IMG/VR virus record: IMGVR_UViG_3300012012_002042
Length of the DNA: 64,000 nt
Direction: 5' to 3' (one strand)
Origin: an uncultured virus (IMG/VR IMGVR_UViG_3300012012_002042)
Taxonomy: Duplodnaviria; Heunggongvirae; Uroviricota; Caudoviricetes
In this document: piece by piece, positions 1 through 64,000 of the stretch
Numbering within the stretch: the stretch's first letter is position 1
Layout: each line of letters starts with the position of its first letter
The notes under the pieces: generated by a model
The model's database searches: none
What the model saw: only the letters and a program-made list of their open reading frames with translations
What the model was told of the DNA's origin: nothing
Translations under genes and position numbers: made by a program

Positions 1-137
1 GGGAGCGCCATCTGCGTTTTCTGAGCGAAAATTACACTTCATGCTCCGCCCCTACGAATACGTGTGGCGTGAACCGCAGATGCCCCGGCTCGAAAGGGGA
101 GAACTGAGAAGGTTGATACAAAAAATCAAAACCAAAA

Positions 138-1106
138 ATGACTGAAGTCAAAGTAGTCGCGGACAGCATTAATCCGGAAGGGCAGCGAATATTGACGATG
201 ACGTGGAAATACCCGCGCTACATCCACTCGGAAATCATGACACATCGGATGCTCGTGAAGAATGCAGCATCCAGCCGCGCAATCCCGATCAAACGCATGC
301 TCGACATGGTCATCTCGGATCCGGTCATTCCCATACGCTGGGGTAAAAACCAGGCCGGCATGCAGTCCATGGAATGGCTCGAGGATCGCGCATCCGACAC
401 GGCCACGCTGGCCTGGCTGGAAGCTCGGACTCAAATGGTCCGCATGTGCAACGAATTCGACAAGCTGCAGATTCACAAGCAGTGGGCCAACCGAGTGCTC
501 GAACCGTGGATGCATATCACCGTGCTCGTCACGGGAACAGAGTGGGGGAATTTCTTCAATCTGCGAGCTCATCCCGATGCCCATCCGGATTTCCAGGCGT
601 TGGCTTATCGTGTGTTGGAAATGCACGAGGAGAGCAAACCCAAGGAATTGAATTGGGGTCAGTGGCATTTGCCATTTGGGGATCAGATGCCGGAGGGAAT
701 TGACAATGTCACGGCACAACTCCGCGTCGCCACTGCACGCGCGGCCCGTCTGAGTTATTTGACATTCGACGGCGTCATCGATCCCACGAAGGATTTCGAT
801 CTCCACGATTCGTTGCTGCGAAATGGACACTTCTCTCCCACCGAACATTCGGCGCGGGCGGAAAAGGACAAGCCGGATTACTGGGCAGAGTTGCAGGAAC
901 TTCTGCGGCGTGCAAAGGGATACACATCCACGGATAGCGAAATCCTCTCCAGCTGGCTTGCAGAAGATCTCTGGCGCGACCAGGGGTGTTTCCGCGGGTG
1001 GACTCCGTATCGGAAGCTGATCCCCGGGGAGAATCAGCGGGAGTTCGACGTCTCAGAATTGCTGGCACGGAAGCCGGAGTGGCTCCGTAATGCCGAAGTG
1101 AAATGA
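138..1106 (+). CDS. thyX: FAD-dependent thymidylate synthase (ThyX/Thy1 family)
   Basis: RYIHSEIMTHRMLVKNAASSR matches the ThyX (R/T)HRx7S signature; also HKQWANRVLEPW, NFFNLR and ARAARLSY, typical of phage ThyX. Confidence 0.9.
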   Translation: MTEVKVVADSINPEGQRILTMTWKYPRYIHSEIMTHRMLVKNAASSRAIPIKRMLDMVISDPVIPIRWGKNQAGMQSMEWLEDRASDTATLAWLEARTQMVRMCNEFDKLQIHKQWANRVLEPWMHITVLVTGTEWGNFFNLRAHPDAHPDFQALAYRVLEMHEESKPKELNWGQWHLPFGDQMPEGIDNVTAQLRVATARAARLSYLTFDGVIDPTKDFDLHDSLLRNGHFSPTEHSARAEKDKPDYWAELQELLRRAKGYTSTDSEILSSWLAEDLWRDQGCFRGWTPYRKLIPGENQREFDVSELLARKPEWLRNAEVK

Positions 1107-1120
1107 ACGCGTATCCCGCG

Positions 1121-1129
1121 TGATATAAT
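1121..1129 (+). promoter_or_regulatory. extended -10 promoter (TGnTATAAT), probably driving a leaderless mRNA
   Basis: TGATATAAT at 1121-1129, ATG 6 nt downstream at 1136. Confidence 0.6.
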
Positions 1130-1135
1130 TTCGAC

Positions 1136-1294
1136 ATGAACTACGACTACGTCTTCGACAAGTGCGTTGATCTGTTGAACTACGGCGCCCGCAAATTCGG
1201 GACGACGTACAAAACCATCAACGTCGTCGTCTTCTGCGTCATCTGGCCCGCCATCACGGTGGGTCTCGTGGCTGCAGTGATTTGCCTCTGGTAG
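1136..1294 (+). CDS. small membrane protein (52 aa, absent from the ORF track)
   Basis: Manual translation MNYDYVFDKCVDLLNYGARKFGTTYKTINVVVFCVIWPAITVGLVAAVICLW; C-terminal TM helix; flanked by a promoter and a terminator. Confidence 0.75.
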   Translation: MNYDYVFDKCVDLLNYGARKFGTTYKTINVVVFCVIWPAITVGLVAAVICLW

Positions 1295-1319
1295 TTACCA
1301 GGGGCAGTAAAAAGCATTC

Positions 1320-1356
1320 GGCCGGCATGGGGTAATTCCCGTGCCGGCTGTTTTTT
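1320..1356 (+). terminator. intrinsic terminator
   Basis: GCCGGCATGGGG-TAAT-TCCCGTGCCGGC stem-loop followed by TGTTTTTT. Confidence 0.8.
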
Positions 1357-1365
1357 AATTATCAA

Positions 1366-1638
1366 ATGAAATTCATTCATACGCTGAAAAATGGAACGGT
1401 GTGCACAGTGATTGTACAGTTCACACGGGATGATAAAGAGAAGCCAGCGGCCGTGCTAATAGCGGTTGAAAATGTCCAGCCGATTGCATTTATGGAATTC
1501 ATGCCGGAAGTCACACAGTGGTTGTCGGTTATCCTGCCGCAGATGATTCCGACAACTCGGGCTCACGATCACATGATGATGTTTCACATATCATCCGAAT
1601 TGACGGCACATCTGGGAGACAACCTGCAGATGAAATAA
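1366..1638 (+). CDS. hypothetical protein
   Basis: 90-aa ORF filling the gap after the terminator, AT-rich start context. Confidence 0.6.
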   Translation: MKFIHTLKNGTVCTVIVQFTRDDKEKPAAVLIAVENVQPIAFMEFMPEVTQWLSVILPQMIPTTRAHDHMMMFHISSELTAHLGDNLQMK

Positions 1639-1656
1639 CCACCCTTTAAGGGGTAT

Positions 1657-2205
1657 ATGAATTCGATGAAGAGTCATCTCCATCATACCCAGTCCGAGCC
1701 GAAAGGCAGCATTGGGACCGAGTCCGCCACCCAGGCGGGAGAAGCGCAAACGCGCACTGGGAAATACGCCATCACTCTGGTCGGATGGCGGATGGCCCTG
1801 GTGCTCACGCTGGCGGTGACCACCAGCGTTGCGGCGTACCTCTTCGGTACACCCACCGTCAACGGGGCCTTGGTGGCCGTTGGCGTGGAGATCCTGGCAC
1901 TGGTGTGCCTGGGGGCCTACGCCTTGTGGCTCCGGGAGGCAGGGTGCCGACTGGTGCTCCGGCACCTGGAGGTCCTGCGGACCCGGAAGGATATGTCCCT
2001 GCGGCCCGTGGGCCGCGCCGGCGGCTTCACCGTGATAGAGCTGATCATGGTGATCACCCTCATCGTGGGGGCATACTGGGTAGGATCAATTGTATTGCAG
2101 GCCCTGGGGTGGGCCATACCGGCCTTCTCAAAGCTGCTGGTCGGCGGCCTCGTAGTGCTCGCGCTGCTGGCCTGCATCGGCGGCGAGAAGAAGGGGGGCA
2201 AATGA
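1657..2205 (+). CDS. membrane protein with an internal type IV prepilin-like motif
   Basis: About four hydrophobic segments; RAGG/FTVIELIMVITLI motif; true start may be ATG 1666. Confidence 0.65.
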   Translation: MNSMKSHLHHTQSEPKGSIGTESATQAGEAQTRTGKYAITLVGWRMALVLTLAVTTSVAAYLFGTPTVNGALVAVGVEILALVCLGAYALWLREAGCRLVLRHLEVLRTRKDMSLRPVGRAGGFTVIELIMVITLIVGAYWVGSIVLQALGWAIPAFSKLLVGGLVVLALLACIGGEKKGGK

Positions 2206-2468
2206 CCTCCGTCAATGGCCGGGGCATGAGTCCCGGCAAGCGCAACAAAGGTTCCTTCCGCGCGTTCGGGATGCGCGCGGGCCAGGGCATCCTGGAGCGG
2301 CAGGCAGCGATGCGCGCGTCAGGCGACGTGGTGTCGGAAGCCGTCACGCCCGCTACGCCGGCACCGGCGCAGCGCCACCTCCAGCCGCTGTCCGAGCGGC
2401 TGGGCCAGACAGGCAGCGTCACCGTATGGTGGACGCGGGGGGCGGTGCAGATCGCCCACAACGACTGA
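2202..2468 (+). CDS. hypothetical protein
   Basis: ATG 2202 overlaps the upstream stop (ATGA); 3' part of track ORF 1785..2468. Confidence 0.5.
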   Translation: MTSVNGRGMSPGKRNKGSFRAFGMRAGQGILERQAAMRASGDVVSEAVTPATPAPAQRHLQPLSERLGQTGSVTVWWTRGAVQIAHND

Positions 2469-2643
2469 GAATTTGTCCAGCTGGGTTCGACCCCCGGCTG
2501 GACAATCTCAGCGGTTCGGATACGATAATTAAATTGGGAGTGCATGGCATAGAACCGGGAGGATGACTCCGGCACGTCGAGGGGTGTTCGCGAGGGACAG
2601 CCCCGCTGAACGTCATTGAACACATGCACTCCCAATTTTTATC
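2465..2643 (+). ncRNA. candidate structured intergenic RNA
   Basis: Long hairpin 2465-2511 capped by TTCGACC; perfect 16-bp inverted repeat (2531-2546 / 2623-2638) enclosing internal hairpins, one with a GCGA tetraloop. Confidence 0.5.
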
Positions 2644-2670
2644 TGGGGGTGAAATACAGGGCGGCGCGGC

Positions 2671-2684
2671 GGTATATGGATTTG
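2671..2684 (+). promoter_or_regulatory. repeated promoter-like motif GGTATATGRATTYG
   Basis: Identical GGTATATGGATTTG at 2671 and 5576, variant at 1652; each directly precedes a start codon. Confidence 0.6.
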
Positions 2685-2685
2685 C

Positions 2686-3093
2686 ATGAGCACACCAAGC
2701 TTGGTGCATACTCAGAGGCGCGTCGTGCCTCTGATCATGGGTGGTCCATCCACCTCGGCCGGCGCCGTGAAAGCCGATCCGAAACTGGAGAAATATTATC
2801 CAGTGGGGATTGCGGAGAGTCCCGTCGTTGTGCGTGAGGATTTGCGCACACATCTGCAAAAGGCCAAGTCCGGTAACCGCAAGCACGAGCTGAAGCTGAT
2901 CAACCGCATGGGCCAGTTTCGTCGGTCCTCTGCAGAATACCGCGTGCCCGACAGCCTGTTGGAAGTGTGGCAGGAGGCCATCCAGTTCCTTCGCGCCAAC
3001 GGGAGGTGTGTGGATTTCTACTCCTGCGATCCGCGCTACTGGGTTGGTGCGCGTGAAGGTGGTCCGCGGTGGTGGCTTCCGAATTCCCGATAA
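2686..3093 (+). CDS. hypothetical protein, probable paralogue of 5589..6161
   Basis: Shares MGGPSxS and VG(I/V)AE segments with the 5589 ORF. Confidence 0.55.
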   Translation: MSTPSLVHTQRRVVPLIMGGPSTSAGAVKADPKLEKYYPVGIAESPVVVREDLRTHLQKAKSGNRKHELKLINRMGQFRRSSAEYRVPDSLLEVWQEAIQFLRANGRCVDFYSCDPRYWVGAREGGPRWWLPNSR

Positions 3094-3094
3094 T

Positions 3095-3370
3095 ATGGCA
3101 ACAATGGCAACAACAGAAACCGAGCTGGCCGGCATGCCAGCAAAGGCGGACACCCGCCGGTTCCTCGTCAGCGCCACCTTCTATGGGTGGAGCTTTATGG
3201 ACGAGTTCTCATTCTGCGGCCAGTGCAACGCGAAAGCGTTGAAGGTACTGGTCGCGAAAGGGCCTGAAGAGGAAGTCGCGGCCTTCCTGACCAGCGGGAA
3301 GGACGAGTTCCGCTGGCGCGGCGAATCCCGCGGCGGCACGTCATCCCTGCGGATCGACGTGGTGAAGTGA
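3095..3370 (+). CDS. hypothetical protein
   Basis: ATG 3095 or 3104 right after the upstream stop; followed by a terminator. Confidence 0.55.
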   Translation: MATMATTETELAGMPAKADTRRFLVSATFYGWSFMDEFSFCGQCNAKALKVLVAKGPEEEVAAFLTSGKDEFRWRGESRGGTSSLRIDVVK

Positions 3371-3372
3371 TC

Positions 3373-3411
3373 AGGAAATCGCATGCCCGTGCGGGTGTGC
3401 GATTTCTTTAT
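3373..3411 (+). terminator. intrinsic terminator
   Basis: AGGAAATCGCATGCCC-GTGC-GGGTGTGCGATTTCTT stem followed by a T-rich tail. Confidence 0.65.
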
Positions 3412-3439
3412 GTGGGGGATAAACTCAAAACAAAATTAA

Positions 3440-4222
3440 TTGAAAAAAAGAACGACAGCAGATCCTGCGGAGATGAATTGGAATAATAGACAGACGAAAA
3501 GAAAGAATGACGCACTGCTCGAAGCTTACATGAGTCCGTTGTGGAATTCCGACAGAGAGCAAATTGACGTGTTGTCGCTACCGGCCGCGGAATGGCTGTG
3601 GGAGCGCGAGATCGCCCTCAAGCATCCAGACCAGACTTTCGTTTTCAGCGGTGTCGAAGCCAACCGAAAGGTGCATCGGCACCAGGTCCTCTGGGCGGAG
3701 CACCTTAATGTCGGACATTTCAATTATGACAACGCCACATTCGTTGCCATGCCAGAACCTACGAAGTGGTTCAACGCTCTCAGCGTGGCTGCCGTGGATC
3801 CGGAATTGCAATTCGACATCATTTACGCGGACTACATGGGAGCCTGGGCCGGTCCGAAACTGCACGACTTGGCCATGATGTTCAGTGAGAAACTGCTCAA
3901 GCCGGGAGGATATTTCCTGATGACGCTTTCGATGACCCGTGATGGGTATAATAATTTCGCGCGGAAAATGGCCATCCAATATGGGAAGCTGTTTCACGAC
4001 ATTCCCGTAATCGATGATCGGGCCGACTGGCGGGAGAGTGGCACACCGCAGAGCTCGGTGGTCCAGCGCGCACGCGGAATTGCGGCCTACGTGCAAGACT
4101 TGGGCAGAAAATACGGGCAGGCCGTCCAGATTCTTCCGCCGCACGTTTATTACAACGCGACGGAGAGTGGCAGGAGCTACCCGGAAATCGGATTTTGTTT
4201 CAGAAAATTAACCACAACATGA
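3440..4222 (+). CDS. putative class I SAM-dependent methyltransferase-fold protein
   Basis: FDIIYADYMG and LLKPGGYFLMT motifs; VFSGVE strand resembling motif II. Confidence 0.55.
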   Translation: MKKRTTADPAEMNWNNRQTKRKNDALLEAYMSPLWNSDREQIDVLSLPAAEWLWEREIALKHPDQTFVFSGVEANRKVHRHQVLWAEHLNVGHFNYDNATFVAMPEPTKWFNALSVAAVDPELQFDIIYADYMGAWAGPKLHDLAMMFSEKLLKPGGYFLMTLSMTRDGYNNFARKMAIQYGKLFHDIPVIDDRADWRESGTPQSSVVQRARGIAAYVQDLGRKYGQAVQILPPHVYYNATESGRSYPEIGFCFRKLTTT

Positions 4223-4223
4223 C

Positions 4224-4445
4224 ATGCCATATTTAATCGCAACACATTCAGGCGGAGCCGCGAGGGAGGCGGCGGAAGAGAAGCCGCCGTTTGGTCCCGG
4301 CTTCAGCGCGGAGATCGTGCAGCACTTGGAAAAGCTCGAAGTCTGGGGCTCATCCCTCAACGATCCCGGCGAAGACTGGACAGAGTTCCAGGCCATCAAC
4401 GGCGCCGGCAAGATGATCGCCTGCAAACGGGAAGCCGGATACTGA
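4224..4445 (+). CDS. hypothetical protein
   Basis: 73-aa ORF tightly packed between its neighbours. Confidence 0.6.
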   Translation: MPYLIATHSGGAAREAAEEKPPFGPGFSAEIVQHLEKLEVWGSSLNDPGEDWTEFQAINGAGKMIACKREAGY

Positions 4446-5557
4446 TGGCCAAAATATTCCCGGTCAAAATATCCGGAAATGAATTGCAGGCGACGGTGAC
4501 CGGCTTCAATAAACTTTTCACGCGTTTCGCCCTCCCCGTATTGAACTGCGTGCGGGTGAAACGCTCGAAGGATGGATGGGTTTCATTGACGCTCACTGAC
4601 CTGACCTCGTGGGCTACACGGTGGTTGCAGAGACCGCAGACGCAGTCTGTAGCCGAGCTGGAGTTTCTGGTTCCGTTCCAGAAATTGAAGGACATGTTGA
4701 AAGAGCACGGCTCCGCTGTGGAATATGCGTTGCAGCCTGGACGAATTGACTGTGGATATTCTGTCATGGCGCGTTGTGAGTTCGATCCGATCTCGGCCGA
4801 CGATTTCCCTGTGACGCCAGTCACGGCAGGGACACATGTGTCCCTTACTGCGGAGATGAAGCGTGCATTTATCGAGGCGACTGCATTCTGTTCTGAGGCA
4901 CTGAACGAGCATCCGATCATGGGAGTGCATTTCGATGTGCCGCGATCCGCTGTCGTCGCCACGAACAAGGCCACCTTGTATTTCCAGAAGTTCGATGCGA
5001 TGCCGCTGCAAAAGAGCTTCACTTTTCCCAATGGAAAATTCCTGACCTGGAAAGGATTTGCCGATGATGGCAATTGGCACATGATAGGCGGGCTCGACGG
5101 GACAGAACCCGCAGTGATGGTGTGCAGCAATTATTGGAGACTGACCTCAAAAACAATCCCGCACGCATTCCCGAGCTGGATGCAAGTTGTCCCGTGCAAT
5201 TTCCACTCCACCGTGGAGTTCTCTGTGACGCACACGAAACAGAATATCGAAGCAGTGAAAGCCTGTCCCACTTGGTCTTTGGCCGAGCCCGTCGGCGTCC
5301 GGCACCAATCCGGCGTCGTGAAGTTTTTCGGATTCAAGAATTTCGGGGAAAAGAATCAGAAGGAAATCAGGACGACCGCCTCGACGAATGCGGTGCAGGG
5401 TCGCGATTTCATGGTGGCGTTCATGCGGCGATATATCCTCCAGGCTCTCTCGCTCGGACTCCACCGAATGCGGTGGGCCGACCAAGCAGAGCTGCCTGTA
5501 TTGTTCACAGATGGCTACCGGACACTCCTGGTGATGCCATTCAAGAGTCCCGCGTGA
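4445..5557 (+). CDS. dnaN: DNA polymerase III beta sliding clamp-like protein (divergent)
   Basis: 370 aa; LPVLNCV, LTLTDL, DDFP, GVHFD..VVATN, AFMRRYILQAL and C-terminal LLVMP occur in beta-clamp order. Confidence 0.7.
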   Translation: MAKIFPVKISGNELQATVTGFNKLFTRFALPVLNCVRVKRSKDGWVSLTLTDLTSWATRWLQRPQTQSVAELEFLVPFQKLKDMLKEHGSAVEYALQPGRIDCGYSVMARCEFDPISADDFPVTPVTAGTHVSLTAEMKRAFIEATAFCSEALNEHPIMGVHFDVPRSAVVATNKATLYFQKFDAMPLQKSFTFPNGKFLTWKGFADDGNWHMIGGLDGTEPAVMVCSNYWRLTSKTIPHAFPSWMQVVPCNFHSTVEFSVTHTKQNIEAVKACPTWSLAEPVGVRHQSGVVKFFGFKNFGEKNQKEIRTTASTNAVQGRDFMVAFMRRYILQALSLGLHRMRWADQAELPVLFTDGYRTLLVMPFKSPA

Positions 5558-5588
5558 TATGAGGCCCGCGCGCGCGGTATATGGATTT

Positions 5589-6161
5589 GTGCTGGAGATC
5601 TTCTCCTCCATCCCGCAGCGCGCGTTGTGCGCTGCGGATATGGGCGGTCCATCCGCCTCGGGAGCTCCCGTGACAGAGCCGCTGCCCTACGGGTGCTTCG
5701 GCACTCGCGCCGAAGCGGAGACGCAGAAGGCGCAAGCCCTGGCGCGCGGTGCTATCAGCGCGCAGGTTCACCACCTAGACGCAATCCCCGAACAGCGCCG
5801 CGATTTCCCCGCGGTGGGGGTCGCTGAGGCCGCCATTCTCAGCGACGGCACCTCCGAGGAGAGGGCGGCCCTGGCGTGGGCTCAGGCGTCTTACTGGGCG
5901 CGCGGCGGGCGCGTCCTGGAGTCTGTCGTCGAGTGTCTCACCTCCGACCTGGAGGAGGGAACCTCCAATGGCGCCGGTAGCGAGGCGCACGGCTTCATTG
6001 CCGCACTGGAGCGGCGGCTGGAGGCGGCTCCGCGTGAGTCGCGGGTAGTCATCCCAGCACGCACTGAGTGCTGGGCAGTGGTGACGGAGTTCCCGGAGGT
6101 GGACGGCCCCGATACTTCGGGTTTTGCCCACGGGCAGGACTTCGAGGGAGGCAGCTGGTAG
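5589..6161 (+). CDS. hypothetical protein on a highly structured transcript
   Basis: In-frame GTG at the end of the GGTATATGGATTTG motif; partial similarity to the 2686 ORF. Confidence 0.5.
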   Translation: MLEIFSSIPQRALCAADMGGPSASGAPVTEPLPYGCFGTRAEAETQKAQALARGAISAQVHHLDAIPEQRRDFPAVGVAEAAILSDGTSEERAALAWAQASYWARGGRVLESVVECLTSDLEEGTSNGAGSEAHGFIAALERRLEAAPRESRVVIPARTECWAVVTEFPEVDGPDTSGFAHGQDFEGGSW

Positions 6162-6287
6162 TAATGGCCCCGTGAGCCAATAAAGAAACGGCAGAATTTA
6201 CAACGATGCAGTCATAAAAAGAGCTGCGGTCGAATCGTTGAGTTTCCACTGTGAAAAGGAAACTGTGTAGATGAGGAATTTTCAGAA

Positions 6288-6602
6288 ATGAAATTCATCA
6301 ATCTCACACCACACGCCATTCACCTGAATGACGGCCGTGTGTTCGAACCCTCTGGCCAGGTGGCCAGGGTCGGCTCGACCTACACGCCGTTCGACGGTGA
6401 CGGTGTCTGTCAGGCTGTGTTCGGAGAAGTCCAGAACCTGCCCGACAAGGTGGAAGGAACGATGCTCATCGTCTCCGGAATGGTCAGCCAAGTGGTTGAC
6501 GGTTACCGGAGCGACGTAGTGTCGCCTGCCACCGGGCACCCGGACACGAAGCGTGACGAGAAGGGCCAGATCAAGTCTGTGCCCGGATTCGTCCGCGCGT
6601 GA
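6288..6602 (+). CDS. conserved phage hypothetical protein (NLTPH family)
   Basis: MKFINLTPHAI...PSGQVARV...LP...LIVS...RSDVVSP pattern common in phages. Confidence 0.75.
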   Translation: MKFINLTPHAIHLNDGRVFEPSGQVARVGSTYTPFDGDGVCQAVFGEVQNLPDKVEGTMLIVSGMVSQVVDGYRSDVVSPATGHPDTKRDEKGQIKSVPGFVRA

Positions 6603-6819
6603 CCGAGGCGTGTGCTGCTGCATTTGGCAAGCGGGGCTCTGGCGAGCCTGTCAACAGAATCGCCCGGCACCATACAGACGCCTCTTCGTGGCGGTGCTAG
6701 AAACCGACAATTACGTCAGGCCAAGTCTCAGGTGATGGTCAAAAGAAGTGCCTCACCGCCCTCCCCGGAATCCCGAACCGGTGGTTGTAAAGTCGTGAAA
6801 GGTGGCGAGGGGATGGTTA

Positions 6820-7083
6820 ATGATAAAACCACCAGTGGGTAAGGCGGAAATCCAAGAAATCGCCGGACGGCGGTTCTTGGTGGCGGAGTTGCCCGCCGAA
6901 ACGGCAACCTGCGATGATCACATCGCAGAGCTCGTCGCCGGCCGCCCGGTCGTAGTGCCCTTTAGCAAAAGAGGGCACATGATCGGGAGGTTGAAGGCCC
7001 AGGGGGTCTTTACCACCTCAAAGCAGGTGGTCGCAGGGCAGTGGATCGCATTCTTCCCGTGTGCGCCGCGGGAGTGGAAGTAG
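6820..7083 (+). CDS. hypothetical protein
   Basis: ATG 6820; ends before a terminator. Confidence 0.55.
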   Translation: MIKPPVGKAEIQEIAGRRFLVAELPAETATCDDHIAELVAGRPVVVPFSKRGHMIGRLKAQGVFTTSKQVVAGQWIAFFPCAPREWK

Positions 7084-7092
7084 CGGTCCGTC

Positions 7093-7140
7093 AGCGGGAA
7101 TTGTCCGGGGGTAATTCCCCGGCGGTTCCCGCTTTCTTTT
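7093..7140 (+). terminator. intrinsic terminator closing the early region
   Basis: AGCGGGAATTGTCCGGGGG-TAAT-TCCCCGGCGGTTCCCGCT followed by TTCTTTT. Confidence 0.8.
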
Positions 7141-7178
7141 ATCTCCGGCATCTCTACAATACCGCGACGACCAGAGCC

Positions 7179-7958
7179 ATGCCCAATTTCCCGTCACGTT
7201 TGGAATTCATCAAAATCGCCATGGGGCTGAAGGCTCCGCTTTCCGCCATCCGTAAATTGTATCGCGGACTCCAGGGCATGGGATTTAATAAAGGGCTGCG
7301 CGGCTCTCCGTTCTCCCGCATCATGCCCGAAGCCGTGGCAGCACGCACCCAGACGATGCAGGCAGGAAAGATGTTGCCGGTCGGCGTCTCGAATCATTTC
7401 AGGGGTGCGATTCAAGTGAGCAAGGGGTCTCCCCGCGCCAATATTCCCGGAGTCGACACGGGACGATTCGCCAAACCCGCAGTGCCTGGCGGGACAAATC
7501 CCAGCCCCCTATCCACAGCCATGCACGAGGCGGGACATGGTGTTCACGATAAACAGGTGGGGAATTGGCATTGGAATGCGAGTCGACCCATCGGGGATAC
7601 GCATCCAGTTCGGCACATGGCGGAGATCGCCAGCGAATTCAACGCCAACAATACGGCAGTGCAGATGATGCGGCAGGCCGGTATTCCGCAGCATTTGGTG
7701 GACGGGTTTGTGGCGGCGCGTGCTCCGTCATTCGCCACTTATCTCAGCAGTGCGTCGCAGAAGTTGAATCCGATGATGCAATCGGCGCTCGCGTCCCCGT
7801 CAGGTGATCCCTTGCGGAGGTTTGCGAAACCGTATTCGGATGTGATGCGGAAAATAATCGGCGATCCGGTCATGCAAAAAGGGGTGACACCTTCGTTCAG
7901 TTTGCGTAAGGATCTGGAACCCATGCTCGACGCATTGCCGTTGAGTCTGCCAAAATAA
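7179..7958 (+). CDS. zincin-like metallopeptidase, putative virion cargo
   Basis: HEAGH (HExxH) plus downstream SEFNAN; N-terminal leader ends in FIKIA. Confidence 0.65.
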   Translation: MPNFPSRLEFIKIAMGLKAPLSAIRKLYRGLQGMGFNKGLRGSPFSRIMPEAVAARTQTMQAGKMLPVGVSNHFRGAIQVSKGSPRANIPGVDTGRFAKPAVPGGTNPSPLSTAMHEAGHGVHDKQVGNWHWNASRPIGDTHPVRHMAEIASEFNANNTAVQMMRQAGIPQHLVDGFVAARAPSFATYLSSASQKLNPMMQSALASPSGDPLRRFAKPYSDVMRKIIGDPVMQKGVTPSFSLRKDLEPMLDALPLSLPK

Positions 7959-7966
7959 ATATCGCC

Positions 7967-10900
7967 ATGTTGAAACAATTGAGAGCCGCGGAAAAATCCG
8001 TCGACACAAATCCAACCCCGGCACAGGCCGAGGCTGGAAACTACGCACACGGCCATTTGCGCATGCTCGGCTTTGATGTGTCCATCGAGAACCCCAAGGA
8101 CTCGATCCGCCGCGGCACCGACAAGTCCGGAAAGGATTGGGAGGTGAAACTCAAACACTCTTACGGATACATCCGCGGGACCGCGGGAGCCGATGAGGAT
8201 CACCTGGACTGCTTCATTGGCGATCACCCCGAGTCGGAATTGATCTACGTGATCGACCAGCACATCGACGGGAAATTCGATGAACACAAATTGGTTTTCG
8301 GCAGCCTCTCGGAGGAGGATGCGCGCGAAGTGTATTTGTCGAATTACGAAAAGGGCTGGAAAGGGCTCAAACACATCACCCCGCTCACGAAGGCCCAATT
8401 GCGTTCGTGGGTGGACAACGGAGATCAGACGAAGAAACTCAAAGGACAGAAAATGGATTTTCACAAACGCGCCGGCATCTCCGCACCCGTTGCATCGAAC
8501 ATTGAGGGGGTTCTGAATACCGCCTCTACCGTCACAGACCTGACGAATAAAGCCGCGCCGGTTGTGCGGGCTGCGCCTGGCCTGACTCGGGCCGCTCCCC
8601 TCGTAGGGAGTATCGGAAAGCTGGCCGCACCTGCTGCCATGCTCAGCACCGCAGCAGATCTGAATGCTGTTGCGCGGGACTCCGAGGGAGCTGCGAAGGA
8701 TTTCAATCAGGACTGGAACAACTCCGGTGTCGCTGGTCGTGCGCTTTCTGTTGTCGGCAGTCCAATCAGGACGCTCAATGCCGCAGACTACAATAACAAC
8801 AACGCCGCCCGCGTTGCTGCCGCCAATTACACACCACCAATTCAGGCGCCGCAACCGAGCTTTCCGAAGCCGACGCAGACATCCGCACCGGCGGCGCTTG
8901 TACCGAAGCCGACCCCCAAACCAGCCATCAAACGCGCCGGGATGCTTCCAGGGCTGGCAATGGACGCAGTCGGAATGGTATTGCTGCCCCAAGCTTCACA
9001 TAATGAGGAAGCGCCGCACGTGAAAGGCGTCTCCACGGCGGAGCAGGTCAGCCGGGATTCAGATTTGATCTCAGGACATCTCACACGATACACCTACGGA
9101 GGCAAAGGTGCGTGGATGGCGGCGAAGGAGAAAATGCCGTCAGTGGCCGGGGATGTGGCGGACGCAATCGAACGTGCGCGCGCTCGCTTCAAAAAGCCCG
9201 AACTGCCCGAGGGCGAATATCACTCCTACTTCACACCGAAAGGTGATGAGCTGTATCAGAAGACATTGCTCCCGTTGCATGAGCAGGTGTTGGGGGATGG
9301 AATTGAAAAGGAGACGGCGGAGCCGGAGGCTGGGGATGTGCCGGTGTATGAGGATGAGCATCAGAAGATTTATCCGGCGGCGAAATGGACGGCGAAGGAT
9401 CAGGAGGATTTGGAGGATGCGTCGAAGTCCGCCGCCGCCCAGCAAGGCTGGTCTCCAGTCGCTATACAGGAACTTCAGGCACGCTTCGCCGCTGACCAGA
9501 AATCATCTGCCTTCCACACATTCTATGGAGAGCCGCTGTCATTGCAGGAGGCGGTGAAGACTGCATTTGCGGATATGCGGTTCACGGAAATTATTCCGGA
9601 TGAGGCTGACGACGAAACGGAAAAGAATGCCTCGCTCCTTCAGGAATTGAAAATCGCCAAGGAGCATTCAGATCGCGGTGATTACAAAACCAAGGCTGGC
9701 ATTATTCGCGGCCTCATGGTTTCGCATGGGGATGAATTCGATGTGGAGCCTTCTGAGGAGAGTTCGCACGTCGTGGGAATTACGCACCGACCCACGGGCT
9801 TCCGGATGCACATTCCGCGGACGGAGATCCCGCCGGCGAAATTGCAGTCAGAGCCGGAGCATTTGATTTCCTACGTGCCCGAACCCGCACTGGAGGCAAT
9901 TCGCAAACACGGACTGCTGAGCGGGAATGAATTGGCGAAGCCGGAGAATCGGCATCTCCTCAACCTGGCACGCTCCGCTGATGACGGTGGCGGCGCAGAG
10001 GGATGGCTGGCACGACGCGCGCAGGCATTGAAGGACAAACCATGGAATACTTCGTACTCCGGTCCCAGCGCAATGTTCGGGCCGCCGGATGAGGGGAAGC
10101 TGCATGACAAACATCCGACGAAGCGTTTCAAGTCCGTGCCGGTTCGCATTCGTCTCGCGCAATTGCTGGTCAAACATCCGGGCACGAAATTGCATGGGGC
10201 GGAGCTGGTGCCGTTCAACGAGAAATACGACACGATGTCCGAAGAGGAAAAGGACAAGCACGTGCGGGTGCGTCATCATGATCTGACTCCCAAGGAGATT
10301 TCCGCACTCATTCAGCGCGCGAAGAATCCGAAGGAGATGTGGCAGCACTACAACGATCCCGAGGGCAAGACATACTCTGGCAACGTACCGCACGCGCATG
10401 TCATTACTCCGCACGGGAAAATCGATCCGGAGTTCCTGGAGTTTCCGGACGCGGAGAAATCTGCAGGGCTTTCGCCGGAACAGGCAGTGCTCGCCAAAGT
10501 CCGGAAACATTTGGACAAGGCCGGCCACGATCCCGATGAAGATTGGGAGAAGTCGGCATTGCATTGGAGCAAAGATCTCACCCGCGACATCATGGGCGGC
10601 CGCAATTATCCGGTCAGCTATCTCACCGGCGAATTGGGTGAGGTGGGTGAAGCCATCAAGAATCTGGATTGGGAGAATTTGAAAGAGGAGTTGGGGGATT
10701 CCGCCTACGCCGCCCAGATGCTGATTGCGCAGCGCACAGGGTTGAATCTCCCGGTGCTCGGCGCGAATGCGCAGATCAAGAAATTCTACGACCGTATCGA
10801 ACGCTGGAAGAAAATATTCGGAGATCAGAATATTCCATTCTCCGTGGACCATCTCAGCGGCGGAAGCAATTACGCCAAGCCGGAAAAGATTCAAAAGGCT

Positions 10901-13312
10901 TTCGCCTTGGCCGGGCATCAGATGTCACCGGAGGAAGCTGCCGCCATCTCCCAGGCGGAAACCGTGACCGACGCCGACGAATTCCTCACACCCGAGATCG
11001 TCAAACACGCCGCTGACCAATGGGACAAACTCCGCGAGGAATTGAAGCCTAATCCGAAAATGCCGATCATCCCGATCCCCGGCCTGCGGAATGCCATGTT
11101 CGTGCCGAAGGAGAATTTTCAACAGGACCAACCCATTGAAGGTCTCTCCCCCGACATTCACGCGCTGGCGAAAGCCCACGGCTTGATCGGCTACGACCCA
11201 CGCCCCGAATTCAACAACGAATCCGTGATGCGTCACGAAATGGGTCACTCCAAAATGTGGGACCATGACTGGGCTCACAAACTCCGCAGCCCTGGTCAAG
11301 CCCTGTCCGGATGGTCCCAACTCCTCGCCATGCCACTCGGCGCCCTGCTTCACAAGCGGTCACCCCTGTTGGCCCCTGCACTCACCGGCGGAGGTACGGC
11401 GACCGGGTTCATCCCCACCATCGCCGGAGAATATCATGCGGACTCAGCTGGAAATATTAGCACGGCAGATCCGATCATCGGGAATTTCCGGAAGACCTAC
11501 TGGAACGCGGCGGGGTTCAATACGGCGATGTCCGCGATGTTGGCGACGGCCGGCAGAGGCACAGCCAAACTGGTGAATGCCTTGATGCACAAGGTTGCTT
11601 CCGTGCGTCCGGTAAATGTGCCCTCGCGGGACAAGCTGCCATTCCGGGAGTCTGCCGAGGTCATTCTGCGTGATGGAGACGACCTGGTGGGAATATTGGC
11701 TGAAGGGCATGGTGGGAAGAAATTCCTCAAATTCCCCGGCGGCGGCATTGATGAGGGCGAAAGCATTCAGCAGGGCCTGGAACGTGAGATGATGGAAGAG
11801 GCAGGCGTCACCGGTCACGGGATGACTGGGCATGGGCATTCGCAGATCATCTGGCATCCCGACATGGAACAGCACAAGCCGGAGAAGTATGCCAAATTCC
11901 AGGGCAGCCGCCGGCATGTATTCTCGGGGTGGTTGAAATCGAGTGGCAAGCCGACGTCGAAGGAGGGTGATGAATTGACTGGCAGCATGCGTATTCCGAT
12001 TTCGAAAGCGGTGGCGCATTTGCAGGACCAGATCGCACACCCTGAACACGATTCCGATGGCGGAATGCTCCGACACCGATTCCTGCAACTCGCAGCCATT
12101 CATGAATTGATGGACTCGCAGCATGAGAAAGAGGCCGCCGTAGCAAAGGCAATTCCAACCACCGGCCCTGAGGCCCTCGCATATCATCTGGGTCGCATCA
12201 ACCTCGACGATCTCGAAGCGCAGAACCACGCGCTCGTAAAATCCGGCAAAGTGTCCAAGCGTGATCAGGCAGTGAAGATCCTGAATATTGTCGAGGGGAT
12301 GCGCCGGAATGAATTGCACCCACGGGAATTGATGATCAACCACGTCCCCGTCATCCCCGCAGCATTCCGCCCATATTCCTTGGCCGGCTCCTCATTCATT
12401 CCAGGCAACGCCAACGAACTGTATCGAGACCTGTTCACCAACCGGAAAGTTTATGACGAGGCGAAACGTGAATTGGGTCCTGAAGGTGAAGGCGAGGCCG
12501 CACACAATCTCTACAACGCAGTGCGCGCCGTTTATGGATTCGGCGAGCCCGTCAACGACAAGGCCCGCGCGCGCGGCGTTACAGGCTTCTTCGAACAGAT
12601 CACCGGCAGCTCGCCGAAATTTGGTTACGCTCAGCGACGTCTCCTCTCCAAGCCAGTGGACAATGTCGGGCGAGCCACGATCACCATCAATCCCGATCTC
12701 GGGCTTGATGAGATTGGCATTCCGCGGGAGATGGCGTGGGATATATTCGACACGAAGTTGCATCGGCATTTGGTGAAGAAGGGATTTTCCCCGGCGGATG
12801 CGGCATTGTCGCTGCGTGATCGGGATGACCATGCGAAGAGGGCATTGGAAGATGTGGTGCCGAATCATCCGGTGCAGTATTCGCGGGCTCCGGCGTGGCA
12901 TCAGTTCTCGACGTTGGGGGCGATGCCGAAACTGTTTGATGGGAATACAATTCAAATCAACCCTTATGTTACAGCTGGCTTAAACGCCGATTTCGACGGG
13001 GACGCTATTAACGTGCACGCGCCGACTTCCGAAGAGGTTCTGAAGGAAACCCGCGACATCTTGATGCCATCGAAAATGCTGTTCACAATTCGGGACCAGG
13101 ACAAGGTAATGCCGACGATCAAACATGAGTCGTTGCTGTCATTACACAACGCGGGGGCGCGGGCATCCGTCAAGGTCTGGAATTTCCCTTCACATGCCGA
13201 GGCCTTGGCTGCGGTGCGCAAAGGGACGGTGCCATTGCATGACTCGATCGTATTTCCGGGCAGTGAGGAAATGGAGATGAAAACTCAGGGGCTGCCTCCT
13301 GTCGTGAAATAG
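7967..13312 (+). CDS. rpoC: polyvalent protein: PPase-like, ART-like, MazG-like, zincin and Nudix domains plus the catalytic half of RNA polymerase beta'
   Basis: NADFDGD (12983-13003), VPVIPAAFRP, RRLLSKPVD, SRAPAWH; Nudix box GGGIDEGE..LEREMMEEAG; HEMGH; GELGEV..LKEELGD; N-terminal IENPK..YGYIRGT.GADEDHLD..FDEHK. Confidence 0.9.
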   Translation: MLKQLRAAEKSVDTNPTPAQAEAGNYAHGHLRMLGFDVSIENPKDSIRRGTDKSGKDWEVKLKHSYGYIRGTAGADEDHLDCFIGDHPESELIYVIDQHIDGKFDEHKLVFGSLSEEDAREVYLSNYEKGWKGLKHITPLTKAQLRSWVDNGDQTKKLKGQKMDFHKRAGISAPVASNIEGVLNTASTVTDLTNKAAPVVRAAPGLTRAAPLVGSIGKLAAPAAMLSTAADLNAVARDSEGAAKDFNQDWNNSGVAGRALSVVGSPIRTLNAADYNNNNAARVAAANYTPPIQAPQPSFPKPTQTSAPAALVPKPTPKPAIKRAGMLPGLAMDAVGMVLLPQASHNEEAPHVKGVSTAEQVSRDSDLISGHLTRYTYGGKGAWMAAKEKMPSVAGDVADAIERARARFKKPELPEGEYHSYFTPKGDELYQKTLLPLHEQVLGDGIEKETAEPEAGDVPVYEDEHQKIYPAAKWTAKDQEDLEDASKSAAAQQGWSPVAIQELQARFAADQKSSAFHTFYGEPLSLQEAVKTAFADMRFTEIIPDEADDETEKNASLLQELKIAKEHSDRGDYKTKAGIIRGLMVSHGDEFDVEPSEESSHVVGITHRPTGFRMHIPRTEIPPAKLQSEPEHLISYVPEPALEAIRKHGLLSGNELAKPENRHLLNLARSADDGGGAEGWLARRAQALKDKPWNTSYSGPSAMFGPPDEGKLHDKHPTKRFKSVPVRIRLAQLLVKHPGTKLHGAELVPFNEKYDTMSEEEKDKHVRVRHHDLTPKEISALIQRAKNPKEMWQHYNDPEGKTYSGNVPHAHVITPHGKIDPEFLEFPDAEKSAGLSPEQAVLAKVRKHLDKAGHDPDEDWEKSALHWSKDLTRDIMGGRNYPVSYLTGELGEVGEAIKNLDWENLKEELGDSAYAAQMLIAQRTGLNLPVLGANAQIKKFYDRIERWKKIFGDQNIPFSVDHLSGGSNYAKPEKIQKAFALAGHQMSPEEAAAISQAETVTDADEFLTPEIVKHAADQWDKLREELKPNPKMPIIPIPGLRNAMFVPKENFQQDQPIEGLSPDIHALAKAHGLIGYDPRPEFNNESVMRHEMGHSKMWDHDWAHKLRSPGQALSGWSQLLAMPLGALLHKRSPLLAPALTGGGTATGFIPTIAGEYHADSAGNISTADPIIGNFRKTYWNAAGFNTAMSAMLATAGRGTAKLVNALMHKVASVRPVNVPSRDKLPFRESAEVILRDGDDLVGILAEGHGGKKFLKFPGGGIDEGESIQQGLEREMMEEAGVTGHGMTGHGHSQIIWHPDMEQHKPEKYAKFQGSRRHVFSGWLKSSGKPTSKEGDELTGSMRIPISKAVAHLQDQIAHPEHDSDGGMLRHRFLQLAAIHELMDSQHEKEAAVAKAIPTTGPEALAYHLGRINLDDLEAQNHALVKSGKVSKRDQAVKILNIVEGMRRNELHPRELMINHVPVIPAAFRPYSLAGSSFIPGNANELYRDLFTNRKVYDEAKRELGPEGEGEAAHNLYNAVRAVYGFGEPVNDKARARGVTGFFEQITGSSPKFGYAQRRLLSKPVDNVGRATITINPDLGLDEIGIPREMAWDIFDTKLHRHLVKKGFSPADAALSLRDRDDHAKRALEDVVPNHPVQYSRAPAWHQFSTLGAMPKLFDGNTIQINPYVTAGLNADFDGDAINVHAPTSEEVLKETRDILMPSKMLFTIRDQDKVMPTIKHESLLSLHNAGARASVKVWNFPSHAEALAAVRKGTVPLHDSIVFPGSEEMEMKTQGLPPVVK

Positions 13313-13351
13313 TTTGTCAAACTCGCCAATTGCCGTAATATCCTCCGCACC

Positions 13352-13915
13352 ATGAATATCTCCACACTTGTCATCCGTTCCTACGCCGTCATCGTCAACT
13401 ACCGCGAAATGATCAAAGGGCTCCTGGCCTCGCTCGATGCGGCGACTTCCAACCAAAGCGATGTCGAAGTGATGCGACTGCAGCAGGCAGAATCCACCAC
13501 AGTCGCGCAAGGCGTGAATATCGCCGACCGTCTGAAGACGGCTGACGCCCGCCAGAAAGCCGCGGCGAAGCTTCGCACGGCACTCCACGATCAGGTCGCA
13601 GCACTGGATCACGCAGCGGTGGAACTCATCCAGGATATTTCCAATCATCCCGAGACGCCGATCACCGTGCCTGCCGAACCCGCGGAGGTCGTCACCATGC
13701 ACGCCGACGAAACCACCGAAGTCGTGGTGGCAAATGTGAAGGTTGTCTCGGCTTTGATCAATGGCGGAGACCCCGAAGAGAAAACTCTTCCGGCCCCGGC
13801 TGCTCTGGACGAGGCTCCGGATGAAGCTCCGACTGTTCTGGACGAGGCTCCGGCTGAAACTCCCGGAGACGTGGAGATCGCCGACGTTCCGGTGGACGAG
13901 GCTGAGAAGGTGTAA
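13352..13915 (+). CDS. hypothetical coiled-coil protein with an acidic tail
   Basis: Helical N-terminus; LDEAP repeats near the C-terminus. Confidence 0.65.
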   Translation: MNISTLVIRSYAVIVNYREMIKGLLASLDAATSNQSDVEVMRLQQAESTTVAQGVNIADRLKTADARQKAAAKLRTALHDQVAALDHAAVELIQDISNHPETPITVPAEPAEVVTMHADETTEVVVANVKVVSALINGGDPEEKTLPAPAALDEAPDEAPTVLDEAPAETPGDVEIADVPVDEAEKV

Positions 13916-13963
13916 TCAACGCGAGGCTTGCCAAGTATTCCCGGCCGGTGATATTGGAGGCTG

Positions 13964-14224
13964 ATGAATACCAAATCCGAACCCGCCCCGCTCCAACAAC
14001 CAAGAACATTCGCGACACTGCGCGGAGCGTTTCGAGTTTTCAGACTGAAATGCCCGAATTGCGGCGGAAAGAAATTGGAGCCGGTATGTCAGTGCTGTTC
14101 CAATTGGCGACAGATGCCGCACAACGTCGGGAAGCAACCGGAATTGCACATGGTGCAGTCCTGGGCACGGCGTTTCGCAAAAGGCCACGGAAATGACTCG
14201 CATAAGGCAGGCGGTTCATTGTAA
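13964..14224 (+). CDS. hypothetical Cys-rich (zinc-ribbon-like) protein
   Basis: CPNC..CQCC; competes with overlapping ORF 13948..14196. Confidence 0.35.
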   Translation: MNTKSEPAPLQQPRTFATLRGAFRVFRLKCPNCGGKKLEPVCQCCSNWRQMPHNVGKQPELHMVQSWARRFAKGHGNDSHKAGGSL

Positions 14225-14234
14225 TCTTCAACGC

Positions 14235-14885
14235 ATGTCTCTACTCTCCGATCTCGAGAAAACGCGCGCGCTGATGGCGGACCTGATTAAACTCGCGTTC
14301 CAGCCACCGCCAGGCCCGCCAGGAGGAAATATGCCGCAAGGTCAGACGGCACCCATCGGCGCTCCACCCGCGGTAGATCCGTCCCAAGGTCAACCCATGC
14401 CTCCCGGTCCGCCTCCCGGAGATCCGTCACAGCAGCAAGGCCCGCCTCCCGGAGATCCTTCGCAGCAGCAAGGTCCACCTCCCGGAGATCCTTCGCAACA
14501 GCAAGGTCCACCTCCAGGTGATCCGGCGGCTGGTGGTGCTCCGCCTCCGGGAGATCCTTCGCAGCAGCAAGGGGCACCTCCGGGTGGAGGGATTGACCCG
14601 GGTCAATTGGCGCAGGTTTTGCAGCAATTGCAGCAGACCAACGAGAAAACTCTGGCCATTGCACAGCGCAACGAAAAGGCTCAGGAAGCATTGCATGCGC
14701 AGATGGCGAAGACCCGTGAGGAATTCGCGGTGGTGCGCGCCATGTCGGCGCAGGCGATGAAAGCCTTGCAACAGCCGACTTCATTTTCACCGGCACCCGG
14801 GCTGGATCATCACGCCAGTCAACAGTATGACCAGGCTGCAGCGCCTGCGCCGGCTGGTGGGGCGCCCGGTATGCCACAGGGATAA
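14235..14885 (+). CDS. Pro/Gln-rich disordered protein with a K-x-A leader
   Basis: MSLLSDLEKTRALMADLIKLA followed by GPPPGDPSQQQ repeats and a coiled coil. Confidence 0.75.
   Translation: MSLLSDLEKTRALMADLIKLAFQPPPGPPGGNMPQGQTAPIGAPPAVDPSQGQPMPPGPPPGDPSQQQGPPPGDPSQQQGPPPGDPSQQQGPPPGDPAAGGAPPPGDPSQQQGAPPGGGIDPGQLAQVLQQLQQTNEKTLAIAQRNEKAQEALHAQMAKTREEFAVVRAMSAQAMKALQQPTSFSPAPGLDHHASQQYDQAAAPAPAGGAPGMPQG
14406..14580 (+). repeat. 33-nt coding tandem repeat (GPPPGDPSQQQ, about 4-5 degenerate units)
   Basis: Visible in DNA and protein. Confidence 0.85.
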
Positions 14886-14894
14886 TTTCGCGAA

Positions 14895-15122
14895 ATGCAA
14901 ATTCGTTTACGTCGTACCAATGGATCGGTCGTCGCATTGCCGGAGGATGCGAAGTTCATCGAGATTCTCGATCTCGACGGCAATCCTGGGATCGTCATCA
15001 TTGCGGGACATCAGCAGATCAAAATCTGCAGGCCTGAGGATGAAGAGTTCCGTAATTACGCGGGCATATTTTCACTGAAACCATCTGAAGTGAAAACCAT
15101 CCCAATGCCGTCACCCGAATAA
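14895..15122 (+). CDS. hypothetical protein
   Basis: 75-aa ORF within the operon. Confidence 0.65.
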   Translation: MQIRLRRTNGSVVALPEDAKFIEILDLDGNPGIVIIAGHQQIKICRPEDEEFRNYAGIFSLKPSEVKTIPMPSPE

Positions 15123-15125
15123 TTT

Positions 15126-15935
15126 ATGCTGCAAGTAGGCACATCTCCGCTGAATCGCTCGAGCCTGATCACAGGCAGCGTAGTATTTCCTCTGGCCTTC
15201 GAGTTTGTCCCTGCCATCAGCGTATGGGTCCAACGCGTGACCGGCGACAATCTGATCAGCGCGTATCCTGCCAACGTGACCACGACCGGATTCGATTACG
15301 AATTGGATCATGTCCCCGATGACACGGACGATTATTCCCTCGGGTGGATTGCCGCGGATACCGTTCTCACTACACTCCCGTTGTCCACGTTGGGAGTGAG
15401 GGCCACGCAGATGACCCTCATGGCGGCCATCCCGGAGGACAACGATTTGATGGCGATGGTGCAGATGAATCCGACGCCGCGCAGTTTGGTGATTCCGTTT
15501 TCCGTATTGCGGCAAACATTTCTGTCGGCATTGTCGAGAGCGCCAGTCAGCCCGAATGATTCGCTGGGCGGCACGTCACTCACCAATCAAATATTCGTCA
15601 GCGGCGGATACCTGTATGCATTCAACGGCACTTCGTTTGCTCGGGTGGGTTTGGCGAACACGGGCTGGAATATTCCCGACACCGCCCGCAAACGAATTCG
15701 CGAGACCGTGGCATTGACGAGCGGCAACCAGGTGCAAGTGATCCCGTTCCTGACGGATAAAATCTTCCCAAACACGCCCGATGTGATATTTTCGATCTCG
15801 TGTTCAGACGCGACTCCCTTCATGATCACGGGCATTCGGACGGCGACGACCACAGCCAATTTCACTGTCACTCTCAGCACCGCGCCGCCCACCGGGAATT
15901 ATTCTATCACCTACGACGCCACTTCACCGCTATGA
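15126..15935 (+). CDS. putative structural protein with two lectin-like beta-sandwich repeats
   Basis: FP..F...P...VTTTGF...Y..W.A pattern at the N-terminus and a related copy at the C-terminus; precedes the fibre genes. Confidence 0.55.
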   Translation: MLQVGTSPLNRSSLITGSVVFPLAFEFVPAISVWVQRVTGDNLISAYPANVTTTGFDYELDHVPDDTDDYSLGWIAADTVLTTLPLSTLGVRATQMTLMAAIPEDNDLMAMVQMNPTPRSLVIPFSVLRQTFLSALSRAPVSPNDSLGGTSLTNQIFVSGGYLYAFNGTSFARVGLANTGWNIPDTARKRIRETVALTSGNQVQVIPFLTDKIFPNTPDVIFSISCSDATPFMITGIRTATTTANFTVTLSTAPPTGNYSITYDATSPL

Positions 15936-18733
15936 ATAAATTGAGACTCCTACTCTGGGCATTCCTGAGCCTGGCCACGACGCACGCGGCCACCGTGCAG
16001 CCCATCACCAACGGGAAACTGACCACGACACTGGACGGTAATGGTCAGACCGCAAATAATATTGGAGCCCTCGTCGTCGCGGCAGCAAATAATGTCACGG
16101 TCGGCACCGGAGCCATTCACATTTTTCCCGGCGGCACTCCTACGCTGATCACCCAGGGCATCCGAATGGGTTCGGACGTTGCCATCTGGCGTAGTGCTTC
16201 CAATATTCTCACCGTCACCGGCAATCTGAATGTCACCGGCACTATTTCTTCCGGCGGCTCCGTCATCACCCTGACCGGAACCAACACCTGGCTGGGATCA
16301 AACTCATTCAGCGGTGCCACCACCCTCACCGGCGGCCTCACAATCAGCGGCAACAATGCGATCACCATCGATGGTCCCTCCGCAACCAGTTTCCGTTCCG
16401 CCCTCGGGCTGGTCATCGGCACAAATGTCCAGGCATACGATGCCGACCTGACAACTCTCGCCGCCCTGACCCCAGGATCCAATGTCATCGTCGGCAATGG
16501 TACCACGTGGACGGCGGCCTCAGGAGCCACAGTGGCAAATGCTGCCGGCCTTGGCACTGCGAATGCCGTCACCTTTGCGAGCGGCACATTCACCGGCGCT
16601 CTCACGACTGGAGCTGGAGTGGGCACGACGTTCACTTGCAATTCCATTGCCACATTCCCCAATGCGACCTCGTCGGGAAAATTTCTGATTGGTGGGGCTT
16701 CGCTCTACAACAACGGCGGAATTCTCACGACAAGCATCCCGATGACTGTGGGAGGGGATTTGATCGCCACCAATTTGACTCCTACGAATCCGCTCGGCGT
16801 AGCCTACGGCGGCACCGGACTGTCAGCCATGACGGGCTCGGGCTACATGCTGGTTTCCACTGGGGCCACCAGTGCTTTCAGTCAGGTGCAGATCTCCAGT
16901 TTCATGCAGGGGAAAATGAATTCCAGTTCGGCTGATTCATTTCTCGGATCCATCAGCGGAAGCGGTGTGCTCGCTGGCACCTGGGGCGGCGGCTTCACGT
17001 TGAACAACGGCAGTGTCGCCAATGCGGCACTTGCGACGGACTCTGTGGCCACTGGCAATATTCAGGCGCTCGCAGTCACCGGCGCCAAGATTGCCGGCAC
17101 CACAATTACGGCTGCCAATCTTGCATCGGACAGTGTCATCACGGCGAAAATTCTCGATGCCAATGTCACCACCGCGAAATTGGCCACGACTGGAGTTGCG
17201 GCGAATACTTACGGCAGCGCCGGGGCCATCCCAATCATCACGGTGAATGCGCAAGGCCAGATCACTGCAGTTTCCACTGCGTCACCCGGTCTGCTGCCAG
17301 GCTCGGCGGCTGGGGGTGTGTTGGCGGGCACGTATCCCAATCCGACATTTGCTGCGGGGTCTGTGGATACGGCAGCCATCGCAGCCAGTGTCACGCTCGT
17401 CACGCCGACGCTTACAAACCCTATATTCTCAGCGAACGCCGTCGGCACTGCGGATATTGCAGCGGGAGCTGTCACCACGGCGAAAATTGCGTCTGGAGTC
17501 ACACTCACCAGCCCCACGCTCACAAACCCGATATTCTCAGCGAACGCCATCGGCACGGCGGATATTGCAGCCAGCATCATACTCACCGCGCCGACGCTGA
17601 ACAATCCGGTATTTTCGGCTGGAGCAGTGGGTACGGCGGATATTGCAACGGGGGCTGTCACCGCGGCAAAGATTCTCGACGCCACCATCACCGGCGCCAA
17701 GATTGCGGCCACCACAATTACGTTCGACAATCTGGCGGTGGACAGTGTCATCTCGGCGAAGATTCTCGATGGGACAATTGTGGCCGCCGATCTGGCTACG
17801 GACAGTGTCACCTCGGCAAAAATCGCGGACGGGACAATTGTGGCCGCCGATTTGGCTACGGACAGTGTCACCTCGGCAAAAATCGCGGACGGGACAATTG
17901 TGGCAGCCGATTTGGCAGCCGCCACCATCACCGGTGCCAAGATTGCCGGCACCACAATTACAGCTGCCAATCTCGCATCGGACAGTGTCACCACCACAAA
18001 AATCGCGGACGGAAATGTCACTGGCGCCAAGATTCAAGACGGGTCAATTTTGAACGCCGATTTGGCTACGAACAGTGTCACCGCAGACAAGATTTACGAC
18101 TCCAATGTCACCACGGCGAAAATCAATACGGGGGCTGTCACCTCGGCGAAAATCGATACGGGGGCTGTCACCTCGGCGAAAATTCTCGATGCCACAATTA
18201 CGGCCGACGACTTGGCTACGAACAGTGTGACCACGGCGAAAATCAATACGGGGGCTGTCACCTCGGCGAAAATCCAAGACGGCGTCTCACTCGTCACTCC
18301 AACATTGGGAGTTGCCACTGCCACGTCCCTGAACACGGTGGCTGTGCCGACAGTATCCGGTGGAACATTTTCCGTGAACCCAATCGTCACAGCTCTGACG
18401 CCGGTCGTGAACGCCTTCACATTCACATTGCTCACTGGGTATTTCCATCAGAACGCCACAATGACGGTAGTGGCGAACAGCACAATTGTGATGGCAGGAA
18501 CGCCTGCGGCTGGAATGAGCGGGACGATCAGGGTAACATCGACGGCGAATGCAAGTGCATGGACTCTGACGTTTAGTGACGAAAACGCGAAATTGGGTCC
18601 GCAGGGTTCTGGCGTGGCGGCTAACGTGGTGACGCTCTCGACGTCACCATCGGTAACGAAGGATGATTTGATCAAGTGGTTTTATGATGGCACCTCGTAT
18701 TATTTCACGGTAAGTTTCAACTACACACACTGA
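15932..18733 (+). CDS. fibre/adhesin-like repeat protein with a signal-peptide-like N-terminus
   Basis: ATGA overlap start; MNKLRLLLWAFLSLATTHA; long 10-aa period xxSVTxAKIx repeats; Thr/Gly/Ala-rich. Confidence 0.75.
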   Translation: MNKLRLLLWAFLSLATTHAATVQPITNGKLTTTLDGNGQTANNIGALVVAAANNVTVGTGAIHIFPGGTPTLITQGIRMGSDVAIWRSASNILTVTGNLNVTGTISSGGSVITLTGTNTWLGSNSFSGATTLTGGLTISGNNAITIDGPSATSFRSALGLVIGTNVQAYDADLTTLAALTPGSNVIVGNGTTWTAASGATVANAAGLGTANAVTFASGTFTGALTTGAGVGTTFTCNSIATFPNATSSGKFLIGGASLYNNGGILTTSIPMTVGGDLIATNLTPTNPLGVAYGGTGLSAMTGSGYMLVSTGATSAFSQVQISSFMQGKMNSSSADSFLGSISGSGVLAGTWGGGFTLNNGSVANAALATDSVATGNIQALAVTGAKIAGTTITAANLASDSVITAKILDANVTTAKLATTGVAANTYGSAGAIPIITVNAQGQITAVSTASPGLLPGSAAGGVLAGTYPNPTFAAGSVDTAAIAASVTLVTPTLTNPIFSANAVGTADIAAGAVTTAKIASGVTLTSPTLTNPIFSANAIGTADIAASIILTAPTLNNPVFSAGAVGTADIATGAVTAAKILDATITGAKIAATTITFDNLAVDSVISAKILDGTIVAADLATDSVTSAKIADGTIVAADLATDSVTSAKIADGTIVAADLAAATITGAKIAGTTITAANLASDSVTTTKIADGNVTGAKIQDGSILNADLATNSVTADKIYDSNVTTAKINTGAVTSAKIDTGAVTSAKILDATITADDLATNSVTTAKINTGAVTSAKIQDGVSLVTPTLGVATATSLNTVAVPTVSGGTFSVNPIVTALTPVVNAFTFTLLTGYFHQNATMTVVANSTIVMAGTPAAGMSGTIRVTSTANASAWTLTFSDENAKLGPQGSGVAANVVTLSTSPSVTKDDLIKWFYDGTSYYFTVSFNYTH
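17000..18290 (+). repeat. 10/20-aa periodic coding repeats, including near-perfect 60-nt units at about 17771-17915
   Basis: DGTIVAADLATDSVTSAKIA and TGAVTSAKI units. Confidence 0.85.
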
Positions 18734-21612
18734 TGGGCACAAAACACATCGACAACCTGAACGCTGAGGATTCTCTGATCCTCAACAAAGTCGCACCCTC
18801 GGGTGCTTCGATCCCGAATGCGGTTGTGGATGAAGTGCGTTTATTCGTCGGTACCGATTTGGCTATTTATTCCCGAGATGAGGACGGGGTGGTGACAGCT
18901 TCGGACCACGTCTCACGAACTGCCGCGGCAGCTGCACAAGCAACAGCCGACGACGCGACAACCGCGTTGGGAGACAAGCTCGATGCCAGCGCCCTCGACA
19001 CCGATGGCACGATGGCGGCAAACAGCGATACCAGGGTCGCCAGTCAAAAAGCCACCCGCACCTACGTCGCAAGCGTCCTGGCCGGCGTCGCGAAAAACAA
19101 AGGACCACTGGATTGCAGCGCCAACCCGAATTACCCGGCCGCACTGAACGGAGATTATTACCGCTGTTCGGTCGCGGGCAAGGTCGGCGGCGCATCCGGC
19201 GTCGTCGTGGAGGTCGCGGATCTCATCATGTGCGTCGGAGACAACGCAGGTGGCACGCAGGCATCGGTGGGCACGAGCTGGATCGTCGGCCAGGCCAACA
19301 TCACCGGCATCACGGCTGCCGGGCTTGCGATGCTCCAGGCGGCGGATGCGACGGCGCAGGCAGCGTTGCTGGCCGCTGTCACGGAGACACTCACGAACAA
19401 GCGCATCACTCCGCGCATCGGCTCCGCGACTTCCTCGACCACGCCGACGATCAACACCGACAACGTGGATCGCTACGACCTCACGGCGCAGGCGGCGGAC
19501 ATTACATCCTTCACCAGCAATCTCAGCGGCACGCCGACGAACGGGCAGGCACTTTGGATTTCCGTCAAGGGCACGGCGGCACGGGCCATCACATGGGGCG
19601 CATCCTTCGAGAATGGTGCAGCCGCCCTGCCGACCACGACCGTCTCGACCGACCGGCTCGACGTGCTGTTCGTCTGGAACGCAGTCACGTCCAAATGGCG
19701 CTGCGTGCTCACGACTGCGAGCAGCGGCGGCGGCGGCGGCGACGCCACCAAGCTCCCTCTCGCGGGCGGCACGATGGATGAGGATGCAATCGTCAATCTG
19801 TTCAACGGCTCCAAGTGGCAGCAGAGCACGCAGGACATGGGCATTGCCGGAGACGCAGGATTCTCAATCATTTGCTCTGCGGGCTACGAGTACAAGTTTG
19901 CCCTCGGCTTCCTGTTCGTCCTCTCGGACAATAGCACGACGGTTCGCAAAGTCCTCTACGCCCCGGCAACCCCAACCGTCACCGACGACACCACGCTCGG
20001 CTACACCACGGACACGACGTGGGAAATGGCGGATGGAACCAGGTATGAATGCACGGACGTGACCGAAGGTGCGGCAGTGTGGGCGGTAGTGCCGACCGTT
20101 TCCTTCGCCACGACCGCCACGGCAGCGGGCACCACCACGCTCACTGTGACGAGTGCGACATTCCAAGAGTTCACGGGATCGACGACGCAAACGCTCGTCA
20201 TGCCCGACGTGACGACCCTTGTGCTCGGTTGGGAAGTCACCATTCACAATCTGAGCACGGGCTTTGTGACGGTGCAGGCGAATGATGCCTCTGAGATCAT
20301 TCAACTCGGCCTCAATCAGCGCATCACGATCTCCACCAACTCCATCGTCACCAACACCTCTGCGTCGTGGTCGGTGGATAGCTTTAACCTCATCAGTGGT
20401 AGCGGTAACTCATCTTCCGGCAGCTACTGCCAGATCAGCGGCTACGGCAACTCCGGCAACACCGGCAGCTACTGCCAGATCAGCGGCCGCAACAACTACA
20501 GCAACACCGGCAGCCGCTGCTCGATCAGCGGCTACGGCAACTCCGGCAACTCCGGCTCTTACTGCCAGATCAGCGGCCACGGCAACTCCAGCAACTCCGG
20601 CAACTCCTGCCAGATCAGCGGCTACGCCAACACCGGCAACACCGGCAGCTGGTGCCAGATCAGCGGCTACGGCAACAACAGCAACAGCGGCCGCTATTGC
20701 CAGATCAGCGGCATCAGCAACTACAGCAACTCCGGCAACTCCTGCCAGATCAGCGGCCAGAACAACTACAGCAACTCCGGCACCCACTGCCAGATCAGCG
20801 GCCAGAACAACTACAGCAACTCCGGCACCCACTCCCATATCAGCGGCTACGCCAACTCCGGCAACACCGGCTACTACTGCCAGATCAGCGGCTACGCCAA
20901 CTCCGGCAACACCGGCTACTACTGCCAGATCAGCGGCCAAAACAACCACAGCAACAGCGGCAGCCGCTCCCAGATCAGCGGCCAAGGCAACTACAGCAAC
21001 AGCGGCAGATACTGCCAGATCAGCGGCTACAGCAACACCGGCAACACCGGCTACTACTGCCAGATCAGCGGCTACAACAACTACAACAACTCCGGCAGCC
21101 GCTGCCAGATCAGCGGCCAAAGCAACTACAGCAACACCGGCGACTACTGCCAGATCAGCGGCTACAACGCGAACAGCAACACCCTCGACTACGCCCGTGT
21201 CCACGGCGGCGGGGAGTTTGCCCGCATCATCGACGTAGTAGCCAAAGCCTCCACGACCGACGCCACCCCGACCACGCTTACCCTTGGCGGCGCAGCGGAG
21301 GGTGCGACGAACCGCATCAACATCCCGGCTAACTCCACTTGGTCTTTCGTGGCGATAATTGTGGCGCGGGAAACCGCCACGGCCAATGCAAAGACATGGA
21401 CTCGTCGCGGTCTGATCGGCAACAACGCCGGGGCGGTGACAATCTCGGCTCTCGACACCATCGGGACGGATAACGTGCTGGGTGGTGGACTAACTGCGAC
21501 CATCGCTATTACGGCTGACAACACCAACGACGCACTCAAGATCGAAGGCACCGGAGTTGCGGCGACCAACATCAAGTGGACGGCGCAGGTCAATATCACT
21601 CAAGTCGGGTAA
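18733..21612 (+). CDS. tail fibre / receptor-binding-like protein with a Cys-containing beta-solenoid
   Basis: Mosaic of fibre modules (LDTDGTMAANSD.RVASQKA; SGTPTNGQ...ARAITW; PTVTDD..LGY) plus 15-aa repeats. Confidence 0.75.
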   Translation: MGTKHIDNLNAEDSLILNKVAPSGASIPNAVVDEVRLFVGTDLAIYSRDEDGVVTASDHVSRTAAAAAQATADDATTALGDKLDASALDTDGTMAANSDTRVASQKATRTYVASVLAGVAKNKGPLDCSANPNYPAALNGDYYRCSVAGKVGGASGVVVEVADLIMCVGDNAGGTQASVGTSWIVGQANITGITAAGLAMLQAADATAQAALLAAVTETLTNKRITPRIGSATSSTTPTINTDNVDRYDLTAQAADITSFTSNLSGTPTNGQALWISVKGTAARAITWGASFENGAAALPTTTVSTDRLDVLFVWNAVTSKWRCVLTTASSGGGGGDATKLPLAGGTMDEDAIVNLFNGSKWQQSTQDMGIAGDAGFSIICSAGYEYKFALGFLFVLSDNSTTVRKVLYAPATPTVTDDTTLGYTTDTTWEMADGTRYECTDVTEGAAVWAVVPTVSFATTATAAGTTTLTVTSATFQEFTGSTTQTLVMPDVTTLVLGWEVTIHNLSTGFVTVQANDASEIIQLGLNQRITISTNSIVTNTSASWSVDSFNLISGSGNSSSGSYCQISGYGNSGNTGSYCQISGRNNYSNTGSRCSISGYGNSGNSGSYCQISGHGNSSNSGNSCQISGYANTGNTGSWCQISGYGNNSNSGRYCQISGISNYSNSGNSCQISGQNNYSNSGTHCQISGQNNYSNSGTHSHISGYANSGNTGYYCQISGYANSGNTGYYCQISGQNNHSNSGSRSQISGQGNYSNSGRYCQISGYSNTGNTGYYCQISGYNNYNNSGSRCQISGQSNYSNTGDYCQISGYNANSNTLDYARVHGGGEFARIIDVVAKASTTDATPTTLTLGGAAEGATNRINIPANSTWSFVAIIVARETATANAKTWTRRGLIGNNAGAVTISALDTIGTDNVLGGGLTATIAITADNTNDALKIEGTGVAATNIKWTAQVNITQVG
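20419..21183 (+). repeat. 17 x 45-nt tandem coding repeat (GxxCQISGxxNxxN[ST])
   Basis: Conserved core TGCCAGATCAGCGGC every 45 nt. Confidence 0.95.
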
Positions 21613-21620
21613 ATACTCTC

Positions 21621-22451
21621 ATGAAAAAAATCCTGTTCAACTCATCAATGCCCCGCAGCGGCTCCGAATTGCTGCAAGTCCTGCTTCACCAGAACCCGGA
21701 CATCTACGGCTCCGCTACCTCACCCCTGCTGGAGTTCCTTTACGGGATGCGGGCCAACACCGGGCTGACGGAAGTGCAGTCCCAACCCCGCGACCTCATG
21801 CGGACAGCGTTTGCCCGCACCTGCAAGGCCGCTGCCGAGGGCTACTACTCCGCCATCACCGACCGCCCTATCGTGTGCGACAAGAATCGTGGCTGGGCCG
21901 CGAACTACAACTGGACGAGCACATGGGCCGACCAGCCCAAGATGATCGTCATGGTGCGCGACCTCCGGGGCATCATCGCCAGCATGGAGCGCCTCTACCG
22001 AAAGAACACCGACACCACGGAGTGCGCGGCCCTTCCGCTGCAACTCGATGCACGGGTTTTCAACTGGCTCAATTTGAACGCCCAGCCGATTGCCAACAAC
22101 CCGAACGTAGGATCGCCTCCGGTCGGCCTTGCCCTCAATCGTTTGCGCGGACTGTTCATGGACGGCACCGCCGAGAAGGTTCTTTTCGTGAAGTGCGAGG
22201 ACTTGACCAAAGCTCCAGCGGCCACGATGAGCCGCATCTACGCCTACCTCAAGCTCCCGGAGTTCGCCCACGACTTCGACAACATCAGGAAAGAAGTCGA
22301 GGAGGACACCAAGCAGTATGGGGTGTTCGGGGATCACAACGTCGTCGGCAAGATTGCCCCTCTGAAAGACTGGAATGGCGTGCTGCCCGACAAGCTCTCC
22401 GATGTCATCCGCAAGGACTTCGACTGGTATTTCTCCGCCCTCGGCTATTAA
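21621..22451 (+). CDS. sulfotransferase family protein
   Basis: MPRSGSELL (5'-PSB loop), DKNRGW, MVRDLRGIIAS (3'-PB motif), CEDLTKAP. Confidence 0.85.
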   Translation: MKKILFNSSMPRSGSELLQVLLHQNPDIYGSATSPLLEFLYGMRANTGLTEVQSQPRDLMRTAFARTCKAAAEGYYSAITDRPIVCDKNRGWAANYNWTSTWADQPKMIVMVRDLRGIIASMERLYRKNTDTTECAALPLQLDARVFNWLNLNAQPIANNPNVGSPPVGLALNRLRGLFMDGTAEKVLFVKCEDLTKAPAATMSRIYAYLKLPEFAHDFDNIRKEVEEDTKQYGVFGDHNVVGKIAPLKDWNGVLPDKLSDVIRKDFDWYFSALGY

Positions 22452-22472
22452 AATCAACCACCAACCACATAT

Positions 22473-22808
22473 ATGTCCCTACTCAATCCGATCGAAAACA
22501 CCGTTTCGCCCGCCGCTCAGAAAGCCCGCCAGCTTCGTCAGAGCACCGCGCAGATCTTCAACCAGACCCTCCACCAGTGGGAGCAGGGGATCGATCTCCT
22601 CTGGAATGATGCCGACCCGCAGGCCGTGCTCGACGCACTCGAAGCCGATGGCGGCTCCTCGGTGGAACTTTTCACGCGCTCCAGGGAGCTGGTAGCGTTC
22701 CTCGTCGCGCAGAATCCGCCGGCGCCGGAACTGGCTCTCATCAACGCGGCCATTGCGAAGGTGAAGCCGTTCACGGTGGTGGACGGGAAAATCCTGATCA
22801 CGGTTTAA
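22473..22808 (+). CDS. hypothetical protein
   Basis: 111-aa ORF with a C/A-rich leader. Confidence 0.7.
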   Translation: MSLLNPIENTVSPAAQKARQLRQSTAQIFNQTLHQWEQGIDLLWNDADPQAVLDALEADGGSSVELFTRSRELVAFLVAQNPPAPELALINAAIAKVKPFTVVDGKILITV

Positions 22809-22814
22809 TCGCCG

Positions 22815-23345
22815 ATGTTCACACCCGCCAAACTCCTGCCGTGGCCCTGGTGGCGTAGATGGCTCATGCGCCTGAAAATCGCATGGGGCTACGCCATCGG
22901 GCGCGGCTACTGGTGGTGGGATCTGGAGACCGGCGAACTCTACGGAAACACGGCGATCTGCCGGGTGTATGGGCTGCCGCCTGGAAAATACCCCACGACC
23001 TACGAGGGTTTCGACGCGATGCTGTGGGCGGACGATGACCGTGTGACGGTGCGTAGATCAATGGACAAATCGAAGGAGTTGCGCGCCGTGTTCCACGACA
23101 CGTTCTGCGCGAAGGATCAGACGACCGGCGCGATGATTTTGATCAAAACAAAGGGCTGGTGGCTCTACCGTGACGGAGAACCCGTCGCGATGCTCGGCTG
23201 GAACGAGCGAATGCCTTACTCCCGCACAAAGGAAAACGTGATCCGATTCTCGCAGAGCATGGAACGCAAGTTCGTCGAGGGTGATCGAACGGAGTGCATC
23301 GTCATGCTGAAAGCCTGCTTACCTAGACAATATGCCCGGAAATGA
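22815..23345 (+). CDS. stand-alone PAS-domain protein
   Basis: GYWWWDLETGELYGN..CRVYGL...DDR.....F...G....I...G.....DGEPVAMLG matches the PAS_3/PAC pattern. Confidence 0.7.
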   Translation: MFTPAKLLPWPWWRRWLMRLKIAWGYAIGRGYWWWDLETGELYGNTAICRVYGLPPGKYPTTYEGFDAMLWADDDRVTVRRSMDKSKELRAVFHDTFCAKDQTTGAMILIKTKGWWLYRDGEPVAMLGWNERMPYSRTKENVIRFSQSMERKFVEGDRTECIVMLKACLPRQYARK

Positions 23346-23655
23346 AGAAATCCTCCAACTCTTGCGGGAGATGCGAACGAACGCCAACGGCAAAAAAGAA
23401 ACCGTTGCGTATCTCGGCATCGCCGTCGGCATCCTCTCCGGCTTCCTGTCGTTCTGGGCCGGGAATGCGGTCACGGGAGAACGAGTCTCCCGACTGCAGC
23501 ATGACTTCATCGAAGCGAAAAGGATGCAAACCGAACTGCACGCCCGGATCGAGAGAGTCGACCGTGAAAACGATAAGGCCATCTCGGCATTGCGCACGTT
23601 GACTCAGGCGCAGCAAGAGGATCTGAAGGAGCTGCAACGTGCGGTGAAGCGGTGA
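23332..23655 (+). CDS. single-TM coiled-coil protein (lysis-associated candidate)
   Basis: TM segment VAYLGIAVGILSGFLSFWA followed by a coiled coil. Confidence 0.55.
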   Translation: MPGNEEILQLLREMRTNANGKKETVAYLGIAVGILSGFLSFWAGNAVTGERVSRLQHDFIEAKRMQTELHARIERVDRENDKAISALRTLTQAQQEDLKELQRAVKR

Positions 23656-23686
23656 AGCCCTGAGCGGCGGCAAGGCAATTCCAGGC

Positions 23687-23715
23687 TGGACATTACCCGT
23701 CCGCAAACGTAAATT
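23687..23715 (+). promoter_or_regulatory. sigma70-like promoter
   Basis: TGGACA-17 nt-TAAATT; ATG 6 nt downstream. Confidence 0.5.
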
Positions 23716-23721
23716 AAATGC

Positions 23722-24339
23722 ATGCGCAATCCCTTCGTGACCATCGACAAGGCTCTGGCTGAGCGAGGTGCTCCTAAGCGCAGCTCGCATTGGCCGACGA
23801 TTCGTCGCGCACATCTGGCCATTGAGGGCTGGTGCCGCGGGTGTGGAAGAATATCGAATTTGGAGGTTCATCATTGCGAACCGTTTCACATCAATCCATC
23901 GCGCGAATTGGATCCCACCAATTTGCTCACATTGTGTGAAGCCATCGGGCATCAATGTCATTTGAAATTGGGGCATCACGGCAATTGGCGCAAATTCAAT
24001 CCGGACGCCCGAAAACAATGCTGTGTCCCGAATCCAAGATCGGCGCCTGGTGCTCCATCGTTGACGTTCGTGGTGACTCCTCCGGTCATCCGGATACTGC
24101 TCGCGTTCATCCTCTGCCTGCTCACCGCCTGCACTGTCACGCGCTACCAGGCCGGAGACCACAAGTTCGTGAGGGCCGCGCTGGGCACCAACGTGATCGC
24201 CCAACAGTTGTTCGTCATGGTCCTCCCGAACGGCACCCGCATGCTCATGTTGGGGAGCCTCAATCAGAACCAGTCGGAGGCCTCCAAATCCATCGCGGAC
24301 GGAGTCACGACGGCGCTGACCAGATCTCTCCGGCCATGA
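23722..24339 (+). CDS. HNH endonuclease in frame with a lipoprotein-like C-terminal part
   Basis: CRGCG..LEVHH...NLLTLC...CHLKLGH, then ILLAFILCLLTAC lipobox. Confidence 0.7.
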   Translation: MRNPFVTIDKALAERGAPKRSSHWPTIRRAHLAIEGWCRGCGRISNLEVHHCEPFHINPSRELDPTNLLTLCEAIGHQCHLKLGHHGNWRKFNPDARKQCCVPNPRSAPGAPSLTFVVTPPVIRILLAFILCLLTACTVTRYQAGDHKFVRAALGTNVIAQQLFVMVLPNGTRMLMLGSLNQNQSEASKSIADGVTTALTRSLRP

Positions 24340-24725
24340 GTCCCTGCGAACTCTACAAGCCTGTGATGCAGGACAATCTCGACGGCACCTGGACCGTCAT
24401 GAAGGAGATGCGTGTCGTGGTCCCCGGATGGCCCGAGCCCTTCATTGTGCCCGAGGGATTCATCACGGACTACGCCAGCGTACCTCGGCTCCTCTGGAGT
24501 ATCTTCCCTCCGAACGGGCAGCGTTACGGGGTGGCGGCCATCGTGCATGATGTGATTTACCGCAGTCTGCAAAGGTTCTTCACTCGTAGGCAGGCAGACC
24601 ATATTCTGTTTCAGGTGATGAAGATTTACGGCACCTCCTGGTTGACCCGGTGGTGTATTTGGACAGGCGTCCGGCTCGGCGGGGCGTTGGCCTGGTCAAA
24701 GAACAAACTCGTTTTCAATCAATAA
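24336..24725 (+). CDS. DUF1353-like protein
   Basis: VPEGFITDYASVPR...AAIVHDVIY...ADHILF motif; ATGA overlap start. Confidence 0.8.
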   Translation: MSPCELYKPVMQDNLDGTWTVMKEMRVVVPGWPEPFIVPEGFITDYASVPRLLWSIFPPNGQRYGVAAIVHDVIYRSLQRFFTRRQADHILFQVMKIYGTSWLTRWCIWTGVRLGGALAWSKNKLVFNQ

Positions 24726-24737
24726 ACCCATACCCAC

Positions 24738-25145
24738 ATGAAAAACAAACTGCTCACCATCGTCCTCACTTTCATTGCCGTCGTATTCGCGGGTTGCGCA
24801 TACGTGAGCAAAAATCCAGCGGCGGCCCTGATCCTCGAAAAGACAGCCGCACGCATCGCCCTGAATCAACTGTCGCCCGCGCAGCAGGTCGAAGTGCGCA
24901 ATTACATCTCATCGACTGCCATGATCATTCGGGCCATGAATCCTGCCCACCCGCTCGATACGGCGAAACTCGAGGCACAGCTTCGGCAATGGCTCCCGAA
25001 GAAATTCCAGGCGTATTCAGATCTCATCGATCTCATCGTTGCCAGCTACTCCGGATATATCAGCTCGCCGGCCGCGAACGGGCAGACAGTTACCACTCAG
25101 AAACTCGAGGAGTTCGCAAAGGCCTTGGATGTCTTCGCGAAATAA
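24738..25145 (+). CDS. lipoprotein (spanin-like candidate)
   Basis: Signal peptide with FAGC lipobox; located in the lysis cassette. Confidence 0.65.
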   Translation: MKNKLLTIVLTFIAVVFAGCAYVSKNPAAALILEKTAARIALNQLSPAQQVEVRNYISSTAMIIRAMNPAHPLDTAKLEAQLRQWLPKKFQAYSDLIDLIVASYSGYISSPAANGQTVTTQKLEEFAKALDVFAK

Positions 25146-25151
25146 TTATTC

Positions 25152-25367
25152 ATGAACACCACGTCAAAATTCCGCGTCCTCCGCGTATTCCTCCAAGGCG
25201 CACTGCCAACCATCGCGGCCTCCACCGCCGCACCGAAAGATCTCTGGGCTGTCATCGTGCTCGTGTCCGTCTGTTTCATCAACGGCTTCCACGCCATCGC
25301 GCAATTGTTCGCCACTCCGCCTTCGAGCATCAAACCGGACGAGGCCCAAGAGCCTAATCCTCAGTAA
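25152..25367 (+). CDS. putative holin
   Basis: 71 aa with hydrophobic segments, directly upstream of the endolysin. Confidence 0.5.
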   Translation: MNTTSKFRVLRVFLQGALPTIAASTAAPKDLWAVIVLVSVCFINGFHAIAQLFATPPSSIKPDEAQEPNPQ

Positions 25368-25378
25368 AACACCGCATC

Positions 25379-26311
25379 ATGACCAAGATCGAACGCGTCC
25401 AACAGACCCTGAAGGACGCAGGGTTTTATCCATTCAAAATCGACAACGACTTCGGACGGAAGTCACGCACGGCCCTCAACCAGGCGGACAGGGCGACGAT
25501 CAAGCTCGTGCAGACCGTCCTCGGATTCGAGGGTGACGATGTGGACGGACGCTGGGGCGTGAAGTCCGAGGGTCGCCTTCAGACTGCAATCGCAGGACAG
25601 GAAGCCCCCAAGATCGACGTCCTGATTCCCGGTGGGCTGAATATGGGATCGGATCACTGGCTCGTTGGCGTGTGGCGACAGCCGCTTCCTGGGGGAGGCC
25701 CCTTGAAGCCGCGCTACCTTGTCGAGCACTTCACCGGAGGTGCGGATGGTGACGGGGATCTGAACGGCGACTTCATCAAGGACGTCGACGGTGCCGTGGA
25801 CGTTATGAAGTCGCGAGGCGTCTCGGCGCATTTCACCGTGGACCGCGACGGAACAATCGTGCAGCACGTTCCCTGCAATCAGAAAGCATTTCACGCAGGC
25901 CGGAGCCAGTGGGTCGATCCCACGACCGGCATACTTTACAGTTCCGCCAATGGTAAAGGCGGAAACGACGAAGCCATCGGAATTGAGATTGCGAACCTAG
26001 GCGACTCGAAAGGCGCGTTCGCGTGGGGACGCAAAAATGTCCCAGGGTTCGATACGCTTCTCGTTGCTCATTGGTCGGGAAAACAAAACGGTGGAGATGA
26101 GTGGGAGATTTTCTATCCGGCACAGATCGCCTCGGTGCTGGCACTCAGCAAGCTGCTGGTCGTGCATTACGGACTGCGTGACGTGACTGGTCACGACAGA
26201 ATTACGCAGCGCAAGAATGATCCCGGCCCGGCATTCCAGCAGCATCTGCTCGCCATCCGTGCCTCATGTGGATTTGCCGGCATGCCCGCCGTCCACCGCT
26301 CACCGTTGTAA
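25379..26311 (+). CDS. endolysin: peptidoglycan-binding domains plus N-acetylmuramoyl-L-alanine amidase (Amidase_2)
   Basis: LVEHFTGG, SAHFTVDRDG.IVQ, AFHAG, IGIE, GHD..RKNDPG; N-terminal IDNDFG / VDGRWG repeats. Confidence 0.9.
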   Translation: MTKIERVQQTLKDAGFYPFKIDNDFGRKSRTALNQADRATIKLVQTVLGFEGDDVDGRWGVKSEGRLQTAIAGQEAPKIDVLIPGGLNMGSDHWLVGVWRQPLPGGGPLKPRYLVEHFTGGADGDGDLNGDFIKDVDGAVDVMKSRGVSAHFTVDRDGTIVQHVPCNQKAFHAGRSQWVDPTTGILYSSANGKGGNDEAIGIEIANLGDSKGAFAWGRKNVPGFDTLLVAHWSGKQNGGDEWEIFYPAQIASVLALSKLLVVHYGLRDVTGHDRITQRKNDPGPAFQQHLLAIRASCGFAGMPAVHRSPL

Positions 26312-26317
26312 ATCCAA

Positions 26318-26650
26318 ATGCCCGAGGAGACGCCACAGTTCCGATTCACGGTCACCGACAAAACCTTCAAGGTGGTCTCGACCATTGTGGCCGTCGTGGT
26401 CATCGGATACAAGGCGTGGAATTGGACCATCGACAATGCAGTGGCCAAGCGTGACTGGCAGAATGAGCATCGGCAATTCAAGGAACTGCTGCTCGGCACA
26501 GAAAAGGATACGGGAATGGTCACGCAAGCCAAAACGGCACAGTCGGCAATCGCAAAGCTGGATGGCGATTACGGAAAGCTGTGGTCGGACATAGAGGCAC
26601 TGAAGAAGTGGCGTGATTCCTTTGCCACCAGCGTGGTTGCACCGAAGTGA
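26318..26650 (+). CDS. single-TM coiled-coil protein
   Basis: N-terminal TM then helical region; follows the endolysin. Confidence 0.6.
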   Translation: MPEETPQFRFTVTDKTFKVVSTIVAVVVIGYKAWNWTIDNAVAKRDWQNEHRQFKELLLGTEKDTGMVTQAKTAQSAIAKLDGDYGKLWSDIEALKKWRDSFATSVVAPK

Positions 26651-26744
26651 AGTGGATTTTACAATTGCAATTTCTCCTGGTGGAAATCATGCTTGTTCCA
26701 AAACCACGCGCCCGTATTTCCGAAAATCCAAACACCTGAATTTT

Positions 26745-27470
26745 ATGCCCGCTTTCCTGAATTCTGACTCCCACGCGCTGATCTACCTCCTGAAGAATGC
26801 GGTCGGCGCCGTAGGCACGCTCGTCAACGGAGCAGTCTCGGGACATTATCCCGCAGGCTACAGCAACGCCAGCGCCATCACGATCACGAAAGACAGTGGT
26901 ACGCTGGTGGTGGGTGACGTCCTTCAATTCTCCAGCACTCCTGCGCAATATTCCCGACTCGATCCTGTCGGCCTCGCCCCAGTGTCTGGGCAAGTCCCTG
27001 GTGATCAGCTCAATTATTTCGCCGGCAATCCGGCAGGCATCCCCTACGTCATCACGGAAGTGGTGGACGGCACACACATCAAGTTGGATCGCCCGTTGGA
27101 CTCGCCGCTGGCGTCCGGCGCTGTCATCACACTGAAGTCCACGGTGGATTTGAATGCGGCATCTTCGGCGGCCTCGGCCAGCACACAGATGTATATGCGC
27201 TGCGACCAGTTCATGTTTCGCAGCATTCATGTCATCAATGCCGGCAGTGCCACGATCAAGCTTTATGCGTCGCTGGACGGATCCAATTGGTCTGAGATCA
27301 AAGCGGAGTGGCGTCTGGATTTGGTTACCGGGGACGGAGGCGTCACCGTTGGTCCGACGGGTATTTACAAGCTGCCGAACGGTCCGCTCGGCTACATCAA
27401 AGCGGTGCGTGACACGGCCACTGCGGGCGTCGTGACGGTGCTGATGCAGAGTGCATCTTGGCGATTTTAA
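26745..27470 (+). CDS. putative structural beta-rich protein
   Basis: ATG 26745 after an intergenic gap; LVVGDVLQF...YVITEVVDGTHIKLD and LYASLDGSNW beta motifs. Confidence 0.6.
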   Translation: MPAFLNSDSHALIYLLKNAVGAVGTLVNGAVSGHYPAGYSNASAITITKDSGTLVVGDVLQFSSTPAQYSRLDPVGLAPVSGQVPGDQLNYFAGNPAGIPYVITEVVDGTHIKLDRPLDSPLASGAVITLKSTVDLNAASSAASASTQMYMRCDQFMFRSIHVINAGSATIKLYASLDGSNWSEIKAEWRLDLVTGDGGVTVGPTGIYKLPNGPLGYIKAVRDTATAGVVTVLMQSASWRF

Positions 27471-27476
27471 TTCCAC

Positions 27477-29318
27477 ATGAAAGCAGTCCATCTGCTCTTG
27501 GAGTCCGAACTTCCCGAGGACATGCGCAATTACGGGCGCACCTACAACGCGGGGGCGATCAATGATATCCTCGCGGACGTGGGGCATCGCTATCCGGAGC
27601 ATTACGCCCCGATCATCGACAAGCTGGCCAGGCACGGTCGTGAAGCCTCCTGGCGTCAGGGCGAGACGATCACCATGAATGATCTGCGCCCGCTGATCGA
27701 CAAGGCCAAGGTTTTTGCGGAAATGGACGGGGAGGTAGCTCTCGCGAAAAAAGAATCCCCCAACCGTGAAGAGTATCGGGCACGCAGGGAGGCCATCTGG
27801 AAACGATTTTCCGGTCAGCTCGAGAAAGACACATTGAAGGCGGGAGTGACGCAGGGGAATAACGTGGCGATGTCTGTGGTGTCTGGCGCGCGCGGTTCCG
27901 CCGCCCAGATGAAATCCATGCTCACCACTCCGGGTGTTTATGCAGACGGACAGGGTCGCACCATTCCGATGTTCGTCCGAAACTCCCACAGCGAAGGATT
28001 GCGTCCGATGGAATTCCTCGCCTCTACCTTTGGAGCGCGTGCGGCGGTTTATTCCACGAAAGCGGGAACAGCGCGCGGCGGCGATTTGGGAAAACAATTG
28101 GTACAGATCACTTCCCCACTCGTTGTCACCAGCAGAGCAACAGGACACACCAACGGCATCGATCTGGACGTGGAAGATGACTCGTTGAAGTATCGGTTCA
28201 TGGCACGCGCGGCTGGCGGCTGGCCTGCCGGGACCATGATTGATGGGCGCGTGTTGGCCAGTCTGAAAAAGCAGAAGGTGGCGTCAGTGTTGGTGCATTC
28301 GCCACTCACAGATAATTCGGCCGAAGGAATATCTGCGGAATCCGCTGGCGCACGCAGAGGTGGAAGGTTGCCGAATCTTGGCGACATGGTCGGCCTCGTC
28401 TCCGCTCATGCAAGTTCCGAACCGGTCACGCAGGGATCCTTGCGCGAAAAACACACGGCAGGAATGACTGGGTCCAAAAAAGTATTCTCTGGGCTCAGCG
28501 CGATCGAACAATTCGTCCAATCACCCGAGTCGTTCCCCGATCGCGCCCCTGTGTCGGAGATCAGCGGGTTGGTTCGGGATATTCGGGATGCGCCCCAGGG
28601 TGGGAAAATTATCCGTGTGGAGGAAGAAGACCATTACGCGTTGCCAGGCTACGAGGTGTCAGTGAAGCCAGGGCAGGAAGTGGAAGCAGGGGATCAGTTG
28701 GCCGACGGCATCGTGGATCCTCGGGACATGGTCAGGCTGCGCGGATTGGGTGAGGGTCGGCGATACTACGCGAAGAGGCTGAAGCAAATCCTGGACGACT
28801 CCGGCGTGAAGACGGACATGAAGCACACGGAGATGATTGCTCGCGGAGCAATCGATCATGTGCGGATTACGGACCCTGAGGGTTTGGGTGATTATTTGCC
28901 GGATGATGTGGTCAGCTACAATGTGCTCGCTCACAATTACACACCGCCGGCTTCCGCCAAGCTGATGAAGCCGAGTTCCGCGGTGGGGCAATATTTGCAC
29001 GGGCCAGCGTTGCATTACACGATCGGGACGAAGCTGACTCCCCGAATGGCGAAGCACATGGAGACGCATGGATTTGATTCCGTTCCAGTTTCCGAAGAAG
29101 CTCCTGGATTCGAACCGGAGATGAGCCGGCTTCGCACGGCTTCCCACAATACTGAGGACTGGGCGCAGCAGCTGACGTCCAGCTACCAGTCGAAAAATTT
29201 GCTCAATTCAGCAACCAGAGGGCTCGATACGAATGTGGAGAGCAACGTCAACTTCGCGCCGAGACTGATGATCGGCGTCGGCTTCGGAAAGAATGTGAGA
29301 AAAACCGGAAAATTCTAA
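27477..29318 (+). CDS. rpoC: RNA polymerase beta' C-terminal half (bridge helix, trigger loop, jaw/clamp)
   Basis: SGARGS; GLRPMEFL..TFGAR...TARGG.L (bridge helix); AHASSEPVTQ..L..KHT.G (trigger loop); V.PGQ.VEAGDQL; KHTEMIAR. Confidence 0.9.
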   Translation: MKAVHLLLESELPEDMRNYGRTYNAGAINDILADVGHRYPEHYAPIIDKLARHGREASWRQGETITMNDLRPLIDKAKVFAEMDGEVALAKKESPNREEYRARREAIWKRFSGQLEKDTLKAGVTQGNNVAMSVVSGARGSAAQMKSMLTTPGVYADGQGRTIPMFVRNSHSEGLRPMEFLASTFGARAAVYSTKAGTARGGDLGKQLVQITSPLVVTSRATGHTNGIDLDVEDDSLKYRFMARAAGGWPAGTMIDGRVLASLKKQKVASVLVHSPLTDNSAEGISAESAGARRGGRLPNLGDMVGLVSAHASSEPVTQGSLREKHTAGMTGSKKVFSGLSAIEQFVQSPESFPDRAPVSEISGLVRDIRDAPQGGKIIRVEEEDHYALPGYEVSVKPGQEVEAGDQLADGIVDPRDMVRLRGLGEGRRYYAKRLKQILDDSGVKTDMKHTEMIARGAIDHVRITDPEGLGDYLPDDVVSYNVLAHNYTPPASAKLMKPSSAVGQYLHGPALHYTIGTKLTPRMAKHMETHGFDSVPVSEEAPGFEPEMSRLRTASHNTEDWAQQLTSSYQSKNLLNSATRGLDTNVESNVNFAPRLMIGVGFGKNVRKTGKF

Positions 29319-30703
29319 TGCACCCGTCCACTGCCATCGCCTTCGCGGCAATTGATTTCGAGAAGAATGCCAACGCGGCAGCCGCAAAGGTCCTCGGTCA
29401 CGCGTTGCCTGCGGCCGAGGGTGCTTTAGGCAAAGGCCTCGACATATTCGGGTGGCTCAATTCCGGCGGTGGAAAAAAGGAAGAACTGCTGCGCAAGGTA
29501 ATGTCCTACAATTTCGTGGACCCTGCGAACCGCCTGAAGAACGTGGCCGGCGGCGCAACCATCGGCGCAGGCATCGGCGGCCTCAATGCCGACAAGGGAC
29601 ACAAGATGAAGGGCGCGCTCGGCGGCGCTGTTGGTGGTGGATTATTTGGGCGGTTCGCGCCTGGAATGGCGCAGAGGGGAATGGGTCGGATTTTGACGAA
29701 TCTGGTGGAGCCTCGGAGTTACGAGACGGCGGAAAAAATCAAGAAGTTGAAGGGCTACAAGATCATGGACATGATCAAGGCCGTCGTGAAGGACAAGCCG
29801 ATTTACGAGGCCGCGAAGTTTCCCAATGAGGTCACCACACGCGGACCATATTCGGCACGTGAGGTTCCCTACCGCATGGGATTCGGTTTGAAGCCGCGGG
29901 CGTTCCGTAAATTCTTCACGGCAGATCCGACTGAAAAAGGAGTCCTGCATTACAACCCGAAGAGTCGGGAGGCGCAGAGCGAGCTGAAGTCGATGGTTCG
30001 GGATATCAGACAGCCGATGACCGATATTCACACAGGTGAAATTCCCAAAGGAAATGCAGACGGATCCCAATTGGTGTCATCCCGTGGAGTTCCCGGTAAT
30101 TTCCATGTGAAGCCGGACGGCACCTTCGAGGACAACTGGGATTTTGGCCTGCACCCGCACGAGAAAATTGATTCGCTCGGAAGCTTTGGACGCGCCTTCG
30201 TGAACATGTTCACAAGCCCGGTGAAATTGAAAGGCAAACTGCCAATGCCGGTCGCGGCGCCGGCCATCTCGTCGGATGCTGCCAAGAGTTTGATCATTCA
30301 TCCGGGGAACATGGGGCCTGGTGTGAACAAACTTCTGATGGGCGACAAGAAACTGCGCGGGGGAGAACCTGCTGCGGTCAACGAGGCATTGAATCGTCTG
30401 ATGAACGCGGCTCCGACGGCTCCGGAAGTCCCTCCGACGGCTGGCGCGGCTGGCAACTTGTCCGGCATTAATTTCAGCAGGATATTGGGGCCGGGAGGGA
30501 ATAAAATTCCGTTGCCGGCGGAGTCCGCGGTAAATGGTGATTTGAATATTCCGTTTCGTAAAGTGAAGATCCCTGGTGCAGTGCCGGAGCCGGAATACAG
30601 TGACTTCCTTGGACCGAACGGTGAGCGTCTGCTCAAGTCGGCAGCTGCGCGATATTTGGCGTTCGCGCTGATGGATATCGCACAGCTGGGAGGCTGCCCG
30701 TGA
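29318..30703 (+). CDS. putative internal virion protein with a short shared leader
   Basis: MHPSTAIAFAAIDFEKNA leader; glycine-zipper segments. Confidence 0.65.
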   Translation: MHPSTAIAFAAIDFEKNANAAAAKVLGHALPAAEGALGKGLDIFGWLNSGGGKKEELLRKVMSYNFVDPANRLKNVAGGATIGAGIGGLNADKGHKMKGALGGAVGGGLFGRFAPGMAQRGMGRILTNLVEPRSYETAEKIKKLKGYKIMDMIKAVVKDKPIYEAAKFPNEVTTRGPYSAREVPYRMGFGLKPRAFRKFFTADPTEKGVLHYNPKSREAQSELKSMVRDIRQPMTDIHTGEIPKGNADGSQLVSSRGVPGNFHVKPDGTFEDNWDFGLHPHEKIDSLGSFGRAFVNMFTSPVKLKGKLPMPVAAPAISSDAAKSLIIHPGNMGPGVNKLLMGDKKLRGGEPAAVNEALNRLMNAAPTAPEVPPTAGAAGNLSGINFSRILGPGGNKIPLPAESAVNGDLNIPFRKVKIPGAVPEPEYSDFLGPNGERLLKSAAARYLAFALMDIAQLGGCP

Positions 30704-30900
30704 AAACGCCTCCAAACTCCCACAAGGGCCGTTCGCTGGCGAAAAACATCGAGCGGAGAGAGGGCGCGGTTGAGTTACTCAAATTCTCCATCTCCGCGAT
30801 GAATCGCGTGCTAGTCGCAAAAGGTGTATGCACCGCAGACGAGCTGAGAGAAGCCTTTCGAGCGGAGAGTGAAAAGCGGCCCAACGGCAGAGCCGTGTGA
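30700..30900 (+). CDS. hypothetical protein
   Basis: GTGA overlap start, 66 aa. Confidence 0.5.
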   Translation: MKTPPNSHKGRSLAKNIERREGAVELLKFSISAMNRVLVAKGVCTADELREAFRAESEKRPNGRAV

Positions 30901-30954
30901 TTTTCAAATCCTTGAGTCTTGCTTAATTTCAAAAATCGTTCAGAATCCAAACTT

Positions 30955-32745
30955 ATGCGTTCCACTACTGCTCTGTCTTTTCACATCCTGTCCGCCAAAG
31001 AAATGATCAAATCGGGCTACGGTCAGGCCCTCGCACGCACCGGCCAGCTCGCACTCCGCGGCATGCAATCTCTGCGACCCGCCGTCAAAGCCATTCCAAG
31101 CATCGGCAAAATTCCTCCGACGGTACCGAAAGTAATCAATAAATTGGGAGGTCCAGCGACGGCAATCGCCGCGGGTGGACTTGGTGCGGGCAGCGTTGGC
31201 GCTCTCAATAGCGGATCAGACCAGTCAATGGGACCAGCATTCAACGGCGGGATTGGAAAGCCACCCGCCGCTGCGATTCCAGGTATCAGCCCCAAAGCCG
31301 ATTACGGCGGCGGTGTCGGCGAGCCCGCCCAGCCCGGACGTATCCAGCTGAACCCGAATACGGGTCCTGTGCAGGGCTGGAACACGCAAGGCATCACGCC
31401 TCAGACCGCGAACCCAGCCTGGAATCAGACCACTCGCGGCCTGACCACTCCGGAGCCTGCGCGCCCTCCGTCGAACACCTACGGTCTTTCTAATGTGCCC
31501 GCGCTTGACAATTTGCAGGGCGCTCATCTCCCCGGTAATATGGGGGATGCTGTGGTTCCTGAGTCTGCCCCGCAAGCCCCACCCCCCATGCAGGGGCCTG
31601 TCGATGAACGCTCGTTGCAAGGTCTGGATGATAGCACGAATCCCGAGAATCTTGCTACCAGTCAGCAGATGCAGAAGCCTGAGAGCGCCATCGCCGCCCC
31701 TGCCCCGCTTAATTCCGACTCGTATCTGCCTCCGGCTCCTCCAGCGCAGATGTCGATGGCTTCGGAGAGGCCTGAGAGCGCCATCGCCGCCCCTGCCCCG
31801 CTTAATTCCGACTCGTATCTGCCTCCGGCTCCTCCAGCGCAGATGTCGATGGCTTCGGAGAGGCCTGAGAGCGCCATCGCCGCCCCTGCCCCGCTTAATT
31901 CCGACTCGTATCTGCCTCCGGCTCCTCCAGCGCAGATGTCGATGGCTTCGGAGAGGCCTGTGCAGTCCGCCCCCGGTCTCACGTTCGCGACTCCGCCGCC
32001 CATGGATATTTCAGCGCCGGAACCGACCAGGGCCGTCCCGCCGAGCATCCCTCAGGCGACCGTGCAAGCACGTCCGCAGCAGCCGTCGGCACAAGCTATG
32101 CGCGATTTCCAGGTCGCCACCAAGTCGCGTTTCAATCCGAACAGCAAGGGCGATGTGGCGAGCATGCAGCAGATGATGGCGGCCCAGGCAGCCAGAGGAG
32201 GGGCGCGGTCGTCGCGGCTGGACAGTCAGAATACCATGTCGCCCTCGCAGTATGCGGCTTCGCAGCGCCGCGCACCGATGGGTGGTGTGAAGCGCGCCGG
32301 TGTGGGTGACGCCTTATTCAAGGCTATGGGTGAATCGATGCCGTCCGTGACAAAAGGTCTTGCCGGACATCTATCATACGCGCTTCCTGGTGCTACGACA
32401 GCCGCGCTGACTGCATATCCTTTGCTCGGCGCACTCGGCGGCGCTGTATTGCCCAGCGGTCAAGGTGCAGGTCAAGGGGCGCTGCGCGGTTTGAATACTG
32501 GATTAAACGCTACTGGCGGTGGAATTCTTGGAATGATGGGTGGCCACGGTCTGGCTGCGTTGGCCGGAGGAGACCTGAAGGCAAAATTCCTGGCACGGCT
32601 GCTCGGAGGAGCCACAGGAGCAGCCTCAGGAGCAATTCACGGCTACAACAACATGCCAAAACCCAAGGCCACGCCGGCTTCAAATATGATGTTTAACCAT
32701 CCCCCGAAAAGCGCAAAAGTGCTCAACGCCTACCTTGGACAATGA
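30955..32745 (+). CDS. putative internal virion protein, Pro-rich with glycine zippers
   Basis: 21-aa leader MRSTTALSFHILSAKEMIKSG; internal VKRAG. Confidence 0.7.
   Translation: MRSTTALSFHILSAKEMIKSGYGQALARTGQLALRGMQSLRPAVKAIPSIGKIPPTVPKVINKLGGPATAIAAGGLGAGSVGALNSGSDQSMGPAFNGGIGKPPAAAIPGISPKADYGGGVGEPAQPGRIQLNPNTGPVQGWNTQGITPQTANPAWNQTTRGLTTPEPARPPSNTYGLSNVPALDNLQGAHLPGNMGDAVVPESAPQAPPPMQGPVDERSLQGLDDSTNPENLATSQQMQKPESAIAAPAPLNSDSYLPPAPPAQMSMASERPESAIAAPAPLNSDSYLPPAPPAQMSMASERPESAIAAPAPLNSDSYLPPAPPAQMSMASERPVQSAPGLTFATPPPMDISAPEPTRAVPPSIPQATVQARPQQPSAQAMRDFQVATKSRFNPNSKGDVASMQQMMAAQAARGGARSSRLDSQNTMSPSQYAASQRRAPMGGVKRAGVGDALFKAMGESMPSVTKGLAGHLSYALPGATTAALTAYPLLGALGGAVLPSGQGAGQGALRGLNTGLNATGGGILGMMGGHGLAALAGGDLKAKFLARLLGGATGAASGAIHGYNNMPKPKATPASNMMFNHPPKSAKVLNAYLGQ
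31678..31960 (+). repeat. 3 x 93-bp perfect tandem repeat (31 aa)
   Basis: Units start at 31678, 31771 and 31864. Confidence 0.95.
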
Positions 32746-33866
32746 AACCTTCCACCGACATCGCATTTCACCTACTCGCCGCATCGGAGATCGTGAAATC
32801 GGCCACCCTATTGGGGGAGGCCGGAAAGAATTTGTCTTCAAGACCCACGCCCACGCTACCGCCTGAAATCACGCAGCGGATCAAGCAGCTTCAGGAAGCC
32901 AGCGCGCGCAACAGCCTCGACATAATGGAGAAAATCCAGGGAGAGCGCGCGATGATCCCAAATCATCCGACACTGTCCAAGGCGCTCATCGGTACTGGTG
33001 CAGTGGTCGGCACTGCCGGTCTCGCCGGATTATTCAGTCACTTGCTGAATCAGCGAGCGAACAAGAAGCAGCAGAAAAAGACTGCGGCATACAATTCCGA
33101 TCTCGCCATTGGGATTCTCAACGTCATCGAAATCCATGAAAATGGATGGGAGAAATCAGCAGGGATTGGCGACTTGATCGGCAAGGCCCTCCCCTATGCT
33201 GGGAAATTAATCACAAGTGCCCCGACCCGCATTGCCGGGTGGTGGAACAAGATGCGCGGCGGCAAAGGTCTCGTGGCGGCTGCTGAAAAAGGTCTTGCCG
33301 CCGAGAGCCCCGAGGTCGCGGCAGCGCTGGCTCAGCGTGCCAAAGGTGTATCCGCGTTGGCAGGCGCCAACAAAGAATTGTTCGGCAGTGCCGTCCCGAA
33401 ATTCGACCCCACCACCGGCAAACGGATTTGGGGCGGGATGCGCGGAGAAGTCAGCGACGCCTTCAAGGCCATGCCGAAATGGCAGCAGAACGCTGTCAAA
33501 GGTCTCGGCTGGGCCGGCACAACCGCAGGCACCATCGCACTGGGCCCTAATTCGGTCGGCGGTCAGATCCACGGTTACGTCAAAGGCAAGGAAGGTGAAT
33601 TGTCCGGTGCACGTCAAGCGCAGGACATGGCGGCTGAGGCGGCCAAGAATTTGCAGAACATGCCCTTGATGGACCGTTTGAAGCTCGGCCTCGGCACGGT
33701 ATTCAGTCCGACGAGCACTGGCGAGGGAATTGGCAACTTCATTCAGAGCATCGGACGTCCGCCAGGATGGACTCCGCCGCAGACGGCCCCGGGTGTTCGA
33801 TCGCCCTCTTCGAGCTTCTTCGGTGCGGCTCCGCGCGCGTCCGCGGCGGTCGACGGAATGTCCTGA
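32742..33866 (+). CDS. putative internal virion protein
   Basis: Leader MKPSTDIAFHLLAASEIVKSA; internal KKTA and WEKSAG. Confidence 0.7.
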   Translation: MKPSTDIAFHLLAASEIVKSATLLGEAGKNLSSRPTPTLPPEITQRIKQLQEASARNSLDIMEKIQGERAMIPNHPTLSKALIGTGAVVGTAGLAGLFSHLLNQRANKKQQKKTAAYNSDLAIGILNVIEIHENGWEKSAGIGDLIGKALPYAGKLITSAPTRIAGWWNKMRGGKGLVAAAEKGLAAESPEVAAALAQRAKGVSALAGANKELFGSAVPKFDPTTGKRIWGGMRGEVSDAFKAMPKWQQNAVKGLGWAGTTAGTIALGPNSVGGQIHGYVKGKEGELSGARQAQDMAAEAAKNLQNMPLMDRLKLGLGTVFSPTSTGEGIGNFIQSIGRPPGWTPPQTAPGVRSPSSSFFGAAPRASAAVDGMS

Positions 33867-33884
33867 ACCAGTTCGATCCCACAC

Positions 33885-36266
33885 ATGAAAACAGCCACGA
33901 TGCAGAAGCCCAGTTACGACTGGATCAAATCCGCCGAGGAGGTGCTGGACAACGACAGCACCGAAAAAGAATTCGCGAGCCAGGCATATTCTGCCGTGGC
34001 TCAGCGGGCCGGCAAGCTCCTCGACAAAGATCATTTCCTCGGGTTCGAGATGATCTACAGCAACGAGGAGAAGAATCGTCTCGTCGGCATCTTCGCATTC
34101 CGCGTGAACAAGGACTTGCTCTACGCGCCAATCTTCTTCCTGAACGGCAAAATCAAGGGTCAAGAATTGCTCTACCGCGTCGGCCCGCAATTGTTCGTGC
34201 CGCTCACCGAAGGCTGGGTCAAGGAACTCACCAAGAAGGCCGAGCATAAATTGGGAGAGGGTCAGGACCGCTCTCGCCTGAACCGTCTGCCCACCGGCAC
34301 GGATCTGGCACCGTTGATCATCCCAGGTCGCGGGACGAAATACGCCAACGCCAACTTCGCATTCCAATCCATCAATCCCGATGCCGCTCGCCAGGACATG
34401 ATAGACGAAATCATCGCGGACATGTCCAGCATGGACAAATACGCGAATTACGTCCCCGGGAACATGATCCGGAAATTCATCGTCGAGGACGGCGGACGCC
34501 CGGCCATCGGCTACATCGCGGACATCATCAAATCCAGCGCAGTCTGTGCTGAGATGCTGATGCAGTGCATCGATGGAAACCTCGACATGATCATGCCCGC
34601 GGATCTGCCGGACCCAGTGGTCAAATCCGCTTCGGCCGAGATCGCCGAGCTGGTGATCCATGTGGGAGGTGTGAAAAATGCCGCGCTGAAAAAGGACGGC
34701 ATCTCAGCCATGTGCAAATACGGATTTGCCATCGAGGACAATCGCGACGTCAAAGGGCTCTCCACAGTTTACGAGCCGGCCGGTAATTGGGAGGAAGTCA
34801 ATTCCCCTGGAGTTTACGATCTGCCCGTCATCGGGGAATCCGGCGGTGAGGCGGTGATGGTTCGCACGCAGGAATTGTCCGGCAGCGATCTGTCCTCGTC
34901 CAGTCCGTATCCGTGCCCTCCGGGAGCAACGCAGTCCGAGGACAGCATGGGCATTCTTTTCCTGAAACCCGGCAACACATTCCTAGCTCCAGCTGATTAC
35001 GGCAAGCGGCGTTCCATTATGGGACGCGTGACGGGACAGGAATTGTCGGACGTGATGGAGCCGAAGGGCAAGAAGTCCCCGAAGGAAGGCGAGGCGTATC
35101 TCATTTTCGACAAGCGTACTGGGATGGCGTCACGTCGCGCATATTATTTCGCGGAAATCTCCTCGAGCACTGGCGGCGTGAAGAACGCCATCATCGTCCC
35201 GATTTCGCAGGATGGCGTGCAGCCGTGGCGCGGTCTGTCGATCATGCTCAATCCAGACGCCCCGCGCACGGATTGGGAGACTGGCATCCTCAATGAAGAC
35301 GTCCTCTTCATCAAGCTCGACACGGAGGAAGAGACGAAACGGGACAACGAACCCGATGTCTCCAATCTTTGTCACACTGCTGGCAAGGTGGTGACGGTGC
35401 CGAAAATGCGTTTGGTGGATGTTCCGGCGATCATGCCTACTTCCGCCCTCACAGCTGAGTTGGCCCGCGGGAATTTCCAGAGCGGGTATTTGGCGAAGCG
35501 TGAGGACGACAAATTCGAGATCAAATTCGCGCACACGGATCTGCTGACGTTCGAGACGGTAAAATCGGCCGCTGCCTGTCTCGCCCATGCCTACCGCATC
35601 CCCGGAGAAACGGTGATGGAATTGGTGGATGGCATGCTGGAAAAGAAGCGGGTCGATTTCGTGATGGAGAAATCCGCCTACGGTGTGACGACAATCTCCA
35701 GTCATCCGCAATTCCGGACGAATTACGACGCCACGCTCGGTACCGAGTTGGAATTCCCGCAGAGCTTCAGACTCGACACGATCACTTCGCAGCCGCCAAT
35801 TCGCGACATCCCGCTCAATGAGGTCTGGGATCCCGCGGGCGGTCGCGGCGGGCATACTCAGGGGCCGCGGTCAGAGATCGCAAACGCGAAGAATCTCGAT
35901 CAGGAAACGCTGATGCACGCATCTCCTGAGGATATTCAGCGGATGCAGAAACAGAAGGACACCCCGTTCGCCTTTGAACACGGTGTGCTCAGCAGTTTGG
36001 TGAAGACGTTCGACGCTGCCGCCATGCTCGACAAATATGAGCCGGCATTCGAGGCCTGCCTGGATCGTCTTGGGCGTACGCTCTTCCTGTTCTACTGGAA
36101 GCCGAAAGACATGGAAAAAGCGTTCGGCGTGGACGACATGGCGGACAAGGAGCAGGGATTGATTTCCTGCTTCAAGGCTCTGGGCGACCAGATCCTGGAG
36201 ATGCGTCAGCGCAATACGACCGAGACCGCGTCGAGTCGCAACGGCTCGCCTGCGCTTGGGAAATAA
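33885..36266 (+). CDS. large head-associated protein of unknown function
   Basis: 793 aa in the head cluster, several K-x-A motifs. Confidence 0.6.
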   Translation: MKTATMQKPSYDWIKSAEEVLDNDSTEKEFASQAYSAVAQRAGKLLDKDHFLGFEMIYSNEEKNRLVGIFAFRVNKDLLYAPIFFLNGKIKGQELLYRVGPQLFVPLTEGWVKELTKKAEHKLGEGQDRSRLNRLPTGTDLAPLIIPGRGTKYANANFAFQSINPDAARQDMIDEIIADMSSMDKYANYVPGNMIRKFIVEDGGRPAIGYIADIIKSSAVCAEMLMQCIDGNLDMIMPADLPDPVVKSASAEIAELVIHVGGVKNAALKKDGISAMCKYGFAIEDNRDVKGLSTVYEPAGNWEEVNSPGVYDLPVIGESGGEAVMVRTQELSGSDLSSSSPYPCPPGATQSEDSMGILFLKPGNTFLAPADYGKRRSIMGRVTGQELSDVMEPKGKKSPKEGEAYLIFDKRTGMASRRAYYFAEISSSTGGVKNAIIVPISQDGVQPWRGLSIMLNPDAPRTDWETGILNEDVLFIKLDTEEETKRDNEPDVSNLCHTAGKVVTVPKMRLVDVPAIMPTSALTAELARGNFQSGYLAKREDDKFEIKFAHTDLLTFETVKSAAACLAHAYRIPGETVMELVDGMLEKKRVDFVMEKSAYGVTTISSHPQFRTNYDATLGTELEFPQSFRLDTITSQPPIRDIPLNEVWDPAGGRGGHTQGPRSEIANAKNLDQETLMHASPEDIQRMQKQKDTPFAFEHGVLSSLVKTFDAAAMLDKYEPAFEACLDRLGRTLFLFYWKPKDMEKAFGVDDMADKEQGLISCFKALGDQILEMRQRNTTETASSRNGSPALGK

Positions 36267-36270
36267 TTCC

Positions 36271-37017
36271 ATGCACACAAACACCGCGCTCGCGTTCCAT
36301 ATCATTTACGCCGACGGTATGATCAAATCGGCGGAGAAGCGTGAAAAGGAGCGACCCTCCAATTCCAATGCGGCCGGCCGCTGGCTGAACGCGAAGGCAC
36401 TACGCTCGCAAGCAGCCATCGATCACCCGATTCGTTCCATGGTCGGAAGAATGGCTGGCGCCGGTCTGCCAATGCTGGCTGGAGCTGGCTTGGGCGCGGG
36501 CGCTGCGCATTTGACGGGAGGTGATCTCAGGGACAAAATCCTCGCCGGCGGTGGCGGGGCTCTCACAGGGTTGCTGCTCAGCAAACTCCTCGGAACTCAC
36601 GAAGCTGCACAGTCGGTCGCCTCTCAAGGTCTGACGGAAAAAGGACGCGAAGGCAGTTTGCTCGACACGCATGAAGGTCTGGAGGAGCGTTCGATTGGGC
36701 GGAATGCTTTGCACAGCGCAGGGAAACTCGCATTGCCTGCGGGACTCCTGGGCGCAGGCCTCGGCGGCCTCGCTTCCGCAGCTACTGCTCAGCCTGGGGA
36801 GAGCCGTCTGATGCGGGCTCTTGCGGGCGCGGCGACCGGAGGATTGGCTTCGGCGGCTGGCGGCGCGGTAGCAGGTGGAATTGGTGGTGCGGTGAATTCG
36901 GCGATTCACAAAAATACTTCGGGTGAATCACAGGCGCGCGCGATCCGGACGTTGGCTCAGCATCCGATTCGTTCAGCGTTGCCGGGCGGGGATATCTACG
37001 GCGCCTTGGACAAATGA
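36271..37017 (+). CDS. putative internal virion glycine-zipper membrane protein
   Basis: Leader MHTNTALAFHIIYADGMIKSA; four GxxxG-rich hydrophobic segments. Confidence 0.7.
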   Translation: MHTNTALAFHIIYADGMIKSAEKREKERPSNSNAAGRWLNAKALRSQAAIDHPIRSMVGRMAGAGLPMLAGAGLGAGAAHLTGGDLRDKILAGGGGALTGLLLSKLLGTHEAAQSVASQGLTEKGREGSLLDTHEGLEERSIGRNALHSAGKLALPAGLLGAGLGGLASAATAQPGESRLMRALAGAATGGLASAAGGAVAGGIGGAVNSAIHKNTSGESQARAIRTLAQHPIRSALPGGDIYGALDK

Positions 37018-37949
37018 ATTCCTCGCGTATCCAGCAAATGTGCAACGTGATGCCTCCTCCCGAGGAGGATCGTTTCGTGAACAATTACCGGATGGAACGC
37101 AGTGTCAGTGCGGGGCAGGATGATTATCAGACCACTCGGTTTCTCACTGCTTACAAGGATCTGCAATTCGGGTGGCGGTTCGCGCAGACTATGGCATTCA
37201 ATGAGCGTTCGCTGGGAATATCCCTACGGAAAGATGATGCCATTATTTGGAAGGCTTTCTGTTTCAACCGTGATCACCACAGGTTTCGGGATCGGACGTT
37301 CCTGTGGGCCAAACAATTTATCCATCCCATAATGGCGAAGGAGAAGGCGATCATCGATGCGTTGCTGGTGGCGCCAAATGCGACGGTCAAGTCGGTGGCC
37401 GAGGACATGAAGCTCCCCGAGGAAGTGGTGTCGGCATACGAGACACTTTTCTTCAATGTGCTGGACCGGAAATCCGATCACCTTTTCATTTCGTCGATCG
37501 TTTATCCGAAAGGTCGCATCGTCGAATATTACGACCGCTACGTTTACAACGAGACGTTCGACAATTTGCTGATGCGCGCGGGATACAACAACGGCGCCTA
37601 CGACATGCTCTACCTGGCGGGATTTCCGTCTGACGCCCTCGCGAAATACGACAACAAGGATACGCCGGCCCGCCTCGAAGCTTTGTTCATGGCGAACGGA
37701 TTGGTACAGGCTCGGAATGGTTGGATGAATCAGGGGCCGGCGACGAGCGTCGGGGTTTATCAGGCGCGGCAGATTTTGCAGGCGGCCAAGGCCTCGGGTG
37801 TGGATTCCACGGAGTCTCCGTTCTTCGACAAGAATCCTGGCCGGGCGATTCTGGCGGATATTCATCGTCACCGCTCGATGACTCTGACCAGGCGGCAGGC
37901 TTATATGAAGACGATCCCCGTGGACGCGACGGTCACCCAAGCTGCCTGA
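37014..37949 (+). CDS. hypothetical protein
   Basis: 311 aa, ATGA overlap; possible helix-turn-helix (VKSVAEDMKLPEEVVSAY). Confidence 0.7.
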   Translation: MNSSRIQQMCNVMPPPEEDRFVNNYRMERSVSAGQDDYQTTRFLTAYKDLQFGWRFAQTMAFNERSLGISLRKDDAIIWKAFCFNRDHHRFRDRTFLWAKQFIHPIMAKEKAIIDALLVAPNATVKSVAEDMKLPEEVVSAYETLFFNVLDRKSDHLFISSIVYPKGRIVEYYDRYVYNETFDNLLMRAGYNNGAYDMLYLAGFPSDALAKYDNKDTPARLEALFMANGLVQARNGWMNQGPATSVGVYQARQILQAAKASGVDSTESPFFDKNPGRAILADIHRHRSMTLTRRQAYMKTIPVDATVTQAA

Positions 37950-37957
37950 TTCCACAG

Positions 37958-37986
37958 TTGTCATTTCCGATCCGCTTCGATATTCT
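37958..37986 (+). promoter_or_regulatory. sigma70-like promoter
   Basis: TTGTCA-17 nt-TATTCT; ATG 6 nt downstream. Confidence 0.65.
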
Positions 37987-37992
37987 ACGAAC

Positions 37993-39489
37993 ATGTCACC
38001 GGCCCAAGTTCTCACCACAATTCAGAATCTGCTGCCGCGAATCAAATCCGCGGGCAAGGCTGAACCCATCCTGCTCGAGTATGCGCGCGAACACAACCTC
38101 GCGCCTGCTCAGCTCGTGAAAATGGCTTGGACCCTGAATACGTGCCGCTCCCTCTCGTGGATGGAGAATAATCCCAACGCGCGCGGCGCCACCGTCCCAT
38201 TGATCGACACCGAGAAGCTGAAGGAAGATTACACCACGCCGGCAGCGAAGACGGCCACCGTGAAAGTCGCATCGGCCGCGACTCCTGCCAGCGCAATCAA
38301 GGTGCGCGCGAATGTCCCCAATTTCTTCCGGGACGAGGCTCCCGCGGTGAAGATGGCATTTTCGGACGCCCCTGAGAATCCCCGCGAATCCACCCTCGGT
38401 GAGCGCAATGGTCATGCGGTGAATGACCGTTACGTGGAGACTCTGAATTTCGACACCCTGCGCGGAATCCGGGACGACCTGGTGGAGGACTTCGCAAAGA
38501 AGGCGTCCATCATCAAGGATCGGCTGATGGACAATCCGGAATTGATTCCAGCACTGTTCTGCGATCTCAGCAAATCAGCCTCGGCCACTGTGCCTCGGGT
38601 AATGGCGCACGTGCGGAAACAAATCTCCGGCTACGACGCCACCAAGCAATTCACCCGTGATTTGGATCAGGTGATTGCGAAATACGCAGCGGCCCCAAGG
38701 TTTCTCGTGGAGGACCGCACTGGCATGAATACGGATGTTGAACAGGCTGCGGACTGCCTGCACATGCTCGACACCTGTCAGGAAATGTTGAAGTCCGCCA
38801 TGCCGAACATGCCTGTCGATCAGGACACGCCGAGCACGCGTGATTCTGATGGAAAAAAAAACACTGAGCAGAAAATGACCGGTCCGGGTGCGCGGCAGGA
38901 AGCTCAGCCCACAGCGCCGCGAGCCGGAGGGCAGCCCGGCGGCAAGCCGAAGGCCCCTGCAAAAGGTGATGCCTCTGTGGAATATCTGGGCGGCGCTGGC
39001 GCAGGAGGAAAAGGGAAGAAGCCGGAGAATAAAACCGACGTGATTGCCGCGATCGGCACAGCGATCGGCAACCTGGCGGCAAAGGTGCCAGGCCCTGCAG
39101 AAGTCGTGGACCACATGACAGGTCCGCGTGAGCCGGGCCTGTTGAAGAGTCTGCTCGGTAATCATTTGTCTCCGGGCGTCCGGCAGCGGAAAATCGACCA
39201 GGGCGTGCACGACGTGCAAAAGGTGACGAATTTGCAACGCATGATGCTCACCGACCCGATTCTGTCTGAGGCCGAGCCGGAGAAGCTGGTCGGACTGTTC
39301 AATGATTTGCAGCAGTCCGATCCCACCATCGGGCACGATCCAAACCGACTTCGTTTCGCACTGCGCGAAGCTCTCACTTACGGTGGCATTCCTGCGCAAA
39401 CCTCGAAGACCCTGGCCGAGATCCACAAGAACAAGGCCCAGGCTGAGACATTCGTGCGCGAAAACCGCGAAGCACTTTACCAGACATGA
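37993..39489 (+). CDS. putative head core protein rich in K-x-A motifs
   Basis: IKSA, VKMA, AKTA, VKVA, AKKA, SKSA, AKYA, LKSA. Confidence 0.65.
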   Translation: MSPAQVLTTIQNLLPRIKSAGKAEPILLEYAREHNLAPAQLVKMAWTLNTCRSLSWMENNPNARGATVPLIDTEKLKEDYTTPAAKTATVKVASAATPASAIKVRANVPNFFRDEAPAVKMAFSDAPENPRESTLGERNGHAVNDRYVETLNFDTLRGIRDDLVEDFAKKASIIKDRLMDNPELIPALFCDLSKSASATVPRVMAHVRKQISGYDATKQFTRDLDQVIAKYAAAPRFLVEDRTGMNTDVEQAADCLHMLDTCQEMLKSAMPNMPVDQDTPSTRDSDGKKNTEQKMTGPGARQEAQPTAPRAGGQPGGKPKAPAKGDASVEYLGGAGAGGKGKKPENKTDVIAAIGTAIGNLAAKVPGPAEVVDHMTGPREPGLLKSLLGNHLSPGVRQRKIDQGVHDVQKVTNLQRMMLTDPILSEAEPEKLVGLFNDLQQSDPTIGHDPNRLRFALREALTYGGIPAQTSKTLAEIHKNKAQAETFVRENREALYQT

Positions 39490-40238
39490 TCATCTCCTCA
39501 CGCACCGATATTATCGGATTCGCTTATCACGTGACTCTTGGCCTGGATGCTCAGGAGGACGCCTTGTCCGAAGCCGAACGGCGGGCCTTCGCCGCGTTCG
39601 GTGAGCCCATCATCGAACTCGGCGGGCTGTTCGGCGCAACCTACGCGGCCAACGTGCTGAACTTCACGAACAATGTCACCGCGGGCGATTCAACTGTGAT
39701 CGGAGGTCGCACCTACAATTTCGTGGCAGCCCTCACTTCAGGCGCCGACCAGGTGCTGGTGGGGGCGACAAAATTGATCTCCTCCAACAATCTTTTCGCC
39801 GCCCTCACCGGTGGCCTTGGCATCGGCACCACCTACGGAGCCGGCACGACCGTGAACGAGAGTGTGACGTCTGCGTTGAATACCGGCGGCGTGAACCCAG
39901 CGCTCACCGTGACTGCAATTACGCCAGGCACTGCCGGCAATTCAGTTGTCGCGACGGAGAGCAGTTCCGGGCTGGCCTGGAGCAATGTCAACGGGCATCT
40001 CAATGGCGGTACCGATTCCACCATCACCCCGTTGGTCCTGCCCAGCAATCAATTGCGCTTTCCATCGCAATTCCCCTACAAGCAGATCTTCGTGCGGGCC
40101 GGTACTTCTGACACCGACACGCAACCTCAGGCGGAGTTCTGGCGTCAGGCAATTGAAGACGCAATTCAGGTTGGTGTAGACGAAAAATTAGCGATCTCCA
40201 CAACTGGACGCGGTCGCTGGACCACTACGCGCGAATAA
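39486..40238 (+). CDS. putative structural protein with an inserted beta-sandwich domain
   Basis: GDSTVIGGRTYNF...LTVTA.TPGTAGN...LNGG pattern of virion surface domains. Confidence 0.6.
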   Translation: MIISSRTDIIGFAYHVTLGLDAQEDALSEAERRAFAAFGEPIIELGGLFGATYAANVLNFTNNVTAGDSTVIGGRTYNFVAALTSGADQVLVGATKLISSNNLFAALTGGLGIGTTYGAGTTVNESVTSALNTGGVNPALTVTAITPGTAGNSVVATESSSGLAWSNVNGHLNGGTDSTITPLVLPSNQLRFPSQFPYKQIFVRAGTSDTDTQPQAEFWRQAIEDAIQVGVDEKLAISTTGRGRWTTTRE

Positions 40239-40240
40239 TT

Positions 40241-41293
40241 ATGGCCGATCTGCAAAAACTCCTCAACGCAATCATTGCGACTTCAGCCGCACGCAATCCG
40301 CAGAGCCTGGCGAATTGCAAGTCCGCCGAGGATCTCTCTGGCATTTCTCCGAAGGCCCGTCGCATTGCCCTGCTCGTAAAATATGCCTCAGCCGAGGCTG
40401 GCCCGTCCGTCCTGGATAAAGTCATGAATGCCGTGCAACACAATCGCGCGGTGCAGGTCGGTCTAGGGTCAGCTCTTCTCGGCGGCGGCATGGCAGCGCT
40501 GGCTCCCAGGAAGCAAGGCGAGGGTCTCGGTCGCAAGACCCTGCGGGTGCTCGGGAATGCAGCGTTGGCCGGCGGCCTTGGTGCGGGAGCGACTGCAGCC
40601 CTTGGCTACGGTTCCGATCAGATTGCGACGGCATTGCCGAAGGGTGATGTGGATCCAATCACGCATGCGACTCACTCACCGGTGGTGCGCGGGATTGGGG
40701 CGCTGGTCGGTGCGGGCGCGGGGCATCGGTATGGCCTTGGCGCTGGCGGTAAAAGTCCTGCAGATGCTTCTTTGGAAAGTCTCCACAATTTACTGAGTAA
40801 AGCAAAAGCTGCGCCGGTGCCTGCAGCACCTTCTATTACTCCCATATTGGCTGAGGAGCATGCTGCAGCAAGAGCAGCAGCTGCTGCAGCAGGAAGTAAA
40901 CATCAAGACATCTTCCAGAAATTTAAGGACACGATGAAGCAGCCGGTCAATAAGGCGTTCGACGCTGACGCGGCCAGACACTCCCTGACTGAATTTATGG
41001 GGCGGTCCACCACACCGAACGCGCGAGAATTCATCACGGATGCCAATGCCGGTGCCGGGACAGCTGAAGGAATACTTGAGGAACTTAACAACGCCGGTTA
41101 CAATTATGGCAAGGGTTGGAAAGAGCGTGCCGGTCTGTTCGGGAAACGGCATCTGAATCGTTTCAATAACAATAAGCTGCGCATGGGCGGATCACTCGCG
41201 CGCCTCGGCGGCGGTGCGGCGGCTGGATATTTCATCCCGGAAATTGGGGACGGGATCATGAACATTTTGGGAGTCCACCCTTTTGAATCATGA
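40241..41293 (+). CDS. putative internal virion glycine-zipper protein
   Basis: CKSA and VKYA sites followed by Gly/Ala-rich hydrophobic helices. Confidence 0.65.
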   Translation: MADLQKLLNAIIATSAARNPQSLANCKSAEDLSGISPKARRIALLVKYASAEAGPSVLDKVMNAVQHNRAVQVGLGSALLGGGMAALAPRKQGEGLGRKTLRVLGNAALAGGLGAGATAALGYGSDQIATALPKGDVDPITHATHSPVVRGIGALVGAGAGHRYGLGAGGKSPADASLESLHNLLSKAKAAPVPAAPSITPILAEEHAAARAAAAAAGSKHQDIFQKFKDTMKQPVNKAFDADAARHSLTEFMGRSTTPNAREFITDANAGAGTAEGILEELNNAGYNYGKGWKERAGLFGKRHLNRFNNNKLRMGGSLARLGGGAAAGYFIPEIGDGIMNILGVHPFES

Positions 41294-41631
41294 ACACCGA
41301 CGACGTCAAAATCCGGGTCTGCCGCAAAGTAATTCCAATTGGACCGCAAGCGCTGTCTGACGGTATTCCAGCCGACTCCGCCGTGGACACGTTTGGGATC
41401 GGAGTCCCTGACATGAAATACGAGGTCGGCCCGCCGATGATGTCTGTCGATCTGTCGAATCTCCCGTTCGACATGGATCAATTATTTGCCGCGCCCGTGG
41501 CAGGAATGCGCGTAAACGGCATCTGGTTCAAGCGTGCATCTGCGGAGGACGCTGTGATCCTGAGTGAGGATTATCTCCAGGCGGATTCCTCGCCGACCGC
41601 GCAAGCCCCCACACAAGAACTCGAAAAATGA
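41290..41631 (+). CDS. hypothetical protein
   Basis: ATGA overlaps at both ends. Confidence 0.6.
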   Translation: MNTDDVKIRVCRKVIPIGPQALSDGIPADSAVDTFGIGVPDMKYEVGPPMMSVDLSNLPFDMDQLFAAPVAGMRVNGIWFKRASAEDAVILSEDYLQADSSPTAQAPTQELEK

Positions 41632-43142
41632 ACCTGCTCACCGAACAAGATTGGATGGTCAAATGTCACGCGCAGGACGATCAGGAAGCGCTGTTCAAGG
41701 CGTGTGGCGGCCACATGAATTTCCTTCTCGATGTAGACTCCCGCGTGAAGTCGGCGTCGTCCGACGTGATCACACGTCAGATCATTTCCGAGTTCAAACC
41801 GCCAAAAGGATATTTCGCGCAGCACATGATCATCATGGGTGACGGCGAAGCGTATGGGGCAAACCGCAATGGGGATTACTGGTCCAAGCAGGCCAACCTC
41901 ACGCGGCACCCGACGTTCGTGACGGAGGGTGCGTATTATCGTGAGCACAATCACAAACGTCGGGATCTCTCGATTGGTGACGTGAAGTATGCGGCCTACA
42001 ATCCGGCGATGGCCCGCGTGGAACTCATCGTCTGGGGCAACATCAAGAAGGCGAACGACATTTACGAGTCCCTCAAAAAGGGAGAGGCGCGCAGCAATTC
42101 CATGTCTGCGCGTGTGAAATTCGACGTGTGCTCCTGCTGCAACCAGAAGTCCCCGAGCCCGCAATATTATTGCAAGCACGCCGCGGAGAAAATGAACCAG
42201 TGGGTTCCCGAGTTTCAGAAGTATGCCTACGTCGACAACCCGAACCCCACCTACTTCGATGCTTCCGATGTCGGGTATCCGGCAGACCGCCTGGCGCACT
42301 ACATCGAATACGCCTTCCCGGATGAGGACATGAAAAAGGCAGCCAGCGCAAATCGCCCGGTCATCACTGGTGTCGACTGGGCGAAGTTTTATGGCGCGGA
42401 TGAGTATGAGCATCACAATCTCAAACTGAACGCGTGGCAGACTCGGATGATGGAGAAGATGGCAGCCCACGAGCAGTGGATATCTGACAACGTGGACAGT
42501 TCCAGCGACAATGCGAAGGTTGCATTCGTCCGGAATATCGCGCCGCTTTATTGGGCGGATGAATTGACGGACGAGGAGATTCACGAACTCCGTCACGTCA
42601 GGCCTCCGACGTTCTTCGGCAAGATGGCCAAGTCTGCGAGCATTCTTCCTTTCCGCAGTTTCCTGTCTTACGCCACCGGGCGGACGATGAAGGATCTCAA
42701 TTCAGATCCGTGCGTAAAATTCGCGGCGGAGAAAATACTCCCGCAGCTGTTCCGCCAACTGGTGAAGAATGGCTGTGCGTGTCAGGCGATGGACCCGCAG
42801 GTATTCTCGGGCGACTCGGCCGGGACCATTTCGGTTGATCCTGGTGTGACTGATCCTGTGAATAAACTCATGGGGAAATTGGGGCAGAAATACACGGGAG
42901 ATCCGGAGGCTGTGAAGGCGCGTGTCATCCGCATCACAATTATCAAATCGGGCTCGACGGAGCGCGGCAATTACCCCGAAGTTGTTTCCGAATTCCGCGG
43001 GCCTGATGAGGAGGGCGCTCAATTCCTGGCAGGAGTTTACGGAATGTATAAGCTTGCAGCATTCCAAACAATGTCCGATTATGGAGTTCCAATTACGGAA
43101 CCCATGGAAGTTCTTTTCGCGTCCTCGCAGTTTCACCAATAA
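41628..43142 (+). CDS. prohead (capsid maturation) protease
   Basis: NRNGD, YREH (candidate catalytic His), SMS (candidate catalytic Ser) followed by D.CSCC...CKH, FDASDV..PAD; upstream of scaffold and capsid genes. Confidence 0.75.
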   Translation: MNLLTEQDWMVKCHAQDDQEALFKACGGHMNFLLDVDSRVKSASSDVITRQIISEFKPPKGYFAQHMIIMGDGEAYGANRNGDYWSKQANLTRHPTFVTEGAYYREHNHKRRDLSIGDVKYAAYNPAMARVELIVWGNIKKANDIYESLKKGEARSNSMSARVKFDVCSCCNQKSPSPQYYCKHAAEKMNQWVPEFQKYAYVDNPNPTYFDASDVGYPADRLAHYIEYAFPDEDMKKAASANRPVITGVDWAKFYGADEYEHHNLKLNAWQTRMMEKMAAHEQWISDNVDSSSDNAKVAFVRNIAPLYWADELTDEEIHELRHVRPPTFFGKMAKSASILPFRSFLSYATGRTMKDLNSDPCVKFAAEKILPQLFRQLVKNGCACQAMDPQVFSGDSAGTISVDPGVTDPVNKLMGKLGQKYTGDPEAVKARVIRITIIKSGSTERGNYPEVVSEFRGPDEEGAQFLAGVYGMYKLAAFQTMSDYGVPITEPMEVLFASSQFHQ

Positions 43143-43148
43143 TTTTCC

Positions 43149-43177
43149 TTGTCATCCGTCGAAATAATAATCACAAT
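43149..43177 (+). promoter_or_regulatory. sigma70-like promoter of the scaffold-capsid operon
   Basis: TTGTCA-17 nt-CACAAT in the intergenic gap. Confidence 0.6.
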
Positions 43178-43201
43178 CCCAACACTCAACTATCACCACA
43201 C

Positions 43202-44338
43202 ATGAAAGTCCTCGATCGTAACCAACTCTTCAAGAAAGTCGCCGCAGCCGCCACCGCCAAATCCGCAGCAGCCGGACACGCGGTCACTTCCCCCGATGCA
43301 GATCGGGCGGACGCCACCAATACCGTGGCTGGCGCTGCACAGCCTGCGTGTGACGCCGACGACCGCGGCCGCATGCAAATGCCGAAGGACGGCAAGCCAA
43401 GGGCGTACGGCGGAGTGGAAGCGGGTTCTGTCATTACCAAGACCACCACCCCCACAGGTCTCGGCGAGGATATTCCGTCAGCCTCGGAGCATCCGCAGTC
43501 TGGCGACAAGCTGGCGGCGGTCCAAGCGAATTTCCGCAATCTGCTCGCAGACCTCACGAATCCGGCGACCGCGGCTACGACGAGCGCACCAGCGAAAACT
43601 GCGGCGGCGAGCCCTGACGCGAATGTGGAAATCACGCCGGCATTCGCTGTGAAACTGGCGCACTCGATTTTCGCCATTGAAGGCGGCGCTGAACTCGCCC
43701 GCCAATTCCTTCTCAAGAATCACGCACAGGAAGAGGCGAATGCGATCGTGAAGAACGCATTCGACAGTCACGCAGCATTCCTGACCGAAGTGGAATACGC
43801 CGACGAAATGGAAAAGGCAGCCTCGGCGCAGCAGGAGTCCGCAAATCAATATCTCGACGACATCAAGGCCGCGTTCGACGCGCAGCCCCCGGAAGAGCAG
43901 GCGCGCATCATCAAGATGGCGTCCGTTCACGAGAAGGTCCGTTCCCAGCTTCCTGACCATCCCTGGATCAAGGACGCTTACGCGGGTGGTGCGGCCGACG
44001 CCGACGCCGATTCCGAAGCAGCAGGCCCTGAAGGTGCCCCTGCACCCGAAGATCCGGAAGGTGGAGATCAGACCCCGTCTCCCGAGGACCTGGCGCAGCT
44101 CATAATGATGCTGGTGCAGTCCGGGGAGATCCCGCAGGAAGAGGGCGAGAAAATGCTGCAAGAACTCGCTGCGGCGCTGCAGCAGGGTGGCGGCGGCCCT
44201 GAAGGTGGCGCTCCTCCGATGGGTGGCGGCCCTGAAGGTGGCGCTCCTCCGATGGGTGGCGACCCTGAAGCAGAGGCGACCAAGGAAGCCTCTGCAGCCA
44301 TCGCGATGATCAACTCTGTATTCCAACCCGCAAACTAA
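43202..44338 (+). CDS. putative scaffolding protein
   Basis: Acidic Ala-rich helical/disordered protein between protease and capsid; at least 8 K-x-A motifs; duplicated GGGPEGGAPPM. Confidence 0.65.
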   Translation: MKVLDRNQLFKKVAAAATAKSAAAGHAVTSPDADRADATNTVAGAAQPACDADDRGRMQMPKDGKPRAYGGVEAGSVITKTTTPTGLGEDIPSASEHPQSGDKLAAVQANFRNLLADLTNPATAATTSAPAKTAAASPDANVEITPAFAVKLAHSIFAIEGGAELARQFLLKNHAQEEANAIVKNAFDSHAAFLTEVEYADEMEKAASAQQESANQYLDDIKAAFDAQPPEEQARIIKMASVHEKVRSQLPDHPWIKDAYAGGAADADADSEAAGPEGAPAPEDPEGGDQTPSPEDLAQLIMMLVQSGEIPQEEGEKMLQELAAALQQGGGGPEGGAPPMGGGPEGGAPPMGGDPEAEATKEASAAIAMINSVFQPAN

Positions 44339-44343
44339 TCCAG

Positions 44344-44838
44344 ATGGCTGCCACCCTCATCTCACCCGAAAAATTGTCCACATTACTGCCAGGAGCTCTG
44401 GCCGTGGTGGACGAGGCAATCGCCGCTGTCAAGCAGGCGAACAAGGAACGGGATTTCGCGGTGGTGGCGCAGCGCAATGCGGAGGCGAATCTGGAATTGG
44501 TCAAGGTGGCCAGTGCTAAGAAAACTGAGGCGCCGATTTATTCGGACGAGGATATTACGGCGACCGTCGAGGCTGCTGTTGAAGCCAACTTCTGTCCCGC
44601 CGAACTGGCCACGAAATTCGCCTCAGATCTCCGCTCCGATCCGAAGATCGCCCTCGCTTCAATCCGGCGTTACTGCCAGATTTCACCAATTTCGACATCA
44701 GCCCACCGAGTGGGAACTGGTGTGCCGAAACGCGCATACTTGTCCAGCCCTGGAGCTGTGACGAATAGCAATGATCCCGACTCCCCCTCGGAGGAAGAGA
44801 TCGCTGCCGTCCGTCGAATCCAGGCCGAGCGTGCGTGA
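44344..44838 (+). CDS. scaffold-like coiled-coil protein
   Basis: Position in the head operon; VKVAS and TKFAS motifs. Confidence 0.55.
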   Translation: MAATLISPEKLSTLLPGALAVVDEAIAAVKQANKERDFAVVAQRNAEANLELVKVASAKKTEAPIYSDEDITATVEAAVEANFCPAELATKFASDLRSDPKIALASIRRYCQISPISTSAHRVGTGVPKRAYLSSPGAVTNSNDPDSPSEEEIAAVRRIQAERA

Positions 44839-44866
44839 GTAATCAGCAAGAAAAAAGAACAACACC

Positions 44867-45571
44867 ATGAACATTGGAACGATCCAGCGCGCGAAAGCCG
44901 CCCTCGTCGTCCTGCGTGGCTGGGACCCTAACGGTACCAGCAATGGCGAGACGGTTGCTCCGATTCGTGCTGGTCATCAAATCATGTCCGGGATGCTCTG
45001 CTCGCTTCTCTGGAACTCCGCCCTCGGTTACGAAGACTTCGTAATCGGCTGGAGCCCAGTCGCGACGGCCATCACCGCAGCCAGCACCGCCAACGCGGCG
45101 TCGGCAGCGGATTGGACGTATGACGTGAATGCGACTCCGCATTTCGCGAAGTACGACTACAACGACACGATGATCACCAGTTCGGGTCTGTTTTCGGCGC
45201 TCTCATGCGCTGACAACTACGAACTTCAGACGGCCTACTTCCGTCACTCGAGTGCAGCCGGCGGCGCGACCGTCGCAGGCACTGCTCCCACCGGCGCCAC
45301 CATCGCCACGACCTACGCTGCAAACGCCTGGCTCACGGGCGACATCAGCAACGCGGGTCTTGGTTACGTGATTCCGGTTGCGAGTGGCACCTGCACCGTC
45401 CTCGGCAAGATCTCGAAATTCGCAGGCCCGATCGATGTCGGTCCGTCCAATACCACTCCCGGTATCGGCCGCACCAATTCGAACGTCGCGCCTGACGCCA
45501 ACGGGGAAGTCCTGGTGCTCCAGCTCCAGACCAACTACCAGAAGAACCTCCGCACCACGACCGACGTCTAA
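44867..45571 (+). CDS. putative head decoration protein
   Basis: Directly upstream of the capsid gene; Ala/Thr/Gly-rich; YELQTAYF...YAANAWLT. Confidence 0.55.
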   Translation: MNIGTIQRAKAALVVLRGWDPNGTSNGETVAPIRAGHQIMSGMLCSLLWNSALGYEDFVIGWSPVATAITAASTANAASAADWTYDVNATPHFAKYDYNDTMITSSGLFSALSCADNYELQTAYFRHSSAAGGATVAGTAPTGATIATTYAANAWLTGDISNAGLGYVIPVASGTCTVLGKISKFAGPIDVGPSNTTPGIGRTNSNVAPDANGEVLVLQLQTNYQKNLRTTTDV

Positions 45572-45580
45572 TCCAAATCC

Positions 45581-46543
45581 ATGAATACCAAAAACAATCC
45601 TGATCAGCAGGAAATGTCGCCGGAAATCCTGGACCAGGAATTCCTCACAGCTCTCCAGGACGCAATGCCTGGCGATATGTGCAAGAACGCGTCGGCCATC
45701 GGTCAAGGTCTCATCAAACGCAAGATCCGCGAGTCGGGCGTCCAACGGAAGGTTCAGCCTTTCAAGGACGTCAAGCCCGAGGACCTCACGTACAACGGCA
45801 ACGAGTCGCAGTATATCCGCGAGGAAATGGAACCCGAGCAGGAAGCTGCTGTCTGTCTGAATTACAATGATTCGGCGGACACGGCGTTCTACCGCGGCGA
45901 CTACTTCGACACGAACTTCTACCGGATCTCCTCACGGAAATTCACGAAGAACGTGTGGCAGCTCTCGACCTACAAAAACAACCTCCGTGAAATGGTCATG
46001 GGCAATATGCTCAAAGACATGCACACTGCGGAGGACGTTCAGTGGTTCAAGGGTCTCGACCAGATCGTTGGTTCGCCCGTCGGTGTTGGCGCTTCCGGCG
46101 TCAAGCAGAACTTCGAAATTGTCGGCCGCATCAGCCGAGCGAATTACGCGGATAATCTCCGCCATTTGCTCGACCGCGACCTGAATAATTCCGTGTTTTG
46201 TACGAACAGAACAACCCCAATTGAGTTCCTGAAATGGTATCGCGACGAAGTCGGCGGTGACAAATGTCAGGACCTCCTCATTGAGGGTCTCGAAGCACTC
46301 ACGGAATACAAGTTCTTCAACATCCCGCACATCGCGACGATCAAGAAGACACTCGTGCCCGACAACGTCATCTACAAATTCGCCGAGCCCGATTATCTCG
46401 GTCGTGCCTATCGCTTGCAGGACATCAAGACCTACATCAAGCGCGAGGAGCACACGATCACGATGCATGCCGACGAATTCATCGGGGTTTCGATCCCGAA
46501 CGTGAATGCCGTTCAGCGGAGCAAGCACATCATCGCTCCGTAA
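45581..46543 (+). CDS. major capsid protein
   Basis: Size and position after protease/scaffold/decoration genes; RKIRESG, KFTKNVWQL, KDMHTAED; followed by a strong terminator. Confidence 0.75.
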   Translation: MNTKNNPDQQEMSPEILDQEFLTALQDAMPGDMCKNASAIGQGLIKRKIRESGVQRKVQPFKDVKPEDLTYNGNESQYIREEMEPEQEAAVCLNYNDSADTAFYRGDYFDTNFYRISSRKFTKNVWQLSTYKNNLREMVMGNMLKDMHTAEDVQWFKGLDQIVGSPVGVGASGVKQNFEIVGRISRANYADNLRHLLDRDLNNSVFCTNRTTPIEFLKWYRDEVGGDKCQDLLIEGLEALTEYKFFNIPHIATIKKTLVPDNVIYKFAEPDYLGRAYRLQDIKTYIKREEHTITMHADEFIGVSIPNVNAVQRSKHIIAP

Positions 46544-46567
46544 CGAATCGCGACTTCGATTAATCAC

Positions 46568-46608
46568 GACCGGGCCACTGGAGAAATCTGGTGGCCCGGT
46601 TTGTTTTT
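46568..46608 (+). terminator. intrinsic terminator after the capsid gene
   Basis: GACCGGGCCACTGGA-GAAA-TCTGGTGGCCCGGTT followed by TGTTTTT. Confidence 0.9.
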
Positions 46609-46713
46609 ACGGGACAAATAATTCCGAATCATTTAAGGTGGTGTTTGTGACTTCACTGTTTCGTCCATTTGTAAAAAACGCCATTTGAAAGTGCCATTGT
46701 GAAAAACAATTTT

Positions 46714-47961
46714 ATGAAATCTACCGACCCAATCTTCATCGAAGAATTTGTGAAACAATGCTGCATCGCCGGCCTGTCGCTGGAGACGACCGCGGCGCTG
46801 CTCGACAATGCTCAGCAGAAAGAAATGTCCGAGGATCCCGTATATCGTGATCAGTTCGAGAAATCCGCCATGCTCGAGACAATCGCCAAAGTTGGGCCGA
46901 AGGCTCTCGAAGGTGGCAAACAGATTTCCCGAATGCTGATTGAAGCCGGCGAGAAAATCCTCGGCACAAATACCGCCCAGCGCGCCCTCGGACATGTTGC
47001 AACGATGGAAATGGACAAGGCTGCCTTTGTGAAAAATGCCGGACCATTCGGCATCATCGGAAAAGGTGTGGACTGGCTGGGATCCAAAGTGCTCGGCGGC
47101 CTCAGCAAAGGTGTCACCAAAGGAGTTCCGGCTGTTGCCGGAGCCGCAGGCCTAGGTATCATGTCGGGTATCAAGAGGATTCCGGGAGTCGCGAAAGCCT
47201 TGTTCGGCTCAATCCCTCGTGCCGCGACCACTGCGGCCGTTGGAACAGGGGCTGGCATGTGGTTGAACAAACTGCACAATGACGCCGAAATTGGTAATGC
47301 GCTGCGCGCACTGCCGAACGGCATTCTCGGAGGTTCCTCGGGCTCGTCGTATGATGGTGGCGGCGGCGGTGGCGGGGCCAGCAGCCCCTTCGACTACATC
47401 AACCGGACATATTCCGGCGCGTCTGGTGCTGATATTTCCGGCGGTGGGAGTGGTGGTGGAAGTTCCGGAGGTGGCGTGAGGTCGCACACTGGCGTGACGC
47501 AGTTAAAGCATCTGCAAGGGCAGCAACAGAGTGTGATGAAACTGAAAGCCGATACTGCGCGGCAATTGCAGGACGCCAGACAGAGCGGCAATCATTCTTT
47601 GGTCCCGGGACTCCAGACGCGTCTGAAAGAATTGGACGTGGAGGGTAACGGATACGCAGGGCAGATGAGCAGGCTCACGCAGAATCTGAAATCGGATCAG
47701 GAGAACCTGCATAGAGCAGCGCGCGACGGTTTGGGCTCAGTGAATCGAGTGCGTCCAAGGTTCGAGAGCGACTTCGACAGGCTCACGAAGCTCCGCGAGG
47801 GTCCGTCCACGATCGGCAATTTCCTTCCGCGCCTGATCCATGGCGGGGACAACAGAATCCAGCAGAAGCAGCAAACGGCTGCGGACATGATTGAACGCTT
47901 GAATTCCCAGCAGAAGCTTCTGGAGCAGGCAAGGAACACCAACTACGCACCCATCGAGTAA
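46714..47961 (+). CDS. putative internal virion protein (Gly-rich, coiled coil)
   Basis: FEKSA and FVKNA motifs, amphipathic Gly-rich middle region. Confidence 0.65.
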   Translation: MKSTDPIFIEEFVKQCCIAGLSLETTAALLDNAQQKEMSEDPVYRDQFEKSAMLETIAKVGPKALEGGKQISRMLIEAGEKILGTNTAQRALGHVATMEMDKAAFVKNAGPFGIIGKGVDWLGSKVLGGLSKGVTKGVPAVAGAAGLGIMSGIKRIPGVAKALFGSIPRAATTAAVGTGAGMWLNKLHNDAEIGNALRALPNGILGGSSGSSYDGGGGGGGASSPFDYINRTYSGASGADISGGGSGGGSSGGGVRSHTGVTQLKHLQGQQQSVMKLKADTARQLQDARQSGNHSLVPGLQTRLKELDVEGNGYAGQMSRLTQNLKSDQENLHRAARDGLGSVNRVRPRFESDFDRLTKLREGPSTIGNFLPRLIHGGDNRIQQKQQTAADMIERLNSQQKLLEQARNTNYAPIE

Positions 47962-48693
47962 ATGGTTTTCACCGGATCCATTCAGTTGAAGGCGGGGGAA
48001 TTGAAAGGCGACGCCAAATTCCCGACCAAGCTGGCCTCGGCCCCTACCATGGTAATTCCTGCCGTGGAGAACCTGACCGACGCCAGGCAGTTCGTGTTCA
48101 CCATCAGTGCCTGGATCTCCGGCGTCACAGCGGAGGGATTTTCCTACAAGCTGGACATGGCTCCGAACTCCCCGAATTACGTCCTCGCCTATGTGGCCGG
48201 CGATCCGGGAATATTCCGGAGCGTGGCATTGCAGAGCGCAGCCTTGGCAGGACGGGTGACGGCTTTCAATTCCCAATCGCTGACGGAATGGGATGTTCGC
48301 CAATACATCGCGGACACTGAGCTGCAGCGGGAGAACCGTGGCGGGGCAGATCTGGATTTCGCCCCGAGTGAGATTGTGGCGGCGATGCGCTCGGCAGCTC
48401 GGGAATATAATGGCACACCTCCGTATGTGAAGACGGCGGACCCGAATTGTCTGCAGAAGTCAGACAATATGTTCCTGGATGGTACTGCATACTTTCTCTA
48501 CCTGCAAAAGCTGCAGGATGAAATGCGTCACGATGTGGCTTACAAGGCGGGGAACGTGGATGTCAGCGTCAGCGCCACGAAGGTCGCGCATTTCATGGCG
48601 ATTGCGAAATTCTTCGGGGATCGGTTCAGGGAAACGGTGAAGGCTGAGAAACGAATTGCCAACGTCCGCAGGGGATGGGGACGTGTTGGATGA
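47962..48693 (+). CDS. putative head-tail adaptor with an N-terminal lectin-like domain
   Basis: Position; VRQYIAD..EN....F...EI......YN.TPP....Y.AG.V.VS adaptor-like pattern. Confidence 0.55.
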   Translation: MVFTGSIQLKAGELKGDAKFPTKLASAPTMVIPAVENLTDARQFVFTISAWISGVTAEGFSYKLDMAPNSPNYVLAYVAGDPGIFRSVALQSAALAGRVTAFNSQSLTEWDVRQYIADTELQRENRGGADLDFAPSEIVAAMRSAAREYNGTPPYVKTADPNCLQKSDNMFLDGTAYFLYLQKLQDEMRHDVAYKAGNVDVSVSATKVAHFMAIAKFFGDRFRETVKAEKRIANVRRGWGRVG

Positions 48694-48696
48694 TTT

Positions 48697-49635
48697 ATGA
48701 ATGCGAATACCGAATTAGCGTTTCATATCCTGGCAGCGGTCGACATGGTGAAGCGCGCAGACACACGCCACGGTAGGGAATACGCAAGGATGCTGAGCGA
48801 CCCTACGGCATTCAGTTCAGACAGTCGTAGAATTTTGGAGTTTCTGAACACCGAGGCTCGACGTGGTCAATCCGGCACAGGGGAAATTTTTAAGGGACGG
48901 GAGATGCGTTCTCTCGGTCAATCTCTGCTTAGTTATCCTGAAAGATACGCGGTGACACCAATGACTCCGATGCTGGCTGCTGATCGCTTGCAGGACATAA
49001 AGACGATGACGTCTGGGCGGCATTTGGCCTTGCCGCATGAGTATGTAATTCCAGCAGGTGTAAATGCTGAAGTCACGGGAAGGATCAATCCTCCGAACTC
49101 CGGTTCTATTTTTAGAGGCGGGGATATTTTACCAGACCAGGTCCAGTTCTTCTCGAAGCATCCTGATGTGGCTGCAAACTACGCGATGGGTCGTCGCGGC
49201 GATGTAACGTCTGGTCGAACCAACCGACAACTGCACGCGGAGCAGCGCCCGTTTAATGCTTACAAGGCGGATTCGTTCGATACCCTGCGTACGCAGTCAA
49301 CAGGCGGTCCGGAAGGTCCTGCGGCGGTAAACGTAAATCGTGAAATACCCGCGGCTCGGTATCCAGGCTCCAAGAGCATGGTGCAAACATTTGGATCGGT
49401 GAACCCGAGTTACGAAACGACGGCGCATGTGTCGCCGACAAATACGCCCAAGTGGCTGGGACAATACGGAGCGCGGCATGTTCGGGCGGCGGATGGTATG
49501 CCCGCCCTCGCTTTATCAAGAGTCTCCGGGGCCTCAATACCCAAAGCATTCGGTCCACACTTGATTCAGTCTCCCAGTTTTGGAACCCGCGTGCTGTCAG
49601 GGTTGAAGAATCTCCGAAAATTAATCAGACTGTGA
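48697..49635 (+). CDS. putative ADP-ribosyltransferase-fold virion cargo protein
   Basis: 21-aa leader MNANTELAFHILAAVDMVKRA; IFRG ... FFSKHPDVAANYA ... YE. Confidence 0.55.
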   Translation: MNANTELAFHILAAVDMVKRADTRHGREYARMLSDPTAFSSDSRRILEFLNTEARRGQSGTGEIFKGREMRSLGQSLLSYPERYAVTPMTPMLAADRLQDIKTMTSGRHLALPHEYVIPAGVNAEVTGRINPPNSGSIFRGGDILPDQVQFFSKHPDVAANYAMGRRGDVTSGRTNRQLHAEQRPFNAYKADSFDTLRTQSTGGPEGPAAVNVNREIPAARYPGSKSMVQTFGSVNPSYETTAHVSPTNTPKWLGQYGARHVRAADGMPALALSRVSGASIPKAFGPHLIQSPSFGTRVLSGLKNLRKLIRL

Positions 49636-50453
49636 GCAACGCTTTCTCACAAATCCAAATCCAACCCGCCTACGGCAAGGGTCAGACCGCGCTCACGTGG
49701 AATCTGAACCCTGGATTCAAGGACGGCCACATTTTCATTTACCGCTCCGTCAATGGTGGCCTCCCACCGTGGGACTTGATCAACGAGGTCGGGGTTCCTG
49801 GAGCGGCTGGATATTACGTGGATGACATCCGCGCTGAGAAGAGTTCTTCCGTGGCGAATCTCCATTACCGGATGGCTCTGCAGATGCCAGACGGCACGGT
49901 GCATGATTCTCCCGTGGTGAATCCATTCAGCCGGATCACGAAAAAAGAATACGGTATTCTCATCGACATGATGTGGAATGAGATCCGATCCCTACGTGCC
50001 GGCAACGGTGTTCCGATTTACATCTTTGCACCTTTGCTGGGAGGAGTTCCGTCCGCAGGATTTGACCCGGTGACCAACCAGATGCATTCCACCGGCTCGG
50101 ACAGTTTCGGGCAGGCCTACCAGGGAGGCTTCGGACGTCCAGCGTTGACCTGGATGCACAAATTCGGGGAATTGGATATGCGTCAGAGCCCGAGTGAGGA
50201 TGGGCATGGTAATTCTGTGGGTCAGGCGGCGAATGCGCGGTTGTTGGCATATCCTCGGCCGGCAGTGCGTTTCATGGTGGTGCAGCCAATTTCTGATGAG
50301 CGTTACGAGATTGGGCCGGTGATCAAGCCGTTGTTGTTCCGGGGAATTGTGCCGGTTGGATACGAGGTGCAATTGCTGCCGCTGCCGCGGTCGCATGAGG
50401 CGTATAATTTGCCGGTGCCGCCGGTGCCGGATGAAATGTTCCAGACGCTATGA
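49632..50453 (+). CDS. putative neck / head-closure protein
   Basis: GTGA overlap start; FN3-like N-terminus (LTW...IYRS), SFGQAYQGGF..P. Confidence 0.55.
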   Translation: MSNAFSQIQIQPAYGKGQTALTWNLNPGFKDGHIFIYRSVNGGLPPWDLINEVGVPGAAGYYVDDIRAEKSSSVANLHYRMALQMPDGTVHDSPVVNPFSRITKKEYGILIDMMWNEIRSLRAGNGVPIYIFAPLLGGVPSAGFDPVTNQMHSTGSDSFGQAYQGGFGRPALTWMHKFGELDMRQSPSEDGHGNSVGQAANARLLAYPRPAVRFMVVQPISDERYEIGPVIKPLLFRGIVPVGYEVQLLPLPRSHEAYNLPVPPVPDEMFQTL

Positions 50454-51124
50454 ACCTCACCAACGTCACCAGTGCCGAGAAGTCTGTTTGGGGAGCGCTA
50501 AACGCAATTCCCAACACGACGAACATGCGCAAGCTGTTCCTCATCTTGACACGCGCCCATTTCGCCGACGACCATAATTTCGGCCCGCTCCGGGACGTCC
50601 TCTCCGGACTGATCTGGACCGATGACCCGAAGACGCGGAAGATCAAAATCGAATTGCAGCACCAATATAATGTCGGGCCAATTCAGGATTTCCTGCCGTG
50701 CATTTCCGTCGGGGTCGGGAAGACCACCATGGAAGAGGAAGTGATAGGGAATTACGCCGGACACAACGCGGATAATTCCGTGGAATATAAAGTCGTGGAG
50801 GCGACCACACCATTGCAATGGGTTTCCTACGCCACTGAGGATGATCTGTGTTCGAATTTGGCGGAAACTCTGTTCTCATTTTTCAGCGCCATCCGGAGAA
50901 TGCTGATTGACCAGGTAGGTCTCCGGCATTTCCACATGAACGAAATCGACATGCCCGTGCGAATCTCGCCGCCGGACAAGATCCCATACTTCAGAGTGGA
51001 TTTGCGCGGCATCATGAAATACAATCACGTCATTGCACTGCACACCGAGAGTCATCGCCTGAAGAAAGTGGTCTTGGAACAAACGGCAGAGCAGAGCTCG
51101 GAGACCCCGATAGTCGCATCTTGA
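50450..51124 (+). CDS. putative tail terminator / completion protein
   Basis: Directly before the sheath gene; LPCISV and helix LAETLF pattern. Confidence 0.55.
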   Translation: MNLTNVTSAEKSVWGALNAIPNTTNMRKLFLILTRAHFADDHNFGPLRDVLSGLIWTDDPKTRKIKIELQHQYNVGPIQDFLPCISVGVGKTTMEEEVIGNYAGHNADNSVEYKVVEATTPLQWVSYATEDDLCSNLAETLFSFFSAIRRMLIDQVGLRHFHMNEIDMPVRISPPDKIPYFRVDLRGIMKYNHVIALHTESHRLKKVVLEQTAEQSSETPIVAS

Positions 51125-51149
51125 CCTTTCGCAAAAAAAATCGTTTAAT
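51121..51149 (+). promoter_or_regulatory. sigma70-like promoter of the tail operon
   Basis: TTGACC-17 nt-TTTAAT. Confidence 0.55.
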
Positions 51150-51163
51150 CCAAATCGCACGCC

Positions 51164-53974
51164 ATGATTCTGAACTACACCTACCCGCAGACCCGGCTCT
51201 TTCAATTCTTGCAGAACGTCACTGCAGGCGCCTCCGGGCGAGTGAATCCGCTGATCATCGCCCCACATTACACGCTCTCCCGCAGCGGCGTTGAAAGCCT
51301 GGTGCCGACCACCGCATTCTCCACGACAGGCTCGACTATCCCGTTCCAATACTACGATTCGAGCGGCACCCTCAAAACGAAATCCGCGACTCAATCCGCC
51401 GATCTCGACTTCGCCGACGCTTCCGGCTCGAATCTCTACGGCACCGGCCTGGAAGCCAGTGTCGCCACCGTCGCCTCTCCGACCATCACCTCCGCGATCA
51501 CCTCTGACTCCGTGGTTGCCCCTTCCGATAATTGGGTCGGCGGCACTCTGGAAACCGATCTCTCCGGACGCCCCGTGCAAGTCGGCGACATCGCCTACGT
51601 CACCTACAACGGCGGTACGATCCGGCGCAAGGTGACGGGATTCCGAGGGGTGAGCGCAGCGGCCACGACCGGCAGTCCTGCGCAGGGCACCTACAATGCG
51701 GTCACTGCGGCGAGTTCCACCATCGCGCTGGTTTCCACCACGGCCGGCTCCGGCACGTGGGCGACATTGACCACGGGTGATTTGATGAACGGCGCGCAGA
51801 CAGGCGCTCTCATCGCGGGTAATTTCGTCGGCGATACTTTCACCTTCACGGTGGTTTCGCAGTCCAGTTCCGCAGGATACCTCTGTGTGGTGAATGTCAC
51901 TTCGGCCAGCGGCCTTTATTCTGGCCAACTCACCTGCGCCAGCCGCGCAAACAATACGGCGAATCTCGTTTTCACCGGCACTACGGCGACGATGGGTGGT
52001 GCGACCGTAATTACGCTCGATCGCACGGCCCTCGCTCGAGAACTCGTGGCGAACGATGTCCTCGTGTTCACCTACAAGCAGAAGTTTACACGCATCGTCA
52101 CGACTTCGTCCGGCACCTACACCGGCGCGGCAAACACAACATTCCTCGTCTCGGTGCTCGCGTCTGCGTGCAATGCCAACAACGCAACCCCGGCGACGTC
52201 CGTGGCGACTCTGCAGATCTCGGACACAGCCGGCCTGATCACTCCGTTCAATATCGCGAGCTCGGCATTGTCTGGCACTACGAAGTCCCTTGGGTTCGGT
52301 GTGTCCATCATCTTCCCGTCGTTCGCCTCTGGCATGCCGCAGGGAGCACTCCGCGTGGGAGACGTTTACACGATCGCCTGCGTGGCGGCTACCAACAGCA
52401 CCACCGAGTTCGACAAAGTTTTGCTCGACGGGCCGGCCATCGATGTTTCGGTGCCAGGATCATATCCGGTCACGTTGACCGACATCGAATTCCGGCAACC
52501 CTTCGCCGGTGCAATTCCGGCCACGGCGGGCTGGACTCTCACCGCGGATGGTGTGGATGTCCCGAATGCGATGGGCATTCCCGCCGCGGTGATGGCAGTT
52601 TCCTTCGCAGGCTGGACTGGTGGCACTGCGGAATTTGCGAACGCAAAAGGAACGCTCGCTCTCTACTACCGCCTGCTCAATATTGCGCCTTCGACCGAGG
52701 GTCTGATTCCGTTCACTGCGGAGTCCGACATCGCGGCGAGTCTCGGCGTGAATGACATGGCGAACGACATGGGCTTCGGCGCGCGGGAAATGCTGAACGG
52801 CGCTCAGAATCAGGTCACCTGTTACGCCCTGCGCGTGAACGGGCGGGACGCGACGGCTTTCGCGGCGGCGCTCGTCAAAGTAGAAAATTCAAATCTCGTG
52901 TATGCCTTCGCGGCAGTGACCGATGACTTCGAAGCCGCTGTGGTGACTGCTGAGCATTGCGACACGATGTCTGGTCCGACCAAAAAGCAATTCCGTCGCT
53001 GCTACGTCGGCACCGATAGCCCCGGGGCGCGCGCGGCAGTATCCGGACTCTCCGCGAACATCAACAGCGGCGGCCTGGTGACCTTCAATGCTCTGGCTTC
53101 CGGAACTGATTTCACCACGCTCGGTCTTACGACCGGCTCGGATTACATCACGGTAAGCATTTCCGGCAGCGTCGTGAATCTCACGATTCTCACTGTGTCT
53201 GCCACGGATCTGACGGTCACTCCGCCGACGCCCTCGGGCAGCTACATGTCGGCCTGCGTCATCATGTTTGCGGACACGCCGCTGAACAATGCGAACTTCG
53301 TGATCGCAAACTCGAAGGCGCTGGCCAGCCGGCGCGCGGCCAATGTGTGGGTGGAGAATGGCGCCACAACTGTTAACGGTGTCACCACAGTCATCCCGAA
53401 TCGTTTCCTCGCCGCGCACATCGCAGGCCTCCGCTGCGCATTGCTCCCGCAGCAGGGTCTGACACGTACGCAAGTCACGACGATCACGAATGCGCCGAAC
53501 ATGTATCTGCGCTATTCCAATACGCTGCTCGACACGATCGCGGCCAACGGCACGTGGATTGTCACGCAGGAATCCGAAGGATCCGACGTGTATATCCGGC
53601 ATCAGCTGACCTCGTCCACTACCGAGGGCGCTCTCGCCTACGAGGACTCCGTCGGTGTCGGTGTCGATGTGCTCTCGAACCAGACCGTGACCGTGGTGAA
53701 CAAATATATCGGCGTCAAGAACCTCACTCCGGAAACCATGACGGACATGCGGAACGAATTGCACGATATCTACACGAGTGCCACGCAGTCCAGCTACGGC
53801 AACGACGCCGGCCCGCTTCTACGCGCGTTCAGCGGGCTGCAGATCGTTCCTGACGCGATTCTCAAAGACCGCGCACGCATACTGGTCACCTGGGTGTTCT
53901 CGCTCCCGTTCAACATCGGGGATATTTACGTCAACGTCGTCCAGGACGTCACTCTGGCTCCCGTCATCTCCTAA
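51164..53974 (+). CDS. contractile tail sheath protein
   Basis: 936 aa; C-terminal HC..MS, AGLR....PQQGLT, LDTIAANGTWIVTQ, IRHQLT, PFN core with inserted beta domains. Confidence 0.85.
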   Translation: MILNYTYPQTRLFQFLQNVTAGASGRVNPLIIAPHYTLSRSGVESLVPTTAFSTTGSTIPFQYYDSSGTLKTKSATQSADLDFADASGSNLYGTGLEASVATVASPTITSAITSDSVVAPSDNWVGGTLETDLSGRPVQVGDIAYVTYNGGTIRRKVTGFRGVSAAATTGSPAQGTYNAVTAASSTIALVSTTAGSGTWATLTTGDLMNGAQTGALIAGNFVGDTFTFTVVSQSSSAGYLCVVNVTSASGLYSGQLTCASRANNTANLVFTGTTATMGGATVITLDRTALARELVANDVLVFTYKQKFTRIVTTSSGTYTGAANTTFLVSVLASACNANNATPATSVATLQISDTAGLITPFNIASSALSGTTKSLGFGVSIIFPSFASGMPQGALRVGDVYTIACVAATNSTTEFDKVLLDGPAIDVSVPGSYPVTLTDIEFRQPFAGAIPATAGWTLTADGVDVPNAMGIPAAVMAVSFAGWTGGTAEFANAKGTLALYYRLLNIAPSTEGLIPFTAESDIAASLGVNDMANDMGFGAREMLNGAQNQVTCYALRVNGRDATAFAAALVKVENSNLVYAFAAVTDDFEAAVVTAEHCDTMSGPTKKQFRRCYVGTDSPGARAAVSGLSANINSGGLVTFNALASGTDFTTLGLTTGSDYITVSISGSVVNLTILTVSATDLTVTPPTPSGSYMSACVIMFADTPLNNANFVIANSKALASRRAANVWVENGATTVNGVTTVIPNRFLAAHIAGLRCALLPQQGLTRTQVTTITNAPNMYLRYSNTLLDTIAANGTWIVTQESEGSDVYIRHQLTSSTTEGALAYEDSVGVGVDVLSNQTVTVVNKYIGVKNLTPETMTDMRNELHDIYTSATQSSYGNDAGPLLRAFSGLQIVPDAILKDRARILVTWVFSLPFNIGDIYVNVVQDVTLAPVIS

Positions 53975-53992
53975 TCCACCACCTCACTCATT

Positions 53993-54451
53993 ATGATCGA
54001 CATCTTTGGTTACGAAAAAACAATCGAAGGCCCCGGCGCAATTCTCACGTCGGAGTTTGCCAATGTTTCGCTCGGCGGTCGCATGGCGCTCGTCCAGTCT
54101 TGCCAGGCACAGTATGCCCGCCAAATCCAGTCGATGTTCGAAGCCGGCGCTTCCGTGGTTTATTACAATCAGGGCGCCAGCGAAGGGAACATCAACGTGA
54201 ACGCGGCCGTCGGCTCGAAGGGGTTCTTCGTGAACTTCAATAATCTCTCGGGCAGCTGTGGAGCCATCGACAAGGTCTCCATCGACGTACGCACAGGCAA
54301 TGGGTGTCTGAAGGGTGGCGGCGGTGGTATCAGCTTTGCGGGCGCCATGGCCGAGAGTTTCAATGTCTCGTTCCAGTCCGGCCCTGTGGCTGTGACGGAG
54401 GGCGTTGGCATTCGCGTTGGGGCGATGAGCGTCCGCAGCGCCACGACGTAA
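53993..54451 (+). CDS. tail tube protein
   Basis: 152-aa beta-rich ORF after the sheath; LVQS.Q.QY.RQIQ.MFEAG...YY..G...G. Confidence 0.7.
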   Translation: MIDIFGYEKTIEGPGAILTSEFANVSLGGRMALVQSCQAQYARQIQSMFEAGASVVYYNQGASEGNINVNAAVGSKGFFVNFNNLSGSCGAIDKVSIDVRTGNGCLKGGGGGISFAGAMAESFNVSFQSGPVAVTEGVGIRVGAMSVRSATT

Positions 54452-54475
54452 ACCTGATTCTGCCCACCAGGGCCG

Positions 54476-56932
54476 ATGAAAAAATCCGATGAATCAGCTG
54501 CTCAGAATGCGCAAACTCGAAGCCTGGAAAACGGCCGGGTTTACACTGGTAGGGTAGCGCAATTCTCCGGCGGAAGAACGAAGGTTTATTCCGTCCAGGT
54601 CGGAGGCATGAATTCCCTGCTGCGGAATTGCAAATATGCCACGTCCTACATCGCAGGCATGCTGGGGATCAACAGTGAGTTCACCTTGCCGGAAGGGACA
54701 CCGGTGGCCGTGGTGCCAGGCTCTCCGAATCTGATCATCGCAGCCTATCTGGATCAGCCCGGCGACCCGAACACCCGGAAGATTCATTCCGCAACCACGG
54801 AGCGAGGCGCGCGTACTGATCTGAATGCTTACGACCCTGATGTGGATCCAGGCACTCCTGTGCGGGATGGTGGCGATCTGCCGAGCGATCTGCTTCCTGG
54901 GGAATTGGATCTCACGAATTTATTTGGGGTTGGCTTGCAGATGCTGTTCGGATTTTCCAAGCTGGTGGCGGGTGAGCATGCCAAAGTGGAGGCCCATCTC
55001 TACAACGACATGGTGCGTATTGTGGATCGGGTTTTCAAGCATCACTCCGCAATTGGTGATCAGGAGATTTACAACGACGGACGTCTCAATGAAGAAACTC
55101 ATCAGACCAGCTACCCGCATGAGGTGTTCGGCATCAATTCGCCAAAGGATCGGAAACTGCAAGCCGACATCACTGGTGTGCCAGCGGTGGAAGATGTGCT
55201 CGATCATGCGCGCTGGCGTTTCTCGGAATACAAAGGGTTCCTCGGCGGATTCATCAATCGGTTCGTCACCGATCCCGTTGCCGTCATGGCGGAGTCAGGT
55301 TCTCAGGCGATGCGCAGCGGTAAATTCCGGGAGTATGTGGGCAACGACGGAACCATGCTGGTGCAGTCGGTTTCGGAAATTGCTTTCGAACGGGTGCATC
55401 GTATTCCGGTGCCGTATCGGAATAAACGGCACGAGGATCCTACCGGGATGAAGGCTGCTGATTTTGAAAATCTCGAGCAGGATTTTCTGACCGTATGGAG
55501 TCAGCCGAAGAACCCATTGGACATGTATCAGACGTGTTTCCAACTCCGGGAATATGCGCGCTACCTCGCACAGTTTCAGTCGATGGCCCGCTTTCATCAG
55601 CTGGCCAAGAAAGGAGAATTCACAGTCCCGTCGGAATCGGACACACCAGCTCCGGAATGGACCTCGAAGGAAGCGGACGCTGAGACCGCCAATAAGACGA
55701 GCCCGCGCTCCTCCTATGATGTTTATGCCACCATTCGCATCATGAAAGATGGCTCCATTCTTATCTGGGACGGCACTGGCGGCGGCAGTGTTTATTCGCA
55801 CGGGAATATTTACCACTCCGCCACACGCAACATGCGCCTGACAGCTGGCGGGGATATCAGCGTGGAGGCAGGACAGAACATCTACATGAAGGCCCGTCGC
55901 AGTGTGGAATTGTCGGCTGTCTTCGGAGGCATCCGAATGAAAGCCCGCGCATTCTTCCACATGCTCTGCGAACTGGGAACCCTGTGGCTCAAATCGGATG
56001 CTTCGGATCCGAGTGCAAAGGGATTCGAGACGCCGGCCATTACGAACCCGGAGGAAGATCCGGAGGTGATTCTCAATGACGCCGCCATCCTCATGGAGAC
56101 ATCGCGGGGCCGCATGACTTTTGATTCCAAACGCACCCTGATGCTATCCGTCTCAGGAGCTCCGGACGACAATGGTCCGAACGACATTTCCGGCTCTGTG
56201 GTAATCCAGTCGACGTTGGGAGGTATCATCACGCATGCGAAGACGGGTATGGCCTTCACGGTTTCAGAGGGGTGGATGCTGCTCAAATCTCAGGCCCGCT
56301 CCATCGTGATGCAGGCTGCCAATGTTTTTGCCGAGGTGCGTCAGAGTTTCCGAGTTGGCAAAGGGTTTGATGTGACAGGCGGGGAAGTTCGGGCGAGGCG
56401 GGGACGTTTCCGTAGCGTGTCGGCTATTGGAAGCATTCTCTCGCGTAGCGGGCACGTGAGCAAAATTCCCGAGGATCAATTGGTGAATTACGATCCTACG
56501 CCTGCACAGAACGACAAGCTTACGGAGGACACAGCAGTCACGGATCAGGTGATCGTGACACCGATGAAATTATTTCCTGTGATGGGCAATCTGTCATTCC
56601 GTTTCGACACATTCGCCTCCTACGTTCCGGACGATGACATCTTCATGGAATCTCTGGCGCAGCAATTTGTCCGGCTGGATATTCCGAACACTCCGTGGAC
56701 GGGGCAATGGGGATTTACGAATCCTGAAAGTGAAAAACTGCTGCAGGCCGACAACGTGTCAGTGTCAGCGCCGTTCCCGGGATCTGGTGCGAACTGCAAA
56801 CAGCACACAGGCGGGGAGTCGTTGTTTCTTCCTTCCTCGAAGTCAGGGCGCGCGCTGAATGTGAACACGGACTTGAAAAAGGCGAAATATCAGTTTGCGT
56901 ATCTGAAGCGCGGGTCTAAATATCGGGTCTAA
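54476..56932 (+). CDS. putative baseplate spike (gp5/VgrG-like) protein
   Basis: OB-fold-like start (YTGRV..LPEGTPV) and beta-helix-like repeats (IRIMKDGSILIWDGTGG...AGGDISVEAGQNI). Confidence 0.55.
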   Translation: MKKSDESAAQNAQTRSLENGRVYTGRVAQFSGGRTKVYSVQVGGMNSLLRNCKYATSYIAGMLGINSEFTLPEGTPVAVVPGSPNLIIAAYLDQPGDPNTRKIHSATTERGARTDLNAYDPDVDPGTPVRDGGDLPSDLLPGELDLTNLFGVGLQMLFGFSKLVAGEHAKVEAHLYNDMVRIVDRVFKHHSAIGDQEIYNDGRLNEETHQTSYPHEVFGINSPKDRKLQADITGVPAVEDVLDHARWRFSEYKGFLGGFINRFVTDPVAVMAESGSQAMRSGKFREYVGNDGTMLVQSVSEIAFERVHRIPVPYRNKRHEDPTGMKAADFENLEQDFLTVWSQPKNPLDMYQTCFQLREYARYLAQFQSMARFHQLAKKGEFTVPSESDTPAPEWTSKEADAETANKTSPRSSYDVYATIRIMKDGSILIWDGTGGGSVYSHGNIYHSATRNMRLTAGGDISVEAGQNIYMKARRSVELSAVFGGIRMKARAFFHMLCELGTLWLKSDASDPSAKGFETPAITNPEEDPEVILNDAAILMETSRGRMTFDSKRTLMLSVSGAPDDNGPNDISGSVVIQSTLGGIITHAKTGMAFTVSEGWMLLKSQARSIVMQAANVFAEVRQSFRVGKGFDVTGGEVRARRGRFRSVSAIGSILSRSGHVSKIPEDQLVNYDPTPAQNDKLTEDTAVTDQVIVTPMKLFPVMGNLSFRFDTFASYVPDDDIFMESLAQQFVRLDIPNTPWTGQWGFTNPESEKLLQADNVSVSAPFPGSGANCKQHTGGESLFLPSSKSGRALNVNTDLKKAKYQFAYLKRGSKYRV

Positions 56933-56934
56933 TT

Positions 56935-57735
56935 ATGAATGAATCCAGCACCACAAACCCCGATCAGAATCTCACCGACGACGAACTGGCCGCGCAGGCT
57001 GCTCAATTTCAGGGAAAGGTCATGGACCTCCTGAAATCAAATCCGCCAGCAGGATTCCCAGCCCCGGGTCACAAACTAGATCTGGACTCGGAAACGACCG
57101 CAGAAGTGGCTGCCGCGTTGGGTGACGTGCGCGGGAAAGACCAGGTCGCGACTCCCAGGGCCAACATTCCAATGGACCCGAAATGGTCCAAGAAAGTGGG
57201 CAACCCGCTGGAGGCGTTGTCGTGGGCCGCGGATACGTCCTGGCTCGACGATGTTACGGTGACGGACGAGGAGAAGTCCTTTTACTGGAAGGGGTTTATT
57301 CTCGATCAGGACGTGGTGTTCGACATCCCGTTGGAGGGAGCGAAGTCTTTCAAGATTCGTGTCCGCGGTCTGACTCAGGGCGACGAGGAACTGATCAACG
57401 CGGCAGTCCGGATGGATCAGGACACAGCCAAGGCGATCGGGTTGCAGGCGAGTCTGGATGCGCTGCAGCGTTACGCGGTCATGCTGCAGACCATGCAGTT
57501 CGACGGCGCCCCATTTCCCAGGTTCGAATCCCAAGTCGGGTATTCTGCGCAGGAGAATGTGCAGGCATTGCGCAGTTCGATGCAGACCGTGCTCGGGAAG
57601 ATGAACCCGAACAAGATCATGATGATTTGCCGGGCAATCATGATTTACGAGTGGAAGATCAAATTGTGCAACGACGCCGTTGCCAACCGGAAAGGCCCCA
57701 ACTCGGGTTTTTGGCCGGCCACCGTTACCGCCTGA
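56935..57735 (+). CDS. tail assembly chaperone (G-like)
   Basis: Between tube and tape measure; ends at a slippery site. Confidence 0.65.
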   Translation: MNESSTTNPDQNLTDDELAAQAAQFQGKVMDLLKSNPPAGFPAPGHKLDLDSETTAEVAAALGDVRGKDQVATPRANIPMDPKWSKKVGNPLEALSWAADTSWLDDVTVTDEEKSFYWKGFILDQDVVFDIPLEGAKSFKIRVRGLTQGDEELINAAVRMDQDTAKAIGLQASLDALQRYAVMLQTMQFDGAPFPRFESQVGYSAQENVQALRSSMQTVLGKMNPNKIMMICRAIMIYEWKIKLCNDAVANRKGPNSGFWPATVTA

Positions 57736-58103
57736 TTCTGGCTGCGTATCGCGGTGGCCGAACCTACGAGCCGGTAAAGCCGAGATACGAATATGGTATC
57801 CGGTCAATTCTGAGGGAGACGTTGTTGTTGGAGGCCGACGCGATCGATCGCGGGGCTCGGACTTTGATGCAGCAGGAGACGATGGAGTTAAATTTCATCC
57901 AGTTTTTGGATGCGAAAAAGGTGCGGGAAGAACTGCGCAATCGAATGCGGAAATTTGGATGGCTCCGTCAGCTCGTGGACATGAACCTCTACGCCAAAGA
58001 GCCGAACCCAACACTGTCCTCGGAATCCTTGGCGAAACTCTACATGGCGTTTGTAAAAGCCGGGATTTTAAGAGATGATGTGAAGGATACGACCCATGCC
58101 TGA
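57705..58103 (+). CDS. -1 frameshift extension of the tail chaperone (GT-like)
   Basis: G GGT TTT heptamer at 57705-57711; the -1 frame stays open to 58103. Confidence 0.7.
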   Translation, partial: GFLAGHRYRLILAAYRGGRTYEPVKPRYEYGIRSILRETLLLEADAIDRGARTLMQQETMELNFIQFLDAKKVREELRNRMRKFGWLRQLVDMNLYAKEPNPTLSSESLAKLYMAFVKAGILRDDVKDTTHA

Positions 58104-60768
58104 CTACGACGATCAGAATTACCAGGTCTCCTCTCAGTATTCCGGCCCAGGCGGCGCACCGTCGGAATATGAGCGGCTGGCCAATTATCAGCGGCAGCAG
58201 GCACAGCAGGAACAATTCCGCCGGCTGCGTGTGCAGGACACCCGCGTCAATATGGCCACCGCCATGGCTGCCCAGTTTCTGCACAAAGGTAATCAAGGAG
58301 CAGCAGCGGCCTGGATGACATCGGAGACGGGCAATGCCACCCGTGAACTGCTCGGGATGACCATCGGAAACGGACTGCTCGGTGGCGGAAGCGGAACGCA
58401 CATGGCCATGGGCGTGAGTCAAATGTTCGCCGCCTCGAACATGAGGATGAACATGGCCGGCAGACTGGGTGGCGGTACTGGGACGATGATTGGCGGCGGC
58501 GCCGTCACGGATTTGCTCGCACAGCAGGCGTTCAACCAGGTGCAGAATTCGATGTTCTCACCAGTGACCGGGTTGGGGAATACGGCGAAGACCTTCGGAT
58601 TCGACCGATCTCAGATGGGAGACATTTTCGCGACGATGGGCAACAATCGGATGTTCGCCGGGATGAAAGGCGGATCCGTGACCACCACCCCGCAGGGTGG
58701 AATATCCGCCCAATTGGATCCGCAGACACTCAAGCAAATCGAGGAGTCCTTCAAGGATACGGCGAAAATGCTGGCGGCCGTGAAAAATATCACCGGCAGC
58801 GACTCCATTCGCGATCTGGCCAAGGAAGCCCGCGCGCTGACTGGTCTCAGCATGGCAGGCACCGACGGCCCGAAAGCCATCACGGAGCGTCTTCGCAGGA
58901 TGTCGGATGCCGCGGACTTCATGGGCGTCAACTTGAATGACATGGCCCAACGCCAAGGGCAGCACATGGCGTTGCTGGGACAAATGGGAATCACTGGAGG
59001 CATGGCCGGAGCCATCAGCATGCAGGCGAATGATGACGTGGCTTCGGCTGCCTGGGGGCGGCGCGAAGAAGTCGCGCTGGGCAGACAGCGTGGTAAATTC
59101 GTGCGCGCCTATTCGGACTCTGAATTGAGTGCAATCACGCTGAGCTCACACGCGCGACTGCTGAAGGAGAACCCGGTGCTTTCGGAAGCGGGAGCCATTC
59201 TGAGTCAGGAAGGCTTCGGCACGGAGGGAACTAAATCGGCTCTGGAAAGTGCCATGCAGGATCTCGGGAATGCTACCACAGATTCGGAGCGTAGTGCGGC
59301 GCAGCAGAAGTTGGCGCAGGCCTACACAGCTCATTCTGGATTTGCGGCGGGAGCCATGACTCGCACGAAGGGTAGCGCTGAGGTGCGCAACATGATCAGC
59401 GCTGAGCAGCAGGACGCGATCGCGAATATCACGGGAAAATTGAGTCAGGGATTGGACAAGCAAGTGATTGCTTCCACGCAGAAGACGTTCAACACCGGCA
59501 TGGGCATAGCGGGAGCCGCGGATCTCGCCACGACGTTCATGGACAGTTTCAATGCTCAGAATAAATCTGAGATGCTCGATGCATTGGGCAGGGGTGATAC
59601 AGGGGCAGCCAAAACAATTATGACACAGAGCCGTGATGCTCTGATCAAATCAGGCGTGAAGGGAGAGGCACTGGACGCGCTTCAGAACGCCATGACGACG
59701 GACCCGACTAAAGTGGGTCAGATGCTGGATAAAACGATGAAGATGGCCAGGTCTCGCACGGCTGGGCACGTGGACAAGCAGACGCTCCGCGACCGAGCGG
59801 AACATGAGGACGCCATGTTCTGGCTGAAGCACAATATAGGTGCGGACAACAAGGTTCCGGGATCCTTCATGGAAAGCATGCTGGGCGGTTATCTTGGCGA
59901 CAAAACAATGACGGATCAGAACGTCATCAATTACCTCGAATCCACGAACAGCAAGGAAGTCACGACCATCAGAGATTTCAATGGCAATACGCCGGCGACA
60001 AAGGAGGGTGCGTTGGCAATGGCCAAGGCTCTGGGAACCTACGGGGATATTGGGAAGGCCCTTGGCGTCAAGGACGTCAATGACGGCGGGGAACTCCTCA
60101 CAGCCATGCAGACGCCAGAGGGAATGAGCAAACTGGCGAGGTTCATGCGCAACGGTGTCTCGTTCACCCGTGACGCGAATGGTGCGATGAAAATCGTCAG
60201 CAAAAAGGCAGCAGAGGAGACCATGCCTATTTTGGACGCCACGAAACATGCGCAGGAGATGCTGCAGTTGTCGGGGCAGTTGCAGGATGTTGACAGTATA
60301 GCTGGACCCATCCCCCGCGAAAACGCAAGAGAAGCCAATGCCGAGCTGATCAAGCAAACCGCGAAGGAATACACGGATCATGCAGCGGCGCTGAAAGCCG
60401 CGAAAAACCCGGGTGACCGAGCCGCGTTGGAAGTTGAGTTTTCCAAGAAAGAGGCTGCGAAAATAACCTCCAAATTTAATGAAGGCGGCTTCATGGACAA
60501 GGCCTCCGATATTAATTCGAAGGAATTCAGGAGCATAGCGGCCCTCTACCGCTCAAACCCTGGCACAATCAATGCGGCTCTCGCAGCGCAGCATGACGCG
60601 CTGGAAAAAGATACCGGCGGGGGCGCCGATCATCAGAAAGACGTCAAAAAGCAGCTGGCCGCCAATGAGAGACTGCAAGCAGCATTGCAGGGTGGCAGTA
60701 AAGATGTTGCCAAGGAAACATTAACTACCTTGAAATTGATCGAACAAAATACCAGGCAAGCAAAATGA
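58096..60768 (+). CDS. tape measure protein
   Basis: 890-aa Ala/Gly/Met-rich helical protein after the chaperone pair. Confidence 0.7.
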   Translation: MPDYDDQNYQVSSQYSGPGGAPSEYERLANYQRQQAQQEQFRRLRVQDTRVNMATAMAAQFLHKGNQGAAAAWMTSETGNATRELLGMTIGNGLLGGGSGTHMAMGVSQMFAASNMRMNMAGRLGGGTGTMIGGGAVTDLLAQQAFNQVQNSMFSPVTGLGNTAKTFGFDRSQMGDIFATMGNNRMFAGMKGGSVTTTPQGGISAQLDPQTLKQIEESFKDTAKMLAAVKNITGSDSIRDLAKEARALTGLSMAGTDGPKAITERLRRMSDAADFMGVNLNDMAQRQGQHMALLGQMGITGGMAGAISMQANDDVASAAWGRREEVALGRQRGKFVRAYSDSELSAITLSSHARLLKENPVLSEAGAILSQEGFGTEGTKSALESAMQDLGNATTDSERSAAQQKLAQAYTAHSGFAAGAMTRTKGSAEVRNMISAEQQDAIANITGKLSQGLDKQVIASTQKTFNTGMGIAGAADLATTFMDSFNAQNKSEMLDALGRGDTGAAKTIMTQSRDALIKSGVKGEALDALQNAMTTDPTKVGQMLDKTMKMARSRTAGHVDKQTLRDRAEHEDAMFWLKHNIGADNKVPGSFMESMLGGYLGDKTMTDQNVINYLESTNSKEVTTIRDFNGNTPATKEGALAMAKALGTYGDIGKALGVKDVNDGGELLTAMQTPEGMSKLARFMRNGVSFTRDANGAMKIVSKKAAEETMPILDATKHAQEMLQLSGQLQDVDSIAGPIPRENAREANAELIKQTAKEYTDHAAALKAAKNPGDRAALEVEFSKKEAAKITSKFNEGGFMDKASDINSKEFRSIAALYRSNPGTINAALAAQHDALEKDTGGGADHQKDVKKQLAANERLQAALQGGSKDVAKETLTTLKLIEQNTRQAK

Positions 60769-61289
60769 GTCTCATCACCAGCAGTCTAAAACTTTCCAGC
60801 CTCTCAGGGGGCAAAGGAGGAATGACCAACATTTTCCCTGCCCGCGGATGTCTCCTGCGGGTTGAGCAAGTGCAAGGGGACACCACAGGCTTCTACAAAT
60901 TGACGCCGCCGATCGGCAATGACAAAACTTCCCCCGTTCTGTTGTTGGGTGCAGATATTGCCGAGATGGATGTGCTGACACCGAAAACCACCCTCGGGGG
61001 TAAGCAGATAATTTTCCTGTTCGGAAAAGCCTTCGGGTCTGTGTCGATCCACGGAGCAATTCTGCTTGGAAACAGTCAGACTGGAAATGGGGCGGGAATG
61101 CGTAATGTGATCGACTGGTTCACGCAATTCAGGACCGCCACGAAGAAAGAGCCGGTGCAGCTCTCCGTGCCCGGCGGGCTGGCCTACAGCATTTATCTGC
61201 AGTCCCTCGCGCTCGGGCAACTGGACCCGAAATTCAATGTGCAAAATTTTGTGATCGGTGCTATCCCCGTCGAAACCAATTCCAACTGA
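60765..61289 (+). CDS. putative tube-initiator / baseplate protein
   Basis: Follows the tape measure; IFLFGKAFGSVSIHG tube-like pattern. Confidence 0.5.
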   Translation: MSLITSSLKLSSLSGGKGGMTNIFPARGCLLRVEQVQGDTTGFYKLTPPIGNDKTSPVLLLGADIAEMDVLTPKTTLGGKQIIFLFGKAFGSVSIHGAILLGNSQTGNGAGMRNVIDWFTQFRTATKKEPVQLSVPGGLAYSIYLQSLALGQLDPKFNVQNFVIGAIPVETNSN

Positions 61290-61292
61290 ACC

Positions 61293-62024
61293 ATGTATTC
61301 ACCGATTTATCGTTACGTCGCCAATCGTTCCAATTTCCGCCAAGGCGTCCTCAGCAGCAGTGTGGAATTCGTTCCAGTGAAAGCGTCCGATGCTGCAACA
61401 TCAGTACGGGAAATGCTGAAGCTGGATGTCATCAGTTCCGACTTCTTCATTGCCGGCGTGGCTGGCGCTCTGCTGGGTTCCCCGCAATTGATGGCAAACT
61501 TCGATCACCGCAGCATCGGTCACCCGAAGGGTGTCACGGTGGTCGGGTATTCGGCATTCAAACCTCCGTTGGGGGTCACGTTGGTGGGGGATAATTTCGG
61601 CACCGCACAAGTGCATCGCATTGCGGAGACGTGGCCCATCGACCAAACGCTGACGCTCACACGGATCGATGCCCAGTCCGCGATGGTTGAGTTCATTGGT
61701 GAAGCCCGGAAGCAGGTGGTTTCTGCCGTATTGATTCAGGATATTCTCAGCATCACCTGGCCGGCGTGGACGGGTCTGAAGGGCAATCTGCAATTCACCA
61801 TTCCGGACCATTGGCAGCATGCGGCTTCATTTCAGTTCAACGTGGAGCCTTCTGAATTTCCGTATGCGTTGGCGATGACCGCGTTGAAGCAGGGAGTCGC
61901 CTGGATGAATCTGCTGGAGCCGTTCGACCTCCTTCCTATTTATGCAGGGCTGCAATCGAGTGCGCAAGAGGGGATGGGTGTGATTGCGCTCGGTCTGGCT
62001 TTGGACACAATATCCCGTCTGTGA
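61293..62024 (+). CDS. hypothetical baseplate-region protein
   Basis: 243-aa ORF in the tail operon. Confidence 0.6.
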   Translation: MYSPIYRYVANRSNFRQGVLSSSVEFVPVKASDAATSVREMLKLDVISSDFFIAGVAGALLGSPQLMANFDHRSIGHPKGVTVVGYSAFKPPLGVTLVGDNFGTAQVHRIAETWPIDQTLTLTRIDAQSAMVEFIGEARKQVVSAVLIQDILSITWPAWTGLKGNLQFTIPDHWQHAASFQFNVEPSEFPYALAMTALKQGVAWMNLLEPFDLLPIYAGLQSSAQEGMGVIALGLALDTISRL

Positions 62025-62025
62025 A

Positions 62026-63546
62026 ATGGCTGACCAGAACCAACCCGTCGAATTTCGCGAACCAGCCGTAGCGCTGAACATTGACAGCTTCGATGATTAC
62101 GAGCTGTTCGGGATCACTGTGTCTGCCACCATTGACCAAGGACTGTCGATCAGCGCGAGTGTAAGCCCGCCGGAAGCTCCCAATGGTGGTGTGATGGAAG
62201 TCGTAGCCCTGCCCATGTTTGAGGCACTGGCGGGAATTCAGGAGGAAAAGTTCAACCAGTTTTTCGCCGTGAAATCCGGAACGGCGACCGTCGATAAACT
62301 GGAAATTCCAGCAACGCTGGTGGACACGTCGTTCACCATCATGTCAGAGGGGATGTTCGACATGACCCTGAATCTCGCCTCAATGCAACAGCTCATGATG
62401 CAGTTGCAGACGAGTATTTATGCCAGCACCGGCGGACAGGAGAAAGCTGCGTCCGACGGACCTATCACTGGGCCGATTTCTGCTAGAATAAAAGAGGTGT
62501 TGGTGCGTTTGATCAAGCACTGGGATGACAAGTTCAAATCCAGCACAGGAGACGCTGTCGAAATGGATGCTTCCACACTTCTGATCCTGAAGAATATCGA
62601 CAAGTCGAACCGCCAAGGGAAGCCTACATCTTCCCTGGAGGCTTGGTATGCCTTGCTGGACGCCAGCAATGCCACCACTACCATTGACGAGATCGACAAA
62701 GCTGAGGCTGCCAATTGTGCCGGAGTGACGCTGGCAATTTCCGCATTCATCGCCAGCGTTTACTCGCAAGGTTCCGCGAATTTTCTGCAGGTCATGCAAA
62801 CGCTCAACACAGCGTTCGGGCTCATCTACGTACCTTCGATGGACAAGAAAAAGCCGTATGGACATCTGCAACGGGTGACGTCGGTCATGCAAACTCCCCT
62901 GCGGAAGGTATTGCCGATCAGTTCCATCCGCAGCGCCTTCGCGCCGTCCACACTGCTCCCCGTGACATCCGTGATTGTGACTGGCGATGGCGTGGTGGAG
63001 GAGAAGTCAGGCTCGAATGATTCTGGGCAACCACCGGAGAAAGTGTTCGAGATGTGGCCTCCAGATTCGGACCAGATATTTGGTCAGTCTCTGCGAGAAC
63101 CGCTCCCACCCTGGATGCCCAAATTCAGTGATCTGGCGGCGGCCGGAGATGTTCCCGGCACGGACGCCGTTTTGCCTCTGCAGTCCGGGTCTTATCAGCC
63201 GCTGTTCGATGCCAGGAATGTCGCAATTTCCTCATCCCAGAAGGAGATCAAAAAAATAATCTCCGAGTGGGCTCGCATGAAATACTTGGACGCCTCAATC
63301 GGCGGAGACGCCATGGCCGTGACCATCCCTCTGGATGTGTCGTGGGAGTTGGGGAAGCGATATTCCTTGGAAGGAACGGGATCTGATGATCTGCTGTTTA
63401 CCGGATTTCTATTCTCCATCACGCACACTGTCGTCAAAGGGGAGGACGACAAACGTCAGGTTCGCGGCCAGGCGGAAACGCAGTTGAAATTTACACACGT
63501 TGAAGCCGCAAACTTCGAGCTACCATACGCGCAACCCATTGTCTAA
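62026..63546 (+). CDS. putative baseplate hub protein
   Basis: Position; C-terminal FTGFLFSITHTV...AETQLKFTHV hub-like strands. Confidence 0.5.
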   Translation: MADQNQPVEFREPAVALNIDSFDDYELFGITVSATIDQGLSISASVSPPEAPNGGVMEVVALPMFEALAGIQEEKFNQFFAVKSGTATVDKLEIPATLVDTSFTIMSEGMFDMTLNLASMQQLMMQLQTSIYASTGGQEKAASDGPITGPISARIKEVLVRLIKHWDDKFKSSTGDAVEMDASTLLILKNIDKSNRQGKPTSSLEAWYALLDASNATTTIDEIDKAEAANCAGVTLAISAFIASVYSQGSANFLQVMQTLNTAFGLIYVPSMDKKKPYGHLQRVTSVMQTPLRKVLPISSIRSAFAPSTLLPVTSVIVTGDGVVEEKSGSNDSGQPPEKVFEMWPPDSDQIFGQSLREPLPPWMPKFSDLAAAGDVPGTDAVLPLQSGSYQPLFDARNVAISSSQKEIKKIISEWARMKYLDASIGGDAMAVTIPLDVSWELGKRYSLEGTGSDDLLFTGFLFSITHTVVKGEDDKRQVRGQAETQLKFTHVEAANFELPYAQPIV

Positions 63547-63554
63547 ACTCACGC

Positions 63555-64000
63555 ATGGATCCTTCTGAAGCAGCCAAACGTCAAGCCGCCCGAGCTGCTG
63601 CTCGCGCCCCCGGCTGTGCCAGCAACATTCCCACAACGCTGCCAGAGTCTCCCATCGTTGATCGTCCTCCTGATGTACGACGCCCGCCCGCTCCGTGTGA
63701 TCCTGCGACGCCTGACGTGCAACAGCCGTTTGTGGTTCCAACAGATCGTCCGAGCGTCCCGCCGCTGCTGAACACTCCGGGAACGATTCAGATCGGGAAT
63801 GATGAGATTGTGCTGACGTGTGCGGACGTCGAGGGAGCCGGGCCGTCGGGCGACTCGGTGACAATATTGCAGAGTATCATCACGCAGGATTTTGTCTGGC
63901 TGGATATTCCGACGCTGACGCCGGAGCAGTTGGATTTTATTTCCCGCGCTGACGTTTCGCAAATTAACACGCGACCTCTGTTGGACGGTTCGCTGGAAGA
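63555..64000 (+). CDS. hypothetical protein, truncated by the window end
   Basis: Manual translation MDPSEAAKRQAARAAARAPGC... stays open to 64000. Confidence 0.65.
   Translation, partial: MDPSEAAKRQAARAAARAPGCASNIPTTLPESPIVDRPPDVRRPPAPCDPATPDVQQPFVVPTDRPSVPPLLNTPGTIQIGNDEIVLTCADVEGAGPSGDSVTILQSIITQDFVWLDIPTLTPEQLDFISRADVSQINTRPLLDGSLE

Follow-up and report, generated by a model that had tools for sequence, protein, structure and literature searches.

PeSLs of T4-type phages are short repeated cassettes in which a promoter and a stem-loop are combined with the start of a downstream gene (PMC2839356, PMC4122927). As far as the available text of these papers describes them, they are the nearest concept to the whole cassette that we analyze here in a window of 64,000 nucleotides (the whole stretch of DNA studied) from an uncultured tailed phage. 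Both kinds of cassette occupy variable regions before small genes of unknown function, carry a stable stem-loop in or beside the promoter (here a hairpin, H0, at seven of ten instances of a promoter-like motif), and contain the breakpoints of indels and replacements between related phages. The T4 cassettes differ from the present one in that this phage encodes its own multisubunit RNA polymerase, that its main hairpins follow the promoter, in the predicted transcript, flanking the AUG and reaching into the first 11 codons, and that the three-hairpin part (H1-H3) moves with the gene and not with the promoter. Moreover, the boxes TGAAATA and YATATR do not match the sigma-70 consensus seen in T4-type PeSLs, and a sigma-70 scan of positions 1-9000 flagged none of the three promoter-like sites.

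The late promoter of phiKZ is TATG with +1 at the G (PMC4666361), and the early promoters of AR9 and phiKZ share an extended, AT-rich consensus, transcription starting 6 nt beyond it (PMC5312081). In addition, the phiKZ promoter P119L is described as requiring an undefined downstream sequence (+1 to +51) for activity. Judged against the available portions of these reports, the present phage resembles phiKZ and AR9 in its split, beta'-like polymerase subunits and in a short, conserved, strand-specific motif near a predicted start with a conserved terminal G, and H0 and H1 fall in the region matching +1 to +51. The motif differs from theirs in having two boxes and a GC-rich 16-nt spacer; TATG, moreover, occurs only in box 2 of the window lineage, and not at the conserved G. 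Assignment to the jumbo-phage early promoters, which have one extended, highly conserved AT-rich block and a start that follows it by 6 nt, was rejected on the basis of the two boxes and the GC-rich spacer.

Cluster K mycobacteriophages carry SAS/ESAS, a repeated asymmetric motif located just upstream of the starts of non-structural genes of differing families (PMC3203893). From what the accessible text of that study states, some copies likewise have adjacent inverted repeats and function is likewise unproven. SAS, however, contains a Shine-Dalgarno core and is placed 3-7 bp from the start in many copies, whereas the element here has no Shine-Dalgarno sequence, exists in only two or three copies and includes coding nucleotides. 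The 13-bp AGGAG-core motif was rejected because no Shine-Dalgarno-like core precedes ATG 2737 or ATG 5640.

Translational operators, such as the MS2 replicase hairpin and those of T4 gene 43 and gene 32, place a conserved hairpin and loop at or near the start codon of co-regulated messages. A conserved hairpin with a conserved loop beside the start codon is also present here, but there are three hairpins and not one, no known binding protein, and a host that appears to start translation without a Shine-Dalgarno sequence. N4-type hairpin promoters consist of a 5-7 bp stem closed by a 3-nt loop, some 11 nt before the start, and are used by a single-subunit T7-like virion polymerase. H1 has a 3-nt loop but a stem of 10-11 bp, and the polymerase pieces encoded by this phage are of the multisubunit type, so that this candidate was also rejected.

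Results

A two-box promoter-like motif

Two separable things are present at the locus, namely a two-box promoter-like motif and a structured leader around the start codon (Table 1). The first-pass annotation had assigned a promoter role to a repeated 14-mer, GGTATATGGATTTG, which is located at 2671-2684 and 5576-5589 exactly as claimed. A single repeat of a 14-mer in 64 kb is unremarkable alone, a few such pairs being present by our estimate. The 14-mer nevertheless proved to be part of a promoter-like signal, since it forms the second box of the motif TGAAATA-16 nt-YATATR-N4-TG, which has a fixed spacing, is strand-specific and has ten instances in two phage lineages, with three in the window and seven in a complete related genome (G001; 185,656 bp). 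All ten sites are intergenic and on the gene strand. In G001, five matches are exact and seven are obtained when up to two mismatches are allowed; all seven lie on the forward strand, downstream of an ORF end and upstream of ORFs, and neither the reverse strand nor the reversed-pattern controls gave any match. The pattern TGAAATA-N(14-19)-ATAT is seen twice in the window (0.03 expected) and twice in L002 (0.00 expected), with identical spacing at all four sites. Ungapped alignment of the ten instances reveals 10 invariant and 5 nearly invariant columns, all of which fall within the boxes, the last part of the spacer and the terminal TG. Five more distant relatives showed no enrichment of the promoter motif, so that it is of limited generality.

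In the window, each of the three copies of box 2 reads TATATG, placed 6 nt before the conserved final G; the seven G001 copies read CATATA or CACATA there and have ATG, GTG or TTG as the final triplet. The geometry of the boxes resembles that of -35 and -10 elements, and the copy 1 transcript is predicted to start at or near G2684, the final G of the motif. Small hairpins are predicted in all ten GC-rich spacers (-2.0 to -9.2 kcal/mol, values obtained without a shuffle control). The copy 1 motif begins 10 nt past a large hairpin that, with its T run, resembles a terminator, box 1 of copy 2 includes the TGA stop codon of a clamp-like gene, and terminators are found at the ends of both unit 1 and unit 2 in the window. 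The weaker third copy (1631..1678) lacks H1-H3.

A fourth hairpin, H0, which the first-pass annotation had overlooked, lies directly 3' of the 14-mer in both copies. Uninterrupted hairpins of at least 5 bp that start no more than 12 nt from the final G are seen at 7 of the 10 instances as against 35% of 5,000 random positions (Mann-Whitney p = 0.012), and the H0 stems are mutually unrelated in sequence.

Table 1. Positions of the promoter-like, hairpin and coding features in the 64,000-nt window
Feature	Position	Strand	Description
Promoter-like copy 3, weaker	1631..1678	+	TGAAATA, 16 nt, TATATGAATTCG (1631-1665); H0-like hairpin 1665-1678
Terminator-like large hairpin	2531..2640	+	AATTGGGAGTGCATG...CATGCACTCCCAATT, then T5; closes unit upstream of copy 1
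Promoter-like copy 1	2650..2684	+	Box 1 TGAAATA 2650-2656, 16-nt GC-rich spacer, box 2 TATATGGATTTG 2673-2684
H0 copy 1	2686..2709	+	Core CACCAAG/CTTGGTG 2693-2706; outer ATG/CAT pairs possible
H1 copy 1	2712..2734	+	10-bp stem, one G-U pair, loop GTC; ends 2 nt 5' of ATG
Start and H2-H3, copy 1	2737..2767	+	ATG 2737, H2 2740-2754, H3 2756-2767; encodes MGGPSTSAGA
Gene A	2737..3093	+	Family of ~100-115 aa; cassette-encoded 15 residues are an N-terminal add-on
Gene B	3095..3370	+	Own ATG in window; fused directly to cassette in relatives
Terminator-like hairpin	3373..3408	+	Up to 16 bp, then T run; end of unit 1
Promoter-like copy 2	5555..5589	+	Box 1 TGATATG, 16-nt spacer, box 2 TATATGGATTTG 5578-5589
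H0 copy 2	5594..5606	+	GGAGA-TCT-TCTCC
Transferable unit	5603..7178	+	H1-H3 leader, P0002 gene, ORFs 6288-6602 and 6835-7083, terminator 7096-7140
H1 copy 2	5613..5637	+	Loop GTT; 10 bp (5614-5636), 11 bp with 5613/5637; one G-U pair
Start and H2-H3, copy 2	5640..5670	+	ATG 5640, H2 5643-5657, H3 5659-5670; encodes MGGPSASGAP
P0002 gene	5640-6161	+	Headed by copy 2 leader

Three hairpins around the start codon

Folding coordinates bear out the earlier observation of three hairpins at collinear positions in the two copies, with H1 abutting the ATG, and H2 and H3 within the first 11 codons. H2 forms in both copies (GGYGG, loop TCCAT, CCRCC). Allowing up to three mismatches, the 22-nt AUG/H2 block ATGGGYGGTCCATCCRCCTCGG occurs twice in 64 kb as compared with 0.00 expected (100 shuffles); its two differences constitute one compensated pair, and identity is kept at five of six synonymous sites. 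Run on the window, a covariance model of H1-H3 recovered the two copies at 83.8 and 80.5 bits, the next-best match scoring 14.9 bits; in G001-type genomes it detected only one copy each. Uninterrupted hairpins of at least 10 bp are found at only 21 loci on the window + strand, and RNA folding z-scores of the copies range from -2.1 to -3.5. In H1, all six lower pairs differ between the copies and all still pair, and the apex GCGC-GTY-GTGC is kept.

The claim that the stem changes preserve pairing thus stands for the two copies, but covariation is not statistically shown: all 13 alignable pairs can form and two are compensatory, a score reached by 122 of 500 shuffles, the weakness arising because only two or three independent alignable sequences exist. 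One H1 pair is broken in relatives: at window 5634 the window has G, but G001 has C, and A is deduced from protein P0053, uncompensated in each case. Moreover, the + and - strands fold with similar energies (-38.1 versus -37.0 and -44.7 versus -42.3 kcal/mol), G-U pairs slightly favouring +, so that a DNA-level role might still be envisaged.

The H1 core is read in differing frames, ..G CGC GTC GTG C.. and ..GC GCG TTG TGC.., as had been proposed. The difference in frame, the retention of synonymous sites and the presence of the block in three unrelated proteins show that it is the nucleotide sequence, and not the peptide, that is conserved in the H1 core and the H2 block. As the leader extends over the AUG and beyond it, the first eight codons (MGGPS[AT]S.) would be set by the RNA element. 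Other suggestions fared less well. An Rfam scan (cmscan of 1-9000, E up to 1) returned no match at either copy, and an ncRNA family is unsupported because both copies run straight into protein-coding sequence. Hairpins as part of the promoter signal find no support in G001, in which H1-H3 is absent at six of seven promoter copies and stands behind a different box 2 at the seventh, which makes H1-H3 separable from the promoter. Both copies do end in TGA (2768-2770 and 5671-5673), but this is not a stop, the gene frame reading GTG-A, and by our own reading it is missing in some relatives' versions.

Genes behind the leader and exchange between phages

The leader fronts three unrelated proteins (gene A, gene B and P0002), each of which begins MGGPS[AT]S, and this peptide is present at the start of or inside all 18 database proteins that span the block. 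Gene A family members normally start a few residues ahead of an [FY]YP motif, which identifies the cassette peptide as an add-on. In lake-metagenome contigs the cassette is joined directly to gene B and gene A is absent; in the window lineage, gene B appears from its own ATG to work without the cassette. Neither a Pfam or PHROG family nor a signal was recognised for the genes behind the leader. Shine-Dalgarno-like motifs, even loose ones, are seen at about 12 of 62 gene starts, most upstream regions being A/C-rich.

Exchange of the cassette is evident from G001. Window positions 5603-7178 are 96% identical to this IMG/VR genome over 1,579 nt, whereas its RNA polymerase piece is only 49-63% identical in protein to that of the window phage. 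In G001, the transferred unit follows that genome's own box-2 version, CATATACAAATG, and the H1-H3 part therefore travels with the gene. In one relative, the end of the clamp-like gene is joined to window 7067 and 5574-7066 is absent, as checked in the sequence. Breakpoints between relatives coincide with cassette edges. T4-type PeSLs also recombine with one another to give encapsidated mini-circles; some joints among the relatives' contigs do lead backwards, but assembly contigs at a repeat cannot show circles.

Discussion

What is directly demonstrated comprises the repeat, the family of motif instances with its distribution, the hairpins, the three differing gene bodies and the breakpoints. 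On balance, we take the two elements to be the 5' ends of a pair of modular transcription units that lie in the small-gene region of a freshwater jumbo phage, each consisting of a promoter and a cis-acting mRNA leader cassette. As read from the sequences, this would be a reusable gene-start cassette that fronts unrelated genes and is exchanged among phages. Each unit would start at the two-box promoter, at or near the final G, and the transcript would open with H0, through which mRNA 5' stability is probably controlled. The portable leader would come next, with H1 (10-11 bp) ending 2-3 nt 5' of the AUG, the nearly invariant H2 (loop UCCAU) starting at the G of the AUG, and the small H3 after it. 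Most genes here lack a Shine-Dalgarno sequence and would lie behind unstructured A/C-rich leaders. It is the clamping of an AUG between H1 and H2 in a phage poor in Shine-Dalgarno sequences that leads us to read the leader as cis-acting translation control, putatively common to a set of accessory genes: such an AUG is expected to be a poor initiator as long as nothing opens or binds the structure, and the invariant H2 would be where a trans-acting factor most likely makes contact. Its repetition would also make the cassette a recombination point, at which genes would be swapped behind it and whole promoter-less units would move between phages.

RNA-level function and the start codon in use are deduced from sequence, and the latter could be placed differently. 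The mRNA might start at the final NTG of box 2, which would then be the start codon or adjacent to it, the hairpins falling inside the first ~30 codons and MGGPS being internal; this would modify the main reading without replacing it, and we regard it as unlikely. Each of the three window copies has an open, in-frame start codon 0-2 nt from box 2 (ATG 2686, GTG 5589 and ATG 1666), and so do the G001 sites at 49247 (GTG) and 139772 (ATG), perhaps implying that the "leader" is translated from a leaderless or near-leaderless mRNA. Codon scores of the three window stretches (+1.4, +9.7 and +6.3, respectively; in-frame mean 6.1, out-of-frame -9.2), the ATG, GTG or TTG that ends box 2 throughout G001, and several database proteins begun at box 2 by gene callers point the same way. 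In G001, however, TGA directly follows the box-2 ATG at 49247 and TAG directly follows the GTG at 102329, and at 54273 the usual arrangement is seen, H0 being succeeded by an unstructured A/C-rich leader, with a lipoprotein-like signal peptide opening at the second ATG. The 16-17 residues predicted by leaderless translation are completely different from one version of the cassette to another, two frames are used to read the H1 core, and gene callers begin three of five gene-A proteins at MGGPS, all of which counts against it. Predicted accessibility gives no separation between the two candidate starts.

An explanation confined to DNA, in which the cassette is a recombination hot spot or PeSL-type attenuator and the perfect stems arise from template switching or gene conversion and not from RNA selection, seems to us improbable. 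Template-switch (quasi-palindrome) mutation can yield apparently compensatory changes, breakpoints do coincide with the edges of the cassette, the two strands fold about equally well, and the first 7.2 kb is generally rich in hairpins (12 of the 21 long ones). Moreover, the contig of one relative (168,822 bp) appears to hold two cassettes with an identical 29-residue reading (P0003, P0058), which suggests conversion. Neutral decay after duplication, however, would not be expected to leave near-identical blocks alternating with fully different yet pairing segments. The synonymous sites and the loop of the H2 block are frozen, and an H3 stem is, by eye, kept over five differing peptide versions. 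Retention of MGGPS[AT]S.G in all 18 spanning proteins, over three bodies, would also fit a functional N-terminal tag (e.g. for targeting, processing or packaging) on a set of phage proteins. We think this quite unlikely given that gene B appears to function without the tag in the window lineage, that synonymous positions are conserved and the single stem change is compensated, that no family or signal is recognised, and that the adjoining H1 core is conserved in differing frames. Least probable of all, and very unlikely, is a polymerase-modifying RNA like HK022 put or lambda nut, the nascent hairpins of which would let polymerase pass the region's many terminators. Both copies are just downstream of promoter-like sites in a terminator-dense region, and their stems differ while structure is kept; both units nevertheless stop at strong terminators with new promoters after them, six of seven G001 promoters lack H1-H3, and the element overlaps a start codon, which put and nut do not.

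It is possible, though rather doubtful, that H1-AUG-H2-H3 represents a portable cis-regulatory mRNA leader of a new class, in phages of non-Shine-Dalgarno hosts. This self-contained "start module" would clamp the AUG, be read through the invariant H2 by a conserved phage or host factor, and be carried with promoter-less units among jumbo phages that have differing promoter versions. A bolder sub-case, drawn by analogy with phiKZ P119L, is that start-proximal hairpins might be the undefined downstream determinant for phage multisubunit RNA polymerases.

To our knowledge, almost nothing is known of how uncultured jumbo phages with RNA polymerases of their own signal transcription and translation. 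The locus offers a concrete two-box promoter candidate (10 sites, divided between two lineages that differ in their version of box 2), together with a compact structured leader that is reused before accessory genes unrelated to one another and passed from phage to phage. It also illustrates cleanly how promoter-to-terminator gene units are shuffled among jumbo phages. Were the leader indeed to control initiation in a host that does without Shine-Dalgarno sequences, it would provide a handle on how possibly toxic host-takeover genes are timed or limited.

Two-box promoter-like motif

The 14-mer that the first-pass annotation described as duplicated is identical in both copies of the cassette (copy 1, 2650-2770; copy 2, 5555-5673) and lies where it was placed. 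It forms the second element (box 2) of a two-box motif, which also occurs at a third, promoter-only site. A relative's cassette carries a different 14-mer, GTCATATACAAATG, yet TGAAATA again lies 16 nt ahead of its ATAT core. Searches with TGAAATA-N(14-19)-ATAT return two matches in the window (0.03 expected) and two in L002, a locus in a relative's DNA (0.00 expected), with identical spacing throughout. Moreover, the complete related IMG/VR genome G001 (185,656 bp) has five exact and seven near-exact copies, all on the forward strand; its reverse strand has none, reversed-pattern controls also give none, and 7 of 7 G001 motif sites fall between the end of one ORF and the start of another. In an ungapped alignment of 10 instances, invariance is confined to the two boxes, the two G's ending the spacer, and the final G. 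This geometry, a 7-nt box, a 16-nt GC-rich spacer, YATATR, and a conserved TG 4 nt further on, is that of a putative -35/-10 promoter with its predicted start near the final G. Box 2 is lineage-specific, being TATATGGATTTG in the window versus CATATACAAATG-like in G001.

None of the sites is picked up by a sigma-70 scan, and the boxes differ from the sigma-70 consensus; they may resemble that of sigma-32. The strict motif is not enriched in five more distant relatives (38-54% polymerase identity), which have 0-2 matches each with similar numbers in controls. The Bacteroidota-type -7 motif (TAnnTTTG) occurs once on the + strand and seven times on the - strand of the window, with no association with gene starts; the looser TnnnTTTG is also the rarer on the + strand, with 30 matches against 75 on the - strand. 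We rejected a uORF beginning at the ATG inside TATATGG, as neither its frame nor its end is shared by the copies and the predicted start is downstream of this codon. The candidate promoter is well supported by its distribution.

Predicted transcription units and terminators

The first 7.2 kb of the window read as a series of promoter-to-terminator units, so that the small-gene region is divided into short units bounded by terminators. Uninterrupted hairpins of at least 10 bp are found at 21 loci on the + strand of the window, 12 of them within the first 7.2 kb. Copy 1 lies only 10 nt past a strong terminator, so expression of genes A and B would call for a promoter at about this position, and we infer one there.

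Positions of the features discussed
Feature	Position	Strand	Content
Box 1, promoter-only site	1631	+	TGAAATA
Box 1, copy 1	2650	+	TGAAATA
Box 1, copy 2	5555	+	TGATATG; includes the clamp-like gene's stop codon
Unit from motif	1631	+	ORFs 1666-2205 and 2202-2468; then hairpins 2473-2505 and 2531-2640 with T run
Unit from motif	2650	+	Gene A (2737-3093), gene B (3095-3370); terminator 3373-3408
Unit from motif	5555	+	Three ORFs; terminator 7096-7140
P0002 gene	5640-6161
Long hairpins trailed by T runs (among several in 1-7200)	1319-1350, 3373-3408, 7096-7140
Fusion ORF with RNA polymerase beta' piece 1	7967-13312	+	1,781-aa protein; the beta' piece is its C-terminus
RNA polymerase beta' piece 2	27477-29318	+	613-aa protein
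Coding tandem repeat	14361-14590		33-nt period; rich in Pro/Gly/Gln codons
Coding tandem repeat	20326-21300		Lies in ORF 18733-21612; 45-nt period, repeated ~16 times or more
Coding tandem repeat	31673-31960		Three near-perfect 93-nt units, 99% identical

Two further elements in this region deserve mention. The hairpin at 2473-2505, between ORF 2202-2468 and the big terminator hairpin, is a perfect 13-bp stem with the 7-nt loop TTCGACC and looks like a tRNA T-loop on an acceptor/T-stem minihelix; ARAGORN finds no tRNA anywhere in the window, and the hairpin has no Rfam match. In a 232-nt inter-ORF gap, positions 6666-6732 score 24.4 bits (E = 0.38) against the HDV-like ribozyme family RF02682, whose gathering score is 44; this weak resemblance is probably due to chance.

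The H0 hairpin and the choice of start codon

Besides H1, H2 and H3, each copy has a fourth hairpin, H0, after its 14-mer. Hairpins of this type (uninterrupted stem of at least 5 bp, starting no more than 12 nt from the final G) accompany 7 of the 10 promoter instances, compared to 35% of 5,000 random positions (p = 0.012), and their stem sequences are mutually unrelated. One G001 copy has a plain layout, in which an 8-bp H0 is followed by an unstructured A/C-rich leader and the ATG of a lipoprotein-like signal peptide. At L007, a G001 locus (G001:C1 about 102400), the leader behind one promoter copy has a triple AAAATTC repeat ahead of an ORF.

The ATG codons at 2737 and 5640 lie 2-3 nt past H1, and the G of each could form the first pair of H2. 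Translation might instead begin at the codons next to box 2 (ATG 2686, GTG 5589 and ATG 1666), which lie 0-2 nt past this box, in frame and open to the gene, the intervening stretches having codon scores of +1.4, +9.7 and +6.3, respectively. In the G001 cassette, however, TGA immediately follows the box-2 ATG, yet a GTG beginning at the last base of this ATG is in the gene frame; another G001 copy reads GTG and then TAG, and the lipoprotein-like G001 gene clearly begins at the second ATG. Gene callers are divided between the upstream and downstream starts, and predicted accessibility around the candidate codons does not separate them. On balance, we lean towards the downstream ATG.

Structure and peptide in the H1-H3 leader

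H1, which abuts the ATG, and H2 and H3, which lie within the first 11 codons, fold as the first-pass annotation described and at the positions it gave. The 22-nt block ATGGGYGGTCCATCCRCCTCGG occurs twice (0.00 expected). A covariance model of H1-H3 recovers the two copies at 83.8 and 80.5 bits, the next best score in the window being 14.9; it locates no further copies there and none further in G001 or in G002, another genome of this type. The TGA reported to end both copies is present but out of the gene frame. We rejected an ncRNA family or gene, as both copies continue into ORFs. Rfam has no match at the element.

The same annotation held that structure rather than peptide is under selection, and part of the evidence agrees. 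The H1 apex is kept in both copies although it is read in different frames, as had been claimed. Both sides of the six lower H1 pairs differ between copies and are paired in each, a comparison made by coordinates alone since the MAFFT alignment opens a gap within the 3' arm of H1. The H2 block has only two differences, which form one compensated pair, and its synonymous sites are identical at 5 of 6 positions. In H3, a stem of 4-5 bp is kept across five versions with differing peptides, as read by eye from the contig letters. The occurrence of gene B without the cassette peptide also counts for structure over peptide. The pair count, however, is not significant (122 of 500 shuffles do as well, with 2-3 independent sequences), one H1 pair varies without compensation, and the two strands fold almost equally well. 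Perfect stems could also arise without selection, through template-switch mutation or gene conversion. We rejected a DGR template/variable repeat, the differences between copies not being adenine-specific, and an integron attC or attI, there being no integrase and no core-site match. An RNA function of the leader is plausible.

Genes behind the leader and its movement

In the window and G001, the H1-H3 leader is confined to copies 1 and 2 and a single G001 site, and it heads three unrelated proteins: gene A, gene B (in relatives), and P0002 with its homologues. Neither Pfam nor PHROG has a family matching these led proteins. The gene A family, of which 46 representatives score at an E of 0.001 or less (most of them ~100-115 aa), begins a few residues ahead of a conserved [FY]YP, which indicates that the 15 cassette-encoded residues are an add-on. 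Gene B in relatives starts ..MGGPSASGI[AV]PVTTQKRVEQ.., but the window's gene B lacks the cassette and begins with an ATG of its own. Across all bodies, MGGPS[AT]S is kept in 18/18 database proteins spanning the block. Upstream, the gene B frame stays open as far as GTG 3008, and over 3021-3090 its codon scores are better than those of the gene A frame; the latter is real to about residue 129 of 135, judging by homologues, and one database protein, P0063, is called in the upstream-extended gene B frame. On this distribution, the leader is separable from the promoter and portable.

In lake contigs, the cassette at the copy-1 locus is joined straight to gene B, with gene A absent. These contigs also show a mosaic cassette, its start being copy-1-like, its middle unique, and its H1 end and H2 copy-2-like. 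In the same lake runs, the sequence past the clamp-like gene's end (window 5573) jumps to window 7067 onward, as checked in the letters, and 5574-7066 is therefore absent. Moreover, window 5603-7178 is 96% identical to G001 (L002 5964-7536) over 1,579 nt, a stretch comprising the leader from the H0/H1 boundary, three small ORFs and the terminator, without the promoter; the rest of the 12-kb G001 locus has no other match to the window. Given that the G001 polymerase piece has only 49-63% protein identity to that of the window, this similarity implies recent transfer of a promoter-less unit between distinct phages. These alignments point to a whole transcription unit that recently moved horizontally and sits behind each phage's own version of the promoter.

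The phage

The window's long ORFs are all on the + strand (GC ~57%) and encode phage structural and lysis genes together with a multisubunit-type RNA polymerase beta' subunit in two pieces. The 613-aa piece is nearest to Vibrio phage D69 and relatives and to Salmonella phage Arash among GenBank phages, at only ~28-29% identity. The 1,781-aa ORF fuses inorganic pyrophosphatase, MazG and NUDIX domains to the N-terminal portion of beta' (Rpb1 domain 2), and the PHROG matches of its N-terminus are virion and head proteins. Three neighbouring ORFs share a 49-nt direct repeat at their starts (30967, 32754 and 36283; 61-71% identical), which suggests paralogous N-termini. Parts of the region occur in runs from freshwater and lake metagenomes, and contigs with the window's proteins reach 183-186 kb, which identifies the window as part of an uncultured freshwater jumbo phage. 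No close relatives were found in the phage GenBank set, JGI metagenome contigs or GTDB genomes, and IMG/VR queries with the clamp-like protein, a combined pattern or a single RNA polymerase protein gave none; the IMG/VR loci of relatives came only from the H2-block pattern and an alignment-based polymerase query. A loose Shine-Dalgarno-like motif is present at ~12 of 62 gene starts, and A/C-rich stretches precede most (often ...ATGAA), suggesting a host with Shine-Dalgarno-independent initiation.

Known systems and a proposed mechanism

The PeSL cassettes of T4-type phages, which combine promoter, stem-loop and gene start in variable regions with modular shuffling (PMC2839356; PMC4122927), are closest in concept, although their sigma-70 feature is absent here and the hairpin array here lies inside the transcript. 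The late promoters of phiKZ (TATG, +1 at G, an undefined requirement for +1 to +51; PMC4666361) and the early promoters of AR9/phiKZ (PMC5312081) are single-block, unlike the two-box motif. The SAS/ESAS motifs of Cluster K mycobacteriophages, described as of unknown function, are likewise repeated at gene starts but are built on a Shine-Dalgarno core (PMC3203893).

We conclude that the feature is real, and that it is a putative promoter with a portable structured leader cassette. In these units, the two-box promoter would give a transcript opening with H0, which probably shields the 5' end, and H1 and H2 would clamp the AUG between them. A factor would most likely make contact at the H2 loop, which is invariant, and its flanks. 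Where initiation uses unstructured leaders, such a clamp should keep translation low or conditional.

Follow-up and report, generated by a model that had tools for sequence, protein, structure and literature searches.

Organization of the locus

The window analysed here is a 64-kb stretch of DNA from a novel large phage whose distant kin are Salmonella phage Arash, Vibrio phage D69 and Bacillus phage G, and whose genome is probably larger than the part surveyed. The clade comprises at least 435 IMG/VR contigs from phages of roughly 150-200 kb, its isolates including Arash and D69, and 80 related loci served as the comparison set, with gene homologues counted per locus. The features of the window are collected in Table 1, and proteins are referred to by the first coordinate of their genes.

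Table 1. Leader segments and genes of the head module, in coordinates of the window
Location	Strand	Feature	Remarks
27477..29318	+	RNA polymerase beta-prime, C-terminal half	Pfam Rpb1_5 8.5e-19; immediately 5' of first leader gene (29318)
29318..29371	+	Decayed 18-aa leader, MHPSTAIAFAAIDFEKNA	Ends K-N-A; gene 29318-30703; HMM E 0.041
29318..30703	+	Cargo candidate, 461 aa	Gly/Ala-rich hydrophobic segments; second K-S-A 21 residues from C-terminus
30955..31017	+	Leader coding segment, 21 aa, MRSTTALSFHILSAKEMIKSG	Ends KSG; gene 30955-32745
30955..32745	+	Cargo candidate, 596 aa	P/A/Q-rich; K-S-A 9 residues from C-terminus
32742..32804	+	Leader coding segment, 21 aa	Ends IVKSA; gene 32742-33866
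32742..33866	+	Cargo candidate, 374 aa	
33885..36266	+	Conserved head-module protein, 793 aa	K-S-A at 15-17
36271..36333	+	Leader coding segment, 21 aa	Ends MIKSA; gene 36271-37017
36271..37017	+	Cargo candidate, 248 aa	Gly/Ala-zipper rich
37993..39489	+	Head-module protein	Different N-terminal peptide ending RIKSA (residues 16-20)
40241..41293	+	Gly/Ala-zipper protein	Different 29-aa N-terminal peptide ending CKSA
41628..43142	+	Prohead maturation protease	gp21/assemblin-fold domain at about residues 7-218, then helical C-terminal domain
43202..44338	+	Scaffold candidate	Acidic (pI 4.5), A/E/P-rich; directly 3' of protease; K-S-A at 20-22
45581..46543	+	Major capsid protein	BLASTP to Arash gp226 'major capsid protein', E 6e-22
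46714..47961	+	Gly-rich protein	About 52-aa N-terminal segment ending EKSA
48697..48759	+	Leader coding segment, 21 aa	Ends MVKRA; gene 48697-49635
48697..49635	+	Cargo candidate, 312 aa	Body globular-looking

The genes that carry the leader peptide described below are lineage-specific accessory inserts in a conserved head module. Homologues of the protease were found in 79 of the 80 related loci, of the capsid protein in 65, of 33885 in 46, of the RNA polymerase subunit in 43 and of the scaffold candidate in 12, while homologues of the five leader genes were found in none. The protein 33885, a putative partner of the leader which the preliminary description proposed for co-folding with it, is weakly similar to the Arash 'structural protein' gp218, and a sequence search found no solved relative for it; gp218 is not the protein annotated as portal in the Arash record. 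The identification of 43202 as the scaffold is presumptive.

The leader-bearing bodies look like ejection-type or membrane-active proteins. That of 30955 contains a 93-nt tandem repeat in 3.1 copies, and its C-terminal part is glycine-zipper-like. The protein 48697 may be related to ADP-ribosyltransferases, which is a weak lead; it has no counterpart between the neighbouring conserved genes in the relative L006, and its homologue P0068, 40% identical, lacks the leader as called, which counts against the propeptide reading given below.

Conservation of the leader peptide

An ungapped 21-residue N-terminus is common to four proteins, each translated from an ATG (at 30955, 32742, 36271 and 48697), and the translations match exactly the four peptides quoted in the preliminary description. 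The shorter version reported there for 29318 is also recovered by translation, as a decayed leader of 18 residues that is identical at 9 of 13 positions to the full leader of P0006, a protein on another contig which joins the leader to a sixth, unrelated body. In the alignment of the five leaders of the window M1, T5, F9, A14 and K19 are invariant.

The degenerate DNA pattern obtained by back-translation of the consensus has four matches in the window, all at the four leader starts, and none in 100 dinucleotide-preserving shuffles. The HMM scan which the preliminary description proposed was carried out as a six-frame search of the 64-kb window; it recovers the four leaders on which the HMM was trained, a result that is circular, and then 29318, at its start codon (E 0.041), the next match being on the minus strand with an E of 0.57. 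The leader is absent from the RNA polymerase beta-prime gene. The window also encodes a DarB-like polyvalent protein, from which the 21-residue leader is absent. Because 64 kb was seen, the restriction of the leader to virion-region genes holds for this window only.

The leader is conserved as protein and not as DNA. Nucleotide identity per pair is 35-41 of 63 positions inside the leader, compared with 15-17 of 63 immediately after it and 12-22 of 63 before it, and at 4-7 of the 9-12 identical residues in each pair different codons are used. The earlier account of diverged DNA and of similarity that stops at K-x-A thus agrees with both the five-leader alignment and the drop in nucleotide identity just downstream. 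Its claim of unrelated bodies also holds: the best BLASTP E-value among the five leader proteins is 2.0, and the best overall (0.042) pairs 32742 with a protein without the leader, 46714. No indels interrupt the leader in orthologues, which retain 18-21 of its 21 residues, while 31-478 gap columns are needed to align the bodies. The leader is kept in the orthologues P0001, P0002 and P0005 of 30955, and the orthologue P0004 of 32742 keeps 19 of 21 leader residues although its body (286 aa, against 374) aligns with 88 gap columns.

The prohead protease and the K-x-A motif

The AF2 model of 41628 (pLDDT 85) has T4 gp21 (5jbl) as its top Foldseek match, with a probability of 1.0 but an E-value of 0.046. 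It superimposes on 5jbl_B with a VIA Z of 12.7 and an rmsd of 3.0 Å over 148 of 164 residues, and the second-best fold match is the HCMV protease (Z 5.9). Judged by this model, the protein is a prohead protease of the T4 gp21 fold. H66, H107 and S158 are invariant among 46 sequences, and H107 and S158 are separated by 51 residues, compared with 55 between H85 and S140, the residues named for T4 gp21 (PMC12991175). A relative in phage G, gp19, has been called the head maturation protease (PMC12484599). The gene lies 2.4 kb upstream of the capsid gene, in an order which is the same in Arash and phage G.

Of all tripeptides in the proteins encoded between 29318 and 50000, KSA, with which the leader ends, shows the strongest over-representation (17 observed, 2.85 expected, z 8.5), and its density in head-module proteins is 5.6-fold that in the other proteins of the window (Fisher p 2e-4). 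Eight of the 17 occurrences lie within the first 52 residues (p 0.0012), and K-x-[AG] occurs inside the first 56 residues of 16 of the 19 head-module proteins. The protease has K-S-A sites of its own at residues 41-43 and 335-337, the capsid protein has K-N-A at residues 35-37, the predicted end of a propeptide, and 33885 has family-invariant K-x-A sites at 247-249 and 596-598.

Many of these sites are conserved in position. K-x-A occupies one and the same alignment position in 62 of the 65 orthologues of the protease, in 36 of the 52 distinct ones of the capsid protein, in 22 of the 42 of 33885 and in 5 of the 13 of 37993. K41 and A43 are near-invariant in the protease alignment (A3), as K247, K596 and A598 are invariant in that of 33885 (A5), and in the orthologue alignments the Ala at the last conserved position often precedes Ser or Ala. 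K.A falls within residues 5-34 in 398 of 900 distinct plus-strand proteins taken from the related loci, compared with 216 and 237 in two internal control windows of the same proteins, and control motifs gave no comparable difference between N-terminal and internal positions in this set. Since K.A is found in 24-26% of internal 30-residue windows, the motif taken by itself lends little support to any individual site. Taken over the module, the pattern suggests that K-x-A is the scissile motif of this protease.

Analogous leaders in related phages

In 16 of the 80 related loci there are families of the phages' own, in each of which 2-7 unrelated proteins share only a short N-terminus, nearly always ending in K-x-A. 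Where the leader is short, the shared part lies at the extreme N-terminus and barely exceeds an E-K-x-A site which is also used by the capsid protein and the protease of those relatives. Leaders barely longer than the cleavage motif mean that a separate receptor-binding role is not required by the data. In Arash, gp221, gp223 and gp224 have K-S-A near the N-terminus, yet are given 100% 'coverage' in the virion proteome table. At face value this argues against complete removal, but the column is hard to interpret because 100% is given also for proteins with only 2 unique peptides.

Interpretation and alternative explanations

The explanation that is probably correct is that the leader is an N-terminal propeptide like the capsid-targeting sequence (CTS) of T4, removed by a protease and carried by exchangeable internal-head or ejection proteins of a large phage of the virion-RNA-polymerase type, with K-x-A in place of a Glu site. 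The leader, probably an amphipathic helix, would bring each protein into the assembling prohead core; once the shell closes, the gp21-fold protease would cut at the terminal [IV]-K-[SR]-[AG] or beside it and so release the mature protein within the head. The protease would also trim itself, the capsid protein and further head proteins at K-x-A. We infer the exact bond that is cut, the encapsidation of the proteins and the role of the leader, and not the body, in directing it. The portable, cleaved packaging tag put forward in the preliminary description is therefore upheld in part: the protease in the module, the enrichment and position of K-x-A, the lineage-specific inserts and the leaders of the relatives speak for it, whereas cleavage, presence in the virion and targeting are its predicted components.

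The leader could instead be only an extended recognition site of the prohead protease, which holds membrane-active glycine-zipper proteins in an inert or soluble state until they reach the interior of the head, incorporation being directed by the bodies or by other partners. This is unlikely; in its favour, several bodies in the window have Gly/Ala-rich hydrophobic segments and the shared N-terminus of the relatives is barely longer than the E-K-x-A of their capsid protein and protease. It does not explain the conservation of T5, F9, H10, [IL]11-12 and A14 well upstream of K-x-A, none of which is present in the K-S-A-bearing N-termini of 33885, 37993, 40241, 41628 and 43202; moreover, in the excerpts of PMC5694885, an equally short CTS suffices for targeting in T4. 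The ejection-type or membrane-active appearance of the bodies would also suit a leader which is retained in the mature protein and acts later, as an ejection or translocation signal or as a membrane-insertion helix during exit into the host envelope. Such a role is distinctly improbable, because the leader, and with it the similarity, stops precisely at the enriched motif whose position is conserved in both the capsid protein and the protease, and because P0004 keeps the leader though its body is without 88 residues that are present in 32742.

It is more improbable still that the leader is a functionless relic of common ancestry through one duplicated gene, or of a recombination junction or cassette exchange. 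All five genes do lie in one module, and the T4 internal-protein loci are a highly diverse set with only the CTS in common, according to the excerpts of PMC3012670. However, a nucleotide identity of only 35-41 of 63 with many synonymous differences, between flanks at the random level, is a divergence too great to permit homologous recombination and implies that the peptide is under purifying selection, and analogous leaders occur on other sequence themes in the 16 related loci. A Sec, Tat or lipoprotein export signal would account for an N-terminal, partly hydrophobic segment with a small final residue, but can hardly be credited here. Sec and Tat signals have a positive n-region, an uninterrupted hydrophobic core of at least 10 residues and small residues at -3 and -1, or a twin-arginine motif. 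On inspection, the hydrophobic run of the leader is about 8 residues long and is broken by His, Ser, Asp or Glu, with neither twin arginine nor lipobox cysteine; Lys stands at -3 from the presumed cut, a residue which the -3/-1 rule of signal peptidase disfavours; and the K-x-A ending is shared with the capsid protein and the prohead protease, both of them assembled in the cytoplasm. A Sec/Tat signal peptide was rejected on this inspection.

Comparison with known systems

The closest parallel is T4, whose internal proteins are a diverse set sharing only a conserved CTS that gp21 removes (excerpts of PMC3012670 and PMC5694885). In both cases (IPI-III and Alt in T4) a short N-terminal peptide on diverse accessory head proteins ends at the motif of the prohead protease, at which the capsid protein is trimmed as well, here at the level of the motif, and the protease has the same fold. 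T4 gp21, whose motif is of the L/I-x-E type, and all proteases of its family described cut after Glu, as given in the excerpts of PMC5694885, whereas the leaders here end in KSG, KSA, KSA, KRA and KNA, without Glu, so the likeness is functional and not one of motif. The leader of 21 residues is at the long end of the 10-20 residues of the T4 CTS; there is, the protease fold aside, no sequence relationship to T4 genes, and cleavage and targeting in this phage are predictions.

Giant phages of the phiKZ/SPN3US type also package a virion RNA polymerase and process many head and ejection proteins with a self-trimming gp21-like protease, and they show a shared N-terminus on diverged proteins (all in the excerpts of PMC5694885). 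In the same excerpts their propeptide sites are A-x-E or S/A/G-x-E, and the N-terminal 15 residues of SPN3US gp53 and gp54, which are paralogues 34% identical, are the same. There the propeptides often exceed 100 residues and the shared N-terminus is on paralogues, whereas here the bodies are unrelated and the motif is another. In P1, the first 30 residues of DarB direct a reporter into the capsid, so that an N-terminal signal of at most 30 residues suffices for capsid loading, but it is described in the excerpts of PMC9024508 for one protein and not for a family.

The protease belongs to the same fold family as herpesvirus assemblin, as the HCMV match indicates, and Ala again stands at the last conserved position. 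Assemblin maturation sites are cut between Ala and Ser, but Lys two residues before the Ala is not known to belong to the herpesvirus consensus. Encapsulin cargo-loading peptides are likewise short terminal peptides which send unrelated cargo inside an HK97-fold shell, but they usually lie at the C-terminus, are not known to be cleaved off by a protease and serve a non-viral compartment.

Implications

A broader proposal, which is tentative and somewhat less probable than its negation, is that protease specificity switched from Glu to K-x-A across a large, mostly uncultivated clade of virion-RNA-polymerase phages in which lineage-specific address tags plug unrelated genes into the head as injected cargo, and that in the present phage the tag has grown to a 21-residue helix whose cleavage site is separate from a part that binds a receptor (T5-A14). 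If this is true, the leader would be a genuinely portable two-part loading signal, usable to package chosen proteins.

The leader in the window

Translation from their ATG codons reproduces the 21-residue N-terminal peptides quoted in the preliminary description for proteins 30955, 32742, 36271 and 48697 (proteins are named here by the start coordinates of their genes), together with the shorter version claimed for 29318, which comprises 18 residues and ends in EKNA. In the alignment of these five leader proteins M1, T5, F9, A14 and K19 are invariant. The DNA pattern back-translated from the consensus matches the window four times, each time at the start of a leader, and never in 100 shuffles; a six-frame scan with a leader HMM recovers the four training copies, followed by the start of 29318 at E 0.041, and below that it reaches noise (E 0.57). 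The bodies behind the leaders are unrelated, as was claimed (best BLASTP E value among the five, 2.0), and the divergence of the DNA is borne out by nucleotide identities of 35-41/63 within the leader, compared to 15-17/63 downstream and 12-22/63 upstream. Pairs of leaders have 9-12 identical residues, 4-7 of which are specified by different codons. The leader is thus conserved at the level of the protein.

The N-terminus of 13352 (MNISTLV...EMIKG) resembles the leader faintly by eye, and it was rejected as a further copy for want of HMM support. The otherwise unrelated polyvalent protein 7967 (nucleotides 7967-8002) and protein 50450 (nucleotides 50450-50488) both start with a peptide of 12-13 residues ending in AEKSV; either this is another mini-leader, or the site may also exist in a K-x-V form. 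In most plus-strand genes (e.g. at 29298-29317, 32722-32741 and 36251-36270) no Shine-Dalgarno-like sequence precedes the start codons inspected, the GC content being 55-60%, and the host may be independent of SD-led initiation.

Distribution among relatives

Close relatives of the window amount to a handful of proteins. The leader DNA pattern has no match in viral_contigs, and its two matches in metagenome_contigs (short ORFs in AT-rich DNA, with no gene) and one in genome_contigs (an ORF of 38 codons, from a Draconibacterium MAG) are attributed to chance. A leader profile compared with 1.84 billion representatives gives five matches at E<=0.001, of which four database proteins are genuine carriers (P0002, P0004, P0005 and P0006) and P0003 is a repeat artefact. 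Orthologues are found for 30955 (P0001, P0002 and P0005), for 32742 (P0004; 286 versus 374 residues, with 88 gap columns between the bodies) and for 48697 (P0066 and P0067), and P0006 carries the full leader on a new body. In the orthologues the leader is free of indels and retains 18-21 of its 21 residues, whereas the bodies require 31-478 gap columns. P0068, a 40% homologue of 48697 that lacks the leader as called, counts against the reading of the leader as a packaging tag.

The window-type leader was found in none of 80 related loci (best leader-HMM E value, 4.2), and a search for close relatives with the 793-residue protein 33885 had no match in the 'phages' or viral_contigs collections. 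Homologues of the five leader genes occur in 0 of the 80 loci; those of core genes occur in 79 (protease), 65 (capsid protein), 46 (33885), 43 (beta-prime), 20 (49632) and 12 (50450). In one locus (L006) the genes corresponding to 47962 and 49632 adjoin, and 48697 has no equivalent at the junction.

In 16 of the 80 loci there are families of 2-7 plus-strand proteins which have only a short N-terminus in common, nearly all ending in K-x-A. They emerge from a conservative all-against-all comparison of N-termini in which pairs with similar bodies were discarded, and which undercounts, because the window's own leader family was missed for technical reasons. In the lineages with these families, the capsid protein and the protease also use the E-K-x-A ending of the shared N-termini, and the cargo-specific part consists of only a few residues.

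The K-x-A motif

Of all tripeptides, KSA shows the strongest over-representation in the proteins of the head module (29318-50000): shuffling within proteins predicts 2.85 occurrences and 17 are observed (z 8.5), at a density 5.6 times that in the remaining window (Fisher p 2e-4). The first 52 residues hold eight of these occurrences (p 0.0012), and K-x-[AG] is present within the first 56 residues of 16 of the 19 head-module proteins. The peptide upstream of the N-terminal K-S-A differs in each of six head proteins (see table). K-S-A is also found near two C-termini, 21 residues from the end of 29318 and nine from that of 30955. In the former (window 30640-30703) LLKSA is followed by a 21-residue tail, AARYLAFALMDIAQLGGCP, which is faintly like the leader core, and in the latter (window 32707-32745) the nine residues follow PPKSA; these C-terminal pieces may likewise be removed.

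Genes of the window and N-terminal K-x-A sites of head proteins, with the fraction of distinct orthologues that have K-x-A at the window's aligned site
Feature	Position	Strand	Orthologues with K-x-A
Flavin-dependent thymidylate synthase	138-1106	+	
Sliding clamp	4445-5557	+	
Polyvalent protein, 1781 aa (InPase, MazG, NUDIX, RNA polymerase beta-prime catalytic domain)	7967-13312	+	
Tail fibre	15800-18733	+	
Amidase endolysin	25379-26311	+	
RNA polymerase beta-prime, C-terminal half	27477-29318	+	
DUF2345 spike-like protein	54476-56932	+	
K-S-A in 33885	residues 15-17		22/42
K-S-A in 37993	residues 18-20		5/13
K-S-A in 40241	residues 27-29		
K-S-A in 41628 (protease)	residues 41-43		62/65
K-S-A in 43202 (scaffold candidate)	residues 20-22		
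K-S-A in 46714	residues 50-52		
K-N-A in 45581 (capsid protein)	residues 35-37		36/52

The related loci come from a search with the protease alignment, which gave 435 relatives in IMG/VR, with 79 loci retained. In related loci, 900 distinct plus-strand proteins with a length of 140 residues or more were compared; 398 have K.A within residues 5-34, and 216 and 237 have it in two internal windows, so that the motif is frequent internally as well, which counts against the reading; the control motifs E.A, R.A, K.G, K.S and A.K have no N-terminal excess in those proteins. Endings of the K-x-A type can be seen by eye in the isolates Salmonella phage Arash and Vibrio phage D69, and in the portal and protease of Bacillus phage G. 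Arash gp221, gp223 and gp224 have K-S-A near their N-termini, yet the Arash table gives them 100% 'coverage', which would count against complete cleavage, although this column is hard to interpret because 100% is also given for proteins with two unique peptides. Judged from these sequence patterns, the end of the leader is likely to be a prohead-protease motif.

The prohead protease and capsid protein

For protein 41628 (41628-43142; 504 residues) 59 homologues were found, and the contigs that encode them reach 217 kb. Its AF2 model, built from 46 of these homologues (pLDDT 85), has T4 gp21 (5jbl) as its top three Foldseek matches (prob 0.99-1.0, E 0.046-0.095), and VIA-align superposes it on T4 gp21 with a Z of 12.7 and an rmsd of 3.0 A, aligning 148/164 residues, the runner-up being the HCMV protease (Z 5.9). 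H66, H107 and S158 are invariant in the family; the catalytic pair of T4 gp21 is H85/S140 according to a figure legend in PMC12991175. Relatives detected by tblastn are Arash gp222, proteins of three Vibrio phages, and phage G gp19, which is called a head maturation protease in PMC12484599. We conclude that 41628 is the prohead protease, with a helical domain fused at its C-terminal side. A complex prediction for the protease with a 30-residue leader gave no answer (score 0.00, without controls) and neither supports nor opposes binding. The homologues P0044, P0057 and P0061 contain intein or homing-endonuclease domains (PF14528, PF13403, PF14890). Gene 45581-46543 encodes the major capsid protein (match to Arash gp226, E 6e-22).

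Other proteins of the window

The window is a plus-strand phage genome segment whose virion genes have almost no Pfam or PHROGs matches; even at E<=2 the leader proteins and most head genes have none. The beta-prime subunit of RNA polymerase is encoded in two parts, the Rpb1_2 catalytic part as the C-terminus of the polyvalent protein and the Rpb1_4/5 part as a separate gene 14 kb away. Of the proteins detected in Arash virions, RNA polymerase subunits rank with the most abundant (PMC10585845), and for this reason packaging of the polymerase is probable in the window lineage. In the polyvalent protein, K-S-A is present at residues 487, 831 and 862, in the latter two cases directly ahead of the MazG domain, and these might be interdomain processing sites.

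Among the leader proteins, 30955 has a 93-nt tandem repeat (31673-31960; 3.1 copies, 99% matches) coding for a 31-residue P/A/S-rich unit, of which P0001, 95% identical, has one copy fewer. Sequence comparison of 30955 and 29318 with the PDB gave nothing meaningful, and 37014 has no usable match in the ESM Atlas. Atlas neighbours of 48697 are all sub-threshold (0.81-0.86); four of them carry names, and three of these are ADP-ribosyltransferase families, at scores of 0.81-0.82 that lie below the reliable range. Its AF2 model, from four sequences, has a pLDDT of 33, and its body contains the family-invariant blocks FR.G, FFS.HPDVAANYA.GRR and NPSYET. Possibly 48697 is an injected enzyme of the Alt type. 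For the neighbouring gene 49632-50453 the probable start is the GTG at 49632, which overlaps the 48697 stop, and not 49452; orthologues in 20 loci align from this GTG.

Protein 33885 (33885-36266) was considered as a portal and rejected: profiles find no solved relative, hhalign with the phage G portal gp14 gives a prob of 0.2, and the Arash portal annotation belongs to a different gene, gp204. In its family K247, K596 and A598 are invariant, and it has K-x-A at 247-249 and 596-598 besides the N-terminal site. T4 core proteins are cut into several pieces, and by analogy 33885 may be as well.

Function of the leader

In T4, diverse internal proteins with only a capsid-targeting sequence (CTS) of 10-20 residues in common are taken by it into the scaffolding core, and gp21 removes the CTS together with the capsid protein propeptide (PMC3012670, PMC5694885); P1 DarB is a second precedent (PMC9024508). 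The pattern in the window matches this paradigm, but the phage belongs to a clade unrelated to T4, its leader is longer (21 residues), and its motif is K-x-A, whereas the gp21-family enzymes described in PMC5694885 all cut after Glu. As the preliminary description proposed, the leader probably works like the T4 CTS, its presumed cleavage motif being different and its length greater. In the openly available full-text literature, neither these leaders nor a prohead-protease motif of the K-x-A type was found to have been described before.

According to the main rival explanation, the leader serves only for recognition by the protease or as a pro-peptide, and the relatives with short leaders favour this view. 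In the window, leader positions T5, F9, H10, 11-12 and A14 are conserved well upstream of the site and are absent from the other N-termini that bear K-S-A; we infer that they form a docking part. It is less likely that the leader, conserved as it is at the protein level, is a relic of recombination, that with K-x-A at its end it is retained as an ejection signal, or that it acts as a Sec/Tat signal.

If the leader is a CTS-like tag, capsid-targeting leaders would be no peculiarity of T4 but a means by which large phages in general load injected proteins that can be exchanged, and the proposed K-x-A specificity would be new to the gp21 protease family. An N-terminal peptide ending in K-x-A on a head-module gene would then provide a rule for predicting head cargo among the hypothetical proteins of hundreds of uncultivated phage genomes, the predicted proteins being likely anti-defence or host-takeover effectors, and short tags would be available for trials of protein packaging in relatives that can be cultivated, among them Arash and Vibrio phage D69.
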